Shown here: positions 1-64,000 of the stretch, piece by piece
Numbering within the stretch: position 1 is the first letter of the stretch
How the letters are laid out: the number at the start of each line of letters is the position of its first letter
IMG/VR virus record: IMGVR_UViG_3300048060_000074
DNA length: 64,000 nucleotides
Reading direction: 5' to 3' (one strand)
Source: a virus
Program-made: the position numbers and the translations under genes
Notes under the pieces: model-generated
Seen by the model: the letters and a program-made list of their open reading frames with translations, nothing else
What the model was told of the DNA's origin: nothing
Database searches by the model: none

Positions 1-801
1 CATATCCGCATCGACTTCTGCATCATCCCATATGTCGCCGCCGGTCTCGTCAAAGTCTCCACCGATGGTTTCCCGCGCTTTCCTGGCCTGGGCTCTCCAC
101 ACGGCAGTGGACTCCATTTCAGGGATGGACATCTGCCGTGTGGCATCACGCCAATCCTCTGGGATGGTTTGCACGCCGTCGACGTTATATGACTCTTGGG
201 CGATCTCTCGCATAGATGGCATCCCGTGGGAGCGGTTCAGGCAGTTTTTGAGCGCCCTCGTCTCGGCGCGCTGTTCCCAGGTCCATCCCTTCGGCGGGTT
301 GATCGGGTAGCCCCTCTTCGATACCATGTCTTTGGACGTGACGACGCCGACGGCCTTCGTCGCGATGGTTTTGAATGCCTTGTCGTATGGGTCGCCACTC
401 AGGTTTGGATCGCGCGCATATATCTCCGTTAGCCTGGCGAGCAGGTCGTACTGGCTTGCCACGACAATGTAGCATACCGCGCCAATGTCGCCATCTTCGA
501 GCTTGCCATCATACTGGCCGAACCTTTGAGAATATGGCTCTTTGTTGTGCGCCCAGCGGGACAGGAGCTTGTAGCCATCGTTTATGATGAGTTCGCCATC
601 CGATCCTTCCCAGGCGTACACTTCGCCACGGAATGGATTGGCCCCAGTAATGAGGGCGTACTGGGCGAAGGCTATCGCGTGAGAGTCCGTCAGTTTGTTT
701 GCGCCCGGGACGGTATCCTTGATGCGGATTGCCAGCGCATGGACTTCTTCCTCGGAATGGTATAGGCTTACGTCTGCTTGTCCGTACTTTACGAGACTCA
801 C
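1..801 (-). CDS. RecT/Bet-like single-strand annealing recombinase (3' end runs off the window)
   Basis: Manual translation (absent from ORF track because it has no stop): MSLVKYGQ...GANPFRGEVYAW...GYKLLSRWA...PPKGWTWEQRAETRALKNCLNRSHG. GTG start overlaps the upstream TGA, with GGAGG RBS. The NPF..E.Y and W...A..RAL motifs are typical of RecT/Bet. Confidence 0.75.
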   Translation of the reverse strand, partial: MSLVKYGQADVSLYHSEEEVHALAIRIKDTVPGANKLTDSHAIAFAQYALITGANPFRGEVYAWEGSDGELIINDGYKLLSRWAHNKEPYSQRFGQYDGKLEDGDIGAVCYIVVASQYDLLARLTEIYARDPNLSGDPYDKAFKTIATKAVGVVTSKDMVSKRGYPINPPKGWTWEQRAETRALKNCLNRSHGMPSMREIAQESYNVDGVQTIPEDWRDATRQMSIPEMESTAVWRAQARKARETIGGDFDETGGDIWDDAEVDADM

Positions 802-1262
802 TTTTCCTCCTTTGCAAACGAGATGGCGATTTGCGACGGGTCTTGTACAGTCACAACGCCGTATTCCCAGAGCGGAAACCCAGACGCGTCTACATCGGCG
901 ACCATGTCCTGGTTCAGAACGATGCTGTCTGGGTCAATCCAGTGAGAGGCAATACCAAGAAATTTCTCGATGTCTTTGATGACATATCTGTCTTTTGGCT
1001 CCCGCACCTCCACATAGTTGATCCCGTCCGGCATGTCAAAGTCCCGACCGTAGTCACCATGCTCCTGAAACCAAGGCTCAACCACTTCCTTGCGGTGAAT
1101 GCTCATCACCTTCTTTGCTGCGGCGGCCCCACATTTTGCCCTTGCCTCCTTGATGAGTTCTTTGTACGGCGCTGTTTCCAGGTCTTCGAGCGCCTTCGTC
1201 GTATCGGCGTTTCGCTTCAGTTCAACCAGCGTCTCCAATGCTTTTCGGATCTCCTCGTTCAT
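798..1262 (-). CDS. hypothetical protein
   Basis: GAGG RBS, ATG at 1262, stop overlaps next start. Confidence 0.7.
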   Translation of the reverse strand: MNEEIRKALETLVELKRNADTTKALEDLETAPYKELIKEARAKCGAAAAKKVMSIHRKEVVEPWFQEHGDYGRDFDMPDGINYVEVREPKDRYVIKDIEKFLGIASHWIDPDSIVLNQDMVADVDASGFPLWEYGVVTVQDPSQIAISFAKEEK

Positions 1263-1693
1263 GTTTCCTCCTCGATGAATGTTGCGTCCGCCGCGCCAGG
1301 CAGGCGGACAAGAAACTTGCTTAGTGGTTGCGATTCTGTCCACTTGGACAGGTCACCTTTTTTCGTGATGATCTGCTGCGCCATCTTCTGGTAGTATAGC
1401 AATGGGCAGATCGAATAGGTCCTCCCGTTTTTTACGTCGAGGGCGTAGTGGGGCCGCCCACATAAACATGGGCGGTCACTCACCTGAATGTCTACAACGC
1501 TCGCGTGAAAGCTGGCGAAGCGTTGTAGCACCTTCGCATGGCTTTCTAATTTTACTTGTCTTGGATATCTGTCTCTTGTCGATTCTCTCCTTTCTGCTTG
1601 CCGTAGTTCTAGATACCGCTCTCGGCTGATACGATAGTGAGTTGGCTTTTTATATCGCCATTCATTGTCGTTCTGGCTCCAATGGACTGGCAT
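1259..1693 (-). CDS. hypothetical protein
   Basis: ORF in tightly coupled chain. Confidence 0.55.
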   Translation of the reverse strand: MPVHWSQNDNEWRYKKPTHYRISRERYLELRQAERRESTRDRYPRQVKLESHAKVLQRFASFHASVVDIQVSDRPCLCGRPHYALDVKNGRTYSICPLLYYQKMAQQIITKKGDLSKWTESQPLSKFLVRLPGAADATFIEEET

Positions 1694-1694
1694 T

Positions 1695-2240
1695 TCATAT
1701 CGCCATCGCTTTTTGTTCTAGCTCTGGCGGTGTGGATGGTGGCGTTGGGCGCTTCTTGAAGTCCACAAGCGTCTTCGCGAATCCAAGGGCCGCCGAGAGC
1801 TGGCTACCTTCGCCCTGATAGATGACCGCAGTCAGAGACTTTGGGCAAGACCGCCTTCTCAGCCTGGCTGCTTTTCGGAATTCGGGCACGCAAAATGTTT
1901 TCAGCACCATGAAGGCTAGCTCGTTCGACCAGTCGCAGATCGCCAGCAGGGTCTTTGCGTGCGCTAGCTGTAGGTAGAAGTCCAAGAAGTAAAACTCCGG
2001 CATCCCGCCGTACTCCTGGATATACTGCTCGGCCTGCTTCACGAGGCCGGTGGTTTCGGGCGTCTCTGCGATATAGATCGTCCTTTTCTTTTTCCCTCGG
2101 CCTATCCTTGTTGAAATAAGCCTCACGTGGCAGTGTGGGCAGCAATCCACGTTGACCCTGCGGCGCACGGATTCCCCGCACGCCCAGCATGTCTTCGTGG
2201 GCCATCTGTCCCATATTGACTTAGCGCCTGCTTGCGCCAT
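1695..2240 (-). CDS. zinc-ribbon protein
   Basis: AAGGAG RBS then ATG 2240; CWAC...CPHC motif. Confidence 0.65.
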   Translation of the reverse strand: MAQAGAKSIWDRWPTKTCWACGESVRRRVNVDCCPHCHVRLISTRIGRGKKKRTIYIAETPETTGLVKQAEQYIQEYGGMPEFYFLDFYLQLAHAKTLLAICDWSNELAFMVLKTFCVPEFRKAARLRRRSCPKSLTAVIYQGEGSQLSAALGFAKTLVDFKKRPTPPSTPPELEQKAMAI

Positions 2241-2251
2241 TTCATTCTCCT

Positions 2252-2887
2252 TTAGGCTTGCACCTCCTCGGCGTCCAGTGGGGCGCCAAGGCAGCGCATA
2301 ATGATTTGTACAAACGGCGCCGCCTCCAACCGGGCCCCGGGCGCGGCAGATCGCCAAAGCCGCCACGTCGCCGCAAGACACAGCATCCAGTTTCCGTCCT
2401 GCGCGTGGCGGATAATCTCTGGTATCTCGGGCGTGGAATCTCGCCCGAGTTTCATTTTTGCAAGAGATCTGATCGAAAATCCAAAACTCCTCCGACCAAC
2501 CAACATAAGCGACCGAAGGACCTGAATATCGCCCCCTCTGTGAGCCACCTCGCCAGTAGCGAGGCGGGCGCCAATAGGCATCCCGAACATCCAAATGGCC
2601 TTTTCTTGCTGTACACTTTTCAGTATCCTTTCTTCGCTTTCGCCACGGAGGTACTTAGGGTACGGAACGCCGCGCAACACCTCGTCCAGGTCGAGCAGGA
2701 CATACATTCTGCTTTCTGGGCCTGGATATGGAATTGGCGGGTCGATGTCGACCCACATAGGCAATAGTCCATCTTCGCTTCCCTCGGTGGCCAAATAACA
2801 GCCACCCGGCTTGCGACGGCCACACTTGCGTCGTGATGCTACTAGAATCTCTGGAAGCCACCTGCTCTCATTCTGGCTCATCGTCAT
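2252..2887 (-). CDS. hypothetical phage protein
   Basis: GGAG RBS; open frame MSQNESRW...RKCGRRKPGGCYL. Confidence 0.65.
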   Translation of the reverse strand: MTMSQNESRWLPEILVASRRKCGRRKPGGCYLATEGSEDGLLPMWVDIDPPIPYPGPESRMYVLLDLDEVLRGVPYPKYLRGESEERILKSVQQEKAIWMFGMPIGARLATGEVAHRGGDIQVLRSLMLVGRRSFGFSIRSLAKMKLGRDSTPEIPEIIRHAQDGNWMLCLAATWRLWRSAAPGARLEAAPFVQIIMRCLGAPLDAEEVQA

Positions 2888-3443
2888 ACTCCACATAGAC
2901 CGGCTTGATGCCGGCCACGCCACGCAATTCCTCCGGCAGAGGCGTGTCCGGGGTTGGTGCTACCCACTGCACCGATGTGGCCCACCCGTACCCGAAGAAT
3001 CCGCTATCATAGCGGATTCCATATTTCTCTTCGAGGCGCTTCAGGTCGCCTTTTTCGTCTGCGACCCGGAGCAGGTTTGTAAAGGCCCGTCGGGTGATGC
3101 CTTGTGGGAACTCTGGGTACTGTGGATCGGTCGAGATATACATTTCCCAGTCGTCCAGGTCCGCGTCGTGCATAAAACTGCCGACCTCATCGGCATGTTC
3201 TTCTATAAGCTCCCTCAGCAGGTCCCGCAGGGTCATTCCCTCGGCGTGAACCGTGACGATGGCCCTGGAATGTAGCCCAACTATCCTGGTCATTCCTACC
3301 TCGATCTCCGGGATTGCGGTCTTGGGCACCATCCTGGAGACGCCCTGCTTCTTGTTCTCGTCCGCCGCGTCCTCGGGCCAGGAATAGTACCCTGTGCCCC
3401 AGAACTGGGCGATGTCGGGAGGGTGATAGACAGATTCGTTCAC
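2868..3443 (-). CDS. hypothetical protein
   Basis: GTG start overlapping upstream stop. Confidence 0.7.
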   Translation of the reverse strand: MNESVYHPPDIAQFWGTGYYSWPEDAADENKKQGVSRMVPKTAIPEIEVGMTRIVGLHSRAIVTVHAEGMTLRDLLRELIEEHADEVGSFMHDADLDDWEMYISTDPQYPEFPQGITRRAFTNLLRVADEKGDLKRLEEKYGIRYDSGFFGYGWATSVQWVAPTPDTPLPEELRGVAGIKPVYVEYDDEPE

Positions 3444-3685
3444 GGCGCTTCCCCTTCCTGCCGGGCGGTGATTGCCTTGACTTCCAGGCTAAGTAGGACG
3501 GAGAGCTCGCCGCGACTGATGAGGTTGCACAAGGCTTCTGCTTCCGTATTGTTCAGCCTGATATCCACTGCGCCGTCATTGGAGCACAGGGCGCCATTGA
3601 CGTAGAGAATAAGGTAGGTGCGGAGGTTCACGCACCTTTTCGAGACAGGGAGATAGACCCAATCGGCCAATGCGTTTTTATTCAT
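3440..3685 (-). CDS. hypothetical protein
   Basis: coupled ORF MNKNALADW. Confidence 0.55.
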   Translation of the reverse strand: MNKNALADWVYLPVSKRCVNLRTYLILYVNGALCSNDGAVDIRLNNTEAEALCNLISRGELSVLLSLEVKAITARQEGEAP

Positions 3686-4691
3686 TGCTATCGCCTTGCG
3701 TGCTGGCAACTGGAACGTCATCGCCGATCACCTTGATGACCTGCGAACGAAACACAGACCAGTCCACGCCAGCATTCTCGGCCTCGATCCTTGCCAGTCT
3801 TAGGCCCTGGCAGGCCGCGCTGACCTTGGCGCTGACTTGGAATTTGATCATGTTAAGGCTTGACGGTTCCTGTGGGGCGGTCAATTCTTGCACTGTGGGG
3901 ATGTCGGCTTGTGAAGAGGGGGCGGCTGCTTGAAGTTGTTGGCTGGCCGGTCCCTGTGTAAGATCGGTCGGTTCCGGCAGCAACGTGTTTGCTATGGACT
4001 GCGCCTGTTTAAGCATCGGCAGCCTGGCGACTTGCGCCTTAATTGCCTCGACGGTGCGCTGCCCGGCAGCCAGCAACTCGGTCGTGAAGGTGTCCTGATC
4101 GTCCTGGTCAACCTTTGACGCGATGATATACGCCTGGCTGTGGTCGATATCCCCGCGTATTACGGCCTCCCGTATCTCTCCGTTGAGCAGCTTCTCGTAC
4201 ACCGTAACCCGCTGCGAGACGTAGGCGCGGCTGTAGCCGATGTGCAGGGCCACCGCGCCCTTTCCACCTTCGCCGAAATCTTTGTCATACGCGGCGGCCA
4301 TCTCTGCGTAGTGGCGGCCTTCGTCCACGGGGTTGACCGATTCGGCATGCAGATTGTCGATTGCCATGCTGCCGATCTCGTCGAACCGGCTCTTGGGGCG
4401 GGACATTCGGGAGGCGGTAACCCACTGGTCTTCCCTTGGGGTTTCGAGGCGGCTGTACGCTTCCTTGGCGGCCTCGATCCGTCGATCTCCGGCGAGGCAT
4501 TGCTTCACGGTCTTGCCGCCGTCTTTTTTCAGATAGTACAGAATGGGGCGGAAATTCGGCGACTCGCCCGAGCCAATGCGGTCCATCATTTGCACGACCA
4601 TTGCCTCGAACTGGGCGTTCCGAACGATCTCCGATCTAAACCCATTCAGTACCAGATCCCAAACGTTCGGTTTCTGCGGATAATCACTCAC
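3678..4691 (-). CDS. parB: ParB/Spo0J-family CTPase and DNA-binding protein
   Basis: LAGDRRIEAAK (GxxR box), IDNLHAESVNPVDEGRHY, HTH-like AVALHIGYSRAYVSQRV. Confidence 0.8.
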   Translation of the reverse strand: MSDYPQKPNVWDLVLNGFRSEIVRNAQFEAMVVQMMDRIGSGESPNFRPILYYLKKDGGKTVKQCLAGDRRIEAAKEAYSRLETPREDQWVTASRMSRPKSRFDEIGSMAIDNLHAESVNPVDEGRHYAEMAAAYDKDFGEGGKGAVALHIGYSRAYVSQRVTVYEKLLNGEIREAVIRGDIDHSQAYIIASKVDQDDQDTFTTELLAAGQRTVEAIKAQVARLPMLKQAQSIANTLLPEPTDLTQGPASQQLQAAAPSSQADIPTVQELTAPQEPSSLNMIKFQVSAKVSAACQGLRLARIEAENAGVDWSVFRSQVIKVIGDDVPVASTQGDSNE

Positions 4692-5163
4692 TGTTTTTCT
4701 CCTTTATTCTGTCCAATTTGTGTTGTGCGATGACCGACTGGGCGCCAGCCAGCGTGTCAGCGCGTTCGTTCTGCGCGTGGCCATTGTGCCCACGCACCCA
4801 ATGAAAATTTAGGCGGCCTTTGTACTGTGCGAGCAGCCTGTCCAGGTCTCTCCACAGGTCTTGGTTCTTGACCGGCTTTCCTTTCTTGGTTCTCCAACCA
4901 CGGGCTTTCCATTTTTCCAGCCACTCCGTGGCTCCCATGCGGACGTACTCGCTATCTGTCCAAATATGTATCTCTGCGTGCTTGGACAGCACGGCGTCCA
5001 GCCCGTCGATCACCGCGAAAAGCTCGGCGCGATTATTCGTCGTATCATACGCATACGATCCGACGATCTTTTCCTTGTTCCCGCTTTGCAAGATCGCGGC
5101 CCACCCGCCAGGGCCCGGGTTCTTCGGACACGAACCATCTGTGAAGATGTCTATCTGTGGCAT
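4684..5163 (-). CDS. rnhA: ribonuclease HI
   Basis: IFTDGSCPKNPGPGGWAA, TTNNRAEL, WTDSEYV, WKARGW, KNQDLW, WVRGHNGHAQNERADTLA. Confidence 0.97.
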   Translation of the reverse strand: MPQIDIFTDGSCPKNPGPGGWAAILQSGNKEKIVGSYAYDTTNNRAELFAVIDGLDAVLSKHAEIHIWTDSEYVRMGATEWLEKWKARGWRTKKGKPVKNQDLWRDLDRLLAQYKGRLNFHWVRGHNGHAQNERADTLAGAQSVIAQHKLDRIKEKNSE

Positions 5164-5226
5164 TACACTCCTTTCGAGGACCGGGAGAGGAGGAGGCCAA
5201 ACCTCCTCTTGTTACCCGGCTCCTTT

Positions 5227-5255
5227 ATTCTATCACGTTTCCTGACGTTTGTCAA
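5227..5255 (-). promoter_or_regulatory. sigma70-type promoter for the rnhA-parB-recT operon
   Basis: TTGACA-17 bp-TAGAAT. Confidence 0.85.
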
Positions 5256-5272
5256 GAGCGTTTTTTCGTCCA

Positions 5273-5288
5273 TTTTACACGTGTAAAA
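5273..5288. promoter_or_regulatory. 16-bp palindrome TTTTACACGTGTAAAA (inside 26-bp perfect palindrome 5268-5293)
   Basis: exact consensus match; 17 bp upstream of the -35 hexamer. Confidence 0.9.
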
Positions 5289-5304
5289 TGGACACGTAGA
5301 TATG

Positions 5305-5736
5305 CTATCTGCATACGATTTTGTACTCGGGAACATCCCCGACATGTTCTAGCCTACATGTTGTCGTCAGGTCAATCTCGATCCACACAATTATGGATCT
5401 CGGGTTCGCGAGCAAGGTTTGCTCCACGAGTGCCCAGGTGTGTATCGGATTCCACCGGATATCCGGGTATTTGTTTGGCGACCACAAGTAAGAGCGTATT
5501 CGGCGGAGTCTCCCTGGGCCTGGACAATCCCATTCTTGTAGAATGTGCAGGCCGCCTACCTCTTTCCTTAGCGCCATTGCCGCCTCTGTGGAAGGCGCCT
5601 TGAATCGGACCCGCCCCGGTTCAATATAGTCGATTCCGATTCCCTTCGGCAGCATCGTTATAAAGGCCCGTGTGCGATCTAGCAGTTCTTTCAGCCAACA
5701 TATCTGGTCTATAGCTGCGTCGTGGTCGTATCCCAT
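5305..5736 (-). CDS. hypothetical protein
   Basis: ORF MGYDHDAAIDQ; start uncertain. Confidence 0.55.
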   Translation of the reverse strand: MGYDHDAAIDQICWLKELLDRTRAFITMLPKGIGIDYIEPGRVRFKAPSTEAAMALRKEVGGLHILQEWDCPGPGRLRRIRSYLWSPNKYPDIRWNPIHTWALVEQTLLANPRSIIVWIEIDLTTTCRLEHVGDVPEYKIVCR

Positions 5737-6512
5737 CCTGTTATTATCCTTTCCAGTTTTTCGAGCGTGACTCTCGTCCGCCCAGCATAAGTGGTGCTCG
5801 CCGCCTTGCATTGGCGGATCAGGTCCGCCACGACCTCCTCAATGTACGACTCTTCCCGCTCCGCCGTCCAGGCTTCTGTGTAGAAGCCATATGTGATGCC
5901 GCCAAGGCCGGCCCAGGCGATCTCCTGGCCGTCCAGCTTCATGGAAACCCTGATCCAGACGTATGACCAGTCGCCCCTGGAAAGGCCCGATACCTGCTCA
6001 TAGTCCTGACAAGCATAAAGCGCCTCGGCGGCTTTCCCCAGGGCTTCAGGGTCGTCTGTGTCTGGGCTGGTGATGTCGTACTTTTTCAGCTTCGGCGCGA
6101 CGTGTTTGTCAAAATGCTCGCGTGGGTTGTTTTCCTCGGCGTAGTGCTTCGCCATGCCGCACCACTCTCTGGCAGGTTTCCAATACTTGTACTCCTTCCT
6201 GCTATTCTGTGTAGGCAGCCACCTCGCCAACACCTCTGGGCCACCTTCGTCCCATGAATCCCAGGCGTCGTCAAACTCTATCTCTTCCTCTGGGGTTGGG
6301 TTGTCTACGTCGTGAAAGAAATCCTCGACTTGTGGCTCAGGCGGGTCGTCGCCGCGCAGAGTTCCATCTGTGCGGTCTACATACCAGGCATTCGGCGCCC
6401 TGTCTGTGTACTCGCCGAGGTGCGAAATGTCATAGTCGTAGTCGCAGTACTTTTCGATGACGAACTCGAGTTCGCCGTCGGTTCTTTTCTTTGTCTCAAA
6501 CGGGTCAAGCAT
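5709..6512 (-). CDS. acidic hypothetical protein
   Basis: 267 aa, GGAGG RBS. Confidence 0.75.
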   Translation of the reverse strand: MLDPFETKKRTDGELEFVIEKYCDYDYDISHLGEYTDRAPNAWYVDRTDGTLRGDDPPEPQVEDFFHDVDNPTPEEEIEFDDAWDSWDEGGPEVLARWLPTQNSRKEYKYWKPAREWCGMAKHYAEENNPREHFDKHVAPKLKKYDITSPDTDDPEALGKAAEALYACQDYEQVSGLSRGDWSYVWIRVSMKLDGQEIAWAGLGGITYGFYTEAWTAEREESYIEEVVADLIRQCKAASTTYAGRTRVTLEKLERIITGWDTTTTQL

Positions 6513-6524
6513 GTTTTTCCTCCA

Positions 6525-6540
6525 TTTTATACGTATAAAA
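6525..6540. promoter_or_regulatory. 16-bp palindrome TTTTATACGTATAAAA
   Basis: between stop at 6546 and RBS of 6512. Confidence 0.9.
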
Positions 6541-6545
6541 TCAAA

Positions 6546-7067
6546 CTAAAACGGCATCGCCTCCACAGACAGCACCCGCGTGGCTATCATAAGTGGCTTG
6601 CCGCACGACGGGCAATCTGCGTAAATTTTGCCGTGATTGAACATCACCTCTACTTCTACTGGGTTGTTCACGATGTCCGGGTCGGTGCCGAACCGGGCGA
6701 TCAGCTCGCCGCACTTGGGACAGACCAGGGCCTCTACGTTGCGGCACATTTCCAGAGCCGTGATGACTTGCCTGGCAGCATTCGGGGTGTGGCTTTCAGC
6801 CCACCACCAAAAATCCCCAAACTGTTCTCGTTTACAGCTATACTCGAATGTTCGGTAGTACGGGCATGTGGAGCATGCCATTGCGCCACCGGCCTCTTCC
6901 TGCGCAAAATCCATGTACACGGTGCATAACGGTCTATAGAAGAAGTTTGGCACCTTGCCAGGACACACCTCGATCCGTCGCCATAACTCTATCTCTAGAT
7001 CGATTGGGTCCTCTTTGTTGGCAAGGCGCCTGTCGATCTCTGCGCTAATCATAAGGATCATTGTCAT
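6546..7067 (-). CDS. Cys-rich zinc-binding protein
   Basis: CSTC, CPKC, CPSC motifs. Confidence 0.65.
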   Translation of the reverse strand: MTMILMISAEIDRRLANKEDPIDLEIELWRRIEVCPGKVPNFFYRPLCTVYMDFAQEEAGGAMACSTCPYYRTFEYSCKREQFGDFWWWAESHTPNAARQVITALEMCRNVEALVCPKCGELIARFGTDPDIVNNPVEVEVMFNHGKIYADCPSCGKPLMIATRVLSVEAMPF

Positions 7068-7314
7068 CTCCTTCTACTTCAAAAACGCCTGTGTTGGCAT
7101 CGCAGCACTCTCGTGATACGTGCTTGTCGATCTCTTCTTCGAGGCACCCACAGCAAAGCATGTTCGAGTCAATGGCCCGGAGGGGTGTCTCGCACTTCCA
7201 GCACGAGCCGTCGAACTCGTCCTCGAATAGTTCGTGGAGCTCGCTGGCGGGTATTTCGACCGTCACTTTTGTATAACGGCTACCGCTGACGCAAATCGTT
7301 ATTTCGTCCGACAT
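7045..7314 (-). CDS. small Cys-rich acidic protein
   Basis: GGAGG RBS; CWKC, CCGC. Confidence 0.6.
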   Translation of the reverse strand: MSDEITICVSGSRYTKVTVEIPASELHELFEDEFDGSCWKCETPLRAIDSNMLCCGCLEEEIDKHVSRECCDANTGVFEVEGDDNDPYD

Positions 7315-7316
7315 TG

Positions 7317-7559
7317 TTACCTCCTGTGCTTTTCTGGTGGAAACCAGCCGCCGGTCAGGGCCACCGCTTCCTTTTTGTAGAGTTTTGCGCCGTGTTCGGC
7401 GATATTCTTCGTATCGTACTCGGAGTCTTTCTTGGTGACGCCGATGTACGCGGCCCACTCACGGATCGTCCCGTCGGGGTTGTAGTCGACGACTGCGACG
7501 ACCTCGATCTGGCAGCCCGGTACATTTGACGTGAACACCCGTTCTTTGCCCACTTGCAT
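7317..7559 (-). CDS. hypothetical protein
   Basis: TAATG overlap with sbcD stop. Confidence 0.65.
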   Translation of the reverse strand: MQVGKERVFTSNVPGCQIEVVAVVDYNPDGTIREWAAYIGVTKKDSEYDTKNIAEHGAKLYKKEAVALTGGWFPPEKHRR

Positions 7560-8782
7560 TATCTTGCCTCCTGTTCTAGTAATTGTTCCATACGCTCTCT
7601 TAACTCTGCTATGCGTTCGGGCGTCGCCTGCTTGACCTGCAAATACCGCTCCAGCACATCGAGCGGCGCCAGTCCGGCGATATCGCTCTGGGTGCCAAGC
7701 CGCATCCTCTCCGACCGATCCACCTCGTGCGTAATGGACGCGATGTGGAAGGCCGGCTCTAGCGCCCGGCGCACCTTACTATCGTCGATGTGTACATTCA
7801 GGCCCGCCGAGACCTGAACGATGACCCGGACGACAGCGCCCTCGATGTGCTGTGTCTCGATCCTGCGCACGATTTGTGCCGTCGGGTCATCTTCGTCGGC
7901 CCTCATGCGGATGGTCACAAAGCGTCGGGTGTCCAGCTTGCGAAACGTCCAGGAACAGCCACCGCGCTCTACGTCGGCGATGACAAAGCCCTTGTCCTCT
8001 TTCTCCTCGCCAAAGTCGATCCGTTCGATGCTGCCGGAATAGACCACCGGCGGGGAGCGGCCCGGCTCCATTTCTTGGTGCTTATGGATGTGTCCCAAGG
8101 CCACGTAATCCCAGTGTGGATTCTTGAACAGGCTCAGAGGAACGATCATATCGTGGCCCAGCATGGTCGCGCGTTCCGAGCTATAGACTGCACCCTGAAC
8201 GGTGCCATGCGCGGCCAGGACGTGTGGCATGTCAGGCTTGAGTCGCTTTACAAAGCCCCCGTCGCCGGTAAAAAGGCTCTCCACCTTTGCCTGAAGCAGG
8301 GCCGTCGTTTCTGGCAGGCTCTTGTTCTTGTACTCTTTACGTGTGAGCAACGCGCTGCGCGCCACCCAGGGCAGCGTGGCAACCTGTACAGCGCCGTGGG
8401 CCGTTTCGATATCGAACACGGCGGGGCGGCTGGCAACGTAGACATTCTCCACACCCAGCGTATCGAATATTTCCACCGTGTGTGCCCGCCCTGTGGCGTT
8501 GAACGTATCGTGGTTGCCGGGAACCAGGACGGTCGGCAGGCCGGCCCGGGAAAGACGAAGAATGCGGCGTGCGAACTCTCGCTGGTAGGTCGAGGATGGA
8601 GACCGCGTCTTGTAGGCGTCCCCGGCGAAAATCACCAGGTCGGCTTCTGCTATCGCGAAATCGACCACCCGGTCTAGCGAATGCAGAAAATCCGCCGCCC
8701 TGGTAGACATCCCGGTGCGGGGATCCGGTCGGCCGTGCGTCTCTGTGCCGAGGTGGACGTCGGCGAAATGTAGCACCTTCAT
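7559..8782 (-). CDS. sbcD: SbcD/Mre11-family nuclease
   Basis: DVHLG, FAGD, GNHD, AHG, LGHIH, VYSGSIERIDFGE motifs. Confidence 0.95.
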   Translation of the reverse strand: MKVLHFADVHLGTETHGRPDPRTGMSTRAADFLHSLDRVVDFAIAEADLVIFAGDAYKTRSPSSTYQREFARRILRLSRAGLPTVLVPGNHDTFNATGRAHTVEIFDTLGVENVYVASRPAVFDIETAHGAVQVATLPWVARSALLTRKEYKNKSLPETTALLQAKVESLFTGDGGFVKRLKPDMPHVLAAHGTVQGAVYSSERATMLGHDMIVPLSLFKNPHWDYVALGHIHKHQEMEPGRSPPVVYSGSIERIDFGEEKEDKGFVIADVERGGCSWTFRKLDTRRFVTIRMRADEDDPTAQIVRRIETQHIEGAVVRVIVQVSAGLNVHIDDSKVRRALEPAFHIASITHEVDRSERMRLGTQSDIAGLAPLDVLERYLQVKQATPERIAELRERMEQLLEQEAR

Positions 8783-9072
8783 CTGGGGTGCTTTTCCAGG
8801 AACTCGAAAAGTGCCGGGTGGATCTTTCTTGCCTCAGCCTCGTTCACGCGTTTGCAAAGGCGGCTGATGTAGGCCATGAGTGCAATCGACCAGTGGCACT
8901 GCGAGTTTGGCTTGAACACATTTATTGCCCTGGCGCACTTGCGTGTTTTACCTAACAGCAAGCGACCTTCGGCCACCTCCGGCACGTACAGGGCGACGAC
9001 GTTGCCGGTTGGCTGGGCGTGCTTGCGCCAGCGATATTGGTCGTACTCTCGATAGAAGCGAAAGTTTTTCAT
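8779..9072 (-). CDS. hypothetical protein
   Basis: ATGA coupling on both sides. Confidence 0.65.
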   Translation of the reverse strand: MKNFRFYREYDQYRWRKHAQPTGNVVALYVPEVAEGRLLLGKTRKCARAINVFKPNSQCHWSIALMAYISRLCKRVNEAEARKIHPALFEFLEKHPR

Positions 9073-9356
9073 CCGACTGGCCTTTCCGGCGCATCGTAAA
9101 TAGATAATGCGCAGCCCACCCCCAGCCGAGGCAGATGTAAATTTATCCGAGGGCGCACAAGGTCTTGTCGACCGATCAGGTAGCCGATCAAAAATGCTTC
9201 ATCGCGCTGATCGTAAATTGGGTAAGCGATATAACTGGCTCTCAACTTCATTGCCCTTGCAAAGCCTGGGTCTGAAGCCACAGCCCAGAAGACAGGGACA
9301 TCGAGTCTTTTTACCCGGTGGTCAGTTACGCCTGTTCGAGTTATTCTTCCAGCCAT
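9069..9356 (-). CDS. hypothetical protein
   Basis: coupled ORF. Confidence 0.5.
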   Translation of the reverse strand: MAGRITRTGVTDHRVKRLDVPVFWAVASDPGFARAMKLRASYIAYPIYDQRDEAFLIGYLIGRQDLVRPRINLHLPRLGVGCALSIYDAPERPVG

Positions 9357-10369
9357 TCTTGGTTCATCCTTTCTATTTCTTTCTTAATCCTATTTCGCTC
9401 TTTGCGCAGGTGCGTCTTTTTCCACTCTGTCGCCAGCTCCCTGCACCCAGAGCACGACGGCTTTGTCCGTTCGGTGAATGTTTTGGCAAGCTCCAGGAGT
9501 AGCAGTGGGTCGTCGTATACGGTGCCGAATTCGCACCAGGACCCCTTGCAACAAACATCCATGAGCCTGCCGTTTGGCAGGTAGGACAAGCTGTCGGCGT
9601 TGCTATAGTCTCTGCACCCAACATCGTTGTGTCCGCCGATCCTGCCGCGCCCGTTAGGGATAACCGTTGCCCAACCTCGCCACGACGACCTTATACTTTC
9701 GACACAAATCCATGGGTCGTCCCCGTCTGGCTCTGGCGGCCTCTGGCAAACTTCCTCCTCGTAGATGTCGCAACAGTCCTCCTCGCACTTTGGGCACCAT
9801 TCACTGGCTCTGTACGTATCACACTCTCCACAGTACCATTTGGTCTTGTAGAAAACGCCGTCCTCGTCGCGCTCCCAGAGGTTACTGAGCGCCCATTCAA
9901 GGCGTTGGCCTTGCAATCCCTCTGGCCTAAACGCATCGTGAAACTGGTCGTTGCTTATGCGCACAGAGAATGGCAGTCCGTCCCTGGTCTCCAGTCCATG
10001 GCCATCCGGGTCGACGTAGCACCGGACGATGTCCATAAACCTGCGGATAGTAGACGGCTTGTTCATCCACCAGCCGTTGGTGGTCATTTCTACGCCAACG
10101 TCCCATCGCATCACCTGGGATAGAATGTGCTCAAACCTATCCAGGTTCAGCGTCGGCTCACCACCTACAAGGTTGATCCCGGCATGGACGCCAAGTTCTT
10201 GTAGACTATCGATCTGGCCTTTCACAGCCCACAGTACCTTGTCGCTCATCCAGCCCTTGAACTCGGTGCCGCACTCGTACATACAGTGATCGCACCTGAA
10301 GTTACAGCGGCGGGTGAGAAGTAGGCTGATCGTCACTCTTTCTTCTCGGTGTTTCTCGATATCTATCAC
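9341..10369 (-). CDS. radical SAM protein
   Basis: CNFRCDHC (CxxxCxxC), GGEP, additional C-terminal Cys. Confidence 0.9.
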   Translation of the reverse strand: MIDIEKHREERVTISLLLTRRCNFRCDHCMYECGTEFKGWMSDKVLWAVKGQIDSLQELGVHAGINLVGGEPTLNLDRFEHILSQVMRWDVGVEMTTNGWWMNKPSTIRRFMDIVRCYVDPDGHGLETRDGLPFSVRISNDQFHDAFRPEGLQGQRLEWALSNLWERDEDGVFYKTKWYCGECDTYRASEWCPKCEEDCCDIYEEEVCQRPPEPDGDDPWICVESIRSSWRGWATVIPNGRGRIGGHNDVGCRDYSNADSLSYLPNGRLMDVCCKGSWCEFGTVYDDPLLLLELAKTFTERTKPSCSGCRELATEWKKTHLRKERNRIKKEIERMNQEWLEE

Positions 10370-10626
10370 CTAAAAACTCCTATGGTATCGCGGACCATCC
10401 TAAGAAGTCCGCTTCCGTGCTGTATCAGAGCGTCGAACCCTGACAGTTCAAACTCTATCAGGTAGGTGTCTCCGTCGCACCTCAGCGCGCCGGTGCTGAC
10501 GCCCGGCATGCCGCTGGTGCGGAGGATACATTCAGCATACGCATCCGCGACGATCTTGAAAAACGCCGCCTCGCCCTTGCTGCCGTTGACGATTCGGACG
10601 GTGATCCCGTGTATGTCGGCGTTCAC
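10366..10626 (-). CDS. hypothetical protein
   Basis: GGAGG RBS, GTG at 10626. Confidence 0.55.
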   Translation of the reverse strand: MNADIHGITVRIVNGSKGEAAFFKIVADAYAECILRTSGMPGVSTGALRCDGDTYLIEFELSGFDALIQHGSGLLRMVRDTIGVFR

Positions 10627-10763
10627 AGGAGCACCTCCGAATCCTCGTTGAGCACCCGAGCCAGGGTGTCCCAGGTGATGGTCCCGACGACCACCCACTT
10701 CTCATGCAGGCGGACGTCGGGTAGTTCATCTCTCACCTTTTCAGGTGTCCATTCAAATTTCAT
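10623..10763 (-). CDS. small hypothetical protein (46 aa, not in ORF track)
   Basis: MKFEWTPEKVRDELPDVRLHEKW...; stop overlaps next GTG. Confidence 0.5.
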   Translation of the reverse strand: MKFEWTPEKVRDELPDVRLHEKWVVVGTITWDTLARVLNEDSEVLL

Positions 10764-10977
10764 CTCTTATCCTCCTTAGCTCTTTTACGCCCGAGCAAAC
10801 CTTGCACGTTGCCATGTTTACGAACTGTCGGTTTGGCCCTGGGCAAGCCCAGAACGAGCAAGGCACTGTCACGAGGCTGTTGATTACTTTTTGCAGGTCC
10901 TTTTTAAGTTGGGTTCTCGACTTTTTAGGTGTCCGTTTAGAATTGGTCTTTTTAGGTGTCCATTTAGAATTGGTCAT
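10753..10977 (-). CDS. small basic protein with C-terminal Cys motif
   Basis: GGAGG RBS; TNSK(W/R)TPKK duplicated; CSFWAC...CKVC. Confidence 0.55.
   Translation of the reverse strand: MTNSKWTPKKTNSKRTPKKSRTQLKKDLQKVINSLVTVPCSFWACPGPNRQFVNMATCKVCSGVKELRRIRDEI
10921..10974. repeat. 27-bp tandem duplication
   Basis: CTTTTTAGGTGTCC(G/A)TTTAGAATTGGT x2. Confidence 0.9.
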
Positions 10978-11311
10978 AGTCCACCTCCACGCCAAAGGAT
11001 TTCATTACAGCCTGCCGCAGGGACTCCCGCACCTTTTCCAGCGCGTCGTCGATACCGGCGTCGAGGCGGTCGAACTTTATGGCAACCAAAGCGGCGGCCT
11101 CCTTGGAGATTTCCTTGTCGATGGCATCCGCGGCGACCTGGACAAAGTTGGCAACATCGTCGATCTCTTGGCCCTCGACAATGATACGAAAGTCAGGATT
11201 TCCGGCCGGCGCACTCTTGAACACCTCGCGGTCATCCACCGAGCACAGCATTTCAACCAAAAGCCACTGCGCCGTTTGTGACATCTCATCAAATCTATAG
11301 TTTCTGGTCAT
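10964..11311 (-). CDS. hypothetical protein
   Basis: GGAGG RBS. Confidence 0.7.
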   Translation of the reverse strand: MTRNYRFDEMSQTAQWLLVEMLCSVDDREVFKSAPAGNPDFRIIVEGQEIDDVANFVQVAADAIDKEISKEAAALVAIKFDRLDAGIDDALEKVRESLRQAVMKSFGVEVDYDQF

Positions 11312-11328
11312 GCTAACCTCCCTTCTCG

Positions 11329-11344
11329 TTTTATACGTGTAAAA
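11329..11344. promoter_or_regulatory. 16-bp palindrome TTTTATACGTGTAAAA
   Basis: abuts stop at 11345, precedes RBS of 11311. Confidence 0.9.
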
Positions 11345-11914
11345 TCAGTTTTTGGCGTCTGTCATATCTCGCAGTATCCCGCCAGACCGTTCGCTTGGTT
11401 CTTCCCACCCGGCCTCCTTCATCGCCGCGTCATATTCGTCTTGGGAGTTAAAGCATTGTGGACAGTAGGCATAGCCCTGTCTGACAAGCCCATCGGTCTC
11501 GTTGGTATAAGCGCGAATGTGCCTGAATGGGTGAGACGGGTGGTGGCGAATTTGCGGATGATATCCATAATAGTACCTACCGTCGGCGTACAGACCGCGC
11601 TGTGTGCGCCAGACAACGACCCGCCCGTTGCCGGAGCAGGTTTTGCATGAGAGGTTGAGGAACGAGTGCCAGGTCTCTGCGCCTTGCCCAACCCTCGGCT
11701 CACACGCCGGACACATCAGGATCCGGTAGTTCGCTTCAAACATCTGGTTGCGATATACCAGCCAGAATTTCCACCAGCCACCCTCTGTGTCCTTCACGCC
11801 GGTTTCAAGTTGGTCTTGGCAAGCCAGGCCATCCCTGATTCCAGGTATCACATCCAGCACGTGGTTGTGATCCCAAGGCTCTTTGCAGTGCTCACAGTAT
11901 AGATCCATCGTCAT
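11345..11914 (-). CDS. Cys-rich zinc-binding protein
   Basis: CEHC, CPAC, CKTCSGNG, CPQC. Confidence 0.65.
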   Translation of the reverse strand: MTMDLYCEHCKEPWDHNHVLDVIPGIRDGLACQDQLETGVKDTEGGWWKFWLVYRNQMFEANYRILMCPACEPRVGQGAETWHSFLNLSCKTCSGNGRVVVWRTQRGLYADGRYYYGYHPQIRHHPSHPFRHIRAYTNETDGLVRQGYAYCPQCFNSQDEYDAAMKEAGWEEPSERSGGILRDMTDAKN

Positions 11915-12327
11915 TTCTTTCTCCCAGTTGCTCTTGGCCCATAATAAGCCGCGTTCCTTGAACAGGCATTTTCCACCATCATGCTGTAGACACAAATGCT
12001 TCTGCATCCGCCGCCGCCGTAGGGGCAGGGGTCGCCGCGCTTGATATCCTCGGCCATTGCTAGTCGGGCGGTGAGCTCGTCCGCGTGTGTGGTAAACACC
12101 GGCACGCAAGGAAACTTTGTCTTGCGGATCATGATTGTCTTTACGCCACCGATCTCTCTTGTTCTACTAACGTACTCTTTCTCGCCATCGGCGAGCTCTA
12201 TCGTAACCAAGTATATCGTGTGCTTTGAGAGTTTTTGCCTGGTTATCTTCTTCACGATGCCATGAACCTGGTACTGGCTCCAGTCGCGGCGTTCTTTCAG
12301 TGCGTATACTACATCGCCGATTTTCAT
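11911..12327 (-). CDS. hypothetical protein
   Basis: ATGA coupling. Confidence 0.65.
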   Translation of the reverse strand: MKIGDVVYALKERRDWSQYQVHGIVKKITRQKLSKHTIYLVTIELADGEKEYVSRTREIGGVKTIMIRKTKFPCVPVFTTHADELTARLAMAEDIKRGDPCPYGGGGCRSICVYSMMVENACSRNAAYYGPRATGRKK

Positions 12328-12644
12328 TCTAGCCTCATTTCTTGTGTTTTCATCCAGTGGACCATTTTCGGGCCAAAGTTATCGCCGACGCGGCCAATTC
12401 TTGAATAGCCGTTGCAGCTTTCAACGTGGCCGTCAACGTCCAGGACAAGCCTTACGTCATCGCCAGCGCAGCTACTAATATCACCTGGTTCATACTCGCA
12501 GTTGGCGCAACATACGCATCGGTGTTCGTGTTCGTGCAGGACCCCGAGTTCGGCTGGGTTATCGACCACCAGCCAGATATCCGGGTCGGTTATCCCGACG
12601 TCTTTCGGATTATGCTCTACGGTTTGTCGCTCACCTGAATCCAT
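12324..12644 (-). CDS. hypothetical protein
   Basis: ORF in coupled chain; start uncertain. Confidence 0.5.
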   Translation of the reverse strand: MDSGERQTVEHNPKDVGITDPDIWLVVDNPAELGVLHEHEHRCVCCANCEYEPGDISSCAGDDVRLVLDVDGHVESCNGYSRIGRVGDNFGPKMVHWMKTQEMRLE

Positions 12645-13083
12645 ACAACGAACCTATGCTTTCTATCGGGGTATGGCAGGCGGCGCAATCCGGGCCGGCA
12701 TCGGCATAGTTCACATACCAGCCGACCAACTGGCCGCTTCTCACCCGCTCGATGCAGTGGGTAGCGCAGCCACCGCACAGCAGGAACTTGCGACCATCGA
12801 GGCGTTGCCGGTAGCAGATTGCATAGCCGCCCGGCCATACGTATTTGGGTAGCTTGCCGTGGTTCATCTTGGCAAGCTTGCGAACCTGCGACTCTGGCGG
12901 CATAGGGCCATCCAGGTCGGTGATAAAGCCAAGGATAAGGTGAGGCTCCTCGGTGTTCAGTGCTGGCTTTAGGAACGATTCATAAAACTCTAGCTCGCGC
13001 CGTGACAAATCGGCGATACGCGGGTTACTGGAACTGAGCAGTAACTCCATCGCCCTAATAGCGTCTTGTCTGGTCTCGATCAT
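12631..13083 (-). CDS. conserved phage protein with WPGGY motif and zinc ribbon
   Basis: YVWPGGYAICY...LCGGCA...CAACHTPIES. Confidence 0.65.
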   Translation of the reverse strand: MIETRQDAIRAMELLLSSSNPRIADLSRRELEFYESFLKPALNTEEPHLILGFITDLDGPMPPESQVRKLAKMNHGKLPKYVWPGGYAICYRQRLDGRKFLLCGGCATHCIERVRSGQLVGWYVNYADAGPDCAACHTPIESIGSLYGFR

Positions 13084-13355
13084 CTCTCGTTCTCCTTCCA
13101 AGGTTCTGGGCAATCGCAAGCCGGCAGCTCGGCCTCGTCGCCAACCACGAACGCAAGCCACTCTCTAAAGATGCGGCGTGCGCACTTTGGTAGTAGGTGG
13201 TAGGTCCTGGACAGGTCGCCGATCATTCCTGATTGCCAGGACGTGTCGGTCACTGAGCAAGTGCCGGTGTACAGATAAAGGCTCCATCTCATCTCGGAGA
13301 TTTCCGGGTGTACGCAGCGCATATCGAGCGGGTCGAGTTTTGCTTTTTCGGTCAT
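13080..13355 (-). CDS. hypothetical protein
   Basis: GAGG RBS, ATGA coupling. Confidence 0.6.
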   Translation of the reverse strand: MTEKAKLDPLDMRCVHPEISEMRWSLYLYTGTCSVTDTSWQSGMIGDLSRTYHLLPKCARRIFREWLAFVVGDEAELPACDCPEPWKENER

Positions 13356-13428
13356 GGCGGCCTCTTTTCGGGCAACTGGTGGTCGCAGCATTTCCTTTCT
13401 GGTCATCAAGTCCACTCTGCGTCTCCTT

Positions 13429-13662
13429 CTAGTACAGATCCAGGGTCACCTCGACGGTGCCCTGAATGTGCGCGGTGATGCTGCCGATCCGTTTGTACAA
13501 AACGTTCTCAATGAGAACGCCGCAAGACAGTTCAAAGAGAACAGACTTGTTCTCTTTGTCCACATGCATTGCGGCTTCGGATTTCCCCGCGATGTTTGTG
13601 ATGCTCACTGTTTGCCCATGCAGAGCCTCGATCATCAGCTCCTTTGCGGTCTTTTCGTTCAC
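13429..13662 (-). CDS. hypothetical protein
   Basis: AAGGAG RBS. Confidence 0.6.
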   Translation of the reverse strand: MNEKTAKELMIEALHGQTVSITNIAGKSEAAMHVDKENKSVLFELSCGVLIENVLYKRIGSITAHIQGTVEVTLDLY

Positions 13663-13761
13663 TTGTCATTCTCCTTTTTGTGTATGCGCCTACTACCCCG
13701 GCCAATCCCTTTTCGGCGCAACATATGCCGGGCGAGGGAGGTTTGGGCCTCCCTCACAGGG

Positions 13762-13944
13762 TTACTCGGTTTCTGCTGAAGCCTTGAAACTGGGGAACCG
13801 AATGATGAATTCTGCCGCAAACTCAGCATCACCCGTTATCTTGGCCAGGTGTGCGGCTGCGACAATGGTGTCTCTTGTTGCGCCTGTGGCTTTTTGTATT
13901 GATGTGACCATCGCCTCTTTTTCTTCTTTGGTAGGTGTGCTCAC
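13762..13944 (-). CDS. hypothetical protein
   Basis: GTG start overlapping upstream stop. Confidence 0.55.
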   Translation of the reverse strand: MSTPTKEEKEAMVTSIQKATGATRDTIVAAAHLAKITGDAEFAAEFIIRFPSFKASAETE

Positions 13945-14402
13945 AGGTTGTCGTCCTCCGCGTCTTCGTCAAGGCCCCACCTGAGTGGTGCGCCGGCGAC
14001 TTCCCACTCATAAAGGATTGAGGCATCGTCGATCTCGACGACGAATACCGCATCGCACACTTCGCCAGTCGTGCGGCTCTCTTGGAATTTCGTTTGAAGG
14101 TAGTGGTATTTGTTTAGCCATTGGCTCGGGACCTGCACGACAACAGTGTGGGTCTCTGCAAAGAGATCGGCGTGGCTTCTGGCAAACTGCTCGGCCACTC
14201 GGATGTCATAAGTCCCTCGCCGTGCGGCGTTTGTCTCGCAGCTTATGCGCTCTAGTTCGAGGTCGGGCACGTTGGTCTCGTACCTCGCCTCGTCGACCAG
14301 CCCCAGCCCGACTGGCCTGGCTGGCAGACTTATCACCGCCATATAGTTCAATACGGGTACGAATTTTACTGTAAACTCCACGGTCTTTTTCCTTTCTTGC
14401 AA
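13941..14402 (-). CDS. hypothetical protein
   Basis: 153-aa ORF. Confidence 0.6.
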   Translation of the reverse strand: MQERKKTVEFTVKFVPVLNYMAVISLPARPVGLGLVDEARYETNVPDLELERISCETNAARRGTYDIRVAEQFARSHADLFAETHTVVVQVPSQWLNKYHYLQTKFQESRTTGEVCDAVFVVEIDDASILYEWEVAGAPLRWGLDEDAEDDNL

Positions 14403-14436
14403 TGTTCGGTTAATCCAATGTTGACACCGGTCTTTG

Positions 14437-14838
14437 TTATTGCGCCTCCTCCTCCGGCGGGATTTTCGTCGCCAAGAATTTATTCATCGCCTTCTCCATA
14501 ATCTCGAACTCTGCGAATGATGGTGTATAACCGAGGGTCTTTGTTATCAGCCCGATTAGGAGGGCGAGTGGCGATATGCCGTAGCAGATTTGGGCATCGC
14601 GCCACACTGCCATGTGGCTTGATTCTGGTATTGGGCTGTGCGGAGAGCATCGGCCTTCGGGGCGGTACTGGCATTCACACTCATCGCCGGAATAATGTTC
14701 GGTGACTGAGTACAGACCGACGTAGGCCATGCCAGTCCACTGGTACAGTCTGATATGGGTTGGCGGGTCGCCCCATATCACCCCCAGGTCCTTCACGCCT
14801 GGGGCGGCGGTTATTTCAGTCTTCATCTTTGCGTCCAT
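14437..14838 (-). CDS. hypothetical protein
   Basis: AGGAGG RBS. Confidence 0.7.
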   Translation of the reverse strand: MDAKMKTEITAAPGVKDLGVIWGDPPTHIRLYQWTGMAYVGLYSVTEHYSGDECECQYRPEGRCSPHSPIPESSHMAVWRDAQICYGISPLALLIGLITKTLGYTPSFAEFEIMEKAMNKFLATKIPPEEEAQ

Positions 14839-14853
14839 ATTACATACCTCCTG

Positions 14854-14869
14854 TTTTACACGTATAAAA
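14854..14869. promoter_or_regulatory. 16-bp palindrome TTTTACACGTATAAAA
   Basis: gene boundary, directly upstream of RBS of 14838. Confidence 0.9.
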
Positions 14870-15172
14870 TCAACTATCTAACTTGGCTTTTTCCCATTTG
14901 TCGATTGCATCTTTAAGTTCCCGCACGGCCTTTTCGTAGCCTATGCGGTAGCCGTGACGGAATCCCCGTCGCCAGGCTGCGCCCTTGGTCGGCTCCAGTC
15001 CGTGGCTGGCAATAAAGGACATCAGCTTGTCGTATGCTTCCAGGTGTTCGCCGATCTCGTCTGGGTCGTGTCCTTCCTCGGCCAGCGAGTCTCGTAGGAA
15101 GTTCACAAAGGCTGGCCTGTGCAGTTGGTGTTGAGACAAATGGCGGATCATATGGGCATCTTGCAGTTTCAC
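14870..15172 (-). CDS. hypothetical protein
   Basis: AGGAG RBS, GTG at 15172. Confidence 0.55.
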   Translation of the reverse strand: MKLQDAHMIRHLSQHQLHRPAFVNFLRDSLAEEGHDPDEIGEHLEAYDKLMSFIASHGLEPTKGAAWRRGFRHGYRIGYEKAVRELKDAIDKWEKAKLDS

Positions 15173-15182
15173 AGTGTCACTC

Positions 15183-16067
15183 CTAGGTATGGGTGCTGTA
15201 CTCAAACGTACCATTCGGCAAGAACTCGTTGGTTTCCGGGTCTTTCGAGCGGTTCGCGTGCGCGATAATCCCGCCATTCATAATACGGTTTCTGTCTTTG
15301 TCGGACATCACCCAGTAAAAGCTCATCGGGCGGTTCTCGGAGGGCAGGTGGTCGGGATAGACATTCACCGTCACCAACTGTCCATTGGACGAGTTCTTTG
15401 CCGACCTTGCGCGGGCCTGCATTTGCTCCTTCAGCGAGTAATTATCCTTGTTGGTCACTCTCGGGTCGTGCAAGGCTTGGAGGTAATACTTGTCAGTGTC
15501 TCGGTGGAAAACCATTCGGATGTGAGGTGCATACTTGCGTGCAAAGTATGCGATGGTCTCGTGGTGGACCGTGTGGCGCCAACGCGCATTCGCCACATCA
15601 TAGTCCCAGTCCCGGCGTTCAAAGTACGGGACGGTCTCGTCGTTGCACTCGGCCCTCATGCGGTCCACGTCGGCCTTCAGTCTCGTGGCCTGGCGGGCTG
15701 CCATGCGCAGCAGATACGAGAACTCGCCGGCGGGGAACGTGGCGAAGGTTTTCCTGGAAAAATATCCAGTCTCATAGTCATCTGTACCGTACACACGGCG
15801 GTTAACGCCGCCATCGAAATGTGTAATGCGTGCCCCGCCTGGGGTCAGCATCAGCAGGTGGATACCGTCGTTAAAGAACGGGATGAATGGCGCCGTGTCG
15901 TCCATGCAATCGGCTGCAAAGTACGCCTCGGCGATAGTGAGAATGACGCTCTCGTAAGGGCGTCTGTTTTCTGGGCGGTCCTCGTCCAGGGACGTGGTGG
16001 ACAGTTCCACGCGGACAAAGCCGCCGGTGGTTGCCTCAAAACTCAAGTAAGTCAGGTCTGCGAACAT
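15183..16067 (-). CDS. hypothetical protein (294 aa)
   Basis: long ORF, AAAGGA RBS. Confidence 0.75.
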   Translation of the reverse strand: MFADLTYLSFEATTGGFVRVELSTTSLDEDRPENRRPYESVILTIAEAYFAADCMDDTAPFIPFFNDGIHLLMLTPGGARITHFDGGVNRRVYGTDDYETGYFSRKTFATFPAGEFSYLLRMAARQATRLKADVDRMRAECNDETVPYFERRDWDYDVANARWRHTVHHETIAYFARKYAPHIRMVFHRDTDKYYLQALHDPRVTNKDNYSLKEQMQARARSAKNSSNGQLVTVNVYPDHLPSENRPMSFYWVMSDKDRNRIMNGGIIAHANRSKDPETNEFLPNGTFEYSTHT

Positions 16068-16297
16068 GCTTCTTTTTCCTTTCTGTGCATCATTACGGCG
16101 TTCTCCAGCAAGGCGCTGGAGCCAACACTGGTAGAGATCTGAATGGTCAGCAACAGGACATCGTTAAGGTCTAGTCCAATGCTCACAGCCGTCTCGAAGG
16201 CCGCCCTAATTGCTCTGGTGAGTCGGTCGCTGATCAAGACCGCGTGTGGGTTTTTGTGATCGAACATGCCATATTTGTCGTAGATTCGTTTTGTCAT
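16052..16297 (-). CDS. hypothetical protein
   Basis: AAGGAG RBS. Confidence 0.65.
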   Translation of the reverse strand: MTKRIYDKYGMFDHKNPHAVLISDRLTRAIRAAFETAVSIGLDLNDVLLLTIQISTSVGSSALLENAVMMHRKEKEACSQT

Positions 16298-16312
16298 GGG
16301 GCTCCTTTTCTG

Positions 16313-16328
16313 TTTTACACGTATAAAA
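16313..16328. promoter_or_regulatory. 16-bp palindrome TTTTACACGTATAAAA
   Basis: abuts stop at 16329, precedes RBS of 16297. Confidence 0.9.
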
Positions 16329-16544
16329 TCAGTTTGAAAAGCCTGCTTTCCGGGCGACGGACGCCGCCTGGTCGACTTGTTTGCCGATCAGGTTCCACGC
16401 CTTGCCGCACAGGGCATTCTGGCCCTCATTCGTAAAAACGTGGTCCGCCTTACCCCAGGCGATGGCGGTGATAGTTTCCAGCATGGTAGCTGCGCCGTAC
16501 TGGTCGATTAATAATTCCAATCGGGTCGACAGTTCATCCAGCAC
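16329..16544 (-). CDS. hypothetical protein
   Basis: GGAG RBS, GTG start. Confidence 0.6.
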   Translation of the reverse strand: MLDELSTRLELLIDQYGAATMLETITAIAWGKADHVFTNEGQNALCGKAWNLIGKQVDQAASVARKAGFSN

Positions 16545-16547
16545 GTT

Positions 16548-17102
16548 TTAGGTCTCCTCCTGTTTCTCTCTGTACTGCACGGCGAACACATCTGTTGAGT
16601 CGCACTCGACAGAGAACTCATACTCGTCGTAAAGGTCGGCGCACTGCTCGCGCCACAGCTCGTCGTGATAGGCTTCTTCTGAGCCCATACCGTCACAGGT
16701 AGGGCAGATAGCCGGGAAGGCGCCGTCGCCGCCACAAGCATTACAGACAAAGGTCTCGCCATCCGGGCGGACAGTGGTATGGAAATCGTTTACGAGGGAA
16801 TGGATCACCACATCGCGCGGCTCGTTTCTTCTCTTCATCAGGTCGGTGACAGAGCGGTACTTTCTGCCCTCGCATATGTTGCAAGTCTCCATATCGGTGG
16901 GGTGCGTGCCTTTGCCACCGCAAGTAGGACACGGTGTCACATTCGAGCGCGCCCAAGGCGTATAGAATTTACCCGACGGCCAGATCATGCGTCCCAGGTA
17001 AACGGCGCGTTGTTCTTGGTCATCGTTGCTCCATGTTTCTTGTTCGAGCGCCTTCTTGACCAGTTCCGGGTCAAATCCCAATTCGATCTGAGGTTCGCAC
17101 AT
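16548..17102 (-). CDS. protein with DnaJ-type CxxCxGxG zinc-finger repeats
   Basis: CPTCGGKG, CNICEG, CNACGGDG, CPTCDGMG; AAGGAG RBS. Confidence 0.75.
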   Translation of the reverse strand: MCEPQIELGFDPELVKKALEQETWSNDDQEQRAVYLGRMIWPSGKFYTPWARSNVTPCPTCGGKGTHPTDMETCNICEGRKYRSVTDLMKRRNEPRDVVIHSLVNDFHTTVRPDGETFVCNACGGDGAFPAICPTCDGMGSEEAYHDELWREQCADLYDEYEFSVECDSTDVFAVQYREKQEET

Positions 17103-17154
17103 TTCATTCTCCTTGCCGGGTGTAACGCCGGCGCTAATCAAACTATTCAGCGAG

Positions 17155-17218
17155 TCGCTCCAGCCAGAATCGAACTGGCAATTGGCCATCGTCTAGGTTA
17201 CTAGAATACTCTGGAGCG
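17155..17218 (-). ncRNA. tRNA-like mini RNA (acceptor stem + T-arm, no anticodon arm)
   Basis: CGCTCCA/TGGAGCG 7-bp stem, GCCAG-TTCGATT-CTGGC T-arm, discriminator A; only 32 nt between the arms. Confidence 0.45.
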
Positions 17219-17322
17219 GTACGCCGTGAGCGGTGTTAACGCCCTCTCATCCCATACGGCGATAGGGAGTGTTGCATTGCGGCCTCCTTATGGTGCAGAG
17301 TAGTCAATTTCTTGAAAGGTGG

Positions 17323-17517
17323 TCAGATCAATCCCAATTTTAGTAACCAACTGGGATTACCGTGTGGGCAATACCCATCTGGTTCCACCCAACAGGCGTG
17401 GACGCACGCCGCCTCACAGCCACCATCCTCGGCCTCCCACCTGATCAGCGTTTCCAGGTCAGGCGGATCGAGGGTTTTTGTTGTGTCATCCAAGTCGGTA
17501 GTGGTTGGCATCGTCAT
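17323..17517 (-). CDS. small conserved phage protein (VEPDGxCPHG motif)
   Basis: CEAAC...WVEPDGYCPHGNPSWLLKLGLI. Confidence 0.7.
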   Translation of the reverse strand: MTMPTTTDLDDTTKTLDPPDLETLIRWEAEDGGCEAACVHACWVEPDGYCPHGNPSWLLKLGLI

Positions 17518-17777
17518 CGGCGTCTCCTATTGATCTTGCGTGAGCGCGCCGCGATCTTGTTCCGGCGCTTGCGCTTTTTGCGCCAGTTCTTGGGTTTGAG
17601 GCGTCGCCCGGCAGCGTGGGGGCTAACGCGGCCTGCGGGGTACTCCACCTGCGTAAATGCCCCGACGAGGCGCTCCCAGAACGTTTGTTGGGCCTTGCGG
17701 AATTTCTTCTCGGCCCGCTTGAGTTCTGCCTGATCTACCTCTGGTTTGTGGTTATCGATCTGCTGGTTGTCGTTCAT
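17514..17777 (-). CDS. protein with Arg/Lys-rich C-terminus
   Basis: AAGGAG RBS; KPKNWRKKRKRRNKIAARSRKINRRRR. Confidence 0.65.
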   Translation of the reverse strand: MNDNQQIDNHKPEVDQAELKRAEKKFRKAQQTFWERLVGAFTQVEYPAGRVSPHAAGRRLKPKNWRKKRKRRNKIAARSRKINRRRR

Positions 17778-17971
17778 GGTCGTTTCTCCTTTTTCTCGTG
17801 GCTGAAAAAGCCACCCCAAAACGCAACGCTGATCACGATTGCGAATACAAGTGGCTGTTCCCAGGTAACTGTTTTGGCGGGGAGCTCGCTATCGACCATA
17901 GCCACTGCCGTGGCGATAAAGTACGCGATCAAGGTCAGTGTTGTCGTGAAAATAATCCAGTTAATTCTCAT
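17774..17971 (-). CDS. small two-helix membrane protein
   Basis: MRINWIIFTTTLTLIAYFIA...VFAIVISVAFWGGFF. Confidence 0.6.
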   Translation of the reverse strand: MRINWIIFTTTLTLIAYFIATAVAMVDSELPAKTVTWEQPLVFAIVISVAFWGGFFSHEKKEKRP

Positions 17972-18312
17972 GCCCGGTCTCGGCGGTAGGCTTGTTCGAT
18001 CAGGACACGGCGCCCTGCCGAGACATAGTGAGGGGGTCCGTGTTCGACCAGTTCTACCGGCATCAGCACGGCGAACCGGTTGCCCTGGGCGTCCACCTTT
18101 ACGGTGTAATGGCACCACCACACATCCTCGTGGCGCGGAGGTGGCACATCCAGTTTAGTCTCTGGATCTTCCCACTCATCGCCTCGCCAGGCGCGGTGGG
18201 GGACAGCGTAGGCGATCTCCAATTCGTCCAGGAAGGCGTTATCAAATGAGCAACGCACCTGTCCGCCCACGAACTCGAATTCTGCCCAAATTTGAGGCTT
18301 GTTCATTGTCAT
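17968..18312 (-). CDS. hypothetical protein
   Basis: AAGGAG RBS downstream of an extended -10. Confidence 0.7.
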   Translation of the reverse strand: MTMNKPQIWAEFEFVGGQVRCSFDNAFLDELEIAYAVPHRAWRGDEWEDPETKLDVPPPRHEDVWWCHYTVKVDAQGNRFAVLMPVELVEHGPPHYVSAGRRVLIEQAYRRDRA

Positions 18313-18325
18313 TCTCCTTTGCTAC

Positions 18326-18334
18326 ATTATAACA
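18326..18334 (-). promoter_or_regulatory. extended -10 promoter
   Basis: TGtTATAAT just upstream of the RBS of 18312. Confidence 0.55.
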
Positions 18335-18347
18335 CAAATCCGATAGG

Positions 18348-18460
18348 CCCGGGCTGCCGATTTGAACGGCTTTCGCTGGAGTCTTTCGTGCCTTGCGGCG
18401 ATCCTACTCCTGCTTTTACCATGCCTACGCGGGTTAAGCCACCCTGCGTAGGCGCCCGGA
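18348..18460 (-). ncRNA. putative structured RNA with closing helix, GNRA loops and a T-loop
   Basis: TCCGGGC/GCCCGGG, GCCTACGC/GCGTAGGC, GGAGT/ACTCC, GCC-GCAA-GGC, GCCG-TTCAAAT-CGGC. Confidence 0.45.
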
Positions 18461-18508
18461 AGGGCGGGCAGTTTTTAGGGTCGTACCCAGGACCGCGCTC
18501 TTGGAGAG

Positions 18509-18589
18509 CTAGCCATCGGCGATCAGCACAACGATCACCACGATCAGACAGACAAAGACAACCAGCATGATGCCAATAGTAGCGTTCAC
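18509..18589 (-). CDS. 26-aa single-pass membrane peptide (not in ORF track)
   Basis: GAGGAG RBS, GTG overlapping upstream TGA; MNATIGIMLVVFVCLIVVIVVLIADG. Confidence 0.55.
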   Translation of the reverse strand: MNATIGIMLVVFVCLIVVIVVLIADG

Positions 18590-18882
18590 TCTGGCTCCTC
18601 CTCATAAGGGCCTCGGCTCACGAACACCGATGCCGAGTCACCGTCTATGAACCTGACATCTACCAGGTGGTCGTAGATGTCAAACTGGGCGATCATCGTG
18701 TGGGCGGCGTTCTCCACAGTTGCAATACCGCTTGGCGCCAGGTCTGTCAAGTGGGCAAAGGCGATCTGCACCACATCGTCCTCTTCCCCGATGGTGTTCC
18801 GGACTTGCATGCTGAACTGGAACGTCTCGGCGGTTGCCAGAATAAACGCCTGGCGTTGCATTGGGTCACTCTTGTCCATCAA
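18586..18882 (-). CDS. hypothetical protein
   Basis: GGAGG RBS. Confidence 0.7.
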   Translation of the reverse strand: MMDKSDPMQRQAFILATAETFQFSMQVRNTIGEEDDVVQIAFAHLTDLAPSGIATVENAAHTMIAQFDIYDHLVDVRFIDGDSASVFVSRGPYEEEPE

Positions 18883-18891
18883 AACCTCCCG

Positions 18892-18907
18892 TTTTACACG
18901 TATAAAA
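18892..18907. promoter_or_regulatory. 16-bp palindrome TTTTACACGTATAAAA
   Basis: directly upstream of RBS of 18882. Confidence 0.9.
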
Positions 18908-18919
18908 CCAATAGCGATT

Positions 18920-19141
18920 CTACAGATCGTTGGCTTCTATCCCCATCGTATCAGAAAGCTGGCGAACATAAAAGCCACGACGATCATAATCAAGGCGCTC
19001 GTCCGTCGTAGCCCGCCTGATCGAAATAATCTCAGGCGACTCGGGCATTTCACGAAATACCCAACGCCACGCTTTTGCCCGAGTAGGTGCGTCGAGCAGT
19101 AAGTAGTACAGTTCTCCTACGTCAATTCTGAAAGTATTCAT
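18920..19141 (-). CDS. hypothetical protein
   Basis: AAGGA RBS, MNTFRIDV. Confidence 0.55.
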   Translation of the reverse strand: MNTFRIDVGELYYLLLDAPTRAKAWRWVFREMPESPEIISIRRATTDERLDYDRRGFYVRQLSDTMGIEANDL

Positions 19142-19205
19142 GCGGGTCCTTTCTTTGATTCTACCCAATCCTTTGCCTACCAGTGGGTGATAGGCAAAAG
19201 GCTGG

Positions 19206-19754
19206 CTAGATCCGGCCGGCTGCGTGTGCGCACCTGTACGCTGCGCGTATGATGGTGTCCTCCGTGTTCCCAGCCAGCGCCCAGTAAAACTCCTCGATAG
19301 CGGCGGCGTCTGGATCCTCCACCATGACGAAAATCTTGTCCTCAGACAATTTCTCGCCGTGCTTGGCAAGCTCTCGTCGGTCAGCATATAGAACGCGAGA
19401 GGTCCCGCCGTCGTCCTCCATAAAAAATGCCCAATTGCGAGACGCCAGAATTTCAAAGTACCCAAAGTCAACCAGGTGCACCTTGGGCGACTTGCGCTTG
19501 GCTCCACAAGGACAACGGGTGTGGTTGTCCAGGATGAAATTGTGGCGGCACCTGGATCCGTCGCCATCCACAACGGGGTACATGTAACCGTTCTTGGTCA
19601 TACGTATGCCACTGGCTCCAGTCTGCACCATCGCCGATGCGAGTTGTCGCGCTCGATTGTCGCTGTACCACACCCGCTTTTTGTTTGCCATGACAGGGGT
19701 GGGTGGCACCCCTGTCCCAAATGGGAAGTGTTCCCACAAAAGCCCGATCATCAA
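19206..19754 (-). CDS. hypothetical protein with CxH...CPC motif
   Basis: AAGGAGG RBS. Confidence 0.7.
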   Translation of the reverse strand: MMIGLLWEHFPFGTGVPPTPVMANKKRVWYSDNRARQLASAMVQTGASGIRMTKNGYMYPVVDGDGSRCRHNFILDNHTRCPCGAKRKSPKVHLVDFGYFEILASRNWAFFMEDDGGTSRVLYADRRELAKHGEKLSEDKIFVMVEDPDAAAIEEFYWALAGNTEDTIIRAAYRCAHAAGRI

Positions 19755-19915
19755 AGCCTCCTTATATACTGTCTGAAAAGGATTCTACCCAAACCCATGA
19801 CCCAGAGTGGTGCACACACGGGCGCTTCAATATGCGATATCCCGCGTGGCGTTGCCTGATATCACTCTGGGACAAGAGTGTGGAGGGAATCAAATACCCG
19901 GTGGAGGATACTGAC

Positions 19916-20287
19916 TCAGCGACTTGACCGAACTAGAGGGGGGTGCGGATATCCACCTATACGATGCAGATAGAAAGTATAGACCGCCACAGGCTTGCCT
20001 GTTGTCACGATAGATTTGTCTATGACGTATACGCACCCGCATGGACACCAAGCGATTGTGGAATCACCGTGTGCCATAGTAGATATGTCGCTATCGCCAC
20101 CACAGTCGGGGCAAGGACATTCTGCATTGTTTCTTGAGAACACCACCACATCGTATGGCGGTGTACCTACTTCAACCTTGTTTTCTGATACGACGATTTG
20201 CACCAACGTTCCCTTTCTACTGATAACCCGGGACTTGCCACCCGGACAACGATAACGCTGTGGTCTTACGCCCCCGAGATTGCCCAA
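19916..20287 (-). CDS. Cys-rich hypothetical protein
   Basis: CPCPDC...CPCGC; start uncertain. Confidence 0.5.
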   Translation of the reverse strand: MGNLGGVRPQRYRCPGGKSRVISRKGTLVQIVVSENKVEVGTPPYDVVVFSRNNAECPCPDCGGDSDISTMAHGDSTIAWCPCGCVYVIDKSIVTTGKPVAVYTFYLHRIGGYPHPPLVRSSR

Positions 20288-20430
20288 GTCCCAGGGGCGG
20301 GCTCGATATTATTCAATTTTTACTCCATACGCTGTTTCGTGGCGTACAGAGTGTGCTAATTACGCTTCATGGCTGTCCTTTCTTTTAATGTGCTAGGCGA
20401 TTGTAACGTATCGCCGAATATATGACAGAT

Positions 20431-20667
20431 TTATGACACGACTCTATAATCCTCTAGGTCGTTCCACAAATCTATCAATGGTGGGCCCTTTGGGTAACAC
20501 TCATCACCGATGACCAGGATTTGTGCCACCTTGCTCGTCACAAAGCAGTATCCACCAACTATGCACCAGTTGTCTTGTTTCTCAAGTAGCCCGGTGGCGA
20601 TCTTGCCGTCTTCACCACGAATATTGCACTGCTTACCCTGAAGCATGGCAAGGACTTTATCTATCAT
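20431..20667 (-). CDS. hypothetical protein
   Basis: AAAGGA RBS. Confidence 0.55.
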   Translation of the reverse strand: MIDKVLAMLQGKQCNIRGEDGKIATGLLEKQDNWCIVGGYCFVTSKVAQILVIGDECYPKGPPLIDLWNDLEDYRVVS

Positions 20668-21034
20668 TGATGGTCCTTTCTATGTTAGCGCGACGCCGCT
20701 ATTCGTAATGCATCCTAGAAAATATGACAAAGGGTGTCTTGTTTGACGACCGATTGCTAGCCGATGTTGTATTTATGGACTTTTGGAATTCTAAAAGTCT
20801 AAAAGTCCATATGGGGTGGGTGTCGAAATTTGGCAGGGTTTCTTGCGCCCCGTTTTCCCGCCCTTTGCCCAAAGCGATCTAAATTCTCTTTTTCTCCTAA
20901 CCGATCCGGTTCAAAAAGCATCGAAATACACGGGTCGTGTCTGTGTTTTGCGATTGCGATCTAACCGATCCGGTCAGTCGCTTTGCACGTGTAAAATCAG
21001 CACAAAAGCACCATGGGTGTCTGTGCTGTTGTGT

Positions 21035-21217
21035 CTACCACTCGTCTTGGCGCGTGTCGGGGCGTTCCGAACCATACTCGGAACACAAGTCATCCTCCAC
21101 ATATGCGCCTGTGGCATCGCGCTCTGTTTGATAGAGTACGTGTTCCGCGTCAGCGTACCAATGTCGCTTGCAGTATGGGCAAATCGCTTTTACTTGCCAA
21201 TTCGCTATCGTGTCCAT
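21035..21217 (-). CDS. small zinc-ribbon protein
   Basis: AGGAG RBS; CPYC. Confidence 0.5.
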   Translation of the reverse strand: MDTIANWQVKAICPYCKRHWYADAEHVLYQTERDATGAYVEDDLCSEYGSERPDTRQDEW

Positions 21218-21422
21218 TTTTTTCTCCTGTGGACTTGGGGAAATTCGCGTGATTTTTTTCAGTTTTCGAGTGTGCTAGACTTGCCACAATTCCCCTAGTC
21301 TACCCTGCGTGGAGGACGCACTGGGGCGCTATGGCAAAACTAGCACATAGCGCAAAACGCAGGATCCTGACAATCCTGCGTTTTGCCTTGTCTCTAGGGA
21401 TAGGACGTTTTGTTAAAAATCG

Positions 21423-22211
21423 CTACGAACCGTTTGAGGGCGCCCATGTGGACGCGTCCTCTGAAATAGTGCTGATGCCTACGGATCCTCCAAAAGCGAG
21501 CTTGCCGTACTCTTTGGACTTCATGGACGCGTGCAGACCGTCAATCGTCCCGTCACACGTGTACTCTTTACCATCGCGCGTCGTCTTGCTTTCGTGTCCA
21601 AACGCCGACATAAATCGTTTGGCAGTACTCGCATACTTGATGCTGAGTTCACCGAACTCCGCACTCGTTGCCCCTGGTAAGGCATTGTCCAAAAACTTAC
21701 CATTACCCTGGTCGATGCGAACGTACACTCTCCAGATATTGTGTGCGGTAATTTTCATCACACGCACTTGCCCGTCCACGTCGCAGGCTACCACTTTTCC
21801 CTCAATGGAATCGCGTTTCCCCGTCTTCCGTGTGCGCGTCACTGTCCATGCTTCCCTGAACGCGTCATACTTGGACGCTTTCAACGCTGACATTTCTGTC
21901 TGTAACAGTGCTATTCTGCTTGGTGCACTCTCCCGCGCTTTGATAAGTGCTTGCACAGCGCCAAAGTCTTTGCGCTCTACTGCACCTTTGAGCGCATCGT
22001 CAAAGTGCGCACTGTCCAAGTAGCGCTCTTGCGCAAGAATGCTGTTCTCACATTTCCCCACAGCGTCACTGTCCACGTGCGCCTCGACAAATGCTTGCAC
22101 GCTCACCGCAATTGAGCGTCCTATACTGCCCTCCGGGTGCTCTGCCAACTTTGCAATAAATCCTGGAGTGCTTGCAAAATCGTCAATCTCTTTAACACTG
22201 AAATTAAACAC
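21423..22211 (-). CDS. hypothetical protein, candidate immediate-early gene
   Basis: AAGGAG RBS, GTG start; lies in the compositionally distinct island. Confidence 0.7.
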   Translation of the reverse strand: MFNFSVKEIDDFASTPGFIAKLAEHPEGSIGRSIAVSVQAFVEAHVDSDAVGKCENSILAQERYLDSAHFDDALKGAVERKDFGAVQALIKARESAPSRIALLQTEMSALKASKYDAFREAWTVTRTRKTGKRDSIEGKVVACDVDGQVRVMKITAHNIWRVYVRIDQGNGKFLDNALPGATSAEFGELSIKYASTAKRFMSAFGHESKTTRDGKEYTCDGTIDGLHASMKSKEYGKLAFGGSVGISTISEDASTWAPSNGS

Positions 22212-22338
22212 CTTAGAACTCCTTTTTCTGTCACTTGCCCATCCCTATGCTGTTGTAAATGTGCTTTTAGTACACATCCCTGACTGCGAGAACCCCCTCA
22301 CAGGCAAGAATTTGTACTAAAACGTTGCTTGCAGAAAA

Positions 22339-22551
22339 CTACAAGCGAGATACCATACGTGACTGGATGCTGTACCCGTATGGTACTTCCATGCATGGTA
22401 CTGCTCTAGCTACAGCGTGCAGTGTAAACGCTTGTGCTGGAATATACGAGATTGCGCCAAGACTCTCCCACGTGGAGCCAGTCCAGTACCCTATTATACT
22501 GCCCTCCCGTGTCAGAACTAGCGCTAGTATCCGCGTACCATAGTTGTCCAT
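22339..22551 (-). CDS. hypothetical protein
   Basis: AGGAGG RBS; extended -10 TGaTACAAT at 22609-22617. Confidence 0.6.
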   Translation of the reverse strand: MDNYGTRILALVLTREGSIIGYWTGSTWESLGAISYIPAQAFTLHAVARAVPCMEVPYGYSIQSRMVSRL

Positions 22552-23300
22552 TTTTCCTCCTATGCAGTTAGTGAGTCTATGCCCCAGGTGGCGCACACGC
22601 GCACACACATTGTATCACGACTTTTAGCATACTATATGTAGTATGCAGATACCTAAAAAAGTGCTGTTTTGACGTGTGCGCATACTACCTGTAGCATTTG
22701 CACGTTACGCTGAAAAAGTGTAAATACCTAATCGAGTGATATATCGCCAAGTGCACTATGCTATGTACTATACTGTATACACACTATACAAAGAGCCCTT
22801 CCTGTAGTCTATACCCGTACACGTGGTCGGCTTTACATAATTCAGTTGAGAATTAGGCAGTATATGTGCATACACACAATGCAGTATATACATATGTGAT
22901 ATATAGCATTGTGTGTACAGCACACTATGTGTCCATACTAGTGGTTGGATTATGCGTGCTACTGCACACGCTAGGCAGAGCGTGCAGATACCCCGCCTAG
23001 CGCGCCACACTCGCACAGAGATATAATGCCATATGCTCTAGCGCATTGCAGCATGGCAGAGCAGGAGCGTTGCAGAGCGGCATGACATAACCCCCTGGTA
23101 AGATTATGACGCCAAGCGGTAAAAATGCTCGATTACCCAACTTTCCCCCACCACCCCCAAAAAATCCTCACCTTTACATAACAACCCCCAACAATTCCCT
23201 AATCGCTACACGCATTTCGCATAGCGTGGTAGGGCAGAGGTCGCGTGCAGATAGCTGCAAAAGCGTGCAATTAGCGTGCTGATATGCTCCATTCGTCCCA

Positions 23301-23316
23301 TTTTACACGTATAAAA
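23301..23316. promoter_or_regulatory. 16-bp palindrome TTTTACACGTATAAAA
   Basis: in the long non-coding region. Confidence 0.9.
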
Positions 23317-23387
23317 TGTGAAATTCTGTGTAGATAGCAGTATTACATTCCCGGAACGTTGCACATACCCCTACCTGCGTCGCGCAC

Positions 23388-23417
23388 TTGGGATAAGTTG
23401 GGATAAACTTGGGATAA
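23388..23417. repeat. three phased direct repeats of TTGGGATAA
   Basis: copies start at 23388, 23398 and 23409. Confidence 0.85.
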
Positions 23418-23462
23418 CTCAGTTTCCGTGTGGCTCGCACTCGGGTGAAGTATCGTAGAGGC

Positions 23463-23549
23463 AACAAAAAAGGGAGAGCATCCGAGTGTCCGCGTGCGGG
23501 CATCCATTCCCGCGCTCTCGTTCTCTCCCTTTTCCCCTTAGAGGAAGGT
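23463..23549 (-). ncRNA. putative ~90-nt small RNA
   Basis: follows promoter 23556-23584; AAGGGAGAG/CTCTCCCTT stem with inner GCGGG/CCCGC stem and a U-tract. Confidence 0.45.
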
Positions 23550-23555
23550 ACTCTT

Positions 23556-23584
23556 ATCTTACTACAAACGAGGCAAATTGTCAA
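23556..23584 (-). promoter_or_regulatory. sigma70-type promoter
   Basis: TTGACA-17-TAAGAT. Confidence 0.7.
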
Positions 23585-23598
23585 TAGCCTCAAAAGAG

Positions 23599-23639
23599 AA
23601 GGGGACGCCCGGCCTTCAGTCCAGCCGCAGCGTCCCCTT
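23599..23639 (-). terminator. putative intrinsic terminator
   Basis: AAGGGGACGC/GCGTCCCCTT stem followed by a T-rich tail on the minus strand. Confidence 0.5.
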
Positions 23640-23696
23640 TGTGAGCCGCATAGAGGGTTGCCCCTCGTCTGCTCGTTCTATCCTATCATAGGTCAA

Positions 23697-24233
23697 TCAA
23701 TCCGTCAATAAAGTTAGCGAGTCCGCCGAGAAAATATGCCCCCAGACGTGTTTAAAGCCATCGAGTTGCATAAAAACGCCCTCTTGGAAATCCGGTGGCG
23801 TGTCTGGATCATCACATTCTTGATACACAACGTACAATCTCCGTGGCATATTCCAGTCAATATCTGTCGCCAGCCTATCGCCAAGAAATTCCAAGAGCAC
23901 GCTCCCATCGTCATTTTTTGAGGTGCAGACGAGTTGCATTTCAACCCGTCTATAGCCATCGCCGTCCCGAATAAAACATCTTGCCGGTACGATCTCCACT
24001 TTTTTCTTCATAGGGCATTTGTGCTTCCTTTTCTTCCCAGAGCACTTTGGGCAAAGCTGGCGTTCCTTCCCGATCAGCCAGCCCTTTGCTCTGGCCTCCT
24101 TGAAGCATTGCCCTTCTGTATGCCCAGTAAATTGGTGAGGAAACTCATCGTACTCGTGGATGAGCATATCTTCCTTATGGCCCTCTTTCTGGTTATCGCA
24201 GTACAGATGTAGATCGTAGCACCCTACTATCAT
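23697..24233 (-). CDS. hypothetical protein with zinc ribbon
   Basis: GGGAG RBS; YCD...LCPKC. Confidence 0.6.
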   Translation of the reverse strand: MIVGCYDLHLYCDNQKEGHKEDMLIHEYDEFPHQFTGHTEGQCFKEARAKGWLIGKERQLCPKCSGKKRKHKCPMKKKVEIVPARCFIRDGDGYRRVEMQLVCTSKNDDGSVLLEFLGDRLATDIDWNMPRRLYVVYQECDDPDTPPDFQEGVFMQLDGFKHVWGHIFSADSLTLLTD

Positions 24234-24916
24234 CTTTTCTCTCCCTATTGCACTCCAGCATGGCCGTCGACGGCATTCAATATACGATCCGCCCTTGCCG
24301 GGTTGCTGCGGTTTGTCATCTCGACAATCTTCGATGTGGGCCATTCCCTCTCATCAACCAGTCCCCGATATTTCTTGAAACGTTCCCATGACTTACGCGT
24401 TATCCTGAGCAGTTTGTGCCCTTTATATAGTTCGCCACGCCGGTCCGTTTCTTCGAGCAAGGCGGTCAGTCTGTACGCAAGGTACAGCGATTGTATAAAC
24501 ATGTTCATAGGCGTTGCGGTTGTCATGCTTGCCTTCCTTTCTATGGTCATTTGCCAATGGCAGGGGAGGGAGGGAATTCCACCCTCTGTCGTCTTGATAG
24601 GACTTTCGTCGCCTACTCTACGCGGTATCAATCGCGGTTACCCTCGGCCATATCACACGGCGTCTATACCGTGTGCCTCCCCTCTTTCCCTTCCAGAACG
24701 CTTCGGAAGTGCTCCCAGAACAGCTTCACATCTACATCGCCTGGCATGTCGTATTCCACAATATTAAACCCAAAGGTCCGCATACTGTGCATACATACTG
24801 CACATGCATCAACCCACGCCCTGAGGGTCGCAGAATAGTATTGCCCGATGGCTGGAACAAGGTCGCCGTGCTTCCCGCATATATCGCATAGGGCGGTGTT
24901 TATCTTCATTTTATGC

Positions 24917-25159
24917 TCAATCCACACTGGGAATTCTAATTGCAAACTCCGACAGCGCAATGTCGCATGCAGCGTCACGCATTGCTTCTACTGCTTCTAT
25001 AGAGACTGCCATAAGGTCATTCCGCTGCGTCGTAAGCTCTGCGACAAGCTCCCGGTACACACGCAAAGAATCTCTGAAAGCGGCCAAAGTCTCTTCGTAT
25101 CCCTCCACCAGGTCGCGGCAGATAGGGCAGAGGCGCTGGTCGCAGTGCAAGTTACTCAT
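24917..25159 (-). CDS. coiled-coil protein with CPIC motif
   Basis: GGAGG RBS; MSNLHCDQRLCPICRD. Confidence 0.55.
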   Translation of the reverse strand: MSNLHCDQRLCPICRDLVEGYEETLAAFRDSLRVYRELVAELTTQRNDLMAVSIEAVEAMRDAACDIALSEFAIRIPSVD

Positions 25160-25340
25160 CGTCTGTGCCCTCCTCCTGCTCGCGATCATACCATATATAA
25201 AGAACAATGCACAAAGTCAGTATTTCAATGAGGGATGGCGCCGTATACGAGCCGCCCCACAGTGTAAGCAGCTCTTCAACTCCAAGCATCACCAGCCTTG
25301 CTATCCCGCTTGCCACAAAGATCCAGACAACATCTTTCAT
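25152..25340 (-). CDS. small membrane protein
   Basis: two hydrophobic segments, ATGA coupling. Confidence 0.6.
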   Translation of the reverse strand: MKDVVWIFVASGIARLVMLGVEELLTLWGGSYTAPSLIEILTLCIVLYIWYDREQEEGTDDE

Positions 25341-25807
25341 CTCTCTTCCTCCTTCAGGTTAATCGCCGGCGGCATAGGCAGCCAGTGCGTGACAGTGAAA
25401 TCGAAAGGAAACCCGTAGCCACCACAAATATACTCTTCGACCGTCCACTCCTGCCGCTGGTTAAAGACTTGTTGGCGCCAAACCAGATAGCGGCCATTTT
25501 CCTTTGGCTTGTCATCGGGGTAGATATGCGGCGGGTCTTTTGGCATTATCGGCCTCTCCCTTTCCCCTTTCAGTCTAATCGCCAGCGTCCCTGTTACTGG
25601 CCCATACCCCATGGCGATCTCTCGACCGTCCCTTCCACGAAACACTTCGATGAAGATGTTTTCTGTTCCGTGTCCGTGACCAATTGGCACCAGTAGCGCG
25701 CCCGTATCCAGGCAGGATACAATGCTGTACAAGTCTGCCATATGCCACCTACGTTCTGCACTGATGCCGGCGGCTATCAAGAAGAAGGCATCCTGCTTAG
25801 ACATCAT
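25337..25807 (-). CDS. DUF551-like phage protein (C-terminal domain)
   Basis: P...GRYLVW...VTHWLPMPPA. Confidence 0.65.
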   Translation of the reverse strand: MMSKQDAFFLIAAGISAERRWHMADLYSIVSCLDTGALLVPIGHGHGTENIFIEVFRGRDGREIAMGYGPVTGTLAIRLKGERERPIMPKDPPHIYPDDKPKENGRYLVWRQQVFNQRQEWTVEEYICGGYGFPFDFTVTHWLPMPPAINLKEEER

Positions 25808-26117
25808 TGCCGCCTCCTACAGACACAACACGCCTTATTGTCGCCGTTTCCCCCTTGGGGTAATCGCGTATCACGAATGCGCCCTCCTCGATGATGACGG
25901 CGACCGTTGGCCGTTGCTTGCCAACGTATTTAGATATCTCTTGCCGAATCGCCTCGATGTCTTCCAGCTTGGCCTCCCAGTATTCTTTGGCCTCAATGTA
26001 CTGCTTTTGCAAATACTCGGCTTTCTCCACCGCCTTCACATAATTCCGCACGATCATTTGCACGTGCCGTCTCTGGTCAGGTGTGGTGAGCGGTTTCAGT
26101 TCCCTTTTTGCCGTCAT
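25797..26117 (-). CDS. coiled-coil hypothetical protein
   Basis: GGAGG RBS, coupled. Confidence 0.65.
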   Translation of the reverse strand: MTAKRELKPLTTPDQRRHVQMIVRNYVKAVEKAEYLQKQYIEAKEYWEAKLEDIEAIRQEISKYVGKQRPTVAVIIEEGAFVIRDYPKGETATIRRVVSVGGGNDV

Positions 26118-26518
26118 TGCCTTTCCTCCTCCGTATCACCTACAAAAACCATATACGCCGCTTTGCAGATGGCAAGTGCTGGCGTGTCTGCCTCTGCGTC
26201 AAATTGTCCGAACACGCAGCGCCAAGCATTGTCTCCTATCCACCCATACTCTACTACAACCTCGTCTGAGTTGTGCGCCAGCATCTCGTCTACAACCTTC
26301 CAAGCGTCGGCGATGCTGCTGGTGTAGTGGGGCACGAAGCGAGTTCCGAGAAGAAACTCGGACTCGGAGCCTTCCCACAATCTGAAAGACTGAAGGTTTG
26401 CATCCGGTACTAAATCGCCTACCGAACGCCTGGACAGGAAGGTGTCTGTTCGCTTCCACCCCATCACGTGCTCGGCAATCCACGCGTCGAATTCTCTGCT
26501 GGACTCGTTTATGTTCAT
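26114..26518 (-). CDS. phage ABA-sandwich (BC1872-like) protein
   Basis: FDAWIAEHVMGW...PHYTSSIADAWKVVDEM...ADTPALAICKAAY. Confidence 0.75.
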   Translation of the reverse strand: MNINESSREFDAWIAEHVMGWKRTDTFLSRRSVGDLVPDANLQSFRLWEGSESEFLLGTRFVPHYTSSIADAWKVVDEMLAHNSDEVVVEYGWIGDNAWRCVFGQFDAEADTPALAICKAAYMVFVGDTEEERQ

Positions 26519-27909
26519 CGCTGCTCCTTTTCTTGGAACGGCGCAAGGGCAACGTCGATACCACAGAGGCAATCATTTACCAGCCCCCAGTCCGTTGCGC
26601 GGATCCCGGCTAACTCGCCCATCAAGCTCCGGAAAGCGGGAGGCGCGAGCTTGGCTACCTCGACCAATGCCTTCACTCGCGGATTCTGCAAACACAACGC
26701 ATCGAACTCGGCGTCGGTTAGGGCCGATTCCGGGCTGTGATCGCCACTTTTAATGCGATGAGGAAATATTTCACCTTCCGCATGGCGGTAGAATGCTTTT
26801 TCAAGATGCGCGTTTCCTGCACCGGAGAGGCAAATCACACTCCTTTTTACCATCGCCTCTTAAATACCCCCTCTATCTCTTTAGACAACAACTCTGCCCG
26901 TATGTCCGGGAAGACCTTTAAGAGTTGTAGCACGTCTTGCCCAAGGCGCCAGACGGCTCCCTCCAACTCCTTGGAGTATTTATAGAGGTGCGCGTGCGAT
27001 AATGCCATCTCGATGTTATCTGCTGCGTCTTTGACTCGCTCGATGACCGCATTTTCTTCTGTGTTCATTCTGTTGTCCCCTTCCATGCCCTCTCGAAAGC
27101 CAACCACAATTCCTTATGCGAGATGAGCCATTCTTCACCGTGGTACAAGATAGTGACATAGCCAGTGCCGCCTCCTATGGAGCCAACACATTCACCGTTG
27201 CCATCGAATACATCCGTGGGGGAGAATTTGAAGACGGTGAAACCTTTCTTGCCACCTTCCACTTCTACCTGTGGCCTGAACGCCTCGATGGTGAACAGTA
27301 TCTTTGGCGCTTGCGCTATAATTTCCTTGTATCTTTCTGCTCTACTCGTCATCTTTCCTCCTAGTCCTCCACGGCCACTTGAGATGCTTCCACCCAGGAA
27401 TGACGCCGACCGGCCACTCCATGAACCCCCATATCTCCAGGATGAGACAAAGGTTGAGCAAGACAACCTGCCACACCTTTTTCAGTCGGCATCGCGTCGC
27501 AATGTACCTTCCGCGAAACCCGGCGCGCGCGACATAAGTGAGCCAGGGCGGTGCGGTTTGCATATCGACAATGCACAGTCGCAAGCCCAGTAATTCAAAT
27601 GGTTGCCCAAAGTTTGCCGGCAGAGGCGGCTTGCATAGCTTTATATAATGGCGCGAAAAGACAGCAATCACCCCATCGCCAACCCACACCGCGCCTGTGT
27701 CTGTCAGTTCTATTGTTGCAAGTTTCACTTCATCTCCTTCGGCCAGTCTATGTCCAACCCGCCACCCTCCCGCGCCTTTACGATCAGCGCCGCTGTGGAG
27801 TTTGTCAAGCCCTTTCAGGATAGATATTCCATTCCAGGACTGACGGGCTAATTCCCACTCTAATTCAAAGCGGAGGTATCCGGTCGAAAGCTCAATGCTG
27901 GCTTTCATG
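26515..27909 (-). other. run of four coupled hypothetical ORFs (26515-26853, 26847-27107, 27065-27352, 27342-27909)
   Basis: overlapping stops and starts; no recognisable motifs. Confidence 0.55.
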
Positions 27910-28454
27910 CTTTCCTCTCCACATATCAGACATGTTGTAACAGCTAGGCAGTTCATGCTTCCGCAAGTGCTGCACGTAGGTATAGTCCATCTCGGCAGGC
28001 AGCCAAATGTCCGCGCATTCGGCACACATTTTGAACAGAAAGATTTCGCCGTCATTCCTACGCATGTAGAGTGGAAACTCGATATGCATTATCGCTTCGT
28101 CTGAGCCAATACGGTCGATAGCCCATTCATGGTGTGTAACATAAAACCGTTTCTTTTCTACACAGTACCACCCAAACGACCTCCTCGATGGACACGCGAT
28201 GATGCTGTTGAACCAGCTATCTGACCGTTTGACCCTGTCGACATACAGATAATTGAGCTCGGGGTCTTTTTCAGGCGCAGACAGCAAGACTCGATGGCGT
28301 CTCAAAGGCAGGAAACGGACATATACATAGTCATCTGGGTCGCCATCGTATATTTCTGCTGCGGCCTCCGTCTCGTTTGCCGCTCTCCCGCGCCACTTGT
28401 CAAGGTTGGCGATCTCCTTCTCAATTAGTCGGTCGAGCCAGGAACAGTCATCCA
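27892..28454 (-). CDS. hypothetical protein
   Basis: MDDCSWLD...; C-terminal CAEC. Confidence 0.55.
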
Positions 28455-28656
28455 TCTTGCCTAATCCCCTCGGGTTCGCTCCAACCTGCAACAGCGATGG
28501 GATGTTCGAGAATTCGCTCAAGATCGACCTCGACCCCGACCCTGTAGGACGCATCGTGCTTCTCGTGCGCGCGCCGCACATCTTTCACCACGAATATATC
28601 GCCTCTCTTGGGGTAGGGAAGGCCGCTCTCGTCGGTTACTATAAGTGTGTAGATCC

Positions 28657-29160
28657 TCATTCCTTTTTCTCCTCCTCATACCTTTTCCGCAGCGGTGACT
28701 TGAAGGCGTAATCTGCTGCCAGTTGCCTGTATCGGGTCGGAGGGTCTTCTACATATCCGCCATAGACACGTACCTTGTGCTGCCGCAGAAACTTGTCCGC
28801 GAACCACCGGCGGGCCAGTTCTCCATGATCGTCGATGATGTATCCTCTGAACGCGCGGGCCATGTCCTCAAACCTCGACATGGGAACAAAAAAAACCCTG
28901 TTGCCGGTCGCGATGGATTCAACGGTTAGGTGGGATGGGCTGAACAACAACAGCGTCCTGCGTCTATTTAGGATCGAGAGTAGGCGTCTGAGGTTTTGCT
29001 TGGCCTCGTCGGACAAATACGTTATGTACATAGCATCTTTTGGGCAGCCCTCCTGGTCTTCTAGAAAGTCCGCCGCGTAATGCAGTGCGCTGGTCGTCTT
29101 TCCAGCCCCGCGCCTGTTGTAGATACGAACCTTTTCAAGCCTTTCAAGGTCTGTTCTCAT
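28657..29160 (-). CDS. small P-loop NTPase-like protein
   Basis: NRRGAGKTT Walker A; IIDD possible Walker B. Confidence 0.55.
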   Translation of the reverse strand: MRTDLERLEKVRIYNRRGAGKTTSALHYAADFLEDQEGCPKDAMYITYLSDEAKQNLRRLLSILNRRRTLLLFSPSHLTVESIATGNRVFFVPMSRFEDMARAFRGYIIDDHGELARRWFADKFLRQHKVRVYGGYVEDPPTRYRQLAADYAFKSPLRKRYEEEKKE

Positions 29161-29659
29161 TCCTTTTTCTCCTCGATCCTTCTCCGCATCCGCGCCGTGA
29201 ATTCCTCGATCTGCGAGGCCCTGAATGGCATCGTTGCGCTGCTGGCGCCCACCTGGAGATAGAAAAATCCGTTCCGGTATTCCATCTTGTATACGGGCCG
29301 CTCATGTAATTCCAGAAACGCCGCCTGGTACTCGTCGATGATCCTTAGATACTCAACCGACATCCGTAACCTCCCTCCATTGCGGAGTTGCCAGCGCTCT
29401 CGTGACGGCCTCGTGAATGGCCGCTTCGTCCACTCCTGCCACTGCTAACGCACAGACTAATTCGACGACCAGCCGCGCCAAAGCGACACGGAGGTACACC
29501 TGCTTCTGGCATAGCTCGGCCCGGCGTAAGGGTTCGCAGTGCTTGCAATTCCTGTCATACGCCACGCACCCCGCGCAGGTTCGGCCCTCTGGGCTGCCTA
29601 TTGCTGCCAGGGCCTTGGCTTTGGACATGTTTTCCAATGCTTCTGCTACTACAGCGAGA

Positions 29660-30331
29660 TCACTCATCACTATTTCCTCCCTGCCAAGGGCCGTCCGTAG
29701 GACCTGTTGGCCGCCGTCCTCTTTCACGGTCGGCGGCGCTTTTGTCTACGGCTCCCTGGACAACGTCATGCCCGTATGCATCTCCGGCGACGAAGAGCAC
29801 GACCTGCATATCAGACAACTCGCCTTTGAAGCTCAGTATATCGTACTCGCCCAGGCATGCCCTGTGCCAAGGGGCTTCTTTGTCAAAGTACCACCTGGCG
29901 AGCGCGCCAGCTATACGGACAGCGAGCCGTAACGGCCACGGAAGCCAAACATACTTTGCGGCTTCGGCCACCTCTTCTAGCATCTTGCAGATTTGTCTGC
30001 ACGCTAACTCGAAATCCAACCAGTATCTACCGCTACCGTCTTGGTAGTAGCCACGCTCACGAACGTTGTCCGCCACTATCTGCTGTGGCGGGGGAAGCTC
30101 GGACTCGACGGGCAGGGGCTCGTTTTCTTTCTCGTGCGCCATCCTCTCGATTTCGTCGATGATGCTGCCCTGGCAGTAGCGAGGGTCAAAGGAAATGAAT
30201 CGCCTACACGGCCTTTTTCCTCCGACAGCTATCACGCCCTTGATACTCAAGAGCTCGCCTCTGTCCAGGTCTGTCCACACAGAACAGTGTCCATCTGTCA
30301 CACCGTCGAACAAGATTATGTAATTTCTCAT
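29660..30331 (-). CDS. MazG-like nucleotide pyrophosphohydrolase
   Basis: RQICKMLEEVAEAA...GELSDMQVVL (EExxE...ExxD). Confidence 0.55.
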   Translation of the reverse strand: MRNYIILFDGVTDGHCSVWTDLDRGELLSIKGVIAVGGKRPCRRFISFDPRYCQGSIIDEIERMAHEKENEPLPVESELPPPQQIVADNVRERGYYQDGSGRYWLDFELACRQICKMLEEVAEAAKYVWLPWPLRLAVRIAGALARWYFDKEAPWHRACLGEYDILSFKGELSDMQVVLFVAGDAYGHDVVQGAVDKSAADRERGRRPTGPTDGPWQGGNSDE

Positions 30332-30779
30332 CGTTTCTCCTTTTCTGTCAAAATCTGCTGTCGTCAACGTTCCCTGGCGTATCATACTCCTCAGTTTCCA
30401 TCCCGTAGCTACGGACCTCCTTTAGGTGTGTTGCGCAGGCGTCCCACCACTGTTGTGTTTCATCTACCCAGTACCGACCCTTTGCAAGCCGAACAATGCC
30501 ATCTGCGCCACACAAATCACAAAAATTCGCACTGATTATCATTTGCCTGCTCCTCACACATCCAGATCCAAATACTCTTTGCTGTTCTCTCTGTAAGTGC
30601 CGGCACCGCCGCCATCGCACGAAATGAGAAAACTGTCTATGACCTCCAGCGTCTCCGTCTTGATGAGAAGCAACGTGCCACTTGCAGCAAAGAGCTGTAT
30701 GCCGTCTGGCCAGCGTGCACTCATCGCATCCAGCCGCCTCTTGATTTCGCTAGGATATAGTTTTCTGGTCGCCTTTCTT

Positions 30780-31553
30780 TTACTCATTGCCTGCTCCGTT
30801 TCCGCCGCTGACCACCAGCCACGATCCCTGGTTAGCTTCGGTCTTCCAGTTGTACAATGTGGTCTGTGACGGGCTCTTCTCCCACTCCGCAAGGGCCAAA
30901 GCCCGCACATCCTCTTCGACAAATGGCCCGTTCGTGTTTTCCAGGGTGGGGTACTTGGCCCTCCACCACCCGATACCGGGCGCACCTGGTCGGCGCGTGG
31001 CCGCTTCTGGTTCAGTCTTGACCACCTTCTTCTCAGAGGATCTCTTAGGAGGATCTCTGAACTTGCCATCCTGAATGGCAGTGGCCCAACTTGCACCCGC
31101 TCCCATCACAGGTTGAATCAATGCAAAGAACAAGGGGGCCAGAAACCCCACATCCACACCAGTGAACGGGACCAAGATGGTCGCTTTCGGTACAGAGCGG
31201 GCCAACTGCCAGGCAGAAGTGGCCCAGGAGGCAACTGCGTTGAACACGACGAACCCGAGAATGGTGTAGCTGTACCTCAACTTCCTCTCACTCTGACCCA
31301 CTCCCTGGTGAATCCGACCAAACTTGTACACCAGGTAGTCAGCCATCAGGTCAAGAAAGAACGCTAATGACTTGCCGTATAGCTCTGCGTGGTCACTTCC
31401 GACCATCGCGCTGGCCCAAAAAGAACCCTCGATTGGCAGCGCAAAGAACGAAGTGGCCCGAGCGGCCAACATCAACCCGTACTTGTTAAGAAAATGTCCT
31501 GGGATTGCCAGAAACCCTTCGATGCCGAGGATGAGTTTTTCAGAGGTGGTCAT
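30780..31553 (-). CDS. multi-pass membrane protein with C-terminal HTH-like segment (Spd/DUF2637-like architecture)
   Basis: about four hydrophobic helices, Lys/Pro linker, then WEKSPSQTTLYNWK. Confidence 0.55.
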   Translation of the reverse strand: MTTSEKLILGIEGFLAIPGHFLNKYGLMLAARATSFFALPIEGSFWASAMVGSDHAELYGKSLAFFLDLMADYLVYKFGRIHQGVGQSERKLRYSYTILGFVVFNAVASWATSAWQLARSVPKATILVPFTGVDVGFLAPLFFALIQPVMGAGASWATAIQDGKFRDPPKRSSEKKVVKTEPEAATRRPGAPGIGWWRAKYPTLENTNGPFVEEDVRALALAEWEKSPSQTTLYNWKTEANQGSWLVVSGGNGAGNE

Positions 31554-31729
31554 TGGATGGCCTTTATGTATCCCTCTGCCTGGATCTGCACCTCTTTGAC
31601 CTTATTAGGGATAATGTGCGAGGAAACGGAGGACCCCGGCGCTGTGCAATATAGGATGCGTATCATCTCGGATGTGTAGATAAGAAATTGAAGTACTAAC
31701 GTTTGAAATATGGTCATTCTTTCTCCTCG

Positions 31730-31745
31730 TTTTATACGTGTAAAA
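31730..31745. promoter_or_regulatory. 16-bp palindrome TTTTATACGTGTAAAA
   Basis: after stop at 31758, before GAGGAG RBS of a small ORF starting at 31716. Confidence 0.9.
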
Positions 31746-31757
31746 TCGCGTCTTTAG

Positions 31758-32069
31758 CTACCGCTCGACGACCTTGCCGAGAAAGTCGTCCCACTGCGAC
31801 TTGGCCACTGTGCCCTGGAGCTTGAACTGGTTCTGCCCTGCCGGTTGCATCCAGACGGACACCCGGTCCCCGACGACAAGGACGTAGTGCTGAAACTGCC
31901 CGGTCTCGTGCAACGCCAGGTGCAGGACAAAGTTCTCTGCCTCCAGGCCCGAGCTACGGGCCTCCAGGACAATCATTCGTTTGTAGATGGCATCGATCAT
32001 CTCCGCCGTCAACGGAGTTTTGTAGGCAGCGTCTCGATTCCGTTCCAGTATGTCAAGTGCTACACTCAT
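31758..32069 (-). CDS. hypothetical protein
   Basis: 103-aa ORF downstream of the 32.2-kb promoter. Confidence 0.65.
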   Translation of the reverse strand: MSVALDILERNRDAAYKTPLTAEMIDAIYKRMIVLEARSSGLEAENFVLHLALHETGQFQHYVLVVGDRVSVWMQPAGQNQFKLQGTVAKSQWDDFLGKVVER

Positions 32070-32197
32070 GTGTTTTCTGCAAGAGGGCCGCTTGGGGGCT
32101 GCGGCCCGTTGTTAAAGAACTCAGACGGCTACTCTTGCAGATCCTCCTTTCCAGTTTGCTATGAATAAAGTCAGTTCGTGATTTCCCCCACAATTCT

Positions 32198-32226
32198 ATT
32201 ATACTCGTTTTCCTGACATTTGTCAA
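32198..32226 (-). promoter_or_regulatory. consensus sigma70 promoter
   Basis: TTGACA-17-TATAAT. Confidence 0.9.
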
Positions 32227-32242
32227 GATAGTTTTTGGGGAA

Positions 32243-32271
32243 AAGGGGGCAGTCGAAAAAACTGCCCCCTT
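32243..32271 (-). terminator. intrinsic terminator
   Basis: AAGGGGGCAGT/ACTGCCCCCTT stem followed by TT on the minus strand. Confidence 0.7.
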
Positions 32272-32276
32272 ACAAG

Positions 32277-32498
32277 CTACGCATTCATGGCGCGGACAGC
32301 GACTATGCCTGCCCCAACCACGCCCCCGGTTATCAGGTACAAGGCAGCCCAGAACGCTCTGTCGAGTGATTCAGGAACGGGGCTTCCCATAAGAATCATC
32401 GCAAGGTACGTACCTACAATGCCGAGCACGACGATGAAAATCAGGATAGTGCCATCCTTGAGTAGTTCCCAAAATTTGCTCATGTTGATCTCCTTCAC
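32277..32498 (-). CDS. small two-TM membrane protein (holin-like size)
   Basis: AAGGAG RBS before MSKFWELL; two hydrophobic helices. Confidence 0.6.
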   Translation of the reverse strand: MKEINMSKFWELLKDGTILIFIVVLGIVGTYLAMILMGSPVPESLDRAFWAALYLITGGVVGAGIVAVRAMNA

Positions 32499-32814
32499 AG
32501 TATGAGCGGACCCTCATCCTTCCGCCGGGTCCGCTTGACGACTTGAACTTGCTTTGCCGACACGCGCAGATTCGGCCTTAGCATCCACGTGCCACTTTTA
32601 ACGACGTCAAACCCGGCGACTCCTATCGCGACAACGGCTCGACGGATCAGCTTCCAGATTTCCTCGATGACCTCCGGGTGATGCTCGCGGATTTCCTCTA
32701 TCGACAGATCCATCCAGCCTGGGTGGCGACCCTTCCTGGATAGCCTCTCAGCTTTGACGTTCTCTATATACGTTGGCAGCAAAAACGCTACGGCCTGATC
32801 GATCTCTGTTTCGT

Positions 32815-33531
32815 TCATATTACCTCCGGGGGCGGCAAGCCGCAACCATAGATACTTCCTGGCGCCCGCCTCGAAGGAAGGCAAAGTGGCGAAAGCCCGC
32901 GATACGAAAGCGGCCAAGAAGGGTCGAGACGAAATATTGGCATGAGCGGGTCGGGGGCGCTGCACGGGGTACTTTCAATGGCAAAGTCTGGGTCGTGGCC
33001 GGTGATAGCCACCAGTGCCAGGCTCTTTATTACACGTGTAATGTTCCGGGCCACCGTACTTTCTGGCACACCCATCCTAAGCGCATACATCGCATACAAG
33101 TCCGCAAGCGGGCTTCTCCCGACATGCTCGAATTTGTCACGGAATTTCTGCTCGCGCACGTGTTCGGACCACATCCATGGGCTCTCCCGTCGCACCGCGA
33201 CCGAATAAACAAAGCCGTCGCCCTCTCGCCCCGCTGCATCCCACGATACTTCGTACACGCCCTCAGCAGTCTTGGCATCGGGCAGGTTGAACTCTGTTGG
33301 CCTCGTATCGCCAGGGCTGCGGAAGATCGGGTCGACCCAGTCCTTAAAGGCATCTTGGTACGATGTGGCAAACACCTTGTCGAACGGGACTTTCTCGCAC
33401 TCGTGTTCTTTTTGGATCTCGCTGGCCGCCTCCGGCAGATCCAGCATGTCTTTAATCGTGAACGAGTCTACCTTTTCTCGGAATTTCGTGACCGCGACCG
33501 TCGTCGACGGCGCAAGTTTACTTTCTTCCAT
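32815..33531 (-). CDS. hypothetical protein
   Basis: AGGAGG RBS; MEESKLAP. Confidence 0.7.
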   Translation of the reverse strand: MEESKLAPSTTVAVTKFREKVDSFTIKDMLDLPEAASEIQKEHECEKVPFDKVFATSYQDAFKDWVDPIFRSPGDTRPTEFNLPDAKTAEGVYEVSWDAAGREGDGFVYSVAVRRESPWMWSEHVREQKFRDKFEHVGRSPLADLYAMYALRMGVPESTVARNITRVIKSLALVAITGHDPDFAIESTPCSAPDPLMPIFRLDPSWPLSYRGLSPLCLPSRRAPGSIYGCGLPPPEVI

Positions 33532-34004
33532 GTGTTGCCTCCTATCTTTTTGATTCCCGATTCTAGCCTGTCGGAGCCAATGTGTAATAAATCGGCTACG
33601 AGCAAGCCGGAGAATAGTTTCCCAAGTACCCAACTGTACGTCCAAATCGTTCTAAAGGCGTACAGCCACGACAATTTCCATAGCATAAGGGCAATAATTA
33701 TCGTGGCGACCGGGACAACCGCGAGAAGTGCGAACCTGATCAGAGTGCCGTATAGCGGTCCGTGCGATATCTTGCTTCTGTGTGGCACGATCTCGGCATA
33801 CTCATCCACGAATAACAACCTGCCCAACCACCCTAGCGCGCCAGGGTTCAAGTCCCAGTCTGGGCTCACCTTCAGCCCTACGAAACACCCAACCGGGATG
33901 AGGATATTCGTTATGTCTCCTGTGAGAATCGGTATCGCAGAAAGTGCAACGACCCCGATTATCGTCTGGTTTCTATGCCCCAGATTCCCTTTGTAGTTCG
34001 GCAT
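33468..34004 (-). CDS. DUF2227-like metal-binding membrane protein
   Basis: H..., SPDWDL, PHRSKISHGPLYGTLIR, LHIGSD. Confidence 0.75.
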   Translation of the reverse strand: MPNYKGNLGHRNQTIIGVVALSAIPILTGDITNILIPVGCFVGLKVSPDWDLNPGALGWLGRLLFVDEYAEIVPHRSKISHGPLYGTLIRFALLAVVPVATIIIALMLWKLSWLYAFRTIWTYSWVLGKLFSGLLVADLLHIGSDRLESGIKKIGGNTWKKVNLRRRRRSRSRNSEKR

Positions 34005-34482
34005 TTTTTTCCTTCCGCCTTGCTTCTCGCCCACGATAAGTGAGCCAAATTTCCCGCCGTCTCATCGCATCTTCTACATTCACGAGCCAAATCTTTCTCG
34101 GGCATCGGCGTCCATCTGAGAATATCGAGACGGCGGCTATTTTTCTGGCCCTGACCTTGTCATCACCTATCCAACTGTAGATGGTCATCTCTGGAACCCC
34201 GATCTTTCCAGACAGCTCTATGATCGGCAGTTCATCGCCCTCGTCGTATTCTACTTCTGGAAAGGTGGCTTCAAACGCTGCTATGCCCTTTCTTTTCTGC
34301 TTCAACCTGTATACTTTTGTGGCGTACTCTGCTGCGAACCTTGGGCACAATGCTGCCAGTAGTGGATCCACGACGGGGAAAAGCCCATTTCTCACTGTGA
34401 ACTTGCCAACCTCGATACCGTTTTCCTCTACGTAGGCCCTGGCCTCTGGCGAGAGAATCATGGCGTCAAAGTGCTCGATCAA
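33973..34482 (-). CDS. HTH DNA-binding protein
   Basis: LPIIELSGKIGVPEMTIYSWIGDDKV; TTG start overlapping upstream stop. Confidence 0.6.
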   Translation of the reverse strand: MIEHFDAMILSPEARAYVEENGIEVGKFTVRNGLFPVVDPLLAALCPRFAAEYATKVYRLKQKRKGIAAFEATFPEVEYDEGDELPIIELSGKIGVPEMTIYSWIGDDKVRARKIAAVSIFSDGRRCPRKIWLVNVEDAMRRREIWLTYRGREARRKEKNAELQRESGA

Positions 34483-34694
34483 GGCGTCCTCATCGGCCCG
34501 TTGCAGCGTGGGCAGATTGCATGTTCTTCTCGGAACACACACCCGCAGTACCAACACCTGTATGTAGGATTTGGTGCAACCAGTCGATCAAGGAAATGTG
34601 CACGGTGGTGGTCACTATGAATTGCATACGTTGCAGTACCAAAAAGGTATGTCGTGTCAAAAGGACGTCTATCTACAAGGCCAGTTATCTCCAT
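34479..34694 (-). CDS. zinc-ribbon protein
   Basis: CWYCG...CPRCNG. Confidence 0.6.
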   Translation of the reverse strand: MEITGLVDRRPFDTTYLFGTATYAIHSDHHRAHFLDRLVAPNPTYRCWYCGCVFREEHAICPRCNGPMRTP

Positions 34695-34723
34695 GTTCCC
34701 AAGTCGCCGCTGCCCAACTAATC

Positions 34724-36085
34724 TCACACCACTGCCTCCGGGTGATCCTGCCACTGCCCGGACCCGATGAATTGCTTTAGTTTGAGCACGCCGTCCACGA
34801 GAGCACAGCCTATTTTGGAATTCCCGCCCTTCTTGGCCGGGCCAACGAGCACCCCCGCGGCGTAATAGTTTCTGTAGGCATGTCTGATGTCCGCCTGAAT
34901 GACGTCTCTGGTCTTCCCGTCAACTTGCCTCGTCATCGAGCCCCTGACGTTCTTAAAGGCGTCCGTCTGTCCGGTCGCCTTGTCGCCGACTCGGCGGTTT
35001 GCCGCAATCTCTTTCCACAACCGATATCGCCAGTCGGAAAAGTCGGATATCTCGGCGGCTACCAACTCGTCTATCTCGCCTGGCTGGACGAGTAGTGATT
35101 TGCCTCTTTTTGGACGGGACATTTCGTCAAGTATGAACTCGCCCTTGGCTACCGGCAATTTTTTTGGCTTGTAACCAAGAACCACATCGGCCTGTGCTGC
35201 TGTTCGTACCCGGAAACATATTCGCCTGTCAAAGTTGATAGTGATCGTTTTTGGAATAATGTCAAACCGTGGATATTGGGTCGCGTAAACCAGGTGAATC
35301 TTTGCCCCTGCGGCCTGCATGGCAAGAGTTTTCATGGCCTGGATGCCCGGGTTTCGGTGTTCGTTACCTTCCACTGTGATTTTTCCGACCTCATCTATAA
35401 TAAGAATTGTGGGCCTGCGATCCGACTTTCTCTCGAATCTCTTCTGGGCCTCAATTCTTAGATCGACTAGCAACTTCATTGCCTCGTTCATGTCCCGAAC
35501 GTAGACACCAAAAGCCCCAAACTTATACAATTCCTCGTCCATGTCTGCTTTCAGGTCTATAATGTAGATGATCGGTCGCTGCGCTTTTGGTTTTGCGCAG
35601 AGCTGTATCAAGATAGATAAGATTTCATTGGTTTTACCCGTTCTGGTAAGACCGGCGACGAGGGTGTGCCCATCGCCCAAGTCGACTGTGATCGGGCGCC
35701 CCTTTCGGTCGTATCCCAAAATAACCGAGAGGGAACTTTTGGACAAATTCGGGTGCGTGGCTGCTACGTCAAGGCTGCGGGCAGCCACCGGCGGGCCCTG
35801 CGGCGCGGCCCTCTTGTCTTCCTCGATCTGCTTTTGCCACTTGCCGATGCGCTTCACCGTCTTCACGGCACAAACCACGACGAGGATGATTATCGTCGCG
35901 ATTATGTACTGAACCTTGGACTTGAACGTGCCGTTCCAGGCAACAGCGAGCAGGAACATTGCTGCTGGAATACCGAAGACCCAGCGCCAGCCAATATCCC
36001 TGGCGATGTCTCCTGGCAAAGCGACGAGTGCAACGATGGCCGCCGCAAGCAATACCCACGAGCCGAACGCTATGGACTTTTTCAT
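34724..36085 (-). CDS. FtsK/SpoIIIE-family ATPase with N-terminal TM helices
   Basis: three hydrophobic segments; HTLVAGLTRTGKT, IIDLK, LIIDEV, IHLVYATQYP, RRICFRV, GEFIL. Confidence 0.85.
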   Translation of the reverse strand: MKKSIAFGSWVLLAAAIVALVALPGDIARDIGWRWVFGIPAAMFLLAVAWNGTFKSKVQYIIATIIILVVVCAVKTVKRIGKWQKQIEEDKRAAPQGPPVAARSLDVAATHPNLSKSSLSVILGYDRKGRPITVDLGDGHTLVAGLTRTGKTNEILSILIQLCAKPKAQRPIIYIIDLKADMDEELYKFGAFGVYVRDMNEAMKLLVDLRIEAQKRFERKSDRRPTILIIDEVGKITVEGNEHRNPGIQAMKTLAMQAAGAKIHLVYATQYPRFDIIPKTITINFDRRICFRVRTAAQADVVLGYKPKKLPVAKGEFILDEMSRPKRGKSLLVQPGEIDELVAAEISDFSDWRYRLWKEIAANRRVGDKATGQTDAFKNVRGSMTRQVDGKTRDVIQADIRHAYRNYYAAGVLVGPAKKGGNSKIGCALVDGVLKLKQFIGSGQWQDHPEAVV

Positions 36086-36702
36086 TGCGGGTTCCACAAC
36101 CATTTGTTGAGCATCTGTTTCACAATTTCCTTTTCCATCTCTGCCGGTATCACATCGCGCGAAGTCCAGTCCCGGAGATTCTGAACGAGGAATTGATCCT
36201 CTGTCTCAGGCTCTAGCTGCTTGAACGTGATGGGGGCCTTCTTGATCTCCTCCATGAGCCTTAGCGGTACACGCTCTCCCTCAAAGTACACGTGCTTGTT
36301 TGAGCTCGCTTTTACACGTGTAAAACCCAAGTACTTTTCGTGGATCCAGCGTTTCTCTTCGGTCGCAATCGCGTTGATGTCGTCCCCCTTGTTGTGCTCG
36401 CACAGTATACCTTTAAGGCGACGCAATGTCGATTTTCCTCTGGGATAATCCACGATTATCCACCACTCTGCATTCCACCTGGCGATCTCCATTGCCAGGG
36501 GGATTGCGAGAATGAGGAGTGGGGGGATCGCCATTGCATACAGGGGGCGATAGAGGAGGCCAAGCCCTACCGAGACAGATAGCGAAATCGCAAGCCACCA
36601 AACAAAATCTGCCACTTCTTCGACTAGCTCGAACCAGTGGCGGCGGGTGGCGTATCTTAGCTTAGTGCCCTCAGGAGGGCGCCAGTTCTTGGGCAGCTTC
36701 AT
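36082..36702 (-). CDS. membrane protein, PH-domain-like C-terminus
   Basis: two TM helices followed by a beta-rich soluble part; start uncertain. Confidence 0.5.
   Translation of the reverse strand: MKLPKNWRPPEGTKLRYATRRHWFELVEEVADFVWWLAISLSVSVGLGLLYRPLYAMAIPPLLILAIPLAMEIARWNAEWWIIVDYPRGKSTLRRLKGILCEHNKGDDINAIATEEKRWIHEKYLGFTRVKASSNKHVYFEGERVPLRLMEEIKKAPITFKQLEPETEDQFLVQNLRDWTSRDVIPAEMEKEIVKQMLNKWLWNPQ
36310..36325. promoter_or_regulatory. 16-bp palindrome TTTTACACGTGTAAAA (intragenic)
   Basis: exact match inside a coding frame (GFTRVK). Confidence 0.8.
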
Positions 36703-36973
36703 GATAAATCCTTCGGTAGATTTCGAGAACTCGGCGATATCCCAACTTGAAAAAGATACGCCCATCGCGGATTTCAATGCCTCGGTTGAGGCTGATGCTC
36801 TCGTGTGCCCACTGCTTGGATCGTTCACAGATCATTGCGATCTGTTGGTAGGTAGGGCATTTTCCGCCTGCCATATCTTTGTACATTGCGGTTGCATAGG
36901 TGATTCTGTCGCTGCCGCTCAGAGAGCGGAAAACGCTATCGTCCTGTACCGCCTTGGCGATTCTTTCAAACAT
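36671..36973 (-). CDS. small HTH-like protein
   Basis: CPTYQQIAMICERSKQWAHESI. Confidence 0.5.
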   Translation of the reverse strand: MFERIAKAVQDDSVFRSLSGSDRITYATAMYKDMAGGKCPTYQQIAMICERSKQWAHESISLNRGIEIRDGRIFFKLGYRRVLEIYRRIYHEAAQELAPS

Positions 36974-37328
36974 AGATCGACCTCTGAAATACCCACAAAA
37001 TTCCGACGTGGCGACCGCTGAGGGTGTACACGTCACGTCGCTTGGCGAACTTGCGAATCATGCCGTTTCTCCACAGGTTGTGGAGGATTGCCTGAACGCT
37101 TGTAAATTGTGCCGCTGCCGGATGGAGCGACGGCAGCCCAATCATCCAAAGCGTGCGAATCATGCCTGTTTTGTCTCTCAGCAACTCGTATACTTCCTGT
37201 CTCTTGTAGCCGAGGGACGGATCGACGAGGCCATCCAGCCGCTCGATTGCCATCCTCGACGCCATGAGGTAGGTCTCCATACTTGTCGGGTACAGTTCAA
37301 GGTACGTCGGCTTCATCACTTCTGGCAT
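36966..37328 (-). CDS. hypothetical protein
   Basis: MPEVMKPTYLE. Confidence 0.55.
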   Translation of the reverse strand: MPEVMKPTYLELYPTSMETYLMASRMAIERLDGLVDPSLGYKRQEVYELLRDKTGMIRTLWMIGLPSLHPAAAQFTSVQAILHNLWRNGMIRKFAKRRDVYTLSGRHVGILWVFQRSIYV

Positions 37329-37421
37329 CGTTTTTCCACGACATGTAGAACAGAAAGACCGCAGCCACGAATCCGCCTGACAGACAGGCCCCGGCGTGTG
37401 TAAGAACAAGAACCACGCCGG

Positions 37422-37940
37422 CTAACCACTTCGGGATAAAGAGTTCCATGCTCTTTCCTTGTGTTTGGCCCTGGTCGCTAGGGCGATGGCTACGGCGTCA
37501 GCTTCGTTGTCGTCGGAAAGCGCAAGCCCAAATTGGCTGTTGATAAAGCGGAGCACTTTTTCTTTGTCGGCCCTTCCGTCCCCCGTGGCTGCCAACTTTG
37601 CCGTTGATGGCTGAATGCCATGCACTGGCAAGTGGTGGAAACGGGCCGCTGCCCGTATTGTGGCCCACGACTTGGCGAGGGCGATCACTGTCTTTGCGTT
37701 CATTTTTAGAAACGGCTCCTCGATGCCCACTACCGCCGCGTGTGGCTGCGCAGAGAAATTGGCGAACATCTCAGAACACATAGCAAACAGTATATCTAGA
37801 CGGTTTTCCATTGGAATTCTGCTCGTTCCAAGCCGCCACACCCCGCTCCGCCTGTAGCGGTCGCCGAAAAGCACACACCACCCGACGTTGTTCTGGGTGC
37901 CGTTGTCTATGCCGATACTGTAGAATTCCTGTCGTGGCAA
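37422..37940 (-). CDS. ruvC: RuvC Holliday junction resolvase
   Basis: IGIDNG, GIEE, PSTAKLAATGDGRADKEKV, SDDNEADAVAIAL; start likely TTG 37940 rather than 38099. Confidence 0.9.
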   Translation of the reverse strand: MPRQEFYSIGIDNGTQNNVGWCVLFGDRYRRSGVWRLGTSRIPMENRLDILFAMCSEMFANFSAQPHAAVVGIEEPFLKMNAKTVIALAKSWATIRAAARFHHLPVHGIQPSTAKLAATGDGRADKEKVLRFINSQFGLALSDDNEADAVAIALATRAKHKERAWNSLSRSG

Positions 37941-37945
37941 TGCGA

Positions 37946-38125
37946 TCAAAACGCTCTGAACCTTTCTGTGCCTGTCGCCAGGCGAATAACCGTCAACGCA
38001 ATAGAGCAGACAAAAAATGCCACGGCGGCGATAAATGCGCGTTCTGGATAGTCGTTGCCGAATACCCAGACAGCAGAGAAAAAGATTGCGGCCAGCCAAC
38101 TTATCCCTAGAAGGATGTTAAGCAT
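37946..38125 (-). CDS. small membrane protein
   Basis: AAGGAG RBS; two TM helices. Confidence 0.6.
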   Translation of the reverse strand: MLNILLGISWLAAIFFSAVWVFGNDYPERAFIAAVAFFVCSIALTVIRLATGTERFRAF

Positions 38126-38315
38126 TTTTCTCCTTCTCTCGGACGAACCACCGGGCGATTGCATCGCCCACCGTGATCCCTGTGGCTTCAGTATCGCCAT
38201 ACCGACCTGTGGTCGCATGTGCCCACAGGCGTATCGTCGCAAAATACACGAGCCACCTTGGCAAAAGCCAGGCGACCCACATCTTGAAACGATACCTTAT
38301 ACGATGCATGTACAT
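38118..38315 (-). CDS. hypothetical protein
   Basis: AAGGAG RBS; first gene of the leftward arm. Confidence 0.65.
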   Translation of the reverse strand: MYMHRIRYRFKMWVAWLLPRWLVYFATIRLWAHATTGRYGDTEATGITVGDAIARWFVREKEKNA

Positions 38316-38329
38316 GTCTCTCCTTTCAA

Positions 38330-38848
38330 TATGCCGGGCAATGCTCCCGGCGGTCGGCCTTTAAAAGGTGGTGGCATCGGGCTGGCTAGTCATCTACGAA
38401 CAGACCCCAGATGTTCCCGTTGGCGCTGCCGTCTAGCCGGCTACCACCGGCCCCGCACAAGTGCTACGGGCTACTGTCTCGTACAGCACAGCCACCACAA
38501 TGCAAGGCGCCGGCTCGCTCTATAGCACGACCGATCTTTTAAGTGGGGGACTATGACCTCCACAGCCACCCTTGCAAATATGAGTCTCGGCTTCGGTTTC
38601 CACTCTTAGTTTTTCTGTATTCGGCAGGTCGGGCTGTACACGCCCTACGGAATTTACTTTACCGCAAAGCTGCTTTGAAAGGGTCACACCGCGCCGATTA
38701 TCAGGGAATACCTGGCTTTACTACCGTGCCTCGTCCTTGGCAGAAGGGTCTAGAATTTCCACCAAGCCTGCATCGTGGTATCCAGGCTGATTGTACCCAT
38801 AACGTTCCCCTGCGGTATTTACGCATCCTCGCGGTTACCGAGACTCAC
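38330..38848 (-). ncRNA. putative large structured RNA or 5' leader (leftward)
   Basis: starts at the predicted TSS; TGAGTCTCGG 38581-38590 pairs with CCGAGACTCA 38838-38847; many internal hairpins; no RBS-supported ORF. Confidence 0.5.
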
Positions 38849-38854
38849 AGATAA

Positions 38855-38883
38855 AGTATACCACCCTTCCTGACATTTGTCAA
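38855..38883 (-). promoter_or_regulatory. leftward sigma70 promoter of the divergent pair
   Basis: TTGACA-17-TATACT. Confidence 0.85.
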
Positions 38884-38900
38884 GTACGCTTTTCAGTCGA

Positions 38901-38916
38901 TTTTATACGTATAAAA
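38901..38916. promoter_or_regulatory. 16-bp palindrome TTTTATACGTATAAAA centred between divergent promoters
   Basis: 17 bp from each -35 hexamer. Confidence 0.92.
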
Positions 38917-38933
38917 CGTGCCCAAATACCCCC

Positions 38934-38962
38934 TTGACAAACGTCCTGATCTGTGATAGACT
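38934..38962 (+). promoter_or_regulatory. rightward sigma70 promoter of the divergent pair
   Basis: TTGACA-17-TAGACT. Confidence 0.85.
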
Positions 38963-38968
38963 AAGATC

Positions 38969-39640
38969 GCATCGAGGATCTGCCGAATCTCATCTTCTCC
39001 TCCTTTATTCTGTCACGAGTCGGTATGAGCAGCCGACTAACAAAATTGCTCCCTGACAACGGGGCGGCTGGCAGCCGGCAGCCGCCCCGATTGGGTGGGG
39101 AGCACAGAGACCTCAGAGCAATAAGCATCTCGCACTCAGCCTCTTTTGTTTTTCTTGGGGCGCCAGTGCCCGTAGCGGGCGCTCACCTGCTACATGCGAG
39201 GTGCCGCTGGACGCCCAAGAAAAGCACGAGAGGCTTTATGTTTCAGTCGTTTTGGCTAAACACAATCAAATCAATGCAGCACGCCAGTTCGCTGAAACAC
39301 TAAGCCCTGCCCGAACAATGCGGCGGGGTTTTCTGCTTCGCCCTGACGCTACATACTGTACGAGCCGTAAGTCCCAGGCAGCCCCCGAGGGCGAGAGGTT
39401 GACGAGAGGCAGTAAATCCAGATTCCGCATAGCGGCCCCGCCGGGTTACACCAGGGGATGATGGACAAACACCGAAAGGTGTACGTGGTAAGTACCCGCC
39501 TGGTCACGTTTGAGTCCATTCCACGAAAGTGGCTGTGAAAGCGACCGACCGACCGACCGACGGTCATACGTCACCACAGGTCCTCCCTATTTTACGGGGG
39601 GATCTGTCTTCTCCCTCTCTCCCTCCCTCAAGTCATACTC
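38969..39640 (+). ncRNA. putative large structured RNA or 5' leader (rightward)
   Basis: CGGGGCGGCTG/CAGCCGCCCCG, AGTCGG/CCGACT, GCATCTCGCA/TGCGAGGTGC, GAAA tetraloops at 39469-39482 and 39521-39532. Confidence 0.55.
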
Positions 39641-39702
39641 ACAGGAACACAAACAGCAGAAGGCGAGAGAAGCAAGAAGGGGAAGAAGAAAGGGGAAACA
39701 GA

Positions 39703-39921
39703 ATGCCAACAAAGTTTGGAACAGCGACAGTAAGTGAACATGGAGATAACTTTCTAATCGAAGCGCCCTGGTGCGAAGAATTCATTCCAGCCATAAAGAA
39801 GTTACCAAAAGGGTCTCGCTGGTGGGACCCCATCCTTAAAGGGTGGCTGGTAAGAGACGAGGTCTATACCAAGGCACTCGTCATCGTGTCAAGATTCTTT
39901 AACATCGAGTACGAAGACTAG
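39703..39921 (+). CDS. small protein (WDP..K.W motif)
   Basis: AGGGG RBS; MPTKFG...RWWDPILKGWLV. Confidence 0.65.
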   Translation: MPTKFGTATVSEHGDNFLIEAPWCEEFIPAIKKLPKGSRWWDPILKGWLVRDEVYTKALVIVSRFFNIEYED

Positions 39922-39928
39922 ATTCCGG

Positions 39929-39944
39929 TTTTACACGTGTAAAA
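39929..39944. promoter_or_regulatory. 16-bp palindrome TTTTACACGTGTAAAA
   Basis: between stop at 39921 and RBS of 39955. Confidence 0.9.
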
Positions 39945-39954
39945 CGAAAGGAAA

Positions 39955-40416
39955 ATGATGACGGAAACAAGATTCATTACGAGTATGTCCACGATAGCCA
40001 AAGAGTCGACATCGCTGATCGCGCATCATGATAGTGACTCATTGGAGGAGCGTATTGCCAGTCTCCTCTCGATTTCCAGAAAGTCGCGACGGCTTGCAGA
40101 ACAACTAGATCGTGCGAGGCTGAGACAGGTGCGGTTTGCCGAGGAGGATATCTACCTCGAAATAGCCGTCATCGAGCCAGCCCAGTATCCGTATGGGTTC
40201 AGCGCAAACCTCGCTCTTTATTTCGACGACCTGGAGCAAGCTAACTATTCTGTGGAAGAAATGCTTCTGAATCGTGGCGTAATAGACAAAAGAACGTCTA
40301 TAACCGACACAGAGCAAGACTGTTTTTGCATCTACTTCACAGATATGAAGGCTGGATCAGAGTTCATCTACCGGCTGAACGCTTTTCTGGACGAGCACGT
40401 GGCGGGGGTGGTATGA
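39955..40416 (+). CDS. hypothetical protein
   Basis: AAAGGA RBS. Confidence 0.7.
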   Translation: MMTETRFITSMSTIAKESTSLIAHHDSDSLEERIASLLSISRKSRRLAEQLDRARLRQVRFAEEDIYLEIAVIEPAQYPYGFSANLALYFDDLEQANYSVEEMLLNRGVIDKRTSITDTEQDCFCIYFTDMKAGSEFIYRLNAFLDEHVAGVV

Positions 40417-40643
40417 CAGAGGTTTTCAAACTTGAAGACAGAGAGCTATACGAAGAAGAAGATTTAGAAGCAGAACGACTTCGCGACTACGTTAAGACGA
40501 TCTGCCGACAAGGATTCTTGAATACACAACCAGACCCACTAAGCGAGACGCAGTCCTATCTGGTTTTTGTTGCATTGAGGGCCTTGATTATGAAAAAGAA
40601 ACTCGTGGCCAGGCATGAAAATAGTGTGGAGGCTAAGGAATGA
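40413..40643 (+). CDS. hypothetical protein
   Basis: ATGA coupling. Confidence 0.6.
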   Translation: MTEVFKLEDRELYEEEDLEAERLRDYVKTICRQGFLNTQPDPLSETQSYLVFVALRALIMKKKLVARHENSVEAKE

Positions 40644-40782
40644 CCGACGGCAAAGTAGATTACCAGATCAAAAAGACCGAACCGGAGCTAGATCCAAGCA
40701 ACTGGCGGATGACCAGGCTAACGCCCGAGGAGAGCCAGATAGTCGACGAGGTGTGGTAAGGAAACCAACTCTTAACCAACTC

Positions 40783-40811
40783 TTGACAGCATTTTCGCTT
40801 TGTGCTACAAT
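40783..40811 (+). promoter_or_regulatory. sigma70 promoter of the packaging operon
   Basis: TTGACA-17-TACAAT; ATG 7 nt downstream. Confidence 0.8.
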
Positions 40812-40817
40812 GAGTGT

Positions 40818-41369
40818 ATGGACTCGCTGAGGCATAGAGCAAGAGAAGAGTTCGTCCGCCTGTACCTCGAAAACGGGAGAATTACCCGTCTTTGGTTTGC
40901 CGAGTATTCTCTACAGATACTCGGCGAAGAGGTGCCGCTGAACACGATCCAATGGTGGTACAAGGTGGACTCGTGGGCGACCAGGCTGAGTGCGGCCACG
41001 TTTGACTCTGTCGATCTAAAGCGTACAAAGAGGCTGCTCGACGGAGTCTTTAAGGAGATCGCAGATTTCCAGGCAGGAAGTCTAAGCCTTTCTGAAAAAG
41101 AGCTATCCAGTGTTGCACAAACACTGAATTTGTTAGTCACCGGACTCCCAATAGCACTGATCTCTCTTGTAGAAGACGAACTGATCGACGCCACAGATTT
41201 CTTCTATGACTATGTCGACGAGAAGTTTGGCGTAATGCTCAGGACTCATCGCCTGAGCATTTTGCGTTCCTACAAGACACTGAGATCGCGCGTCCTCCCA
41301 GAGATTCCGCTTTCCACGAAACAAGGTGTGGAAGCGGATTCCATTGTTATGGGGGGAACAGTAAAGTGA
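40818..41369 (+). CDS. candidate terminase small subunit
   Basis: directly upstream of terL; helical, with N-terminal HTH-like segment (VPLNTIQWW). Confidence 0.5.
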   Translation: MDSLRHRAREEFVRLYLENGRITRLWFAEYSLQILGEEVPLNTIQWWYKVDSWATRLSAATFDSVDLKRTKRLLDGVFKEIADFQAGSLSLSEKELSSVAQTLNLLVTGLPIALISLVEDELIDATDFFYDYVDEKFGVMLRTHRLSILRSYKTLRSRVLPEIPLSTKQGVEADSIVMGGTVK

Positions 41370-41400
41370 ATCGCCAAGCCCGGGTTAGATCGTATATGAC

Positions 41401-43065
41401 TTGGCAAAGTCTCTCTCCAGGCTGGTCAGCGAAGAACAGCTAGAAGAACTCAAGAAGTGCAGCCAAAGTGTCATCTATTGGCTTACCAAGTATGTCTACC
41501 TAAGACATACTACTCAGGGGAAGATTCCTTGGGACAAGCCATACCCGTACCAGGTAGAGTTTCTTGAAGCTCTAGAGCGTGGTGAGGATGTTCTGTGTTG
41601 CAAGTCCCGCCGTGTTGGGGCGTCCTGGACAGCGTGCGCGTTTGTTCTATGGCGGATTATGTTCCGCCCGGATATCACCTGCCTATTGCTGTCCAGAAAA
41701 CAAAAACTTGCCGAGGGGTTGCTCGTCAGGGTAAAGTTCATCCTGAAGCACCTGCCGGAGTGGATGCGCCCGAAGGTGGTTGCCCAGAATAAGAGTGAAA
41801 TTGTCTTTCGTTTCGTCTTTCGTGGTAACGTTGGCGAGTCAAATGTCCTCTCCCTCACCACCACTGACGACAGTGGCAGAGGCGAAGACGCCGCCGTGGT
41901 GCTAATGGACGAAGCGGCGTTTATGCAGAACGCCGACGACGTTTGGTCGGCGATTGGCCCGACGGCGGCCTTTGGCGGGCAGAGAGCAGTCATCTCGACG
42001 CCAAACGGGGTCGGTGGACTTTTCCATAGATTGGTCTCCGAGTCTCGCCTTGGGGTCGACAACGGGTTCACCTACCTTGAGGCCCATTGGAAAAGGGACT
42101 GCGGCCTTTCCGATGAGTGGTACGTTAGAGCCACGCGCGGAATGGGCCTGCTCAAGAAACAGCAGGAATTCGGCCTGGTGTTCCTGTCATCTGGCAGGCC
42201 ATTCTTTGACCTGAATGCGCTGAACCGCTGCTACAAGCCGACTAGCAGGTTTCCCGAGATTGCATCGGCGATGTGCAAAACGGCAATGAACTTTGGCGGT
42301 GTTGATACGTCGGAGGGGCATACGCTAGCCGATGGCGGCCAGCCAGATTTTCATTCGATCACCATACTCAACCAGTACGGTGTTCAGATTTATCAGTACT
42401 CGAACAACAAAATCAGCCAGAGAGAGTTCTCTGGCTACACCGAGCGACTGCCAGATGGACAGGCCGTCGAGGTGGAGAGCGTTCCAAGCAAGATACACCG
42501 GGAGTATCCAGGGATGATGGCTATCGAGCGGTGGGGGAGCGGCGATATAACCTACGCCCACCACCAGGTGCCTCTTGATGGGCGGTCGAACGTCGTAGCC
42601 CGCAGGCAGACCAACTCGTCGAAAATGTCCGGTCTAAACGCGCTTCGTCGAATGATAAACGACGATGCGATAGTGATAACGGACCAATTCACTTACCATT
42701 GCTGTACGACGTTCGAGGACCAGACTTCTGGAATCGTCCAGAAGGCTGCTGCCTCGAAGGGGTCATTCGACGACCCGGTGATCACCCTAATGCTCGCCGC
42801 GCGTGAGTGGGAGCGGTGGGGTGGCTACCAGTTCGATCTTACATCTATCGGCCAAACATCAGGGGGACAAAGAGCGGTCGGGCTGCGCCAACAGTCCGAT
42901 ATGGCGCAAGGTGATTTGGCAAAACTTTTACCAGTTGGAACAATTGCGCAGGGCCCGCTTTGGCAAGAGCGGGAACCATTCGAGCCCGGGGAAGGCAATC
43001 GGAGGTATAGCGATGACATCGACCTCGTCCGCAGAGGAAAAAAGATGCGTCCGACCGGGCTGTAG
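41401..43065 (+). CDS. terL: terminase large subunit
   Basis: KSRRVGASW Walker A, VLMDEAAF Walker B, ISTPNG, nuclease GVDTSEG and SFDDPV. Confidence 0.93.
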   Translation: MAKSLSRLVSEEQLEELKKCSQSVIYWLTKYVYLRHTTQGKIPWDKPYPYQVEFLEALERGEDVLCCKSRRVGASWTACAFVLWRIMFRPDITCLLLSRKQKLAEGLLVRVKFILKHLPEWMRPKVVAQNKSEIVFRFVFRGNVGESNVLSLTTTDDSGRGEDAAVVLMDEAAFMQNADDVWSAIGPTAAFGGQRAVISTPNGVGGLFHRLVSESRLGVDNGFTYLEAHWKRDCGLSDEWYVRATRGMGLLKKQQEFGLVFLSSGRPFFDLNALNRCYKPTSRFPEIASAMCKTAMNFGGVDTSEGHTLADGGQPDFHSITILNQYGVQIYQYSNNKISQREFSGYTERLPDGQAVEVESVPSKIHREYPGMMAIERWGSGDITYAHHQVPLDGRSNVVARRQTNSSKMSGLNALRRMINDDAIVITDQFTYHCCTTFEDQTSGIVQKAAASKGSFDDPVITLMLAAREWERWGGYQFDLTSIGQTSGGQRAVGLRQQSDMAQGDLAKLLPVGTIAQGPLWQEREPFEPGEGNRRYSDDIDLVRRGKKMRPTGL

Positions 43066-46000
43066 TCGCACTCTTAACAAGGGGAAATTGTACTGTAGTT
43101 CTACGTGCTTTGCCCTGGACAGGCCACGAAAGAAAATGTTGCGCAGCGCCGCGTCAGACATGTCCTCGGCAGTTCACGAATGGATACCGGAGGCACAGAG
43201 AAACCAGCTAGTTTCGATGGTTGGCGCTGGCCCGGCGACGGTCGTGCTTGAGGAGATCGCCTATTCTTTAGAGCAGCGCAAGCCGATAGCGGCTCCCCCG
43301 CTCGACCTGCGACGAACTCGGTCCGGGTATGCAGACGGCGACCGCTTCGGTATACTCCAGATGAGCAACGGGAGATCGTATAGGCCGGACGATTCGTTGA
43401 GCTATACGACCATCGACGACATGTTGACGAATGGGCATGTTCTCTTTGCTCTCAACATGAAGCTCGCCGGGATTCGTAGCGTACTGCGCGACGACCGTTC
43501 GTGGGTCGTGCGATGTGAGGATAAGCGAATCTCGCAGACCATTCGAGGCATCATGAACTGGGTGTTCCGTAGGTACGCAAAAGAGATGCTTCTCTCTATG
43601 GCTTATGGCGCGTCCTTCTTTGAGAAGGTCTGGACGTATAAGCCCGCTTCATACTGGGGCATCGAGGGCACGCGGGGCAAAGTCTACGGCTATGACGCAT
43701 TGCTTTCCTGCCATCCAAGGTCTATTGCCCACATCAATTACACTGATGACGGGCAGCACTTCGATGGGTTTACTCAGTCTCCGAGCGGTATTGTAGCCGG
43801 GCCAGGCACAACGCCGGTGCCGGCAGAAACCGCCCTGGTCATTACGTATGACAAGAGATGGAGGAACCTGTGGGGGAATCCTGGATTCGATCCAGTGTAC
43901 CCGTTATGGTTCTGGTTGGAGGTGACGCTGCGCTCGTTTCTGCGTTACTTGGAGCGCACTGGAACACCCGTTACTGTTTGTTACGCGCCAGGGCACGGCA
44001 ATACAATGGCGCCAGACGGGACGTTGTATGCCAACCTCAAATATGCGCAATTGGTTGCAGGGTACGTTGCAAAGTCGAACGCCATTGCCATTCCAAGCGA
44101 CGTCGACCCGGACACCAAACAGCAGCTTTGGCGGTTGGAATACCTGGCGGATGACAAGCGGGGCGATCAGTTCGTCAGAGCAATCGAGGTCTTGGGCACG
44201 CTGATTGCCAGGGCGATGATACTTGCCGACCGGGCGACGATGCAAGGCTCGGAGGTGGGGAGCTACGCGGCATCAGAGACGCACATGGCTGCCACGGTGA
44301 CACACAACGAGTTGGTGCTCGACGAGCTTTTGATCCAGGTAAACGATTATTTGGTCGAGCCGATTAGGCGGTATAACGGCACGCAGCGCACGCCTAGGGC
44401 CTGGATCGAGACCGCAACGATGGACCCGGAGGCCAGGGAGCGACTATTCAAGCTGCTATCGACAATGGGCAACCAACAGGGCAGCGATGCGATGAAGCAG
44501 GTTGACTGGGCCGCGATTATGGAGGTCATGAGGGTCCCTGTCAAGTCGCCTGAGGAAATCGAGCAGGATTTCCAGGACGAACTCAAGCACACCGAGGAGC
44601 GGAACAAAATGCTTGCCAAGTCTGCGGAACAGGGGGCAGGCGCTCCGTTTCCAAAGAAGGGACAGGGGCCAGAGGCGGAAGCCAAGCAAAAACAGGCAAC
44701 GGCGGAAAAGGTCAAGCAGTCTGCGGATTGGGCATTGTACCAGGTATCCAGCGGCGCGACTGTGCCGTTGATGGTGACTGGTGCGCAAGCACTGGAGATT
44801 GCAGATCGGTTCTCGGAGAATCCCAGCTATTTTTTTTCGAGAACGACCGACGGCTTTGATGCTCAGGTAGAACGTATCGTCGAGCAGATTATGTCTGAGG
44901 TCGAAGGCGTCGAAACAGCCAGCCCGGAGGACATTCAAAGGCTGCGAGAGCTTATCCTGCGAGAGATTGGGTTGTCTGACAGTTCGGCCAAGTTGGAATA
45001 TGACGACCTAGATTATGACGCCATCGAGCTTGCCTTGGGTGCATGGCTCAAAGAGGCTTGGAAGAAAGTCAAACAGATAGCCAGCAAGGTAGTGAAGGCG
45101 GTTACCGGCAGGACGCCGCAAGAATGGAAGAAGACTAGGGAGACAGGAAGCCGAGGCGGGGTGACGGTAACGAGAGCAGATGGAACGACTTATACGTGGA
45201 GATCTGAGGACCATCCGAGAGATGCCAGTGGGAAATTTGCAAAGAAGGCGGCGGCTGATTCAGAAGGCGGCGAGGCTGACGAGAAGGGGCTAGTTGAGGA
45301 TATTCCAGATCTCTCTGGCCCGGAGCATCCGCCAAAGCCGCCACCGCTCACCTCCCTCTTTTCAGAAGATCGGTGGGAAACGCCGAGTGAGTTTCCTGAT
45401 ATCGAGAATGCCAGCGAGGTCAGGACTATAACGGTGGATGGACTGTCGTATGCAGCCATTGGCGAGATAGACCCCGAACTGTTTGCTTCTATACACGAAA
45501 CGAGGGCGGGAATGGCCGAAAAGTCAGAAGGTCTCTATGACGGCCTTGAGCCTGTGCACCTGACAATATTGAATATGGAAGACACTGCCTCCATGGCGTC
45601 CGCTCTTGGTGTTAGCGAGGATGATGTCAGGTCTTATGTAGAAGAAACCGGCGGGCAAATGGCCGTGTTTGGAATGATGGGCGGCATCACGATTGATGAT
45701 AAGCTGGCACGTGAATCCAAGGAGATGTTTGAAGTGGTATTGTACCATGAGACATTGCATGGGCAATCTAGAGAGAACGGATCCGTGATGGCAACTTTCA
45801 CATACGATCCTGATGAAATATGGACTACATTGCTTACTATGGAATATGCCCAAAAACATGGATTGCCGGAGGTGAATGGGTACCCAACGTGGACATCCTG
45901 GGCAGTTCAAGCGGCGGACAATCTCGGATGGAGTAAGCAAAAGTTGTTTGACTATGCAGAAAGAGCGCATAGACTTGGTGGAACGGATTCCAAAGAGTTG

Positions 46001-46177
46001 GTGGGTGCTCTTTTGGAACAAGCCGACGTGAGTGGCGGCACCTCTGAGACGAGAGACCGCAGATACAAAGAATCTCTCAAAGAAATGTTCCCAGAGTGGG
46101 AAAACGATACAAAGGCACTTGCCTCTGTGTATGGAATAGACGTGGATGATTTTGTCTCCAGTCTGTGGGGTGAATAA
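43013..46177 (+). CDS. portal protein (DUF935/Mu gp29-like) fused to an N-terminal Zn finger and a C-terminal HExxH domain
   Basis: GGAGG RBS at 43001; core with NLWG...YPLWFW...FLRYLERTGTP; EDHPRDASGKF; VLYHETLHG. Confidence 0.8.
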   Translation: MTSTSSAEEKRCVRPGCSRTLNKGKLYCSSTCFALDRPRKKMLRSAASDMSSAVHEWIPEAQRNQLVSMVGAGPATVVLEEIAYSLEQRKPIAAPPLDLRRTRSGYADGDRFGILQMSNGRSYRPDDSLSYTTIDDMLTNGHVLFALNMKLAGIRSVLRDDRSWVVRCEDKRISQTIRGIMNWVFRRYAKEMLLSMAYGASFFEKVWTYKPASYWGIEGTRGKVYGYDALLSCHPRSIAHINYTDDGQHFDGFTQSPSGIVAGPGTTPVPAETALVITYDKRWRNLWGNPGFDPVYPLWFWLEVTLRSFLRYLERTGTPVTVCYAPGHGNTMAPDGTLYANLKYAQLVAGYVAKSNAIAIPSDVDPDTKQQLWRLEYLADDKRGDQFVRAIEVLGTLIARAMILADRATMQGSEVGSYAASETHMAATVTHNELVLDELLIQVNDYLVEPIRRYNGTQRTPRAWIETATMDPEARERLFKLLSTMGNQQGSDAMKQVDWAAIMEVMRVPVKSPEEIEQDFQDELKHTEERNKMLAKSAEQGAGAPFPKKGQGPEAEAKQKQATAEKVKQSADWALYQVSSGATVPLMVTGAQALEIADRFSENPSYFFSRTTDGFDAQVERIVEQIMSEVEGVETASPEDIQRLRELILREIGLSDSSAKLEYDDLDYDAIELALGAWLKEAWKKVKQIASKVVKAVTGRTPQEWKKTRETGSRGGVTVTRADGTTYTWRSEDHPRDASGKFAKKAAADSEGGEADEKGLVEDIPDLSGPEHPPKPPPLTSLFSEDRWETPSEFPDIENASEVRTITVDGLSYAAIGEIDPELFASIHETRAGMAEKSEGLYDGLEPVHLTILNMEDTASMASALGVSEDDVRSYVEETGGQMAVFGMMGGITIDDKLARESKEMFEVVLYHETLHGQSRENGSVMATFTYDPDEIWTTLLTMEYAQKHGLPEVNGYPTWTSWAVQAADNLGWSKQKLFDYAERAHRLGGTDSKELVGALLEQADVSGGTSETRDRRYKESLKEMFPEWENDTKALASVYGIDVDDFVSSLWGE

Positions 46178-46341
46178 TGACGAATAAGGTAGTCGCTGAC
46201 GCACTTGAGAAACATTTTGGTATCAAGGTTGGCAGCCCGGTCGACGAGTCCGCGAAAGGCATGAGCAATGAGGCCGTTGCTGTATTGAAAGAATTCGAGT
46301 TATTCGATATCGAGGAGGTTGATGAAGAGGAGCCTGGATGA
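46177..46341 (+). CDS. 54-aa acidic protein (not in ORF track)
   Basis: TAATG and ATGA coupling on both sides. Confidence 0.6.
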   Translation: MTNKVVADALEKHFGIKVGSPVDESAKGMSNEAVAVLKEFELFDIEEVDEEEPG

Positions 46342-46703
46342 TCCGCATGCACGTTAAGATCGATCCGCTTCCTGGAGTACCTACAGACTTGCTTTTCGAT
46401 GCCGCAGCCGAGCGATATGAAAAGACGACCATCGAGATTGGCAAGCAGCTTGGCGGCATTCTCGTCACAGACAAGAAACTTCATGCTTACCTGAAAGCGG
46501 TCTTTGACAAGATTGTGCGAGGGCATGGCGGGCCGCCTGATGTGCTTCGCCCGCCTCATTATCCGGCAGAGGAGTTCGAGCCGTTTCAGGCAGTGTTCAC
46601 CATCGCCATCCCGGTGGCCGGCAAGGCCCTTGAGGCAACCAAGACGTATTTTGTGCGGAGGCCGAGAATGTTCCCTGGACTCATCCGGCAGCTAAAGCAC
46701 TGA
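46338..46703 (+). CDS. hypothetical protein
   Basis: GAGGAG RBS, coupled. Confidence 0.7.
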   Translation: MIRMHVKIDPLPGVPTDLLFDAAAERYEKTTIEIGKQLGGILVTDKKLHAYLKAVFDKIVRGHGGPPDVLRPPHYPAEEFEPFQAVFTIAIPVAGKALEATKTYFVRRPRMFPGLIRQLKH

Positions 46704-46719
46704 TTTTATACGTATAAAA
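46704..46719. promoter_or_regulatory. 16-bp palindrome TTTTATACGTATAAAA
   Basis: abuts stop at 46703, at the head of the glycan island. Confidence 0.9.
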
Positions 46720-46747
46720 TGGGAAAATCTACGAATTGCGGGAGAGC

Positions 46748-47557
46748 ATGATACCATTTTTCTTCGTCGGCAGTAGGCGTTCTGGTACAACGATTGTATG
46801 TCACATCATAAACTATCACCCTAACTTATATGTTCCGTTTGAGAGGTACATAATGTGGTTGCTGTACTGTATCAAGACAACAGCTACCATAAAGGCTCCT
46901 CCTGGTGGGGCGCTTGCCCCAATGCTTGTTACTCTAGAGCAGTCTGGAGGTGCCTTTCTCAGTTATCTACAAAGTGACCGTGGAGTTGAATCTACACGTG
47001 CGGCGTTTTTTGACGCGATGAACAATTGTAGAATGAGACGCGGAACAGGGAAATGGCGCAAGGAACTCGTTGCGATAGGAGAGAAAAATCCTCCAGAATA
47101 TACCGCCCCGGCGATGCAAGACTTTATCCTGGAAGCATTTCCAGAATCGAAGTTTATTCATGTTGTGCGACATCCCGTTGCTGTTGTTCATAGCCAAATG
47201 GGGTTTCTTTATAAAAGAATTGCGAGCAACAGCCTGGAAGTTTCCCCGCTTTGGAAAGAGCATCAGGAATCCATTCACTTTCTGAATTGGGCTGGAATAG
47301 AACAGCATGTGTTGAAGATACGTGCTCCGGTGCTTACTATTGGGTACGAGGACTTTGTCGACGATCCAGTCCATGAGTCCCATAGGCTGTATGAGTTCTT
47401 TGGTGTTTCTAGCAATGATTACATTGACCGACGGATCCGGCACAATGTTGTGGCTTCTGGGAATACTCAGTACGGCCACTTGTCTGTTCCTGAGAATGTC
47501 GAGGGCCTTGCCGAGCTTATGGATTGGTACGGGTACAAGAATTGTCCGGGAGGATAA
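46748..47557 (+). CDS. PAPS-dependent sulfotransferase
   Basis: FFVGSRRSGTT (5'-PSB), GEKNP, KFIHVVRHP (3'-PB), IGYEDFVDDP. Confidence 0.88.
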   Translation: MIPFFFVGSRRSGTTIVCHIINYHPNLYVPFERYIMWLLYCIKTTATIKAPPGGALAPMLVTLEQSGGAFLSYLQSDRGVESTRAAFFDAMNNCRMRRGTGKWRKELVAIGEKNPPEYTAPAMQDFILEAFPESKFIHVVRHPVAVVHSQMGFLYKRIASNSLEVSPLWKEHQESIHFLNWAGIEQHVLKIRAPVLTIGYEDFVDDPVHESHRLYEFFGVSSNDYIDRRIRHNVVASGNTQYGHLSVPENVEGLAELMDWYGYKNCPGG

Positions 47558-47559
47558 AA

Positions 47560-48834
47560 ATGCGAATTTGTATCATCTTGCCGCCTGCTCCGGGTCTTTT
47601 TGACCCGCGCACCAACATTCCTCTCGGGCCCCTCTATGTTGCAGCAGTTCTTGAGCGAGCAGGGCACGAGGTTGTGTTGGTCTCTCTGTTGGGGCACGAC
47701 ATCCCGGCGAGCTGGCCCGAAGCGGATTTGTATGCGATGGGATTCACGACCCCTCAAGCCGGTGCCGCGAAGGGCATCCTGGAACTGATTCGTAGCCAAT
47801 ATCCCGATGCTAAGGTGCTGGCTGCCGGTGCGCACCCGACCGCCGAGCCAGTCCAGACCTTGCTGCTAGGGTTTGACAGCGTACTTATCGGCGAGGCGGA
47901 CGTGACGATCCTTCTGGTCCTGGACGACATGCCGGACCTTGAAAGAATTTATTACTGCGTTCCTCCTACCAATCTAGATGCCATCCCGTTTCCCGCGCGC
48001 CATTTGTTGCCTCCAGAGGATTTGCAGAATAAGGCGTCTTCGGTTTTCAGAAAGAAGTATGAAGACAGACACATCGCCGGCATTATGGGGACTCGTGGAT
48101 GCCCTGGCAAATGCGCGTTTTGTTCCAATCGCCTCAGGTCTGGAACAAGACATCGCTCGGCAATCAACATTGTCGCAGAAATGCAAGAGCTGGTCAGTCT
48201 CGGGATCACATGTTTCAAATTTCAGGACGACACATTTACCTCTAGCCCAAAGCGAGTAATATCGCTTGGTGCGGAGGCGGAAAAGGCATTCTGGCAAGGG
48301 CAGATCGCGACGCGAATAATAACCAGGGCGGATACTTTTTCGAGGAGAATCATTCCGGCCCTGAAGCAGCTAAATGTAGAGGTCGTGTCGTTTGGGATCG
48401 AGAGTGGCAGCCAGAAGGTGCTCGATATGTCGCACAAGGGCGTTAAGATCGAGCAGGTCGAGCGTACACTGAGGCTGGCCCACGGGTTTGGATTCTCGAC
48501 GTTTGGGTACTTTGTGTTTGGGCTGCCTGGCGAGTGCGAAAAGACCGTCGACGAGACTATCGAGTTCTGGAGGCGAAACAAGCCGTACTTGGATGTCGCC
48601 GTACTCTCCATTTTTGTGCCATATGCAGGGTGTGACATTGCGAGACGGCCAGACAACTACCGCATGCACATTTTAGAACGTAATTTGAATCGTTACTGGA
48701 CCACGCAGAAGAGGTCTGTCATAGCATTGCCGTACTCCGTGAGCTTTGATCGGATGATTGAGTTGAAGCAGAAGGCACTCGAAGCGTTCGTCGAGCTAGG
48801 ATATGCCAGGCCAGAATGGGAGCACGATCTATGA
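47560..48834 (+). CDS. cobalamin-dependent radical SAM enzyme
   Basis: PLGPLYVAAVL and GAHPT B12 domain; TRGCPGKCAFC; GIESGSQ; FVFGLPGE. Confidence 0.9.
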   Translation: MRICIILPPAPGLFDPRTNIPLGPLYVAAVLERAGHEVVLVSLLGHDIPASWPEADLYAMGFTTPQAGAAKGILELIRSQYPDAKVLAAGAHPTAEPVQTLLLGFDSVLIGEADVTILLVLDDMPDLERIYYCVPPTNLDAIPFPARHLLPPEDLQNKASSVFRKKYEDRHIAGIMGTRGCPGKCAFCSNRLRSGTRHRSAINIVAEMQELVSLGITCFKFQDDTFTSSPKRVISLGAEAEKAFWQGQIATRIITRADTFSRRIIPALKQLNVEVVSFGIESGSQKVLDMSHKGVKIEQVERTLRLAHGFGFSTFGYFVFGLPGECEKTVDETIEFWRRNKPYLDVAVLSIFVPYAGCDIARRPDNYRMHILERNLNRYWTTQKRSVIALPYSVSFDRMIELKQKALEAFVELGYARPEWEHDL

Positions 48835-49595
48835 AGACCCTGAAATGGTTCAGATCGAGAGGCTATCTTTATCATCCAACCATAAGTTTCGTGCTGCATA
48901 CACACAGCATGTCCGGCGCTGCGGTTCAGATAGTGGACGATCTCCGGCAGTTTTCGGATTCGGAGATCATCGTTATAGATGATGGCAGTTCACACGACCA
49001 TACGCAACGGCTGGTTGGCTATCTCAATGGCGTGAATGAGTTTGTGCTGCACGCAAATGACCTATTCGACGTGATTGTTTTTAACCGTGTCTTCGCCTTT
49101 GCTCGTGGAAAGTACATTGCTGTTATGCAGGACGACGACAAGTACAAAGGCAAGGATTGGGTAACGAGAGCAGTCGGGCATTTGGACTGGGACCCAAAAC
49201 TCGCGATTCTTGGTGGGCGAATGAGAATCACTCTTCCTAAGGATGGCAAGGCCAGGGATGAAGGCGCCGGCGTATTTCAGTATGTCCAAGCTATTAACGC
49301 TTCTCCAATGTGGATCAGGAGAGAGGCGTTTCTCGAACTTGGCGGATTCGATATAGATTTCGCGCCGATGCTATGGCACGAGCCGGCCTTTTGCCTCAAG
49401 GCTTGGTTGAGCGGATATCACGTTGGCTGGTACAAGAGTGGCATCAGGTCGTGTGCAATCCCCACACGACAGAGGCGTAATGTGAAAGAGGAGCTTACGC
49501 GTGATGCGAGAAAAAAGAACTATGAACTTTTGATGGAGAGGTACGGTGACAAGCTGGATGGCATACGAGAGTGTGTAGAGAGAATGAACCAATGA
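48831..49595 (+). CDS. GT2 glycosyltransferase
   Basis: IVIDDGSSHD, VMQDDD, FLELGGFD. Confidence 0.9.
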   Translation: MKTLKWFRSRGYLYHPTISFVLHTHSMSGAAVQIVDDLRQFSDSEIIVIDDGSSHDHTQRLVGYLNGVNEFVLHANDLFDVIVFNRVFAFARGKYIAVMQDDDKYKGKDWVTRAVGHLDWDPKLAILGGRMRITLPKDGKARDEGAGVFQYVQAINASPMWIRREAFLELGGFDIDFAPMLWHEPAFCLKAWLSGYHVGWYKSGIRSCAIPTRQRRNVKEELTRDARKKNYELLMERYGDKLDGIRECVERMNQ

Positions 49596-50386
49596 AAACT
49601 CTTGAGTGGTGGGGATCCAGGGGGCACCTTCTTCATCCCAAGGTGAGTTTCCTGCTCGAAACGCACAACTTGAGTGAGGAAACTGTCGACATAGCAAAGG
49701 GGCTGAGGCAATATCCGAATGCCGAGACCATTATTATAGACGACGGCAGTACGCACGACCACACGAAGTGCATCGCCGACGGGCTTGGCGGTGTCAATGA
49801 ATACCTTCTGCACTTCAATGACCTCTTCGTCGTGCTGACCCAGAACCGGGCGGTCAGCTTTGCACGTGGTGAGTACATCGTCAAACTCCAGGATGACGAT
49901 GTTTATCCTGGTATGGACTGGATCGAGCGGGCGCTAGTGTTGTTCGATGAGCATAAAGACCTGGCTATTATTGGAGGCAGGGGGTCCGTGAGCCTCCCGG
50001 ATGGCTGGGATTTCTCAAGGCCACTGCCCTGGAGGCCACGCTGCCCCCTCCAGTTTCAGTTCGTCTCAATGGTCAACGAGGCCCCGATGTGGATACGGCG
50101 CTCTGACTTTTTGGGGCTTGGGGGTTTCGATCAAGAGTTCGCCCCGCACTACTGGGGGGAACAAGAACTTTGCCTGAGGGCCTGGCTTTCTGGCAAGTCT
50201 GTTGGGTGGTATGACTCTGGGTGGAGACGTCGTGGTGTGGATTTACGGCGGCGCATACGGGAGAAGGAACTGCTGCACTTGGAATCCTGGCGAAAGAACA
50301 GCGCCATTTTTGCCAGAAACTTTGCAGACAAGCTGGGTTATATAAACAGGCTTGTTTGTGCAAGAAACCAGGAGGAGTATCTGTGA
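49592..50386 (+). CDS. GT2 glycosyltransferase (tandem paralog of 48831)
   Basis: IIIDDGSTHD, KLQDDD, FLGLGGFD; same MKTLxW start. Confidence 0.9.
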   Translation: MKTLEWWGSRGHLLHPKVSFLLETHNLSEETVDIAKGLRQYPNAETIIIDDGSTHDHTKCIADGLGGVNEYLLHFNDLFVVLTQNRAVSFARGEYIVKLQDDDVYPGMDWIERALVLFDEHKDLAIIGGRGSVSLPDGWDFSRPLPWRPRCPLQFQFVSMVNEAPMWIRRSDFLGLGGFDQEFAPHYWGEQELCLRAWLSGKSVGWYDSGWRRRGVDLRRRIREKELLHLESWRKNSAIFARNFADKLGYINRLVCARNQEEYL

Positions 50387-51411
50387 AAAGAAATCTCTTA
50401 TTGATTATTGTGGACTGTTTGAGGCTAGACCGTGTAACTGACCAGTATATGCCCTGGCTAACTCAGTGGGGCAGGGAGAATACCGTATTCTCCAACCACT
50501 GGTCGTCTTCGCACTGTACAGACCCGGCTATCACGCATATGCTCTCCGGCAAACACCCAGACGAACTACGCCTGTTCTCGATGATGTATAGCGACAAGAG
50601 CTTTACAATCTCAGGCGATGTGGAGATGCTTTCGCAGACTGCCCAGGTCAATGGTTACAAGACCGGGTTTGTAACCAACCTTGGCAGATGGTATCGGCGC
50701 GGAGTCGATGTGTTCGTGGACAGCAGAGGATGGCCTGGCGTACAGATATTCCAGTCCGCCGCAGCGGTCATTGAGTCGTTTGAGGGCAAGCCGTGGTTTG
50801 TCATTGTGCATACAGACGACTGCCACATGAATTACACTGGAGGTAGCTATAGTAGCGCATGTCGGTCGGCGGACTCGAATATTCGGAAACTGATCGAGCT
50901 TGTCGGCGACGACACTGCTGTTTTTATCACCAGCGACCATGGCGAGGGACTTGGGCAGTCTGGCCTGGATGGGAAACCAATTCAGCAGCATGGTTATGGG
51001 CTATGGGACTTTTTGACGCATGTACCCTTGCTGACAAATACGATGCCGCGCGGGGAGTGCATTTGCCTACACGACGTAGGATGTCTATACAGCAGAATGC
51101 TGAGGTTTATTACTGGGCATTCGTCTTTGACCGCCAGGGAAGTAGTGTACAGAGGGTTGGTCTTCCAGTCAGGCGCAACGCCAAAGGCATTCCATCGCGG
51201 GGTTGTTCTGGGGGACGGAAGGCAGTTTGTTCGAGGCACCACAGAGAAGGGACACGAATACTACTGGGTTGGAGATTTCACAGACGAGGAGCGAAAAGAG
51301 ACCGAGTTGCAGGTGTCGCTGCACTGCCAAAAGTACGGTCGAAACTACGGTGTGTTCGAGGATGATGCTGTAGCAATGAGAAAGCTGAAAGGATTGGGGT
51401 ATTTTGAGTAG
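50383..51411 (+). CDS. sulfatase-like alkaline phosphatase superfamily enzyme
   Basis: IIVDCLRLD, SHCTDPAITHMLSG, VHTDDCH, ITSDHGE, HVPLL, LKGLGYF. Confidence 0.82.
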   Translation: MKRNLLLIIVDCLRLDRVTDQYMPWLTQWGRENTVFSNHWSSSHCTDPAITHMLSGKHPDELRLFSMMYSDKSFTISGDVEMLSQTAQVNGYKTGFVTNLGRWYRRGVDVFVDSRGWPGVQIFQSAAAVIESFEGKPWFVIVHTDDCHMNYTGGSYSSACRSADSNIRKLIELVGDDTAVFITSDHGEGLGQSGLDGKPIQQHGYGLWDFLTHVPLLTNTMPRGECICLHDVGCLYSRMLRFITGHSSLTAREVVYRGLVFQSGATPKAFHRGVVLGDGRQFVRGTTEKGHEYYWVGDFTDEERKETELQVSLHCQKYGRNYGVFEDDAVAMRKLKGLGYFE

Positions 51412-52003
51412 AATCATAGAACACAGTACGTTTGTTGATATAGACAAGATCATGTACACCTCCAGAGGCGTACATGGAGATAGCTGCACATCGGACGACT
51501 TGCTTCGTTTGTTGACAGTCAGGTACGGTGGGCATATCAAATTAGAACTCGGCCCTGGCCGCATAGGCGGAGCGCCGTGGGGGAAAGCGCCGTGGGCGAC
51601 GATTGGGCTCAATCATAGTTCCGATCCGCACTCCGACATTTATTATGACTTGAGCCGTGGGATCCCGCTTCCTGACAAATCTGTGGACGAGATACATTCA
51701 AATCAAGTTCTTGAGCACCTAAGAGACCCCATTAAGATCATGAACGAGCAATGGAGAGTGCTCAAGCCAGGCGGGTTTGTTTACGCCTGCGTGCCGCATT
51801 ATCTGGCGCCGTCGGCGTGTGGCGATCCAACTCACAGAACATTCTGGAGCGAAACATCGTTTCAGTACTACTGCTTACGCGATGATGGAACGCCGTTTGT
51901 AGACAGGTTTTCCGATTATGGAATCAAATGCAGGTTCATTTTGGAGGAGCATACATGGCAACGAATGGTGCACGTGACTGCGAAATTGCGCAAGCCCCTG
52001 TAG
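51404..52003 (+). CDS. class I SAM methyltransferase
   Basis: LELGPG, DLSRGIPLPDKSVD, VLEHL, RVLKPGG, GDPTH. Confidence 0.85.
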   Translation: MSRIIEHSTFVDIDKIMYTSRGVHGDSCTSDDLLRLLTVRYGGHIKLELGPGRIGGAPWGKAPWATIGLNHSSDPHSDIYYDLSRGIPLPDKSVDEIHSNQVLEHLRDPIKIMNEQWRVLKPGGFVYACVPHYLAPSACGDPTHRTFWSETSFQYYCLRDDGTPFVDRFSDYGIKCRFILEEHTWQRMVHVTAKLRKPL

Positions 52004-52590
52004 CTGTGCAAGATGGCAGATTTGCCGGAATACAGAAGCACGAGCTTGAATGGTGGACTAACTACAACTACATGCCGTGGGGTGAGTGGACGCAGTACCA
52101 CTCAAAACTTCATATGCATCTGCGACCATTCAGGTCTGTCGCCGACGTAGGAAGTGGGCCGGTGCCGTTTTTCTTGTCCGGTGTCATCTTCTATGAAGAC
52201 GCCATTGCAATCGACCCGTTGATAAGCAAGTACTTGTCGATTGAGCGATACAAGCAGTATCACGACAAGGAATTTGGCTGTTTTTCCAGGATAGAGGATG
52301 TCTGCGAGAAGATGTTCGATGGCGTGTTTTGTCTCAACACTATCGACCACGTTCGAGACCCAACCGCTTTCATCTCTGAACTGGATCGCATTCTTGAGCC
52401 TGGTGGCAGGTTGTATGTCTGTGTGGATGTAGAAAAGCCGCCGGACCCGCTTCATCCTCATATGATCCACGCCGACTGGCTCGACGAGCAGTTTTCATTT
52501 TACACGTATAAAACGCTCTTGCGGCAGGTCGTGCCGAGCTTCAAGTTCCAGAATGACCTTTATTGGTTTGTTGGAGATAAGGAGGAATAG
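51955..52590 (+). CDS. class I SAM methyltransferase
   Basis: GGAGGAG RBS; ADVGSGP, AIDPL, FDGVFCLNTIDH, RILEPGG. Confidence 0.85.
   Translation: MATNGARDCEIAQAPVAVQDGRFAGIQKHELEWWTNYNYMPWGEWTQYHSKLHMHLRPFRSVADVGSGPVPFFLSGVIFYEDAIAIDPLISKYLSIERYKQYHDKEFGCFSRIEDVCEKMFDGVFCLNTIDHVRDPTAFISELDRILEPGGRLYVCVDVEKPPDPLHPHMIHADWLDEQFSFYTYKTLLRQVVPSFKFQNDLYWFVGDKEE
52498..52513. promoter_or_regulatory. 16-bp palindrome TTTTACACGTATAAAA (intragenic)
   Basis: exact match inside a coding frame (FYTYK). Confidence 0.8.
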
Positions 52591-53555
52591 TGGGAGCAAA
52601 GTACGCGCATATAAGCCTTTTCAAGACCAGGGATGCTGCCGGTAGACACCTAGGGGGCGTGGAGCAGTTTGGCATGTATCTCAAACGGGCGATTCCAGAG
52701 ATGAGTCTATTTTCCTGGCCCGATTACCCAGAGTTCGGGGAGAATGGGCATCTCCAGGATTATGAGAAGGCAGAGATGTTGAACACCTGGCTGCTCAAGT
52801 CGGGCCTCGTTGACGAAAACACCATTGTCATCACCGATGGTTACTGGGCCAATGGCCTTCAGGGCAAGGTGGCAAGGCTGATATCTGTCGTCCATGGTTC
52901 GTACTGGGGACGATACATGATCCACCAGGTGTTCAAATGGGGTGATGAGGTCATTGGTATGAATCATGTCAACGCCCAGTTCGACATCTGGGAAGATGAC
53001 CGCGTGGAAGTGGTCTGTGTGTCACAGGCCAGCGCGGACGAGCTTGGGGAGTTTGGCGCTGGGTGCGAGTGCGAGGTGACGGTCATCGAGCACGGAATAG
53101 ACCTTGAGAGATTTCGGCCTCTTCCCGATGCTAGCCACGGCCTTTGGATGCACGGCGCCACCTCCGGGCGCAAGGGATATGACGTCATCGTTCGTCTTGC
53201 CGCAATGGGAAAGCATTACATCGAACCAATGAACGAGCGTAGTGGTGTCCCGGAGAACAAGGTTGCCAGGTTGAATGAGGCAAAATGCCTGCTTGCGCCT
53301 ACACGGCACGAGGGCAACTCGTATCTACTGCTAGAAGCCCTGGCATGTGGGGTCCCTCTCATTACGTACTACACCGGCCTGGCCGAGAGCATGGACGAAC
53401 GGGTAGGTATCGTGACTGATAACCTAGATCCATACAACTTTGCAAGGTTGATGGACAGCTTTGACCCATCGTTGTATGACCCGAGAGGGTGGGCCGAAGA
53501 GTTCGCGTCCTTTGATCGTTTTGCAATACCGTGGAGGGTATACCTTGATATCTAA
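52590..53555 (+). CDS. GT4 glycosyltransferase
   Basis: IEHGID, RKGY, RHEGNSYLLLEALACGVP. Confidence 0.9.
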   Translation: MGAKYAHISLFKTRDAAGRHLGGVEQFGMYLKRAIPEMSLFSWPDYPEFGENGHLQDYEKAEMLNTWLLKSGLVDENTIVITDGYWANGLQGKVARLISVVHGSYWGRYMIHQVFKWGDEVIGMNHVNAQFDIWEDDRVEVVCVSQASADELGEFGAGCECEVTVIEHGIDLERFRPLPDASHGLWMHGATSGRKGYDVIVRLAAMGKHYIEPMNERSGVPENKVARLNEAKCLLAPTRHEGNSYLLLEALACGVPLITYYTGLAESMDERVGIVTDNLDPYNFARLMDSFDPSLYDPRGWAEEFASFDRFAIPWRVYLDI

Positions 53556-56500
53556 CTTGCTCGGACATGATTTCTTTGCGTTGCCGAGAATACTGGTTCA
53601 TTGTCCTACCAAGGACAGGGACTCAGTTCTAGGACGGATGCTTGCCAGCCTGATAAAGCAAACCTACAGAAACTTTGACGTCGTAGTTTACAACGATGGC
53701 AGCCAGCAGGTGGGCACTACACAGTCTACAGACTATAATCTTGCTTGCTTGAAAGCGGGCGGGATGCGCGAGGTTTGGCTGGAAGAAGGCAGCCACATTA
53801 GCCAGGCCCACAACCACAACCTGGCACTCTACGATCCTGCGTTCCGCGACTACAAGTACTTTGTCCGCATGGACGACGATGTGCTCTTGAACGCATTCGC
53901 CCTGGAGCGGATGCTGAATACGATCATTCGGCATGGTGCGGCAGCCGTTGGTGGGTTGTGGTTTGAGAATGAATTTGCAGCCGAGAGCTTGTACGACAGG
54001 ATGGTTGCAGAGGTAGGCATTGCTCCTCCGCTCGACGGCAAGTGCGGGCCGTTTAACTCGAATTGGCAACAGAGGGTTTACCACAGCGTCGACGAGTTGA
54101 TGAGAGTCGAGCATGTCTACTCGGTGTGCATCTACGATACGGAGAAAATGCGGCAGGCTGGTGGTTGGCCTGAAGTCTATGGCCGTGGCGTGGCGCACGG
54201 CGAGGAAACTGACGGAACGTTCCGCTTGCATTTGACGGGCGAGGATCTGTACATCAATCCTTGCATCACCGGAGAGCACCTTCGGGCAGGCAGCGGGGGA
54301 ATTCGGTCCGTTGCCAATTTGCAGCAGATACAAGCTCACGACCTCCGCAAGTGGCAGATACGGCTGCCGGATATCAAGAGGATCAATTTCAAGCCGACTG
54401 TCGCCGTGGAGTGCAGGCATTCCTACGGGCTTGGTGGTGCAGAGCGGCTGTTCTACCACACTGTTCACCTGTTGCAGCAGAGCGGCAAGTTCGAGGTTGT
54501 CCACCCGATTTTCCCATCGGTGCACTTTTCGCCGGACGAAGTGATGGACGCCTTCGGCTTCAGTTATGAGGATGCTGCGCCGCTTGACGAATATGACGTG
54601 CTCATTGTCATAGGGCACGAGCCACAACACATCACCAAGGCCAAGCATAAGATATTCTACTGCCTGTTCCCAATTCCGACCGTTAGTCGGGCCGACCTGA
54701 TCGACTTTGACCTGATCCTTGGAATCAGCGGATACACAGCGGAATGGATTCGAGAGTGGTGGAAGTACAATGTTGGCTATATCTATCCTCCAGTGGAGCC
54801 AATAGGTTTCGACCCAGAAGAGAAAGAAAACATCATTCTGATGGTGGGCAGGTGCGTTCCGCACAAAAACCCCTTGTGGCTGATGCAAAAGTTCATGCAA
54901 TGGAAATTCCACGGGTGGGAGCTTCATTTCGTTTCTGCAACGTGCATTGCCGACCACGCGGCGTATGAGGCGGACGTGCTTGAATATGCTGCCAAGCATG
55001 ACAACATTGTGGTTCACCAGAACATTTCTATCAATGGGGTGGAGATGCTGTACCGTCGGTCCAAAATCTTATGGGCGGCGAATGGAATGCTAGGGAAATT
55101 GGCGCAACAGGCCGAGCATTTTGGGTACACGCCCGTCGAGGCTTGGGGCGCTGGATGTATCCCAATCGTGTACAATCGTGGCGGACATAAAGAGACGGTT
55201 GATTCACCGTTCAGGTGGTCTACTGAGTCAGAACTTCTGATCGCGACAGAAATCTCGATGGGCTCCTTCGGGAAGATCGATAACGTCGTCGACATGTCCA
55301 GGTTCGACCCGGATGAGTACGCGTTGGTTTGGGAGCAATACATCAGGCGCGTGAATGCGATGGCTCTGGAACTGCCTATGGCAGAAGTCGTCGAGGTCGA
55401 GGCGCGCGCGCCGCACATCGCGATGATTACGGATAGCCCCTACTTCCCCGAGCACGGGACAGGGGTTAGCAGTGGATTTGGAGTCGTCGCAGGACAGATC
55501 GCCAGGCGGTTCCTTGAGGAAAAGTACAGGCTGTCCATTTTGGGAATGATGGATCACGTGATACCAAAGTCCTCTCAGCCATTGCCGTTCGACTTATTCC
55601 CGACGATAGGCGATCCAGAGGCGCTACGAATTATCCCCATGTTCTTGAACTGGGCCAAGCCATACGATGTCATTTTTATGCTGTACGACCCAGGTGGATT
55701 ATTGCCCCGTATCGAGACCTTCCAGAATACCGGGATGGCACCGGAGCCTGTCATTGCCTATTTCCCGGTCGAGGGTGCAAACACGATCAATGCAAGTATT
55801 CCCGGGCTCATTGAAAGGGTGCATTTCCCAGTCGTGTACTGCGAGTCCGCCAAGCGGCTGATTCAACAGTATGTATCGTGTGACGAGATTTACGTCGCGC
55901 CTCACGGAATCGACCATGCCAAGTTTGGACCGCCCCCTGCGCGCGACAGAAACCGCGTGAGGGAATTGGTAGACTGGGACAATCGGTTTATCGTGATGGC
56001 GGTTGGCACGAACAAAAGAGTGAAGAACCACCCTGTGCTCATCAAAGCGATACGTATCTTGATGGGAAGAGGATACGACGACATCTCACTGTACTTGCAT
56101 ACCACAAAAGACCCGACAAGTCCATACCTTGCCGGGTGGAATCTAAAGTCGGTGATCGACCAGGAGTCTGCTAGGTCTGGGCTGGAAGTCGCCAGGCATA
56201 TCTACATGCCGATCCACGACCCGTACCATGGCGCGGCATACAAGTGGGACGATCTGGATATCTGGCGGATGACCAGGCCGTCGACCGCTGATGAGCGCAA
56301 GGGGCTATTCAACGCCCTGGACTTTATCACCCGCTACCAGATCGCCGATTTGTACGTCGATATCAGCGGGGCAGAGGGGTTTGGCCTTCCGCCGCTAGAG
56401 GCCGCTGCGTGTGGAGTTCCAGTGGTCAGCATAGATGATGGAATGGTTCGATCAGAGATTCATTCCAAGTATTGCCACATGATCGAGCCGGACTTCTGGA

Positions 56501-56706
56501 CTGAATGGCACACCGGCACAATGCTTGCCGGGGTGTTCCCAGAAGAACTAGCAGACGAGATCGAGGATCTCTATCACGACCGAAAGTTCATGCACAAGTT
56601 CGATGCTGCACAGGCCGGGATCATGGAAGACCTGCCTTGGCGAAAATCGACCGATGTTTTTGTCGGCCTGGTGGAGAAGGCGGTTGCCATATCAAGAACG
56701 ACCTGA
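53545..56706 (+). CDS. three-domain glycosyltransferase (GT2 + GT4 + GT4)
   Basis: YFVRMDDD; EHFGYTPVEAWGAGC; EGFGLPPLEAAACGVP; TTG start after GGAGG. Confidence 0.88.
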   Translation: MISNLLGHDFFALPRILVHCPTKDRDSVLGRMLASLIKQTYRNFDVVVYNDGSQQVGTTQSTDYNLACLKAGGMREVWLEEGSHISQAHNHNLALYDPAFRDYKYFVRMDDDVLLNAFALERMLNTIIRHGAAAVGGLWFENEFAAESLYDRMVAEVGIAPPLDGKCGPFNSNWQQRVYHSVDELMRVEHVYSVCIYDTEKMRQAGGWPEVYGRGVAHGEETDGTFRLHLTGEDLYINPCITGEHLRAGSGGIRSVANLQQIQAHDLRKWQIRLPDIKRINFKPTVAVECRHSYGLGGAERLFYHTVHLLQQSGKFEVVHPIFPSVHFSPDEVMDAFGFSYEDAAPLDEYDVLIVIGHEPQHITKAKHKIFYCLFPIPTVSRADLIDFDLILGISGYTAEWIREWWKYNVGYIYPPVEPIGFDPEEKENIILMVGRCVPHKNPLWLMQKFMQWKFHGWELHFVSATCIADHAAYEADVLEYAAKHDNIVVHQNISINGVEMLYRRSKILWAANGMLGKLAQQAEHFGYTPVEAWGAGCIPIVYNRGGHKETVDSPFRWSTESELLIATEISMGSFGKIDNVVDMSRFDPDEYALVWEQYIRRVNAMALELPMAEVVEVEARAPHIAMITDSPYFPEHGTGVSSGFGVVAGQIARRFLEEKYRLSILGMMDHVIPKSSQPLPFDLFPTIGDPEALRIIPMFLNWAKPYDVIFMLYDPGGLLPRIETFQNTGMAPEPVIAYFPVEGANTINASIPGLIERVHFPVVYCESAKRLIQQYVSCDEIYVAPHGIDHAKFGPPPARDRNRVRELVDWDNRFIVMAVGTNKRVKNHPVLIKAIRILMGRGYDDISLYLHTTKDPTSPYLAGWNLKSVIDQESARSGLEVARHIYMPIHDPYHGAAYKWDDLDIWRMTRPSTADERKGLFNALDFITRYQIADLYVDISGAEGFGLPPLEAAACGVPVVSIDDGMVRSEIHSKYCHMIEPDFWTEWHTGTMLAGVFPEELADEIEDLYHDRKFMHKFDAAQAGIMEDLPWRKSTDVFVGLVEKAVAISRTT

Positions 56707-56731
56707 CGAGAGCGATATTGTAGAAACTGTT

Positions 56732-56887
56732 GTGAGCACATGCAACAAGCCTGACTGGATTAGGTGCCCTTACTGCCAGCGCCGATTTGGCTATGCTGAG
56801 ACTGTACTGACGGCGATCATAGTTTTCTATTGCACCAGATGCAAAATGTCTTTTCGGTTCATCCTTGGGGTAAATGTAGAGTACTAA
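56732..56887 (+). CDS. Mu Com-like zinc-finger protein
   Basis: IRCPYCQRRF...IVFYCTRCK; start uncertain. Confidence 0.5.
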   Translation: MSTCNKPDWIRCPYCQRRFGYAETVLTAIIVFYCTRCKMSFRFILGVNVEY

Positions 56888-56890
56888 TCA

Positions 56891-56919
56891 TTGACTCCAG
56901 ACACATAATGTGGTAGAAT
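56891..56919 (+). promoter_or_regulatory. sigma70-type promoter
   Basis: TTGACT-17-TAGAAT. Confidence 0.75.
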
Positions 56920-56949
56920 AGCATATAGAAGAGCCTGAAGGGGAAACCG

Positions 56950-56982
56950 AGGGGCCGCAAGATATCTTGCGGCCCCTTTTTT
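56950..56982 (+). terminator. intrinsic terminator
   Basis: 28-bp perfect palindrome AGGGGCCGCAAGATATCTTGCGGCCCCT followed by a T-run. Confidence 0.85.
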
Positions 56983-56988
56983 GTTTCA

Positions 56989-57004
56989 TTTTACACGTAT
57001 AAAA
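56989..57004. promoter_or_regulatory. 16-bp palindrome TTTTACACGTATAAAA
   Basis: between the terminator and the 1213-aa gene. Confidence 0.9.
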
Positions 57005-57045
57005 CGGAGATTGAATTGCTCTTGGATTAAGCGGGGCGAAACGAT

Positions 57046-60000
57046 ATGATTAGGTATTACCTGGGGAGGATCAGAGATCAGGCGATGGGTGGCACCCGTG
57101 TGACACGGGCAGCCATCGCTTTGACGATGATCGATCTGTCGGGTGGGGATCGTTATCGCGCTTCAGTCCCGTTTGACTACGGTTTCGACTGGGCAGTAAT
57201 CGAGATACATGCGCCGGAAGCGACGCAGGCGTTGATTGCTGCCGAGAGCGACATGTACCCTCTGCCATTCTACGATGCGCTGGGTCAAGATTTATCCCTC
57301 GATGACACCCTGGCGGATATACCGAGCGCGGATAGAGCGACTTTCCTGACGCGGCTTGAAGAACGACGCATCCCGTGGCCCTCTCTCCCACTGATGACGA
57401 CGCTCCGCGATGCGCTTGAGACCCTCAAAAAGACCGTTCGCATTACGCAGATGATGAAAGATGCATACCTCAAAGGGTACGCACTTTCAACGACGATTGC
57501 AGGGATTCCAGTGGCGGCGCGAGATAGGGCTCAGAACTGGATGCTGGCTCGTGGTCTAAGCATTGGGTGGATCACGGGTGTGACGACGGTCAAGCAAGTC
57601 CTGCTCTACGTTCTCGACAACTTTGTCTGGGCGGCATTTGAAAATGCGAGGATAGAAGAGCGCGCGTATTTCATAAAACAGTTTGGCATGTCACCAGAAC
57701 AGATGTTCCGCATCATGGTGACGGTCTCGGATGACTTTAACAGGTCGGACGAGGACTTGGATGCCAGTTCAGACTGGAGTGAGGACACGGGCGTCTGGGC
57801 AGTTGTTAGCAATGCTGTTCAGAACACAACTGGCACCGGAGGCGACTACTGGCTCGCCCGATGGATAGGGACAAGTCTTTCTGGTTCAGATAACTTTGTC
57901 CAAGTCACTGTCGATAAGGCATCAGATAACGCCGTTGGCCCTGGGCCGGCGGTACGCAAGGCTGCGGGCACAGGTGATTCAAACAGTGATTGCTATGCCA
58001 CTGTAGCGTTCAACGATGGCTACTATCTTATAAGGCTAGATAACAGCACTGACACTACATTGGATTCCTGGGGCAACCCAGGATTTCAGCCAATAGATCT
58101 CCGTATAGAGGCTATCGGCAGCTCTATTGAGGGTTTTGTTTCTGGCACTTCGAGACTCACGGCGACAGATGCAACATACGGCTCTGGCGGCGTCGGTATG
58201 TGCTTTGGCGAGTTTGTAATTGGCGGGGACCAGACGGAATTTGACGATTGGTCGGCGGGTGACCTTGTTTCTGGAAGTGCGTCCGTGAGCCCTTCTGTGT
58301 CGCCGTCAGTTTCACCGTCGGTCTCGCCAAGCGTATCGCCGAGTGCTAGTGAGTCACCTAGCGTGAGTCCTTCGGTGAGTCCTTCAGTCTCACCGTCGAT
58401 CAGCCCGTCTGCGTCAGAATCGCCGTCCGTTTCCCCATCGGTGAGCCCGAGTGTTTCACCTTCGATCTCGCCATCGGCCTCGGAGTCCCCGTCGGTTTCG
58501 CCTTCAGTCTCGCCGTCGATCAGCCCAAGCGCAAGCGAGTCGCCATCTGTCAGTCCATCGGTGTCGCCAAGCGTGTCGCCAAGCGTGTCGCCATCAGTCA
58601 GTCCATCTGCGTCTGAATCTCCCAGTGTCTCGCCTAGCGTTTCTCCATCCGTCTCGCCATCGGCGTCCGAGTCGGCATCGGCCAGCCCTTCCGTCTCGCC
58701 ATCGGTGAGTCCGAGTGTATCGCCGTCGGTCTCGCCATCGGCGTCTGTCTCGCCGTCGATTTCCCCATCGGTCTCTCCGTCGGTCAGTCCAAGCGCGTCA
58801 GAGTCGCCGTCTGTCTCGCCCAGTATTAGCCCATCGTCTTCCGAGAGCCCGAGCGTTAGCCCAAGCGCATCTGTATCACCGTCCGTTAGCCCGAGTGTAA
58901 GTCCTTCAGTAAGCCCTTCGGTGAGCCCAAGCGTTTCACCGTCAATTAGCCCTTCGGCTTCCGAGAGTCCTTCAGTTTCTCCATCTGCATCTGTGTCGCC
59001 ATCTGCATCGGTTTCGCCTAGTGTGAGCCCTTCTATATCGCCATCCGTCTCGCCGTCGGCTTCAGTGTCACCCAGTGTCTCACCTAGCGTGTCACCGTCA
59101 GTGTCACCGAGCATATCTCCATCGGCTTCGGCGTCAGCCAGTGTGTCTCCATCGGTCTCGCCAAGTGTGTCGCCGTCGATTTCTCCATCGGCCTCGGTCT
59201 CGCCTAGTGCGGCTGGGAGCCCGAGCGCGAGTTTATCGCCCAGTGCATCCGTCTCGCCATCCGTCTCGCCATCGGTTTCTCCTAGCGTCTCGCCGTCGGT
59301 CAGTCCTAGTGCCAGTGTCAGCCCAAGCGCGAGTGTTTCGCCAAGCGTTTCTCCCTCGGCGTCGGTTTCCCCATCCGTCAGCCCGTCAGCGTCCGTCTCG
59401 CCTAGCGTGTCACCGTCTGCGAGCGTGTCACCGTCGACCAGCCCTTCTATATCACCTAGCGCCAGCGAATCTCCATCTATATCGCCGTCGGCGTCAGTCT
59501 CGCCTTCGGCCAGCGTGAGTCCTAGCATAAGCCCAAGCGCGTCGGAATCTCCGTCGGTTAGCCCGAGCGTAAGCCCTAGTGTTAGCCCTTCCGCCTCCGT
59601 CTCGCCATCGGTGAGTCCTAGCGCCAGCATCTCTCCTAGCGCGAGCGTCTCACCCAGTGCGGCGGTCAGCCCAAGCGCAAGTCTGTCGCCAAGCGCATCC
59701 GTGTCGCCTTCGGTCTCGCCGTCGGTCTCTCCTAGCGCCAGTGTGAGTCCCAGTGCCTCCGAGTCGCCATCAATCAGCCCGTCGGCTTCTGTAAGCCCAA
59801 GCGCGAGCGTTTCGCCGTCTATCAGCCCAAGCGCCTCTGTGTCACCATCGGCTAGCGAGTCGCCATCTATAAGCCCGTCGGCCAGCGTGAGTCCGTCGCT
59901 ATCTCCGAGTGCCAGTGAAAGTCCGTCCGTTTCACCATCGGCGTCAATTTCTCCTAGTGTATCGCCGTCCGTGTCCGCGTCAGAGTCGCCAAGTGTAAGC

Positions 60001-60687
60001 CCCTCGGCAAGCATATCGCCAAGCCCATCACTCGGCGATATTCCGTGGTACGAGGCAACATCTCACTCATCTAGCGTCGGCGGTATATCATCCGGAACGA
60101 TCTGGAGCACACATAACGACGATGGCGACGAGGTGGATGTAGACGAGACTACTGGCGCTCCTGGATGGGTCTACGACCTGGTCTTCGGTGAAAACGAGAG
60201 TGTCCCGACATTTAATCTATACGCGAATTTTCTGGCGTGGTATGATGGGAACATTGGACATACTGTCAAGTTGCAACAATGGAACTATACAAATACGCAG
60301 TGGGACAATGTTACGGTCGCTGCTCAGGACTTCCAGGATGAGGTGTCTGAACAGTCGTACCAGTTTACCCTGTTGGCGTCGGGTGACTATATCTCTGGTG
60401 GAGAGATTCAGCTACGTGTTAATCACTCTTCGCCAGGAAATGTAACTCACCAGTTTCATCTGAACCAAGTCTATTTGTCGCTTACTGGAAGCCCATCGCC
60501 AAGCGTCTCGCCAAGCATTAGCCCATCTGCGTCGCTTTCTCCGTCTGCATCTGTGTCGCCAAGCGCGAGCCCGTCGCCATCGCCTGCGCCAGAAGCGGTG
60601 TTTGATTTTGAATTACACGTAAAGCAGAATCAGTCGTTTGATCTGCATGTAAAGCAGGCATTTAGTTTTGATTTAGGAGTGGAATAG
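57046..60687 (+). CDS. large mucin-like Ser/Pro-repeat protein, probably virion- or surface-associated
   Basis: N-terminal helical domain, beta-sandwich-like domain (DDFNRSD...FDDWSAG), ~587-aa SPSX tract, C-terminal beta domain. Confidence 0.85.
58270..60030 (+). repeat. coding tandem repeat ([18 protein letters not shown])n with scrambled synonymous codons
   Basis: direct reading of protein and DNA; short second tract ~60487-60590. Confidence 0.95.
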
Positions 60688-60692
60688 CGCCA

Positions 60693-62234
60693 ATGCTATC
60701 TGTGCTTATCCCGTCGAGAAATGAACTGTTCCTACAGAAGACCGTCGATGATATTTTCGACAATGCTGCTGGAGATGTTGAGTGCATAGTTTCGCTCGAC
60801 GGCTACTGGCCCGACCCGCCGTTGAAAGAACATCCGAAGCTGCACGTGATACACCGTTCCAAGCCTGCCGGGATGCGTGCGGGTATCAATGCATGTGCAA
60901 CGGTGGCCCGTGGCAAGTTCATAATGAAATGTGACGCGCATTGCGCTTTCGCGGAAGGGTTCGACGAGGTGTTGCAGGCAGACTGTGATGATAACTGGGT
61001 CGTGATTCCCCGAAGATACTCGCTCAACCCGGACACCTGGGCGCCTCAGGAAAGCAGCCCTGGCGTGTGGCGAATGCCCATCGACTATGAGTTTCTGTCC
61101 TATCCGTACTGGAAAGAGGATCACTATGGCATCCACGGTACACGATGGGGAGAGCGTACCAAGCAGCGATTGAATGACCCAGAGTACGAGATCGACGATA
61201 ACATGGGCTTCCAGGGAAGCTGTTGGTTCACCACCAGGGAACATTTCCTGGAGCGTATAGGTGGCTTGCAGGAAGAGGGGTACGGGACATTCATTGGTGA
61301 GCCGCAGGAGGTGGGCAACAAAACCTGGCTTGGTGGCGGACGGCTTGTAACGAACAAAAAAACATGGTACAGCCATCTCCATAAAGGTAAGCGGTTTGGC
61401 AGGGGATACTCTGTCAGCAGGCGTGGACTGAGAGATGGCAATGTCTACTCGGTGCAGTACTGGATGACCAACGCGTGGCCTGGTAGAATTCACGACATTG
61501 AGTGGCTGGTAGAAAAGTTCTGGCCTGTACCGTCGTGGCCGGACGACAGAAGTCTTTGGAGGTTGAAGGATGAGGATCTGCCGGAATGGGCGGTGGCGGA
61601 CAAAATGAGTAAAGTAGAGATATCAGACGCCAACAGCTATATATTGAAGAAGTACAAGCCAGAGATACCGCGTCGAATGCCCATCAACTTGCCCATTGGC
61701 AGGGACGATTTGCCTGGGCTGTTCGCGGAATTGGGCTACAAGGTAGGCGCCGAGATAGGGATCGAGAGGGGTCTATACTCTGAGAAACTGTGCCAGGCTG
61801 GCCTCAGACTCTACGCGATAGACGCCTGGACAGCCTACAGCGGATATCGCGAACACGTCAGCCAGAGCAAGTTAGATAGGTTTTACAACGAGACACGGGA
61901 CAGGCTGGCCGGATATGACCACCAGCTAATTCGATGTTTCAGCATGGATGCTCTCAAGCTCATACCAGATGGGTCTTTGGATTTCGTGTACATCGACGGG
62001 AACCACGAGTTTCGACATGCGACCGACGATACCGACGGGTGGGGTAAGAAGGTCAGGGTCGGTGGTATAATAGCCGGCCACGATTTCAGGAGGAACAAGC
62101 GGAAGGCGTACCGTTGTCACGTAAAAGACGTCGTACATGCCTGGACGTACAGCCATGAGATTAGTCCGTGGTTCATTACGGGTGGAGACCGCCGCTCGAA
62201 GAGTTGGTTCTGGGTGAAGACAGCCGATGAATAG
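60693..62234 (+). CDS. GT-A glycosyltransferase (ppGalNAc-T-like motifs) fused to a class I methyltransferase
   Basis: MKCDAHC (DxH), FIGEPQEVGNKTWLGGG; C-terminal AEIGIERG, DFVYIDGNH, GGIIAGHD. Confidence 0.85.
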   Translation: MLSVLIPSRNELFLQKTVDDIFDNAAGDVECIVSLDGYWPDPPLKEHPKLHVIHRSKPAGMRAGINACATVARGKFIMKCDAHCAFAEGFDEVLQADCDDNWVVIPRRYSLNPDTWAPQESSPGVWRMPIDYEFLSYPYWKEDHYGIHGTRWGERTKQRLNDPEYEIDDNMGFQGSCWFTTREHFLERIGGLQEEGYGTFIGEPQEVGNKTWLGGGRLVTNKKTWYSHLHKGKRFGRGYSVSRRGLRDGNVYSVQYWMTNAWPGRIHDIEWLVEKFWPVPSWPDDRSLWRLKDEDLPEWAVADKMSKVEISDANSYILKKYKPEIPRRMPINLPIGRDDLPGLFAELGYKVGAEIGIERGLYSEKLCQAGLRLYAIDAWTAYSGYREHVSQSKLDRFYNETRDRLAGYDHQLIRCFSMDALKLIPDGSLDFVYIDGNHEFRHATDDTDGWGKKVRVGGIIAGHDFRRNKRKAYRCHVKDVVHAWTYSHEISPWFITGGDRRSKSWFWVKTADE

Positions 62235-63192
62235 GTGGTATCAGAACGTTCCGGTGCCGGGCGCGGTGTACGAGGGTACTGAGAGGAAGGAAAGCCGGTT
62301 CTGGAACGAAGGAAAGTGGGACAACTTCATCCAGCCATTGCTGCCAGTGGAACGCAGGACATTCATCGACATTGGCTGCAATGCCGGGCTGATGCTCAAG
62401 CTGGCGCGAGAGGCTGGTTTTCAGCGCGTGATTGGAATTGAGGGCAGCCGACGTGCGATGAAACAGGCCGAGCAGTACAGGGAGAGTGTCGGCGGTGACT
62501 GGTCACTGGTTTTACAGGTTGCAGGTGGGGGACTCGATCTGAAGCAACTTCCGTTGGCCGACGTGGTGCTGTTGAGCAACATGCACTACTATATCCCCGT
62601 GCCGGATTTTGCGAGATTGGTCGACACGCTCCGCCACAACACGTTATACTGCATCGTGGTGTCTGCGAGGGTGAAGCGACGGGGAGGCAATGCGCTCTAC
62701 GATCTTTACTCGGTCCGGGCTTATTTCCGAGACTGGATGGAGACAGGAGTGGTCGAGGGTGTGCCGGAGGAGGGCGATCCTGCCCCACGACGCGGGATGT
62801 ACGGTGTCTCATTTAAGGGAGGTCTGCATAGCCAGAATGTAGGTTCGCTCTACGGCTGGTGGCGGGGGGAATGCCTGCGATCTAAAAAGTTTCATTTCAA
62901 TGCGCTGCCAGCGGCGCTAGAGGAATTCTTCTCTCGGGTACTCTCCGGCGAGCACTTTGCTTATGAGAATACCCTGCTCTACGAGTACTGGAGGACACGG
63001 GAGCCTAACAGGCCACCAGAGAGTGCCCTGCGACGGCTTGTGCAGAAGCGTGAGTTAGCGGAAAATGTGAGGGACAACGGCATACGCGAGCCGGTCTTTT
63101 TTGACTATCGGGGGAATCTCATCGACGGACTCCACAAACTATGTATTGCGAAGCAGTTGGGCTATAAACGCATTTTGGTGAGAAGGCTATGA
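62227..63192 (+). CDS. class I methyltransferase with a C-terminal ParB/Srx-like domain
   Basis: FIDIGCNAG; GIREPV...LIDGLHKLCIAKQLG. Confidence 0.75.
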   Translation: MNRWYQNVPVPGAVYEGTERKESRFWNEGKWDNFIQPLLPVERRTFIDIGCNAGLMLKLAREAGFQRVIGIEGSRRAMKQAEQYRESVGGDWSLVLQVAGGGLDLKQLPLADVVLLSNMHYYIPVPDFARLVDTLRHNTLYCIVVSARVKRRGGNALYDLYSVRAYFRDWMETGVVEGVPEEGDPAPRRGMYGVSFKGGLHSQNVGSLYGWWRGECLRSKKFHFNALPAALEEFFSRVLSGEHFAYENTLLYEYWRTREPNRPPESALRRLVQKRELAENVRDNGIREPVFFDYRGNLIDGLHKLCIAKQLGYKRILVRRL

Positions 63193-63208
63193 TTCCAATG
63201 GCTAGGAG

Positions 63209-63490
63209 TTAGTCGTGAGTCACAACAACCCAGTCTGTGCCAAGGAGATCGCCCTCGCTGACGATCCATGTACACCACTTGTAAAATTTGGTTTTCATAT
63301 CGTAACTGATCTCCAAAAAGCTGTTGCGCAAGGCGCAGTAAATCTCGTTGTCGTTCCAGTCCAGCCTTGTTATGGACTTTCCCTCGATGACTGCCCTTAT
63401 GGCGGTTGGGAAGTCCATCAAGATCGGGGTAGGGCTTTCGCTCAGCGGGACGGCGGGCGTGGGCGACTGGGAGATTGGCTTACTGGACAT
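63209..63490 (-). CDS. DUF2829 / Tad2-like anti-defence sponge protein
   Basis: MDFPTAIRAVIEGKSITRLDWN...WIVSEGDLLGTDWVVV; AAGGAG RBS. Confidence 0.7.
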   Translation of the reverse strand: MSSKPISQSPTPAVPLSESPTPILMDFPTAIRAVIEGKSITRLDWNDNEIYCALRNSFLEISYDMKTKFYKWCTWIVSEGDLLGTDWVVVTHD

Positions 63491-63627
63491 TTCGGAAACT
63501 CCTTTTCGTGTTTTTCTTGGATTAAGGACTCGATCATAGCACGCCCGCTTATGCCGAACTTTTTGCAAAGTTCGGCGAGCATGGCCTTATGCTTATCAGA
63601 CAGGCGAAAGCTGGTCGACTTTTTCAT
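63442..63627 (-). CDS. ribbon-helix-helix regulator
   Basis: MKKSTSFRLSDKHKAMLAELCKKFGISGRAMIESLI. Confidence 0.75.
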   Translation of the reverse strand: MKKSTSFRLSDKHKAMLAELCKKFGISGRAMIESLIQEKHEKEFPKCPVSQSPSRPRPPSR

Positions 63628-63634
63628 TGGCATT

Positions 63635-63663
63635 ATTGTACCACATAATGAGCTACGTGTCAA
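63635..63663 (-). promoter_or_regulatory. sigma70 promoter of the RHH-Tad2 cassette
   Basis: TTGACA-17-TACAAT with extended TG. Confidence 0.85.
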
Positions 63664-63672
63664 GGAGACAGC

Positions 63673-64000
63673 GTGTCCACATTAGGCGTGCTTATCCCGA
63701 GCCGTAACGAGATGTTCCTCCAGAGAACTATCAAGGACATCTTGGAACATATCGAGGGAGATACGAACATCATCGCCATTCTCGACGGTGCTTGGGCAGA
63801 CCCGCCCATCGAAGACGATCCGCGAGTGATGCTGGTCTACCACCCCCAGAGCATTGGGCAGCGGGCTGCGACGAATGAGGCTGCACGGTTGTCCAGCGCA
63901 AAGTTCATAATGAAATGCGACGCTCATTGCTCGTTCGATCAAGGGTTCGACGTCAAGTTGATGGCTCACTTCGAGGATGACTGGACGGTTGTCCCAGAAA
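63673..64000 (+). CDS. second ppGalNAc-T-like GT-A glycosyltransferase (runs off the window)
   Basis: Manual translation MSTLGVLIPSRNEMFLQRTI...KFIMKCDAHCSFDQGFD; paralog of 60693; AAGGAG RBS. Confidence 0.85.
   Translation, partial: MSTLGVLIPSRNEMFLQRTIKDILEHIEGDTNIIAILDGAWADPPIEDDPRVMLVYHPQSIGQRAATNEAARLSSAKFIMKCDAHCSFDQGFDVKLMAHFEDDWTVVPE

Follow-up and report, generated by a model that had tools for sequence, protein, structure and literature searches.

Distribution of the palindrome

What recognises a 16-base palindrome that recurs throughout the genome of a virus, and does the ParB-like protein encoded by that virus account for it? We addressed this question in an uncultivated sediment phage with a genome of ~89 kb, which carries at least 17 letter-perfect copies of TTTTAYACGTRTAAAA. 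A motif scan of the window (the whole stretch of 64,000 nucleotides that was analysed) found again all 14 exact copies listed in the original prediction, where 0 were expected, and none of 100 dinucleotide-preserving shuffles contained a match. Three extra exact copies are present outside the window in the same genome (L110:7210, L117:13459 and L117:18140). Relaxing the scan to 3 mismatches added just two degenerate sites, at 20981 and 33028, indicating that the motif family is sharply defined. Fourteen of the 16 positions are invariant, with the central ACGT always kept, and the two others, positions 6 and 11, vary independently (3 C/G, 3 T/A and 8 mixed among the 14 window copies), such that TATA replaces TACA in half of the half-sites. 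The likeness to canonical bacterial parS that had been noted earlier (12 of 16 positions) was borne out on direct comparison for the CACGTG variant, the CACGTG core being common to both. The copies in the window were as follows.

5273..5288, 17 bp upstream of the -35 box of the leftward RNase H/ParB-like operon promoter, centre at about -61.5
6525..6540, left arm, stop(TGA)-motif-SD-ATG junction
11329..11344, left arm, stop-motif-SD-ATG junction
14854..14869, left arm, stop-motif-SD-ATG junction
16313..16328, left arm, stop-motif-SD-ATG junction
18892..18907, left arm, intercistronic, directly ahead of SD-ATG
23301..23316, low-GC non-coding region of ~700 nt
31730..31745, left arm, intercistronic, ahead of SD-ATG, ~450 bp downstream of the promoter at 32226-32198
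36310..36325, inside ORF 36082-36828 (-), which is conserved in relatives L111 and G001
38901..38916, exact midpoint of the divergent early promoters, 17 bp to each -35 box, transcribed by neither
39929..39944, right arm, between small genes 1 and 2
46704..46719, directly 3' of a TGA stop, ahead of a sulfotransferase gene
52498..52513, inside methyltransferase ORF 51955-52590 (+), encoding F-Y-T-Y-K
56989..57004, in cassette R1, 5 nt past the T-tract of an intrinsic terminator and 41 nt ahead of a 1213-aa gene

Our context counts agreed with those made earlier, with nine copies at gene boundaries and two inside frames. Eight of the 14 (6525, 11329, 14854, 16313, 18892, 31730, 39929 and 46704) occupy a stop-motif-SD-start junction. 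As for the remaining three, 5273 and 38901 are each upstream of promoters, the former 16 nt past the stop of the upstream gene, and 23301 lies in the non-coding stretch, ~240 nt downstream of the promoter at 23584-23556 and of the leader terminator of that promoter, with three tandem TTATCCCAAST repeats ~70 nt away. Both motif-bearing ORFs are conserved in relatives, and the F-Y-T-Y-K stretch at 52498 is poorly conserved among orthologues. Ten of the 17 copies end 10-28 nt ahead of a start codon and immediately precede the SD; one copy is at a convergent gene end, and two are directly 3' of terminators.

The sites are tied to promoters and are evenly spread. The spacing between copies is more even than chance (CV 0.56, P about 0.013-0.019 against random placement), and the copies are located at promoters, terminators and gene junctions. 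The promoters and cassettes concerned are listed below.

5227..5255 (-), sigma70-type promoter of the RNase H/ParB-like operon, TTGACA-17-TAGAAT, 11/12, with TG extension
23465..23584 (-), promoter TTGACA-17-TAAGAT with a short leader and a terminator ending CCCTTTTTTGTT, upstream of copy 23301
32198..32226 (-), promoter of the same family with perfect consensus (TTGACAAATGTCAGGAA), having a terminator and no motif upstream, and thus an internal contrast
38855..38883 (-), leftward early promoter, TTGACA-17-TATACT
38934..38962 (+), rightward early promoter, TTGACA-17-TAGACT
56891..56983 (+), cassette R1, with promoter TTGACT-17-TAGAAT, ~55-nt leader and intrinsic terminator, followed by the motif

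A copy was present within 250 bp of 6 of the 10 strong sigma70-type promoters, where site density predicts about 11%. At three strong promoters (the two divergent early ones and that of the RNase H/ParB-like operon) motif and -35 box are 17 bp apart; copies also occur 70-450 bp downstream of four further promoters, all others lying between or inside genes. Cassette R1 has a paralogue, R2, with the same series of promoter, AAGAGCCT leader, terminator, motif and SD; in R1, AAGAGCCT is near the 5' end of the leader and the terminator consists of a stem (56951-56976) and a T-tract. The promoters linked to the motif are near-consensus, and a site at -61.5 is therefore oddly placed for activation or for direct occlusion.

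The ParB-family protein P0001 and the relatives of the phage

The leftward promoter at 5227-5255 drives two overlapping genes.

4684..5163 (-), RNase H gene, first in the operon, overlapping the ParB-like start by 8 nt
3678..4691 (-), gene of the ParB-family protein P0001 (337 aa, orphan, very divergent), with a GDRRIEAA box and a ParB-type HTH; candidate binder

That a ParB-family gene is found in an operon whose promoter bears the motif was confirmed, and its product is a real, though very divergent, member of the family. P0001 matched the ParB-like family PHROG 4715 with E = 1.6e-7 and Pfam HTH_ParB with E = 1e-3 (19.6 bits, under the cut-off of 22.6), while Pfam ParB_N was not detected at E <= 0.01. 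In a phmmer search of 1.8e9 proteins the sole matches (E about 1e-4) were true ParB_N+HTH_ParB proteins, and, whether compared by features or by structure, the closest Atlas clusters were all ParB_N/HTH_ParB. Alignment with four true ParB_N proteins showed that G68, R70, R71 and A74 of the GxRRxxAA box II are invariant. Box I was poorly alignable, and box III reads DNLHAE as against ENLxRE, with N113 kept and the E and R changed, which makes CTPase activity uncertain. The AlphaFold model was poor (pLDDT 50), only the HTH region (residues 120-200) being confident (pLDDT 70-82); helices were predicted at 277-325 of the C-terminus, where pLDDT was 30-65. A PDB search with P0001 alone gave Noc as the best match, a weak one (E = 0.36).

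Among about 95 ORFs scanned, P0001 was the sole recognisable sequence-specific DNA binder. The palindrome most likely serves as a DNA docking site at which a dimeric protein encoded by the phage binds sequence-specifically, and P0001, given its family, the copy at its operon promoter and the parS likeness of the motif, is the leading candidate for that binder. A role in partition, as first suggested, was unsupported by our scans, since a search of about 79 kb of the ~89-kb genome turned up no ParA-type ATPase: the KGGxGK[ST] motif was absent from every frame of the window, L110 and L117, Pfam and PHROG scans returned no ParA family, and the only P-loop in these sequences was that of an FtsK-like gene.

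The original prediction had called for a comparison of motif and ParB occurrence among relatives. One genome carried both and three complete distant relatives carried neither, a pattern that fits a link between the two and is not specific to it. Between RNase H and the next conserved gene, G001 is missing about 2 kb, and it is this segment that holds the P0001 gene. One partial relative, L112, of which only the right arm was assembled, keeps the motif core, directly 5' of an SD at a junction comparable to that of copy 39929; no P0001 homologue from any other sample was found in the 1.8e9-protein library. Another dispersed palindrome, GTCCA-N4-6-TGGAC, is present in 3-12 copies in G001-G003 and L111, which have no ParB gene, indicating that this clade is able to use palindrome arrays without ParB.

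Alternative readings of the sites

The palindrome behaves as a site that a dimeric binder recognises at the level of DNA, and this part of the original prediction is supported, as is the tie to promoters. Three observations speak against an mRNA signal, be it an operator of translation, a processing site or an S1 enhancer immediately ahead of the SD. The RNA hairpin is essentially unstable (MFE 0 to -1.7 kcal/mol), Y and R do not covary, leaving a C-A mismatch in the sense RNA of four copies, and copy 38901 is untranscribed. Although an mRNA role would suit the position of the 10 copies directly 5' of an SD and of the similar copy in L112, such adjacency would arise with any 16-bp insert where genes are so tightly packed, and neither the copy at a convergent gene end nor the two intragenic copies conform; an Rfam search with the element gave no match, and we consider this reading highly improbable. 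We place even less weight on the idea that the palindrome serves as a promoter element in its own right, as a TATAAA-like -10 box read by an RNA polymerase that the phage has modified. RTAAAA does resemble a -10 box or the T4 late motif, and two copies lie between a terminator and a gene start where there is no room for another promoter. However, at most junctions transcription starting ~7 nt downstream would begin within the SD or beyond it, each terminator-motif pair already has a strong sigma70 promoter ahead of it, and a palindrome would fire in both directions. An AT-rich perfect palindrome in a phage that encodes RuvC-like, SbcD-like and FtsK-like proteins could also be a structure-based signal, with a cruciform or hairpin serving replication, nicking, packaging or recombination, or a scar left by mobile cassettes bounding modules, and the variable loops of the palindromes in relatives, as well as the position of copy 56989 at a synteny break (glycan island), are in keeping with this. 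It is nevertheless improbable, because the central ACGT is invariant and changes in the arms are non-compensatory. No joints, ends or variants were seen at the sites in contigs of four other sediment runs, which is weak evidence because only contigs were compared. Recombination boundaries, an alternative raised at the outset, are disfavoured by the junction of copy 46704, where L111 and L114 keep the gene order without the motif.

If the binder is a protein, it need not be P0001. Recruitment of a host global regulator or nucleoid protein would account for the motif centre at about -61.5, the classic class I position of CRP/FNR-type activators. TACAnnTGTA is moreover the core box of CopY/BlaI-type repressors (PMC7253601), and L167, an AT-rich contig with no relation to the phage, contains YTTTACACGTGTAAAA three times in 1.4 kb. 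But half of the half-sites have TATA, the promoters are near-consensus as they stand, and the motif is wholly absent from the closest relatives in similar habitats, so that we give a host protein little credence. A different dimeric regulator encoded by the phage, using the sites as operators or roadblocks in the manner of stoperators while P0001 does an unrelated job, is a real possibility, nearly as likely as the network centred on P0001 that is described below. No family match was obtained for more than 85% of ORFs, and an unrecognised regulator among these orphans could be the binder. A non-ParB binder is made a serious rival by the GTCCA-N4-6-TGGAC palindrome of the ParB-less relatives, which is found partly at stop-SD junctions and beside -35-like boxes (G001:36540, G001:51024); most of the phage sites are in short intercistronic gaps, as stoperators are (PMC9283540, PMC6550527), and the two directly behind terminators are roadblock-like. 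Against this, the about 95 ORFs yielded no candidate; no other DNA-binding domain was recognised, and neither an integrase nor an immunity repressor was seen, most of these ORFs being orphans. The only conserved early protein of winged-helix-like type (36966-37265) has a recognition helix that is almost identical between the window and L111, despite their different palindromes. Furthermore, stoperators are asymmetric and oriented whereas the motif sites are symmetric, and the palindromes of the relatives, with variable spacers and a mostly intragenic location, are different in kind.

A possible docking network and comparable systems

A network of docking sites resembling those of KorB and Noc, bound by the phage's own orphan ParB-like protein, is plausible, and we put it a little below an even chance. 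P0001 dimers would load at the palindromes as KorB and Noc do, and not as a partition protein; once loaded they may form closed CTP clamps that slide over a short distance, and could then govern, in whichever direction, nearby sigma70 promoters and terminator-gated late cassettes. The even spacing of the sites would keep the whole chromosome within reach. A bolder version, which we regard as doubtful, would make this orphan diverged ParB-type clamp the master transcription governor of the virus: loaded at ~20 evenly spaced sites, positioned at -61.5 of early promoters and immediately after the leader terminators in the paralogous cassettes of late genes, it would tie coating of the whole chromosome to the early/late switch, and would have replaced an older ParB-independent GTCCA-N4-6-TGGAC system still found in relatives. 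If P0001 binds the sites, the phage would offer a small, natural example of a virus using long-range control in the KorB style with no partition ATPase. Phages often carry orphan ParB-like genes (most of the Atlas neighbours are viral), the role of which is for the most part obscure, and a single clade with different dispersed palindromes, with and without ParB, offers a direct handle on network swapping. Since the sites are short, exact and promoter-linked, they are easy to test by reporter assay in a laboratory host.

In Bacillus subtilis, Noc uses an N-terminal amphipathic helix to anchor DNA to the membrane and block division, whereas nothing in the phage points to such a role. Noc/NBS (PDB 7NFU, 7NG0, 7OL9) otherwise likewise combines an orphan ParB-family protein with many dispersed parS-related palindromes of 14-16 bp. 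Cluster A mycobacteriophage stoperators (L5 gp71, TipsytheTRex; PMC9283540, PMC6550527) are again a single short site used genome-wide, in short intergenic gaps on both arms and also at an early promoter; they are, however, 13-14 bp long, asymmetric, oriented with transcription and bound by the monomeric immunity repressor of a temperate phage, unlike the phage site, which is a perfect palindrome save for the two independently varying positions. The centromere sites IR1-IR4 of SopB in phage-plasmid N15 (PMC7205306, citing Ravin and Lane 1999, PMC94163) are also scattered, not clustered, palindromes in a phage genome with a ParB-family protein. N15 is a plasmid prophage with SopA and 4 sites, in contrast to the phage here, with at least 17 sites, no ParA found and no sign of plasmid maintenance or lysogeny.

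In KorB/OB of the IncP plasmid RK2 (PMC11790492), as in the phage, a ParB-family protein is accompanied by dispersed 16-bp palindromes, some just upstream of promoters and others far from them, and its own operon is among the targets. RK2 is a plasmid with a ParA/IncC partner, whereas this is a phage in which no ParA was found. P0001 differs from KorB in being very divergent, with a degenerate box III and predicted binding, and many of its putative sites are intercistronic or behind terminators. The 17 bp from phage site to -35 box fall into neither of the OB classes, 4-10 bp ('proximal') and at least 45 bp ('distal') (PMC11790492). No KorA-like protein was identified in the phage; at four promoters TGACAAAYGTCA is placed over the -35 box, with a shared element TTGACAAAYGTC... 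(TGAC-N4-GTCA), and this arrangement could parallel the KorA operator of RK2.

Distribution and placement of the palindrome

The original prediction had counted 14 exact copies of a parS-like 16-bp palindrome, with far fewer than one expected by chance. The pattern TTTTAYACGTRTAAAA was found 14 times in the window, with every predicted position correct, and was matched in none of 100 dinucleotide-preserving shuffles. At the G+C content of the window (~54%), chance occurrence of an A/T-rich 16-mer is even less likely. Allowing up to 3 mismatches added two degenerate sites only (20981 and 33028), indicating that the motif family is sharply bounded. Further exact copies were present on the two contigs that extend the same genome, at L110:7210, ~2.6 kb to the left of the window, and at L117:13459 and L117:18140 (window-equivalent 65685 and 70366), giving a total of at least 17 copies in the ~79 kb of phage sequence seen. 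Spacing between copies was more even than random (CV 0.56, P ~0.013-0.019). Restriction avoidance was rejected as an explanation, with 59 YACGTR (BsaAI) sites observed vs 61.5 expected. Elsewhere in IMG/VR, and among the matches listed for JGI metagenomes, only single chance copies were found, apart from L167 (JABUBO010003327.1). This unrelated 5.6-kb contig of 39% G+C, with orphan ORFs belonging to no family, carries three YTTTACACGTGTAAAA copies within 1.4 kb (3962-5336), all in AT-rich intergenic DNA.

The phage is uncultivated and encodes a T4-like large terminase, a Mu-type portal and SbcD-like, RuvC-like, FtsK-like and RNase H proteins (Pfam/PHROG). Its left arm is transcribed leftward from ~38.9 kb and its right arm rightward, and the assembled phage sequences were 89,394 and 89,481 bp long. 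Identical sequence was present in several sediment metagenomes, and contigs from four other sediment runs represented the same phage, with no variants, joints or ends at the motif sites. The phage was not found in RNA runs, megablast detected no isolated close relatives, and no terminase relatives were found in bacterial and archaeal species genomes. Identity of the terminase to T4-like terminases was only ~25%, and a homologue search with the FtsK-like protein retrieved none. Just outside the left edge of the window, the final right-arm genes include one for a small PAS-domain protein (L110:7830-8174).

Taken in the orientation of the neighbouring genes, the copies fell into six placement classes, which are listed here together with the early promoters concerned.

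38901: upstream of promoters, midway between the divergent early promoters, 17 bp to each -35 box
38855-38883 (-): leftward early promoter, TTGACA-17-TATACT
38934-38962 (+): rightward early promoter, TTGACA-17-TAGACT
5273: upstream of a promoter, 17 bp to the -35 box of TTGACA-17-TAGAAT, RNase H/ParB-like operon
Eight copies: intercistronic, minimal gap of stop (often TGA touching the motif), motif, 1-4 nt, SD and start
56989 and L117:13459: 5-12 nt past the T-tract of a strong intrinsic terminator
23301: ~160 nt beyond a similar promoter-leader-terminator unit
L110:7210: convergent gene end, flanked by the last left-arm gene and a terminator that also serves the convergent gene
36310 and 52498: intragenic, in ORFs with products that can be aligned to orthologues through the site
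L117:18140: longer intergenic gap (258 nt)

Thus, as had been predicted, two copies lie inside coding frames and the promoter of the ParB-like operon carries a copy. The 17-bp gap places the motif centre near -61.5 of the three promoters at copies 38901 and 5273, and by our own count a copy lies no more than 250 bp from 6 of the 10 strongest sigma70-type promoters, vs ~11% expected from site density. Juxtaposition of the motif and the SD is what would be expected of any 16-bp insert where genes otherwise overlap. The copies had also been considered as recombination sites bounding gene modules; the relatives L111 and L114 carry the gene pair flanking copy 46704 in identical arrangement without the motif, and this unchanged junction argues against the sites being scars.

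Probable recognition in DNA and the ParB-like protein

The evidence favours recognition of the motif in DNA. Across the 14 window copies, 14 positions were invariant and only positions 6 and 11 varied, the Y position being C in 14 and T in 14 of the 28 half-sites. Positions 6 and 11 combined like independent draws (3 C/G, 3 T/A and 8 mixed), so that in the sense RNA one copy in four would have a C-A mismatch. For the RNA hairpin, the predicted MFE was only 0 to -1.7 kcal/mol, and no Rfam family matched in the window. An RNA-level role is also opposed by the one copy that is untranscribed by the flanking promoters, the one at a convergent gene end and the two that are intragenic. Equally conserved halves around an invariant centre, at a fixed length, are characteristic of sites for a dimeric DNA-binding protein, and the best-supported reading of the network is a set of docking sites on DNA that serve a single dimeric phage protein and are tied to transcription control. 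The spread of the sites would keep every part of the chromosome near a docking site.

The assignment of the gene at 3678-4691 (-) to the ParB family was borne out, as its 337-residue product, P0001, matched the PHROG 'ParB-like partition protein' (1.6e-7) and its strongest homologues were true ParBs. P0001 is extremely isolated: HMMER found only four proteins at E < 1e-3 among 1.8 billion representative proteins, all of them weak matches that are themselves true ParB_N+HTH_ParB proteins. A word-index search returned P0001 itself only, and tblastn found no match in 50,697 phage records. With only four weak matches, there is no 'ParB clade' in which co-occurrence could be tested. The Pfam HTH_ParB score was slightly below the cut-off; the arginine box GDRRIEAA aligned with the family-invariant G-RR--A, and box III was degenerate (DNLHAE). 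Neighbours in the ESM Atlas were all ParB_N/HTH_ParB clusters, mostly viral (features 0.96; structure TM 0.5-0.56 over residues 1-230), and the predicted structure (pLDDT 50) was poor outside the HTH and unfit for fold search.

No ParA-type Walker box was found in the 79 kb of phage seen, which makes P0001 an orphan ParB and leaves the proposed role in partition unsupported. The best P0001 match, P0003 (36% identity), is encoded on L113 (ENA ERZ841748), a 1.8-kb contig. Upstream of its gene, at ~500-600, the inverted repeat GACAACC-AGTAA-GTTGTC occurs three times; it differs from the phage motif and looks like P0003's own site cluster.

Phage relatives and candidate binders

The phage clade was delimited by terminase homologues. 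Synteny is conserved across it (FtsK-like, RuvC, divergent switch, terminase, Mu-type portal and glycan-modification island). L112 (run SRR17658279, TerL identity 47%, right arm only) carries two TTTACACGTGTAAA copies in 22.5 kb vs ~3e-4 expected, one of them, as in the window, at a stop/SD junction that separates the first right-arm gene from the second. No copies were found in L111, L114 or L115, or in the complete IMG/VR genomes G001-G003 (TerL identity 35-41%), and G001-G003 gave no match to HTH_ParB or ParB_N and had no P0001 homologue. In G001, ~0.5 kb separates the RNase H homologue from the homologue of 1695-2594, where the window has ~2 kb including the ParB-like gene. The predicted co-occurrence of motif and ParB was seen to the extent that one genome had both and three had neither, but any lineage-specific gene would fit this pattern equally well. 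In the position of the window phage's glycan island, the relative L112/L116 has, between its glycan and head genes, a gene for a TROVE/Ro60-like protein that includes a vWA domain (L116:13994-15574).

The relatives have a separate dispersed palindrome, GTCCA-N4-6-TGGAC, with 8 copies in G001, 4 in G002, 12 in G003 (mostly GAGTCCA...TGGACTC) and 3 in the 21.6 kb of L111, where ~0.5 would be expected per complete genome and ~0.14 in L111. The single copy in the window is at chance level. With variable spacers and mostly intragenic sites, this palindrome looks like a different kind of element. As judged from these genomes, its presence shows that the clade can run putative palindrome arrays without ParB.

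Dispersed palindromic operators are known, as in KorB/OB and Noc/NBS. Further examples are the stoperators (PMC9283540) and the SopB sites IR1-4 of N15 (PMC7205306). The closest working model for the phage network is KorB of RK2. This clamp depends on CTP, is loaded at OB sites of 16 bp and can slide as far as ~1.5 kb, and KorA captures it at promoters (PMC11790492). What the phage array adds is an orphan, very divergent ParB in a phage with a motif array, a motif centre exactly at -61.5 of three promoters, paralogous promoter-leader-terminator-motif cassettes before late genes, and a clade whose palindromes replace one another.

Among named candidates for the binder, the ParB-like protein is the strongest, because its family is the appropriate one, the site is similar to parS, a copy stands at the promoter of its own operon, and acquisition of the gene goes together with the change of palindrome. 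A KorB-like network with this protein as the putative binder is, in our analysis, close to an even prospect, its individual steps being inferred. That the sites serve some other phage regulator, of the stoperator type (PMC9283540), is an appreciable though lesser possibility. Neither Pfam nor PHROGs recognised another sequence-specific DNA-binding domain in the ~95 ORFs, nearly all of which are orphans. A 99-residue early protein (36966-37265, -), kept in L111 and G002, has a winged-helix-like LHNLWRNG(M/L)I(R/K)K helix and a beta-wing, with Atlas leads to MarR/HTH_5/DsrD-like folds at only 0.88-0.89. Its recognition helix is near-identical in the window and L111 despite their differing palindromes, so it is unlikely to determine specificity. 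A host factor, an RNA-level role, a structural DNA signal and a promoter element share the remaining probability.

Control cassettes and other promoter elements

Two paralogous cassettes, at 56885-57010 and L117:13341-13480 (window-equivalent ~65567-65706), each comprise a strong sigma70 promoter, a ~55-nt leader, a strong intrinsic terminator, the palindrome and a late-gene SD. They aligned over their full length as TTGACx-17-TAxAAT, AAGAGCCT (near the 5' end of the leader in both), stem, CCCTTTTTTGTT, TCA, motif and YGGAG. The genes behind them are a mucin-like glycan gene and a head gene, and the layout recalls the lambdoid PR'-tR' units, which require an antiterminator.

Over their -35 boxes, four early promoters (5227-5255, 32198-32226, 38855-38883 and 38934-38962) have in common TTGACAAAYGTC(AGGAA), an inverted TGAC-N4-GTCA. 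A second regulator may use this element as its operator, and in the KorB-like network that regulator could be a KorA-like partner.

The side motifs GYAGATAKC and TTATCCCAAST showed no significant genome-wide enrichment. Three tandem copies of the latter, an 11-bp DnaA-box-like repeat, lie at 23386-23417 (-) in a ~700-nt low-GC non-coding region, near a short promoter-terminator unit and a copy of the palindrome; this region is a possible replication origin.

Follow-up and report, generated by a model that had tools for sequence, protein, structure and literature searches.

Described systems close to the locus analyzed here include the TraB and Spd proteins of the Streptomyces conjugative plasmids pSVH1 and pIJ101 and of the AICEs, in which a single membrane-associated FtsK-type motor with an extra C-terminal domain is accompanied by coupled small membrane proteins (PMC4447253). 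The pIJ101 motor, Tra, consists of an FtsK_SpoIIIE domain and a MarR-type wHTH, and the pIJ101 and AICE loci carry a GntR-type TraR/KorA as well. Plasmid pCW3 of Clostridium perfringens likewise pairs an FtsK-like protein, TcpA (PDB 6O1W-6O1Z), with the YdjM-family protein TcpI, which is dispensable for transfer (PMC6137059). FtsK/SpoIIIE-like genes are also common in Bacillus and Mycobacterium phages, where the two accounts consulted assign them no demonstrated role (PMC3706429, PMC6316719). In SPP1, gp32 together with gp31.1 and gp31.2 has been proposed as a phage FtsK-like transmembrane translocon; this early-region FtsK/TrwB-like ATPase with its syntenic small membrane proteins resembles our module, although gp32 has 836 aa, lacks a transmembrane segment of its own and is non-essential (PMC6316719). 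Omega gp203, from a Cluster J mycobacteriophage, matches the Pfam FtsK_alpha model and, according to PMC3706429, lacks a membrane anchor.

The window, a stretch of 64,000 nucleotides, comes from an uncultured tailed phage of about 89 kb and is marked as tailed phage by its TerL (41401-43065) and portal (42803-46177) genes. As the initial annotation had described, a membrane-anchored FtsK/SpoIIIE ATPase lies near membrane proteins, HTH proteins and RuvC; the ATPase, RuvC, a DUF2227 protein and the small membrane and HTH-like proteins nearby are all encoded on the minus strand. The terminase and portal genes are divergent from the FtsK module and lie 3-5.5 kb from it in 4/4 large phage genomes. 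A leftward early promoter-like site (38855-38883, minus strand), with 11/12 consensus positions and an extended -10, heads the operon containing the module. With so strong a promoter-like site in front of this first leftward operon, the module is probably expressed early in infection. A perfect consensus sigma-70 promoter-like site (TTGACA-17-TATAAT, 12/12; 32198-32226, minus strand) opens a second leftward unit and separates the FtsK operon from a group of genes that includes 30780-31553. The region does not form a single unit.

The ATPase gene occupies positions 34724-36085 on the minus strand; counted from the ATG at 36085 it encodes 453 aa, and the reading frame remains open to 36103. This ATG is probably the true start and overlaps the stop of the upstream gene as ATGA. 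The ORF 34724-36103 matched Pfam PF01580 above cut-off (2.4e-6) and phrog_1358 (7e-34). Three hydrophobic N-terminal helices are followed by a long stalk helix, a single RecA-type ATPase (beta) domain at residues ~106-355 and a conserved C-terminal domain at 356-459. Hydrophobic N-terminal segments were present in 68/69 family members, the predicted membrane topology of the three-helix subfamily being ambiguous. Walker A, Walker B and the sensor Gln (ATQxP motif) are all intact. The position of the arginine finger (PaFtsK R620), occupied by Arg in 65/69 family members, is Ala in the window protein, and the Lys found three residues on could be the sole substitute; the same Ala was seen in the TraSA-like AICE protein and in phage Anath. 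Pore-loop positions, mapped via PMC7321959, were mostly basic in the family: H/R/K at the S634 equivalent in 53/69 members, R at the T648 equivalent in 60/69 and K/R at the R649 equivalent in 68/69. In the window protein the basic pore-loop residues are R279, K285, R293, R294, R298 and R300. The K657/R661 pattern of FtsK loop I is missing in most members.

Compared with chromosomal FtsK/SpoIIIE (PDB 2IUT, 2IUS, 6T8B), the phage ATPase is much shorter (453 aa) and lacks the alpha domain; the FtsK_alpha Pfam model gave no match, and structural alignments start at the beta domain (model residue ~106). A gamma domain was not recognized by sequence either: the C-terminal domain aligned to a gamma-domain alignment from long FtsK representatives with an hhalign probability of 0.2%, and PF09397 did not match. 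This lineage-specific domain, modeled with pLDDT >90, shows a helix-helix-helix-hairpin-helix topology, and since no sequence similarity was found to FtsK gamma or to solved structures, it is from this topology that DNA binding is considered possible.

In phylogenetic analysis the ATPase fell within its own clade of ~70 metagenomic representatives (SH-aLRT 93), which leaves out pIJ101 Tra (TraB), the TraSA-like AICE protein, TcpA and chromosomal FtsK as well as the cultured-phage FtsK-like proteins. The grouping with TraB or TcpA that the initial annotation had suggested checking was not recovered. In the unrooted tree, whose deep nodes are long-branched and weak, the family attaches at the plasmid-type end, with TcpA, Tra and a protein of a Streptomyces plasmid in its vicinity, and lies far from chromosomal FtsK. 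Cultured phages also encode FtsK/SpoIIIE-like proteins (PHROG 1358; Herelleviridae such as BSP18; Anath; Omega gp203). These belong to the same ATPase superfamily and share a phage context, but they show 25-28% identity to the window ATPase, in the motor only. A tblastn search of cultured phages gave no close matches to the family, and BLAST and phmmer revealed no similarity between the window module ORFs and cultured-phage loci.

Wherever the context was visible, clade members were carried by phage genomes of 74-95 kb, which is also the size peak of the contigs bearing the family; none of these contigs was chromosome-sized. No prophage copies were found among 185,579 species (one genome each), and neither a tyrosine integrase nor ParB was present in three (near-)complete relatives (G001-G003). 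Given the absence of both genes from these relatives and the contig sizes, the lineage looks non-integrating and probably virulent.

Immediately upstream of the ATPase is the gene of a protein with two transmembrane segments (36082-36702, minus strand; 206 aa if translation starts at the ATG at 36702, in a reading frame open to 36828), whose stop codon overlaps the ATPase start codon (ATGA). This partner gene was located upstream of the ATPase in 7/7 distinct loci having upstream sequence, namely the window, L001, L002, L008, L009, L010 and L035, and the overlap of partner stop and ATPase start (ATGA or GTGA) was conserved in 5/7. The cytoplasmic domain of the partner is beta-rich and is suspected of having a PH-like fold: the structure neighbours of its Atlas model, itself poor (pLDDT 0.41), were the 2TM+PH-type proteins DUF6232, YgfX and bPH_2, with TM scores of 0.36-0.39. 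None of the seven members matched a Pfam family and no PDB sequence match was obtained for the partner.

The third member of the module is an integral membrane metal-dependent hydrolase of the DUF2227/YdjM type (33468-34004, minus strand, 178 aa; PF09988 4.7e-12, 46.6 bits against a cut-off of 25). Its gene is downstream of FtsK in 4/4 large phage genomes, with homologues in L001, L002 and L035. The motifs H, PDxD, HR, SH and D..H...D are kept in the four phage copies, and several of them are shared with pCW3 TcpI. When the four phage genomes were compared over loci of 13-21 kb (window included), the ATPase, the 2-TM partner and the DUF2227 protein were, with TerL and portal, the only genes common to all, which suggests that the trio performs a core function. 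This linkage supports the earlier proposal of a functional module made up of the ATPase together with membrane proteins. The objection that the membrane genes might be unlinked in relatives fails for the partner and DUF2227 genes, since both are linked across relatives. Both partners were missing in ~45 other FtsK-like loci.

The protein encoded by 30780-31553 (minus strand, 257 aa), which the initial annotation had offered for comparison with SpdA/DUF2637, is a membrane protein with four predicted long helices and a small C-terminal, HTH-like helical domain bearing a conserved TTLYNW..EA motif; its model was of low confidence (pLDDT 51). It has four metagenomic homologues. No Pfam (E <= 0.1, DUF2637 PF10935 included), PHROG or NCBIfam family matched it, and hhalign gave a probability of 0.06% against pIJ101 SpdB. 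The gene lies behind its own promoter-like site, is missing from the relatives G001-G003 and is outside the conserved module.

The membrane neighbours of the ATPase had been read as Spd-like, and with them the module as a means of conjugation-like spread, in which a TraB-like ATPase and Spd-like proteins would push dsDNA through the septa or contacts of a filamentous host without lysis. Several features agree with this reading. The membrane association, FtsK-type motor and C-terminal domain parallel the architecture of TraB, the partner gene is co-operonic and translationally coupled as in spd operons, and phage homologues of SpdB2 have already been speculated to spread phage DNA (PMC4447253); the position at the plasmid-type end of the unrooted tree and the TcpA-TcpI pair of pCW3 point the same way. 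However, phmmer comparison of all module ORFs with the membrane proteins of pIJ101 (SpdA, SpdB, KilB) and pCW3 (Tcp) gave only noise (<8 bits), although distant homology is possible because the Spd proteins have no Pfam model. No GntR-type TraR/KorA of the kil-kor kind and no relaxase or VirB4-, VirB6- or VirB8-like partners were recognized among the neighbours scanned with Pfam and NCBIfam, and no clt-like clustered 8-bp repeats were found in the window. Moreover, the phage family forms a clade separate from Tra, the TraSA-like protein and TcpA, TcpI is itself not needed for transfer, and the relatives bearing the module are complete genomes of tailed phages with neither a tyrosine integrase nor ParB, no prophage copy having been found among the 185,579 species and no family member on a chromosome-sized contig.

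We regard the module as a conserved, early, phage-specific membrane translocase, the three-gene machine of one uncultured lineage of 74-95 kb tailed phages. Its most likely function, in our tentative view and with a probability somewhat short of even, is that of an ATP-driven dsDNA pump handling the phage's own genome at the membrane. The FtsK-type RecA-fold ATPase would form a ring that its own N-terminal helices fix in the cytoplasmic membrane; co-produced with the 2-TM partner by way of the overlapping stop and start codons, and accompanied by the YdjM/DUF2227-type metallohydrolase, it may form a complex with both and could pull the remaining genome in once the first part had entered. Alternatively, the pump might act on genomes already replicated, moving them or keeping them in place at the membrane or septum. 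The boldest proposal, that the ring, the 2-TM adaptor and the metallohydrolase constitute a trans-membrane pump moving the genome into the infected cell after partial ejection or between compartments or cells, is rather doubtful; if true, the virus would encode a DNA pump with a use other than capsid packaging. The lineage-wide conservation of the trio argues for a core infection step at the membrane. Since the membrane-anchored motor comes with two obligate partners, likewise membrane proteins, and is conserved across the lineage like terminase and portal, the family offers a clean comparative handle as well as a defined three-protein set for expression and testing. If its substrate is the phage genome, this would be a new viral use of a septal-type DNA pump in entry, segregation or transfer; if not, the trio would amount to a minimal device for secretion or exclusion, built on one motor.

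Of the specific roles considered, genome import comes first, although we judge it unlikely. The early operon would enter the cell first, its products would assemble at the entry site and the ring would pull in the remaining genome, by a logic analogous to the second-step transfer of T5 or to the pull mechanisms of T7 and phi29. A trio as conserved as TerL and portal, an operon divergent from the packaging genes, located 3-5.5 kb from TerL behind a strong early promoter-like site, and a membrane anchor with membrane partners suited to action at an entry pore are all consistent with such a role. However, we know of no phage that uses an FtsK-type import motor, and nothing ties the trio proteins to tail or ejection proteins.

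Slightly less likely still is membrane-tethered DNA metabolism, in which the ATPase, RuvC and further early proteins would together process intermediates of replication or recombination or act on segregating genomes, with no transport across the membrane; the roles envisaged include branch migration, concatemer clearing and the clearing of genomes from closing septa or their transfer into spores. A RuvC-type Holliday-junction resolvase (37422 to ~37949, minus strand; PF02075 2e-11, 44.4 bits against a cut-off of 22.2; phrog_159 1.2e-25) is encoded four genes upstream of the ATPase both in the window and in L001, and the same genome arm of the window phage also encodes a ParB-like protein and a Metallophos protein of the Mre11/SbcD type. 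The FtsK-like proteins of Cluster J mycobacteriophages are, besides, presumed to attach to phage DNA and move along it (PMC3706429). Yet RuvC was not detected beside the module in L002 or L035, and ParB is missing from the relatives, as is the palindrome network (the one repeated motif found, a 16-bp palindrome, is missing from the relatives' loci). The strict conservation of the membrane anchor and two membrane partners would also be left unexplained.

It is improbable that the module is no DNA pump at all and that the ATPase, as a relative of type VII secretion ATPases with one motor, exports a phage protein or is part of a membrane exclusion or counter-defence device. The non-basic loop I of most family members, the matches of the motor to the PADLOC FtsK-like models mad8 and SspH and a C-terminal domain unrelated by sequence to known DNA-binding domains would suit such a function. 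Against it, FtsK and TcpA outscored the secretion ATPases, and exclusion genes are usually accessory, whereas the trio is conserved like TerL and portal. A type VII secretion ATPase proper (EssC/EccC) was rejected: the window protein has a single ATPase domain, the NCBIfam EccCb and EssC models scored far below cut-off and no WXG100-like or FHA partner was recognized among the scanned neighbours. Conjugation-like spread, on the evidence given above, is the least probable of these functions and can be given very little credence.

Further genes of the region encode small proteins, all on the minus strand. Directly after FtsK is a 71-aa zinc-ribbon protein (34479-34694; CxxC...CxxC, weak Pfam zinc-ribbon matches), at whose position L001 has an analogous Cys-rich ORF of 73 aa (11286-11507). 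Between this gene and DUF2227, an ORF for a 162-aa protein with an HTH-like motif in its sequence (33973-34461) gave no family match in Pfam and NCBIfam scans; in L001 the corresponding position is taken by a multi-TM protein whose C-terminal domain is HTH_11. A conserved protein of ~120 aa between RuvC and the partner gene (36966-37328) has homologues in L001 (8635-8970) and L008 (22-414) and no family match, and an ORF for an HTH-like protein of ~100 aa (36671-36973) has a weak match in L010. The first leftward unit ends with a 68-aa 2-TM protein identified by hydropathy scan (32277-32483; weak holin-family match, 0.017), of which no counterpart was seen in relatives. A hydrophobic protein of 50 aa (37297-37449) and a 2-TM protein of 59 aa (37946-38125) were also predicted by hydropathy scan, each with an RBS-like upstream sequence. 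Concerning candidate loading sites, no over-represented oriented or clustered 8-mer was found. The genome of G001 has a terminal repeat of 144 bp, which resembles a circular-assembly overlap.

The window comes from an uncultured tailed phage. The large terminase (41401-43065) and portal (42803-46177) genes form the head of its rightward structural arm, and almost all genes to the left of about 39 kb are placed on the minus strand, preceded by a strong leftward promoter-like site (38883-38855). Most of the early genes had no family match and no tRNA was found in the window, whose proteins were also found on a contig of 89,481 bp. All the elements that the initial annotation had listed here are present: an FtsK_SpoIIIE ATPase (34724-36103, minus strand; Pfam 2.4e-6, above the cut-off; phrog_1358, 7e-34), a DUF2227 protein (33468-34004, minus strand; 4.7e-12), RuvC (37422 to about 37940, minus strand; 2e-11), small proteins with one or two transmembrane (TM) helices (32277-32483, 37297-37449 and 37946-38125) and a 257-aa TM+HTH protein (30780-31553, minus strand). 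The gene directly upstream of the ATPase (36082-36702) encodes a partner in which a beta-rich domain comes after two TM helices; its former "PH-like" label received no confirming match in the searches run, its profile gave empty or noise-level output against PDB sequences, and an Atlas look-up returned sub-threshold leads only. Within the leftward arm, a perfect consensus sigma-70 promoter-like site (32198-32226, minus strand; TTGACA-17-TATAAT, 12/12) divides this region into two putative transcription units. A 167-aa ORF at 28657-29160 (minus strand) shows the Walker A-like motif GAGKTT and matched no Pfam or PHROG family.

Phage FtsK/SpoIIIE-like proteins as such are already known, but the ATPase of the window belongs to a separate family not described before, marked by a membrane anchor and a C-terminal domain of its own and by two obligate partners. 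An exhaustive HMMER search recovered about 70 representatives of 380-470 aa, aligned end to end with 27-40% identity to the query and outranking thousands of generic FtsK matches. In an unrooted maximum-likelihood tree of 161 motor domains they formed one clade (SH-aLRT 93) that excluded pIJ101 Tra, the TraSA-like protein of a pSAM2-type AICE, TcpA, TcpB and E. coli FtsK, as well as the FtsK-like proteins of mycobacteriophage Omega and of Bacillus phages BSP18 and Anath. Thus the ATPase sides neither with TraB/TcpA nor with chromosomal FtsK, the two options considered in the initial annotation. The clade attaches at the long-branched, plasmid-type end of the tree, far from chromosomal FtsK, a placement to which we attach little weight. 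No close relative was found in cultured phages and plasmids, where the best matches reached 25-30% identity over the motor only, and neither the ATPase nor the 257-aa protein, each scanned alone against IMG/VR, gave a match. The family members looked up were all metagenomic, none of them on a chromosome-sized contig; their longest contigs group at 74-95 kb and, where context was visible, the family was seen on phage genomes only. A genome-contig scan covering one genome each of 185,579 species yielded only generic FtsK matches, in two actinobacterial MAGs, which do not point to a host. A second coherent FtsK-like family of about 610-620 aa, with 23-24% identity to the query motor, recurred in loci from JGI sediment metagenomes (L011-L014, L016, L018 and L020-L024), on contigs of 5-27 kb in which the partner genes were absent.

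A confident AlphaFold model of the ATPase, built from 38 family sequences (pLDDT 92), predicts membrane segments and a stalk in helices 5-28, 39-59 and 64-99, a RecA-type domain (residues 106-355) and, at 356-459, a C-terminal domain arranged as helix-helix-helix-hairpin-helix. Three hydrophobic helices lie at the N-terminus, and at least one N-terminal hydrophobic segment occurs in 68/69 family members; the FtsK alpha domain is absent. By hhalign the C-terminal domain had no detectable relationship with the FtsK gamma domain, its profile gave empty or noise-level output against PDB sequences, with no detectable relation by sequence to any solved structure, and an Atlas look-up with it produced sub-threshold leads only. 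The motifs found were Walker A GLTRTGKT, Walker B LIIDEV and ATQYP. When the functional residues described for Pseudomonas FtsK (PMC7321959) were mapped onto the protein, the arginine-finger position (35310-35330, minus strand; residues ~262-268) was occupied by Ala, whereas 65 of the 69 family members carry Arg; a Lys three residues past this position is shared by the ATPase with just one other member. The finger is kept in FtsK, TcpA and pIJ101 Tra but missing from the TraSA-like AICE protein and from Bacillus phage Anath. Several residues of the pore-loop region are still basic, without reproducing the K657/R661 pattern.

Seven distinct family loci were recovered, the window included. Four are large phage genomes: the window, L001 (genome G001, 73.8 kb, CheckV 100%), L002 (G002, 85.7 kb, 90%) and L035 (G003, 95.3 kb, 100%); the other three (L008, L009 and L010) are on short contigs. 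The three relatives with large genomes are IMG/VR records IMGVR_UViG_3300029267_002158, 3300028030_000008 and 3300031949_000012. A 144-bp repeat at the termini of G001 is probably a circular-assembly overlap and was rejected as real genome ends. A homologue of the 2-TM partner lies upstream of the ATPase in all seven loci, and in five the partner's stop codon and the start codon of the ATPase overlap (ATGA or GTGA); the two genes are separated by a gene for an Rv2179c-like 3'-5' exonuclease in L002 (9364-9903) and by two small ORFs in L035 (5469-6000). The DUF2227-type protein follows the ATPase within 0.4-1.2 kb in all four large genomes, with its His/Asp motifs kept. Some 45 further FtsK-like loci, taken from viral and metagenomic collections, all lacked both partners. 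Comparison of loci of 13-21 kb showed that just TerL, the portal and this trio are shared by the window with all three other genomes; the packaging genes are always divergent and 3-5.5 kb from the ATPase. The trio thus behaves as part of the core of this lineage rather than as accessory gene content.

The linkage of membrane genes with the ATPase, as initially proposed, therefore holds for the 2-TM partner and the DUF2227 protein and fails for the 257-aa protein, which is not part of the conserved module. The latter has four metagenomic homologues and none in G001-G003, and its gene sits behind the separate promoter-like site at 32226-32198. It matched no family; the prediction is of four long helices plus, at the C-terminus, a small helical domain in which the motif TTLYNW..EA is conserved, and its AF2 model (pLDDT 51) was too poor for a structure search. 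L001 encodes a multi-TM protein with an HTH_11 domain, analogous in build, between the ATPase and DUF2227 genes, but a comparison of its sequence with the 257-aa protein showed no relationship. The relatives gave no match to the 68-aa 2-TM protein or to the other small membrane proteins. L001 also carries, at 17090-17200, a ~37-bp unit (core TGACTACACGAAACGAGAC) in three tandem copies; they lie some 6 kb downstream of its ATPase gene and might serve as iterons or as a binding array of another kind.

A 16-bp motif, TTTTAYACGTRTAAAA, occurs 14 times in the window (5273-57004), where none would be expected. It has four variants, and the asymmetric pair among them are reverse complements of each other. 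One palindromic copy (31730-31745) lies about 450 bp downstream of the consensus promoter-like site. This network was rejected as the target of the motor, as every fetched locus of the relatives lacked it and their genomes gave no ParB_N match. Because neither the palindromes nor the ParB-like gene of the window (3678-4691) has a counterpart in those loci, the module is not tied to a plasmid-like partition system.

We rank first, tentatively and at somewhat short of an even chance, the view that the trio handles the phage's own genome at the membrane. The three proteins would form a membrane complex made early, as their obligate linkage and start/stop coupling suggest, and its engine would be a ring-forming, FtsK-type dsDNA translocase. 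DNA is suggested as the substrate by the closest folds, which are those of DNA pumps, by the basic pore loops and by the conserved additional C-terminal domain, located where the DNA-recognition domains of FtsK and TraB are found. Handling of the genome at the membrane overlaps with two narrower alternatives: an import motor that completes entry of the phage genome, second in rank and unlikely, and membrane-tethered recombination or segregation work with RuvC, which is third and doubtful. A secretion or exclusion device acting on something other than DNA is fourth, and improbable. In cultured phages as well, neither SPP1 gp32 with gp31.1 and gp31.2 (PMC6316719) nor the FtsK-like Cluster J gp203 (PMC3706429) is credited with a demonstrated role.

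The initial annotation had envisaged spread of phage DNA between cells of a filamentous host by a TraB/Spd-like system. The likeness to pSVH1, for which a membrane-associated FtsK-type motor and translationally coupled membrane proteins have been described (PMC4447253), is architectural only and extends to the extra C-terminal domain. pCW3 likewise pairs TcpA with the YdjM-family protein TcpI, as the phage module pairs its ATPase with a DUF2227/YdjM-type protein; since TcpI is not required for transfer (PMC6137059), this parallel was down-weighted as a clue to function. Tyrosine integrase and ParB_N were absent from the three (near-)complete relatives, and no clt- or KOPS-like motif emerged from 8-mer over-representation in the window. 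Conjugation-like spread is ranked last and is very improbable, since the tree separates the family from pIJ101 Tra, the TraSA-like protein and TcpA, no GntR partner was found among the scanned neighbours of the ATPase and no clt-like repeat cluster in the window, and no neighbour resembles Spd or Tcp membrane proteins, the 257-aa protein being unlike pIJ101 SpdB. The TraSA-like reference of these comparisons comes from L028 (Streptomyces sp. NBC_00045 plasmid, 651594-664202), a textbook pSAM2-type AICE within a 680-kb linear plasmid that carries GntR regulators, a small ORF, an FtsK-like Tra, a replication initiator, HTH/Xis and an integrase.

Follow-up and report, generated by a model that had tools for sequence, protein, structure and literature searches.

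A parS-like palindrome between near-consensus divergent promoters of an uncultured phage, with copies dispersed over the genome: a candidate docking site for an orphan ParB/Noc-type protein

The record IMGVR_UViG_3300048060_000074 derives from an uncultured phage, and matching sequence is present in JGI and Logan sediment assemblies. We analyzed a stretch of 64,000 nt (the window) and its flanks. The phage genome is about 89 kb long (one assembly contig is 89,481 bp), and coordinate offsets between assemblies suggest that it is circularly permuted. Genes in the window include a T4-type large terminase (41401-43065), a Mu-type portal fusion, RuvC, RNase H, and glycosylation genes. Coding direction is leftward up to 38.9 kb and rightward from there on, and at this position the cumulative GC skew turns as well. 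Here, inside a stretch of about 1.4 kb without credible ORFs (GC content of the divergent region, 52-53%), lies the P_L/P_R switch, two divergent promoters with a palindrome between them (Table 1). The leftward leader after P_L is about 520 nt long, and the first gene with an SD starts at ATG 38315; the rightward leader after P_R is non-coding for about 735 nt, up to ATG 39703, and the genes downstream are of late type (terminase, portal). An origin role for the region was considered and rejected; its sole basis was the cumulative GC-skew minimum, a signal confounded by the change of gene direction at the same place, and a search of 38000-40100 for iterons and origin-type repeats found none.

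The initial annotation had described a symmetric divergent pair around one palindrome, and this architecture proved exact to the base, with 17 bp in both hexamer spacers and in both linkers between palindrome and -35 box. The third promoter that it had named, at 5255-5227, indeed has the same 17-bp gap to a palindrome copy (5273-5288). Its placement of the site near -61 also holds: with TSSs predicted 7 nt beyond the -10 boxes, near 38848 and 38969, the center of the palindrome (38908.5) falls at -60.5/-61.5, as it does, for predicted TSSs only, at all three promoters, 28 bp from the center of the -35 box. The hexamers match the consensus at 11 (P_L), 10 (P_R), and 11 (P5255) of 12 positions, always with a 17-bp spacer, and the -10 boxes of P_L and P_R are each preceded by TGn (extended -10). 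An A-tract is present around -45 to -43 in all three palindrome-promoter linkers. Of eight strong promoters, three lie exactly 17 bp from a palindrome copy (P ~5e-7, even if both are confined to the ~7 kb of non-coding DNA), and chance is excluded as the source of this coincidence. The modules at 5255 and 38883 are alike beyond their hexamers (11 of 17 linker bases and a shared spacer) and may be duplicates rather than independent cases.

Table 1. Coordinates of promoters, operators, palindrome copies, and the ParB-like operon in the window.
Feature	Position	Strand	Details
Probable orphan ParB/Noc-type protein, 337 aa (P0001; P0002 from inner start)	3678..4691	-	Candidate palindrome binder
RNase HI-like gene	4684..5163	-	First in ParB-like operon; sequence MPQIDIFTDGSCPKNPGPGGW..., ORF
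Third promoter (P5255), TTGACA-17-TAGAAT	5227..5255	-	-35/spacer operator TGACAAACGTCA; drives RNase H and ParB-like gene
Palindrome copy TTTTACACGTGTAAAA	5273..5288		17 bp upstream of -35 box of promoter 5255-5227
Palindrome copy	6525..6540		33-nt intergenic gap: stop, palindrome, SD, ATG
Palindrome copy	11329..11344		Intergenic gap, adjoining TGA stop
Palindrome copy	14854..14869		Intergenic gap, adjoining TGA stop
Palindrome copy	16313..16328		Intergenic gap, adjoining TGA stop
Palindrome copy	18892..18907		Intergenic gap
Degenerate copy CTTTGCACGTGTAAAA, 2 mismatches	20981..20996		Intergenic
Palindrome copy	23301..23316		Low-GC non-coding island
Palindrome copy	31730..31745		Intergenic gap
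Fourth promoter	32198..32226	-	12/12 consensus, operator TGACAAATGTCA; upstream terminator hairpin instead of palindrome
Palindrome copy	36310..36325		Within coding sequence, gene 36082-36702
P_L	38855..38883	-	TTGACA 38883-38878, 17-bp spacer, TATACT 38860-38855, extended TG; to left-arm genes
P_L hexamers as on top strand			AGTATA 38855-38860 (-10), TGTCAA 38878-38883 (-35)
Second operator TGACATTTGTCA (TGACA-NN-TGTCA)	38871..38882		Overlaps P_L -35 box and spacer; common to 4 promoters
Central palindrome TTTTATACGTATAAAA	38901..38916		Perfect 16-bp palindrome; putative parS/OB-like site
P_R	38934..38962	+	TTGACA 38934-38939, 17-bp spacer, TAGACT 38957-38962, extended TG; to right-arm genes
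Imperfect second operator TGACAAACGTCC	38935..38946		Overlaps P_R -35 box and spacer
Palindrome copy	39929..39944		Junction of right-arm genes 1/2, 10 nt before ATG
Palindrome copy	46704..46719		Intergenic gap, adjoining TGA stop
Palindrome copy	52498..52513		Within 3' part of methyltransferase gene 51928-52590
Palindrome copy	56989..57004		Just past strong terminator, ahead of 1213-aa serine-rich gene

A second operator, TGACAAAYGTCA, overlies the -35 box at each of P_L, P_R, and P5255. Within the string TTGACAAAYGTCAGGAA, common to promoters 5255, 32226, and 38883 and in part to 38934, the inverted repeat TGACA-NN-TGTCA covers the -35 box and spacer. Three of the four promoters with this operator have the palindrome 17 bp upstream, and the fourth (32226) has a terminator hairpin in that place. 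The centers of the palindrome and the second operator are 32 bp apart, or 3.05 helical turns, so that two bound dimers would share one face of the DNA.

The palindrome is an element of the whole genome. The motif TTTTAYACGTRTAAAA has 15 matches in the window (14 exact and 1 with two mismatches) against 0.05 expected, and with three more in the flanks there are at least 18 copies over 73 kb of the ~89-kb genome. The half-site GTRTAAAA matched 29 times (~2 expected), 28 of these being the arms of the 14 exact palindromes and one the intact arm of the degenerate copy; no isolated half-site was found outside the palindrome copies. Spacing over the 73 kb was more even than random (coefficient of variation [CV], 0.59; P ~0.01, i.e., matched by 1% of random placements). 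Nine copies in the window occupy intergenic gaps of 31-44 nt that have room for little beyond the palindrome itself, a preceding stop codon (often directly adjoining it), and the SD region; the distance from palindrome to ATG is 10-17 nt (28 nt once), and a copy in a flank (L111:14993) has the same stop-palindrome-SD layout. Such minimal gaps leave no room for a sigma-70 promoter, and a search for sigma-70 promoters beside the gap-located copies, or -10-like elements just upstream, gave nothing consistent. One copy stands at a convergent junction, between a stop codon and a terminator. Two copies are intragenic, one comes after a terminator, and those not accounted for so far are intergenic in other settings. 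Altogether 15 of 18 copies have no promoter in reach, and three are at promoters.

The position of nine copies shortly before a start codon, beside the SD, could fit an RNA or DNA hairpin (for processing, as a translational operator, terminator, or hairpin promoter) or a phage-specific promoter. Positions 6 and 11 of the palindrome, read in gene sense, are C..G in four copies, T..A in three, C..A in four, and T..G in four, and thus vary independently of each other. The C..G variant does fold (-5.9 kcal/mol), and the variants other than C..A range from -0.2 to -5.9 kcal/mol, but the C..A variants stand at 0 kcal/mol, leaving four copies unfoldable in gene-sense RNA with no covariation to restore pairing. 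The independent variation of the two halves and the unfoldable C..A copies together argue for a DNA site of a protein dimer and not a hairpin. Copies at the convergent junction, inside genes, and between the divergent promoters suit a hairpin poorly as well. As for a phage promoter, a start downstream of the motif would remove the SD, and the window shows no gene for a phage RNA polymerase. We regard hairpin and phage-promoter readings as extremely improbable.

As a DNA site, the palindrome resembles canonical parS (TGTTTCACGTGAAACA, as the string is given in the literature), with 12 of 16 positions matching in the same layout. ParB-parS and Noc-NBS are CTP-dependent clamps that load at 16-bp palindromes. 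The phage has a candidate reader of such a site, the ParB-like protein P0001, whose gene follows that for RNase H in an operon driven by the palindrome-bearing promoter 5255; a palindrome at this operon's own promoter is the layout expected for autoregulation. When P0001 was searched against 1.84 billion cluster representatives, only four proteins matched (E 1e-4 to 9e-4), all four of them bona fide, with Pfam ParB_N and HTH_ParB above cut-off. P0001 has a GxRR box (AGDRRIEAAKE, residues 66-76) in register with the G-x-R-R-x-x-A that is invariant among ParB proteins, and it also has the DNLHAESVNPVDEG box and a putative HTH. Pfam HTH_ParB scored 19.9 bits on P0001 (E 8.5e-4), under the 22.6-bit cut-off, and Pfam ParB_N was not detected directly. 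AF2 with a 64-sequence ParB alignment gave pLDDT >90 for residues ~90-210, where the putative HTH region resembles the DNA-binding domains of ParB, Noc, and KorB, a partly circular result in that the alignment is made of ParB members, and the single-sequence model of P0001 reached pLDDT 38. The best structural matches of the AF2 model were Spo0J 1vz0 (E 3e-7), ParB 6t1f, and Noc 7nfu, with KorB 8qa9 next. The C-terminal part (residues ~220-307) shows no recognizable ParB dimerization domain. A search for close homologs found nothing further, as a word-based search returned only the protein itself and tblastn against the fetched relatives gave no match.

P0001 lacks the ParA-binding motif (L/F/I)G(K/R)G(L/F/I) (as defined in PMC12704722), and a scan of ~69 ORFs, with all but ~11 kb of the genome in view, found no ParA-type ATPase. 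Judged from these motif, profile, and model results, P0001 is probably a remote ParB/Noc-type protein without a ParA partner. ParB-like proteins are common in phages, with no function assigned (survey, PMC12704722). The 16-bp perfect palindrome with its CACGTG/TACGTA core and its identity to parS, the GxRR box and putative HTH of the protein, and the structural matches to Spo0J, ParB, and Noc all resemble chromosomal ParB-parS and Noc-NBS, and a missing ParA partner and dispersed sites are features of Noc in particular. The phage system differs in the low identity of its protein (~20%), in the C-terminal part described above, and in having phage-borne sites, three of which stand in a fixed promoter-proximal geometry.

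We think it likely that the ParB-like protein binds the palindrome, given how the site resembles parS, how the protein is predicted to fold, and how its operon is laid out. The palindrome might instead be bound by a different dimeric regulator, of phage or host, with the ParB-like protein targeted elsewhere. Most of the phage proteins have no family assignment, the assignment of P0001 is itself remote (E about 1e-4 to 1e-3), and no relative turned up that carries protein and sites together and could show the two to covary. Such a binder seems improbable all the same, in view of the parS-like sequence in the same 16-bp palindromic layout, the closeness of the P0001 fold to chromosomal ParB/Noc proteins, which read such sites, and the site at the ParB-like operon's own promoter.

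Relatives were sought in several collections. No relative with the same motif was found in the phage, IMG/VR, JGI-metagenome, and GTDB collections. INPHARED gave no DNA match and only ~25%-identical TerL matches, IMG/VR searched by TerL gave only partial matches (31-42%), and a search with the promoter string gave no match. The palindrome alone matched 105 times, always as a single copy, and these matches were set aside as chance; the pattern palindrome, 5-30 nt, TTGACA gave 19 JGI-metagenome and 13 GTDB matches that were single-copy, mostly AT-rich, and unrelated, none with a 17-nt gap, and these were also rejected. A TerL-profile scan of species genomes returned no relative and so gave no clue to the host.

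One close relative, X4, is represented by a ~88%-identical 156-nt contig from a cold seep that covers 38830-38950 (depth, 3; three differences near its ends are not listed). X4 has substitutions at 38862-38866, within the distal P_L spacer, and four more in the left linker, whose length is still 17 bp; 38867-38887, comprising the second operator and the -35 box, has none, and the only change in the palindrome is T38906C, at a tolerated degenerate Y position. The right linker of X4 is 9 nt longer, 26 instead of 17 bp. In this one low-depth contig, the pattern of substitutions indicates that the palindrome and the second operator are under constraint and that the left spacing, though not the 17/17 symmetry, is kept. 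The gain of 9 bp is about one helical turn, which puts 41 bp (3.9 turns) between the palindrome and the second operator and moves the site center to near -70.5. A strict spacing would thereby be refuted, whereas a same-face requirement is still compatible with X4. Conservation of the spacing in relatives, one of the points on which the initial annotation had staked its proposal, gives a mixed picture in that single contig, with the left linker kept at 17 bp and the right one not.

Three more distant relatives (L139, L140, and L141; 43-55% TerL identity) are syntenic with the window. All three keep back-to-back near-consensus promoters, with -35 boxes 16, 41, and 50 bp apart, and these divergent promoters have neither the palindrome nor the TGACAnnTGTCA operator. 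The core palindrome, TTTACACGTGTAAA, occurs twice on the L140 contig, away from promoters. Strong promoters without the site in the relatives imply that promoters in this phage family do not depend on the palindrome, and the two operators have the look of extra, lineage-specific regulation superimposed on the promoters. One L140 copy (L140:1258) was considered as a positional homolog of that at 39929 and dropped; the first right-arm genes of L140 have no detectable homology to those of the window.

The initial annotation had proposed that one palindrome-binding protein activates both arms from the single central site. Several parts of this stand, namely a symmetric dimer site placed to act on both promoters, a likely ParB-type binder, and a lac-like geometry, but activation itself is not supported. 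Activators of class I have sites centered near -61.5, -71.5, or -82.5, and at lac the CRP dimer is the model case, with its site centered near -61.5. Class I promoters are typically weak. Under class I bidirectional activation, the palindrome-bound dimer would contact alpha-CTDs on both sides and so stimulate P_L, P_R, and P5255. The exact geometry at all three promoters would suit this, as would the linker A-tracts, which lie where alpha-CTD would sit, and the shift of the X4 site to the neighborhood of the allowed -71.5; the palindrome near -61.5, its 28 bp to the -35 center, and the A-rich stretch between them are what the phage promoters have in common with lac. They differ from lac in having near-consensus core promoters, a site family that is mostly promoterless, and a likely ParB-type binder. 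Near-consensus promoters with an extended -10 (10-11 of 12 positions) should not need an activator, the fourth promoter, with the full consensus, has no palindrome, relatives have strong divergent promoters without the site, and 15 of 18 copies have no promoter in reach. The operator that overlaps the -35 box indicates negative control, and the 17/26 spacing of X4 is a further point against activation. We therefore consider class I activation quite improbable.

Activation had also been called unusual for a ParB-type protein, but it is not unprecedented. VirB of Shigella (PMC10770331, PMC10653881) and the NAH7 ParB at parS_NAH (PMC12421886) act at parS-like upstream sites and raise transcription, and they add some weight to a class I reading as ParB-family activators. 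VirB, however, relieves H-NS silencing from sites that may lie far upstream, without a fixed class I geometry, and the phage region, at its GC content, shows no sign of a silenced AT-rich target. That a ParA-less phage protein of the ParB-CTPase type directly activates both arms and its own operon in class I fashion appears very unlikely; were it true, a ParB-family protein would be recruiting polymerase directly instead of acting through silencing and anti-silencing.

The dispersed copies might have an organizational role only, as loading sites for DNA organization, segregation, Noc-like membrane tethering, or protection. Segregation would here be that of a plasmid-like state, and the copy at 38901 would lie between the promoters merely because non-coding space is scarce. 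Consistent with such a role are the even dispersion of the copies, the placing of most of them in minimal stop-palindrome-SD gaps and of two inside genes, and the occurrence of the L140 copies only away from promoters; ParB complexes are passable for transcribing polymerase, and expression is usually unaffected by ParB sliding (discussed in PMC11790492). Yet the recurrence of a 17-bp spacing at three promoters far exceeds what chance would give, the left linker of X4 keeps its length despite four substitutions, many other places were available within the 1.4 kb of non-coding DNA, and the ParB-like operon is itself transcribed from one of the three promoters. A purely organizational role is, on these grounds, rather unlikely.

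The reading that we prefer, with a confidence that falls somewhat short of even, is negative control of the kind known from plasmid RK2. The palindrome TTTTAYACGTRTAAAA would be a parS/OB-like docking site for the phage's own ParA-less ParB/Noc-type protein, and the dispersed copies (at least 18) would be the loading sites of its clamp. P_L, P_R, and P5255 would be early-class sigma-70 promoters with a copy placed 17 bp upstream of the -35 box, where the ParB-like dimer or clamp and a protein bound to TGACAAAYGTCA, on the same face of the DNA, would together repress these near-consensus promoters. The ParB operon would in this way be autoregulated, and both arms would be shut off from a single site at the center. 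We infer repression, and cooperation with the second operator, from four features, i.e., near-consensus promoters with TGn, a second operator that overlaps the -35 box as those used by repressors do, X4 substitutions that spare the second operator and the fixed positions of the palindrome, and promoters in relatives that do not depend on the site.

Several points weigh against negative control by a clamp and a second factor. A sliding clamp alone needs no exact 17-bp spacing, and the geometry is explained only by the same-face argument; the site center near -61 is also the classic activator position. Late-type genes under P_R fit a simple early shut-off poorly, and the two core palindromes of L140 are not at its promoters. 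Among the small ORFs scanned, no KorA/TrbA-like protein or binder of the second operator was matched, and that factor may be an unrelated analog of KorA/TrbA. The ParB assignment itself is affected by the HTH_ParB score below cut-off, the missing direct ParB_N detection, and the AF2 alignment built of ParB members.

On the 60 kb of RK2, the ParB-family clamp KorB has 12 OB sites, at distances from promoters of a few base pairs to more than 1 kb (PMC11790492, PMC13768133), and KorB represses effectively once KorA or TrbA occupies an operator in the core promoter, with near-consensus promoters as targets (PMC11790492, PMC13584720, PMC13768133). The phage resembles RK2 in having many palindromic operators on a mobile genome (12 per 60 kb in RK2; at least 18 per ~89 kb here), only some of which adjoin promoters, the rest being intergenic or intragenic, and in near-consensus targets with a second operator in the core promoter, the regulator's own operon among them. 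The phage differs in not being a plasmid, in that no homolog of ParA (IncC), KorA, or TrbA was found in it, in a protein nearer to the chromosomal ParB/Noc fold, and in a site that is like parS and not TTTAGCSGCTAAA. Whereas OB abuts the -35 box at PkorA, the phage palindrome stands 17 bp away; OA/OT overlap the -10 box, and the second operator of the phage overlaps the -35 box and spacer. Repression in the phage, moreover, is what we infer. The distance between OA and OB centers at RK2 class I promoters is ~32-33 bp, a value that was not used as evidence here.

N15 offers a second comparison, as a phage genome with dispersed inverted-repeat sites of ParB type. SopB of this phage-plasmid has four dispersed centromere sites, IR1-4 (PMC7205306). 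N15 differs from the present phage in having a SopA partner and a plasmid prophage state, neither of which is evident here. The SopB sites reportedly affect late gene expression, an observation attributed to Ravin, Rech and Lane in 2008.

Global regulators of the ParB family with dispersed operators are already known from plasmids, and orphan ParB-like proteins are common in phages (PMC12704722). Particular to this phage are the constant -61 placement of the site at three consensus promoters, the use of one site by a divergent pair, and the pairing with a second operator. If the reading of negative control is right, the phage would govern both arms and the clamp's own gene through a global circuit of plasmid style, in which a ParB-type clamp loading at ~18 sites works with a second, promoter-bound factor, whereas long-range or clamp-based control of transcription has so far been established mainly for RK2 KorB. 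The module, made up of one 337-aa protein, a single 16-bp site, and three consensus sigma-70 promoters that should function in E. coli, is also a compact test bed for the effect of a phage ParB-type protein (repression, activation, or none) and for the role of helical phasing.

A minor observation concerns RNA. A tRNA scan and an Rfam scan at the gathering threshold were empty for the whole window; below that threshold, the P_R leader has a full-length EGFOA-like RNA match at 39412-39521 (32 bits; E 1.4e-3).

Back-to-back, near-consensus sigma-70 promoters stood at the arm junction in all three syntenic phages (L139, L140 and L141; TerL identity, 43-55%), with -35 boxes separated by 16 bp, 41 bp and 50 bp, respectively. 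The rightward leader of L140 was likewise long and held a similar (GACC)n run and a polypyrimidine tract; the tandem run and the CT-rich tract of the window leader were found again in L140 at 812-832 and 871-903. The window leader also contained a full-length, subthreshold match to EGFOA RNA (RF02955; 39412-39521, plus strand; bit score, 32; gathering score, 37.7; E value, 1.4e-3), and the segment spanning it (39399-39567) was ~98% conserved in the cold-seep relative, versus ~88% for the promoter region.

Features of the leader, the related loci, and other promoter and palindrome sites
Feature	Location	Strand	Remark
(CGAC)5/(GACC)n tandem run	window 39542-39561		rightward leader
CT-rich tract	window 39600-39630		rightward leader
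Divergent promoter regions	L139:3800-3910; L140:30-135; L141:7390-7470
Promoter, perfect 12/12 consensus	window 32198-32226	-	carries shared TGACAAATGTCA operator
Promoter TTGACT-17-TAGAAT, terminator and palindrome copy	window 56891-57004
Palindrome copy at convergent gene junction	L110:7200-7255		~2.6 kb left of window start

Upstream of the perfect-consensus promoter (up to 32270), a terminator hairpin (GGGGGCAG...CTGCCCCC) occupied the place where the palindrome would stand; this promoter is thus the sole member of its class without the site. The TTGACT-17-TAGAAT promoter reads into a terminator with a 13-bp stem (56949-56978); directly behind this stem come the palindrome copy at 56989 and then the 1,213-amino-acid serine-rich gene. 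In this case the palindrome lies downstream rather than upstream of a promoter. The copy in L110, a locus holding a flank of the same phage outside the window, lay between the stop codon that ends a Dam-like methyltransferase gene and a strong terminator in which a T-run follows CCCGACCTTCGCGAAGGTCGGG.

The 18-mer CTCCTTTATTCTRTCACG was present twice, at 5220-5237, where it forms the -10/start region of the promoter at 5255-5227 (minus strand), and at 39000-39017, on the opposite strand and ~35 nt downstream of the start of the rightward promoter P_R. No -35 box matched the copy at 39000, which is probably the leftover of a duplicated promoter module.

What the first reader, a model, noticed from the sequence alone, without database searches (positions are those of the whole stretch)
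38969..39640. ~670-nt highly structured rightward non-coding RNA
Seen: no RBS-supported ORF between the promoter and ATG 39703, but nested stems are present. These are AGTCGG/CCGACT (39018/39033), GCTCCC/GGGAGC enclosing an 11-bp CGGGGCGGCTG/CAGCCGCCCCG helix, long-range GCATCTCGCA/TGCGAGGTGC (39125/39195), ACACC-GAAA-GGTGT and CCAC-GAAA-GTGG tetraloops, and (CGAC)5 at 39542-39561. Known: phages carry large ncRNAs such as GOLLD and ROOL. I cannot assign this one to a known class, so it may be new.
Basis: partly seen in the sequence, partly recalled or inferred. Interest (0 to 1): 0.78.

Follow-up and report, generated by a model that had tools for sequence, protein, structure and literature searches.

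The report
Phage long RNA with EGFOA core
The flagged stretch is a real, highly folded non-coding RNA of an uncultured sediment phage, but its conserved part is a divergent copy of EGFOA, a known phage-borne RNA family of unknown function, so it is not a new class.

Summary
A near-consensus promoter (38934-38962) starts a rightward, ORF-free stretch of about 730 nt that folds far better than shuffles (z -5.95). All the listed stems and the (CGAC)5 repeat are present.

The reading "unknown, perhaps new class" does not hold. Positions 39412-39521 match Rfam EGFOA (RF02955) over the full model, but below threshold (32.0 bits against 37.7). Membership is supported by:
- The family's pseudoknot and closing helix are kept through fully compensatory changes.
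- A model built without the window from EGFOA loci elsewhere hits 39485-39627 (50.7 bits, E 5e-13).

EGFOA loci share a 3' module that the 108-nt Rfam model does not cover:
- a small hairpin
- a C/G-rich hairpin
- a C-rich, CCUC-bearing tail

The 5' 320 nt are lineage-specific hairpins. A TerL-related phage has the same layout: promoter, about 770 nt of gene-free structured RNA, EGFOA variant, tail, then a new promoter.

The function of EGFOA is unknown. My best reading is an independent structured RNA that here also forms the leader of the packaging operon. This scan has found EGFOA-like RNAs before on other DNA. Interest is moderate to low.

The parts
38934..38962 (+). Rightward sigma-70-type promoter (TTGACA-17-TAGACT, TG before the -10). 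The predicted start is near 38969.
   Evidence: 10 of 12 matches. It is paired back to back with a leftward 11-of-12 promoter at 38883-38855. A 16-bp perfect palindrome (38901-38916, read) lies between the two -35 boxes.
38989..39012 (+). 5' pyrimidine-rich tract (CU1).
   Evidence: In the minimum-energy fold it pairs with the purine tract at 39668-39696, just before the start codon. This is a prediction only.
39018..39299 (+). Lineage-specific 5' hairpin domains: 39018-39038, 39047-39104 (with the 11-bp GC helix), 39138-39235 (about 100 nt long) and 39239-39299.
   Evidence: z -6.48 for 38969-39300. No sequence similarity to any fetched locus. The relative L052 has comparably long hairpins in the same part of its RNA.
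39303..39340 (+). 9-bp GC-rich hairpin followed by UUUUCUGCUU. It resembles an intrinsic terminator, so it may be a partial stop or an attenuator.
   Evidence: stem 39303-39311/39322-39330. The hairpin is kept with different letters in L052 (alignment), but without the U run there. Its role as a terminator is inferred.
39342..39378 (+). Conserved hairpin upstream of EGFOA (closing stem CCUG/CAGG).
   Evidence: Local alignment to L051 99-173 (z 12.4) and to L052 (z 6.1). The closing stem reads CCAA/UUGG in L051 (read by eye, three sequences only).
39387..39412 (+). Purine-rich tract (AG1). It is predicted to pair with the CU tail and so close the whole EGFOA module.
   Evidence: 20 pairs with 39604-39625. 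One search gives z -2.1 in the window, but no comparable helix in most other family members, so this helix is window-specific and unproven.
39412..39521 (+). EGFOA core, a divergent member of Rfam RF02955. Elements: CCAGA at 39418-39422; pseudoknot 5' strand 39440-39446; closing helix 39460-39466/39514-39520; hairpin 39469-39482; core hairpin 39483-39509, whose loop strand 39494-39499 forms the pseudoknot.
   Evidence: 32.0 bits, E 7e-4, model positions 1-108 of 108. (pseudoknot ACCCGC with GC(C)GGGU). (closing helix at the canonical offset). (a 174-nt cold-seep contig matches 39399-39567 with 1 substitution and 3 inserted letters).
39521..39532 (+). Small GNRA-loop hairpin (CCAC-GAAA-GUGG) directly after the EGFOA closing helix.
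   Evidence: The same place holds GCC-GAAA-GGC (L063), GGCC-GAAA-GGCU (L072) and GGCC-GAGA-GGCU (L123).
39533..39579 (+). Domain carrying the CGACCGA(C) box, here expanded to (CGAC)5 at 39542-39561.
   Evidence: The box recurs downstream of EGFOA in viral, metagenomic and bacterial loci. L052 and L060 also carry several copies. The covariance-model match that excludes the core covers 39539-39601 (15.9 bits, E 1e-5).
39580..39603 (+). Hairpin K, with a C/U-rich 5' arm and a G-rich 3' arm.
   Evidence: It is present at the same relative place in all members examined, with differing paired letters. flags it as terminator-like.
39604..39632 (+). C-rich, G-poor tail carrying CCUC/CCUCC motifs.
   Evidence: CCUC occurs within 35 nt after hairpin K in 24 of 32 members (background 12%). 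C exceeds G in 29 of 32 members (611 C against 327 G in total). The tail is nearly identical in L052 and L034.
39655..39702 (+). Purine-rich tract holding the ribosome-binding site of the first rightward gene. It is complementary to both CU tracts.
   Evidence: No promoter-like site lies between the tail and the ATG.
39703..39921 (+). First rightward gene (72 aa, no known family). It is followed by small ORFs, the large terminase (41401-43065) and a Mu-type portal.

Best explanation
The interval is the gene for a long structured non-coding RNA of about 640-730 nt. Host RNA polymerase transcribes it rightward from the near-consensus promoter at 38934-38962, at the divergent switch between the leftward replication and recombination genes and the rightward packaging genes.

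Its conserved part (about 39290-39632) is a divergent member of the EGFOA family, with these elements:
- a pseudoknotted multi-helix core (39412-39521)
- a small GNRA-loop hairpin
- a CGACCGAC-box domain
- hairpin K
- a C-rich, CCUC-bearing tail

The last four form a 3' module that is found across the family but is not in the Rfam model. The first ~320 nt (38969-39290) are lineage-specific hairpins.

Shown: the promoter, the absence of coding potential, the fold signal, homology to EGFOA loci and compensatory base changes.

Inferred: the EGFOA module acts as an independent folded RNA particle. The family is filed as an sRNA, forms oligomers in vitro, and in several loci a new promoter follows it. 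In this phage no promoter and no strong terminator separates the module from ATG 39703. The same transcript therefore probably also serves as the leader of the packaging operon. Its two CU-rich tracts would be able to cover the purine-rich ribosome-binding region, and a terminator-like hairpin at 39303-39340 could limit read-through.
For: Promoter and lack of other starts.

Fold.

No conserved ORF.

EGFOA match over the full model.

Pseudoknot: the window pairs ACCCGC with GC(C)GGGU, with the family's usual one-base bulge. A strict Watson-Crick pseudoknot was found in 31 of 113 pattern hits, against 2.9 (maximum 7) when partners were permuted. At least 8 other compensatory variants exist.

Closing helix: present at the canonical offset in 39 of 49 members, against 20.2 (maximum 29) when permuted. 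The window has its own pair.

Model R1, built from 17 loci without the window, gives 50.7 bits and E 5e-13 at 39485-39627 in the whole 64-kb window. Without the core it gives 15.9 bits and E 1e-5.

The 3' module is shared with members above the Rfam threshold (L011, L029, L048, L016, L025). Tail statistics.

Relative L052 (large terminase 47% identical) has this layout:
- an 11-of-12 promoter
- about 770 nt of gene-free RNA (z -7.3)
- an EGFOA variant with its own compensated pseudoknot
- CGACCGA repeats
- hairpin K
- a CUCCCUCCCUC tail
- a 12-of-12 promoter 35 nt later
.

A cold-seep contig from another study keeps 39399-39567 almost unchanged.

In vitro oligomers of EGFOA: bioRxiv 10.64898/2026.07.01.735769.
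Against: The Rfam score is below the gathering threshold (32.0 against 37.7).

The first hairpin of the Rfam model (the one that follows the pseudoknot 5' strand) is not formed in the window; marks non-standard pairs there.

The first 15 fixed bases of the core were used to collect the comparison loci. Part of the R1 score is therefore shared by construction.

No transcript data exist, so the RNA ends and any processing are unknown.

The closing helix between 39387-39412 and the tail is not seen in most family members.

Downstream genes differ from locus to locus. A promoter separates the module from the next gene in about 8 of 40 loci. A cis role therefore cannot be the family's general function.

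No function has been shown for any EGFOA RNA.
Confidence: 0.7

Rival explanations
1. It is purely a cis-acting 5' leader (attenuator or translational switch) of the packaging operon. The CU tracts at 38989-39012 and 39604-39632 compete with the purine tracts at 39387-39412 and 39655-39702, so that the ribosome-binding site of the 72-aa gene is hidden or exposed. The hairpin with a U run at 39303-39340 stops part of the transcripts. Under this reading the EGFOA domain is only a sensor or scaffold within the leader.
For: - No promoter or strong terminator lies between the module and ATG 39703.
- The minimum-energy fold pairs the ribosome-binding region with CU1, and the tail with AG1.
- Paenibacillus-type members (L029, L125, L090) and L057 also have a G- or purine-rich tract just before the next ATG that is complementary to their tail.
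- In most loci, when the element is placed on the plus strand, the next candidate ORF downstream is also on the plus strand, usually 50-550 nt after the module. Only plus-strand ORFs were scanned systematically.
Against: - In L052, L016, L055, L056, L106, L122 and L057 a promoter-like site (12 of 12 matches in L052 and L016) lies between the module and the next gene.
- Downstream genes have unrelated functions.
- Copies also sit on non-phage islands.
- Any CU-rich tract pairs with any ribosome-binding site, so the complementarity is weak evidence.
Confidence: 0.2
2. The conserved features act at the DNA level. The gene-free stretch between the divergent operons would be an origin of replication or a packaging (pac/cos) site. 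The (CGAC)5 repeat would serve as protein-binding iterons and the inverted repeats as binding or melting sites.
For: - The stretch lies between the replication and recombination genes and the terminase genes.
- The CGACCGA box is conserved as sequence rather than by covariation, and is repeated in the window, L052 and L060.
- The minus strand also folds better than shuffles (z -3.63).
Against: - Compensatory changes in the pseudoknot, the closing helix and hairpin K, some through G-U pairs, point to RNA on the plus strand.
- The models match the plus strand only.
- A strong promoter reads into the stretch.
- The plus strand folds much better than the minus strand.
Confidence: 0.05
3. It is a new RNA class whose resemblance to EGFOA is chance or convergence.
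For: The Rfam score is below threshold and one model hairpin is missing. The 5' 320 nt match nothing.
Against: - The match covers the whole model.
- The pseudoknot and closing helix sit at the canonical offsets, with the canonical bulge.
- Four further elements downstream occur in the same order.
- L052, L034 and L060 are intermediate relatives.
Confidence: 0.03
4. The stretch hides one or more small protein-coding genes, for example 39025-39303 or 39201-39461.
For: ORFs of 86-92 codons exist on the plus strand.
Against: - Their translations are low-complexity and have no relative in related loci.
- ATG 39025 lies in a hairpin loop, with no clear ribosome-binding site.
- Related loci conserve RNA pairing, not reading frames.
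Confidence: 0.02

Closest known systems
EGFOA RNA (Rfam RF02955; Weinberg et al. 2017, PMC5737381; cryo-EM of two members in bioRxiv 10.64898/2026.07.01.735769)
   Same: - The match runs over the full model.
- The CCAGA motif and the GGUAA...CCUGG core hairpin are present.
- The pseudoknot between the 5' strand and the core loop has the usual one-base bulge.
- The closing helix and the hairpin before the core hairpin are present.
- It lies in an unusually long gene-free stretch of a phage.
- It shares the 3' module (CGACCGA box, hairpin K, CCUC tail) with members above threshold.
   Different: - It scores 32.0 bits, below the 37.7 threshold.
- The model's first hairpin (after the pseudoknot 5' strand) is absent. 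A small hairpin lies before the pseudoknot strand instead.
- The pseudoknot letters are unique to the window.
- The CGAC box is expanded to five tandem copies.
- The element sits about 440 nt inside a transcript of about 700 nt that runs into the packaging operon.
GOLLD and ROOL
   Same: They are large, highly structured RNAs of unknown function carried by phages. Multimer formation in vitro is reported for these classes and for EGFOA (papers listed).
   Different: There is no match to either family in Rfam, even at permissive E-values. The size and helix layout are different.
Long regulatory mRNA leaders that hide the ribosome-binding site or contain attenuators (general class; a functional comparison only)
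   Same: Promoter-proximal position, pyrimidine tracts complementary to the ribosome-binding region, and an internal terminator-like hairpin.
   Different: No ligand, protein or alternative fold has been shown. The conserved module also occurs as a separate unit followed by its own downstream promoter.

Membership tests
EGFOA (RF02955) | Score at or above Rfam's gathering threshold (37.7 bits) | tested here: not met
   32.0 bits, E 7e-4 in an 821-nt search. Nothing is listed at the gathering threshold.
EGFOA (RF02955) | Full-length match with the conserved core letters (CCAG, GGUAA...CCUGG, the GUUnGA junction) | tested here: met
   Model positions 1-108 of 108 are aligned at 39412-39521. The core pattern is shared with members above threshold.
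EGFOA (RF02955) | Pseudoknot between a 5' strand and the loop of the core hairpin, with a one-base bulge | tested here: met
   Window: loop ACCCGC (39494-39499) pairs with GC(C)GGGU (39440-39446), all Watson-Crick. Family-wide: 31 of 113 hits against 2.9 expected from permuted partners. The pseudoknot layout was derived here from the loci, not taken from the Rfam file.
EGFOA (RF02955) | Closing helix that brackets the two inner hairpins | tested here: met
   GAUGGAC (39460-39466) pairs with GUCCAUU (39514-39520). It is at the canonical offset. Family-wide: 39 of 49 against 20.2 when permuted.
EGFOA (RF02955) | First hairpin of the model, between the pseudoknot strand and the conserved AGG | tested here: not met
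   The cmscan alignment marks non-standard pairs there. There is no room for a hairpin between 39447 and the AGG. Other subgroups also lack one of the inner hairpins (L037, L056, L062).
EGFOA (RF02955) | Location in a long gene-free stretch of a phage or mobile element | tested here: met
   About 1.6 kb without a credible gene lies between 38100 and 39703 in a phage. The description of the family was read.
EGFOA (RF02955) | Shared 3' module (CGACCGA box, hairpin K, CCUC tail). This is not part of the Rfam definition and was observed here. | tested here: met
EGFOA (RF02955) | Homo-oligomer formation | not testable with these tools
   Reported for two members by cryo-EM. No RNA assembly prediction is available here.
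GOLLD / ROOL | Match to the Rfam covariance model | tested here: not met
   No match at the gathering threshold or at E up to 10.

The most novel reading that the evidence does not exclude
The 108-nt EGFOA motif is only the core of a 400-800-nt RNA carried by phages and mobile elements. Its 3' module is found across the family: a CGACCGAC box, hairpin K, and a C-rich tail bearing CCUCC. The hairpin followed by a short spacer and CCUCC is laid out like helix 45 and the anti-Shine-Dalgarno end of 16S rRNA. On this reading the module works as a mimic that binds Shine-Dalgarno sequences. It would gate translation of the adjoining operon in cis, or soak up host mRNAs or factors that bind the 16S 3' end in trans.
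Probability: 0.1. Interest if true: 0.75.

Novelty: new member of a known kind. Interest (0 to 1): 0.36.

Why it matters
EGFOA is an orphan RNA. It is conserved across phages and mobile islands of several phyla and has recently been shown to form oligomers in vitro, yet it has no known function.

This window adds three things:
- A divergent member that a threshold scan misses.
- Evidence that the family extends well beyond the Rfam model. The extension includes a conserved CGACCGA box, a covarying hairpin and a CCUC-bearing, C-rich tail.
- A defined setting. The RNA is driven by a strong host-type promoter at the early/late divergent switch and runs directly into the packaging operon.

These give concrete handles for experiments: the boundaries of the RNA, the motifs to mutate, and a reporter gene. 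The finding does not reveal a new class, and the scan has met EGFOA-like RNAs before on other DNA.

Tried and rejected
**Searches that found nothing**
- The Rfam scan at the gathering threshold found nothing in the window.
- A BLAST search of 38800-39760 against the phage records found nothing.
- Searches for relatives of the 72-aa and 153-aa downstream proteins in viral contigs found none.
- A scan of viral contigs for the motif conserved at 39349-39376 found nothing.
- The scan's own index holds no look-alike of 39399-39640.
- A literature search for related descriptions found nothing.
- The supplement of Weinberg et al. 2017, which describes EGFOA, is not held.

**Related phages**
- No whole genome is held for this window.
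- The first terminase relatives in viral contigs were too distant to use.
- Terminase relatives L050 and L054 show no module.
- L051 and L053 have only partial or degenerate versions.

**Closing-helix test**
- I tested whether the CU tail pairs with an upstream purine tract in all members. The first two scripts timed out.
- A duplex search on long stretches was uninformative.
- The focused test supported the helix only in the window (z -2.1), not in the family. It is therefore reported as a window-specific prediction.

**Hairpin K as a terminator**
- Its tail is U-rich in L052 and partly so in the window, but not in most members.

**Gene context**
- Genes next to the genomic copies in Paenibacillus, Metabacillus and related genera gave no common function.

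**Expression**
- No RNA holder is listed for the window or for the Paenibacillus copy.
- The runs that could be laid on the window are DNA contigs only.

Full report
**Setting**

The window is a phage, and no host genome is held for it. DNA runs that contain it come from sediment metagenomes.

Genes to the left of the finding lie on the minus strand. They include a RuvC-like resolvase (37422-38099) and an FtsK-like ATPase. Genes to the right lie on the plus strand. They are a 72-aa ORF starting at ATG 39703, small ORFs, a T4-type large terminase (41401-43065) and a Mu-type portal.

Two back-to-back promoters sit at 38855-38962, around a 16-bp palindrome (38901-38916, read):
- TTGACA-17-TATACT, reading leftward
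- TTGACA-17-TAGACT, reading rightward

Both have a TG before the -10. No further promoter-like site occurs before 39930. The rightward transcript should therefore start near 38969 and run about 730 nt before the first start codon.

**Checking the observation**

Folding results:

| Stretch | Result |
|---|---|
| 38969-39702, plus strand | -296.8 kcal/mol, z -5.95, none of 20 shuffles as good |
| Same stretch, minus strand | z -3.63 |
| 38969-39300 | z -6.48 |
| 39290-39640 | z -1.92 |

The weak value for 39290-39640 is expected if that part depends on a pseudoknot, which the program cannot fold.

The ORFs inside the stretch translate to low-complexity strings. None has a relative in any related locus.

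**Identity of the 3' third**

At its gathering thresholds Rfam reports nothing in the window. In E-value mode, 39412-39521 matches EGFOA (RF02955) over model positions 1-108 of 108, with 32.0 bits against a threshold of 37.7 and E 7e-4.

EGFOA was described by Weinberg et al. 2017 (PMC5737381). [quoted passage not shown]

I collected comparison loci with the core pattern GTGGTAA-N7-CCTGG-N-CAC:
- 45 stretches in viral contigs. Five of the 15 checked reach the Rfam threshold.
- 10 metagenome contigs, when a downstream CGACCGA was also required.
- 65 stretches in bacterial genomes and MAGs, with one more base fixed. These include Paenibacillus, several Bacillaceae, Selenomonas and Gaiellales.

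**Tests of membership**

The family's core loop pairs with a strand 35-80 nt upstream, with one bulged base. I tested this on all pattern hits, using the loop's own reverse complement.
- A strict Watson-Crick partner was present in 31 of 113 hits. With loops swapped between loci, the mean was 2.9 and the maximum 7.
- At least eight different compensatory pairs occur, for example CUACAC with GU(C)GUAG and CUGCGC with GC(C)GCAG.
- The window has its own pair, ACCCGC (39494-39499) with GC(C)GGGU (39440-39446), and even the same bulged C.

The closing helix was tested in the same way. It was present in 39 of 49 members, against 20.2 (maximum 29) with swapped partners. The window's pair, AUGGAC with GUCCAU, sits at the canonical offsets.

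The first hairpin of the Rfam model is not formed in the window, which explains the low score. Other subgroups also lack one inner hairpin.

A 174-nt contig from a cold-seep metagenome of another study matches 39399-39567 with one substitution and three inserted letters. I therefore file the element as a divergent EGFOA member.

**A 3' module across the family**

The same series of elements follows the Rfam model's end in viral, metagenomic and bacterial loci:
1. In the window-like subgroup, a small hairpin that often has a GNRA loop. The window has CCAC-GAAA-GUGG, L063 has GCC-GAAA-GGC and L072 has GGCC-GAAA-GGCU.
2. A domain carrying a conserved CGACCGA(C) box. It is multi-copy in the window, L052 and L060.
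3. Hairpin K, with a C/U-rich 5' arm and a G-rich 3' arm. Its paired letters differ from locus to locus.
4. A C-rich, G-poor tail.

CCUC occurs within 35 nt after hairpin K in 24 of 32 members, against a background of 12%. C outnumbers G in 29 of 32 members, 611 to 327 in total.

A covariance model built from 17 such loci without the window (R1) finds one strong match in the 64-kb window, at 39485-39627 (50.7 bits, E 5e-13). The first 23 positions overlap the pattern that was used to collect the loci, so I repeated the search without them. Positions 39539-39601 still scored 15.9 bits (E 1e-5).

**Relatives of this phage**

Large-terminase relatives at 40-56% identity exist on metagenome contigs.

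L052 (47% identical) has the same architecture:
- an 11-of-12 promoter
- about 770 nt of gene-free RNA that folds at z -7.3
- an EGFOA variant whose core stem and pseudoknot carry further compensatory letters (ACCGAC with GU(C)CGGU)
- CGACCGA repeats
- hairpin K
- a CUCCCUCCCUC tail
- a perfect TTGACA-17-TATAAT promoter 35 nt later

Local alignment shows that the window's 39290-39405, just upstream of the Rfam model, is also conserved in L052 (z 6.1) and L051 (z 12.4). Stem letters are exchanged in two hairpins, but only three sequences are available.

The first ~320 nt have no detectable relative. L052 has comparably long hairpins in that part of its RNA.

**How it may work**

No function is known for any EGFOA RNA, so what follows is inference.

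Evidence for an independent RNA:
- Rfam files the family as an sRNA.
- A promoter-like site lies between the module and the next gene in about 8 of 40 loci, including L052 and L016 at 12 of 12 matches.
- Downstream genes are unrelated: an HNH-helicase, RNase H, a GIY-YIG-like protein, and proteins of unknown family.
- Copies also lie on recombinase islands.
- Two members form oligomers in vitro.

Evidence for an added cis role in this phage:
- No promoter and no strong terminator separates the tail from ATG 39703.
- The purine-rich ribosome-binding region (39655-39702) is complementary to both CU tracts. In the minimum-energy fold it pairs with 38989-39012, and the tail pairs with 39387-39412.
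- A hairpin with a U run at 39303-39340 looks like an intrinsic terminator.

The tail-closing helix is not general in the family. Any CU tract can pair with any ribosome-binding site. I therefore give the purely cis reading about 0.2.

A DNA-level role as an origin or packaging site is unlikely, given the strand-specific compensatory changes. The C-rich, G-poor tail would also suit a Rho loading site. This was not tested.

**Novelty and verdict**

It is not a new class. It is a sub-threshold, divergent member of EGFOA embedded in a transcript of about 700 nt.

New relative to the Rfam entry are the 3' module found across the family and the evidence that the transcribed unit is several hundred nucleotides long.

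This scan has already reported EGFOA-like RNAs on other DNA. One of those notes places such an RNA in the same early/late gap.

Noticed in passing
38100-38855 (minus strand): The leftward promoter also reads into a long stretch (about 520-750 nt) with no convincing gene before the RuvC operon. Both arms of the divergent switch therefore begin with long leaders. Rfam finds nothing there at the gathering threshold.
   Followed up: no
38901-38916 and about 39929: A perfect 16-bp palindrome, TTTTATACGTATAAAA, lies exactly between the two -35 boxes. A similar word lies just after the 72-aa gene. It is probably the operator of a phage regulator that controls the RNA's promoter.
   Followed up: partly
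contig of protein P0020 (no DNA available): A large-terminase relative (41% identity) carries a Ro60/TROVE gene next to a 1.6-kb gene-free gap upstream of its packaging genes. Ro60 binds Y RNAs, so the gap may hold a Y-RNA-like gene.
   Followed up: no
L029, L125, L090 (Paenibacillus-type loci), about 150-190 nt after the EGFOA core: The ATG that follows the module is preceded by three or four G runs (such as GCAGGGGCGGGGGCGGGGAG) and by GGAAGAGAG, which is a perfect complement of the start of the CU tail. This could be tail-to-ribosome-binding-site pairing or a G-quadruplex.
   Followed up: partly
L052:533-766 (minus strand): A 77-aa gene called in the public record lies entirely inside the structured RNA, opposite the EGFOA-containing transcript. 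It is probably a false call.
   Followed up: no
L113 (contig binned as Nanoarchaeia) and other MAG contigs: A canonical EGFOA with an intact pseudoknot sits on a 14-kb contig assigned to an archaeal MAG. This is more likely a mis-binned phage contig than an archaeal copy.
   Followed up: no
39529-39921: The frame of the 72-aa gene stays open upstream to GTG 39529, across (CGAC)5 and the CU tail. The extension would read as a low-complexity peptide and has no ribosome-binding site, so it is probably not translated.
   Followed up: partly
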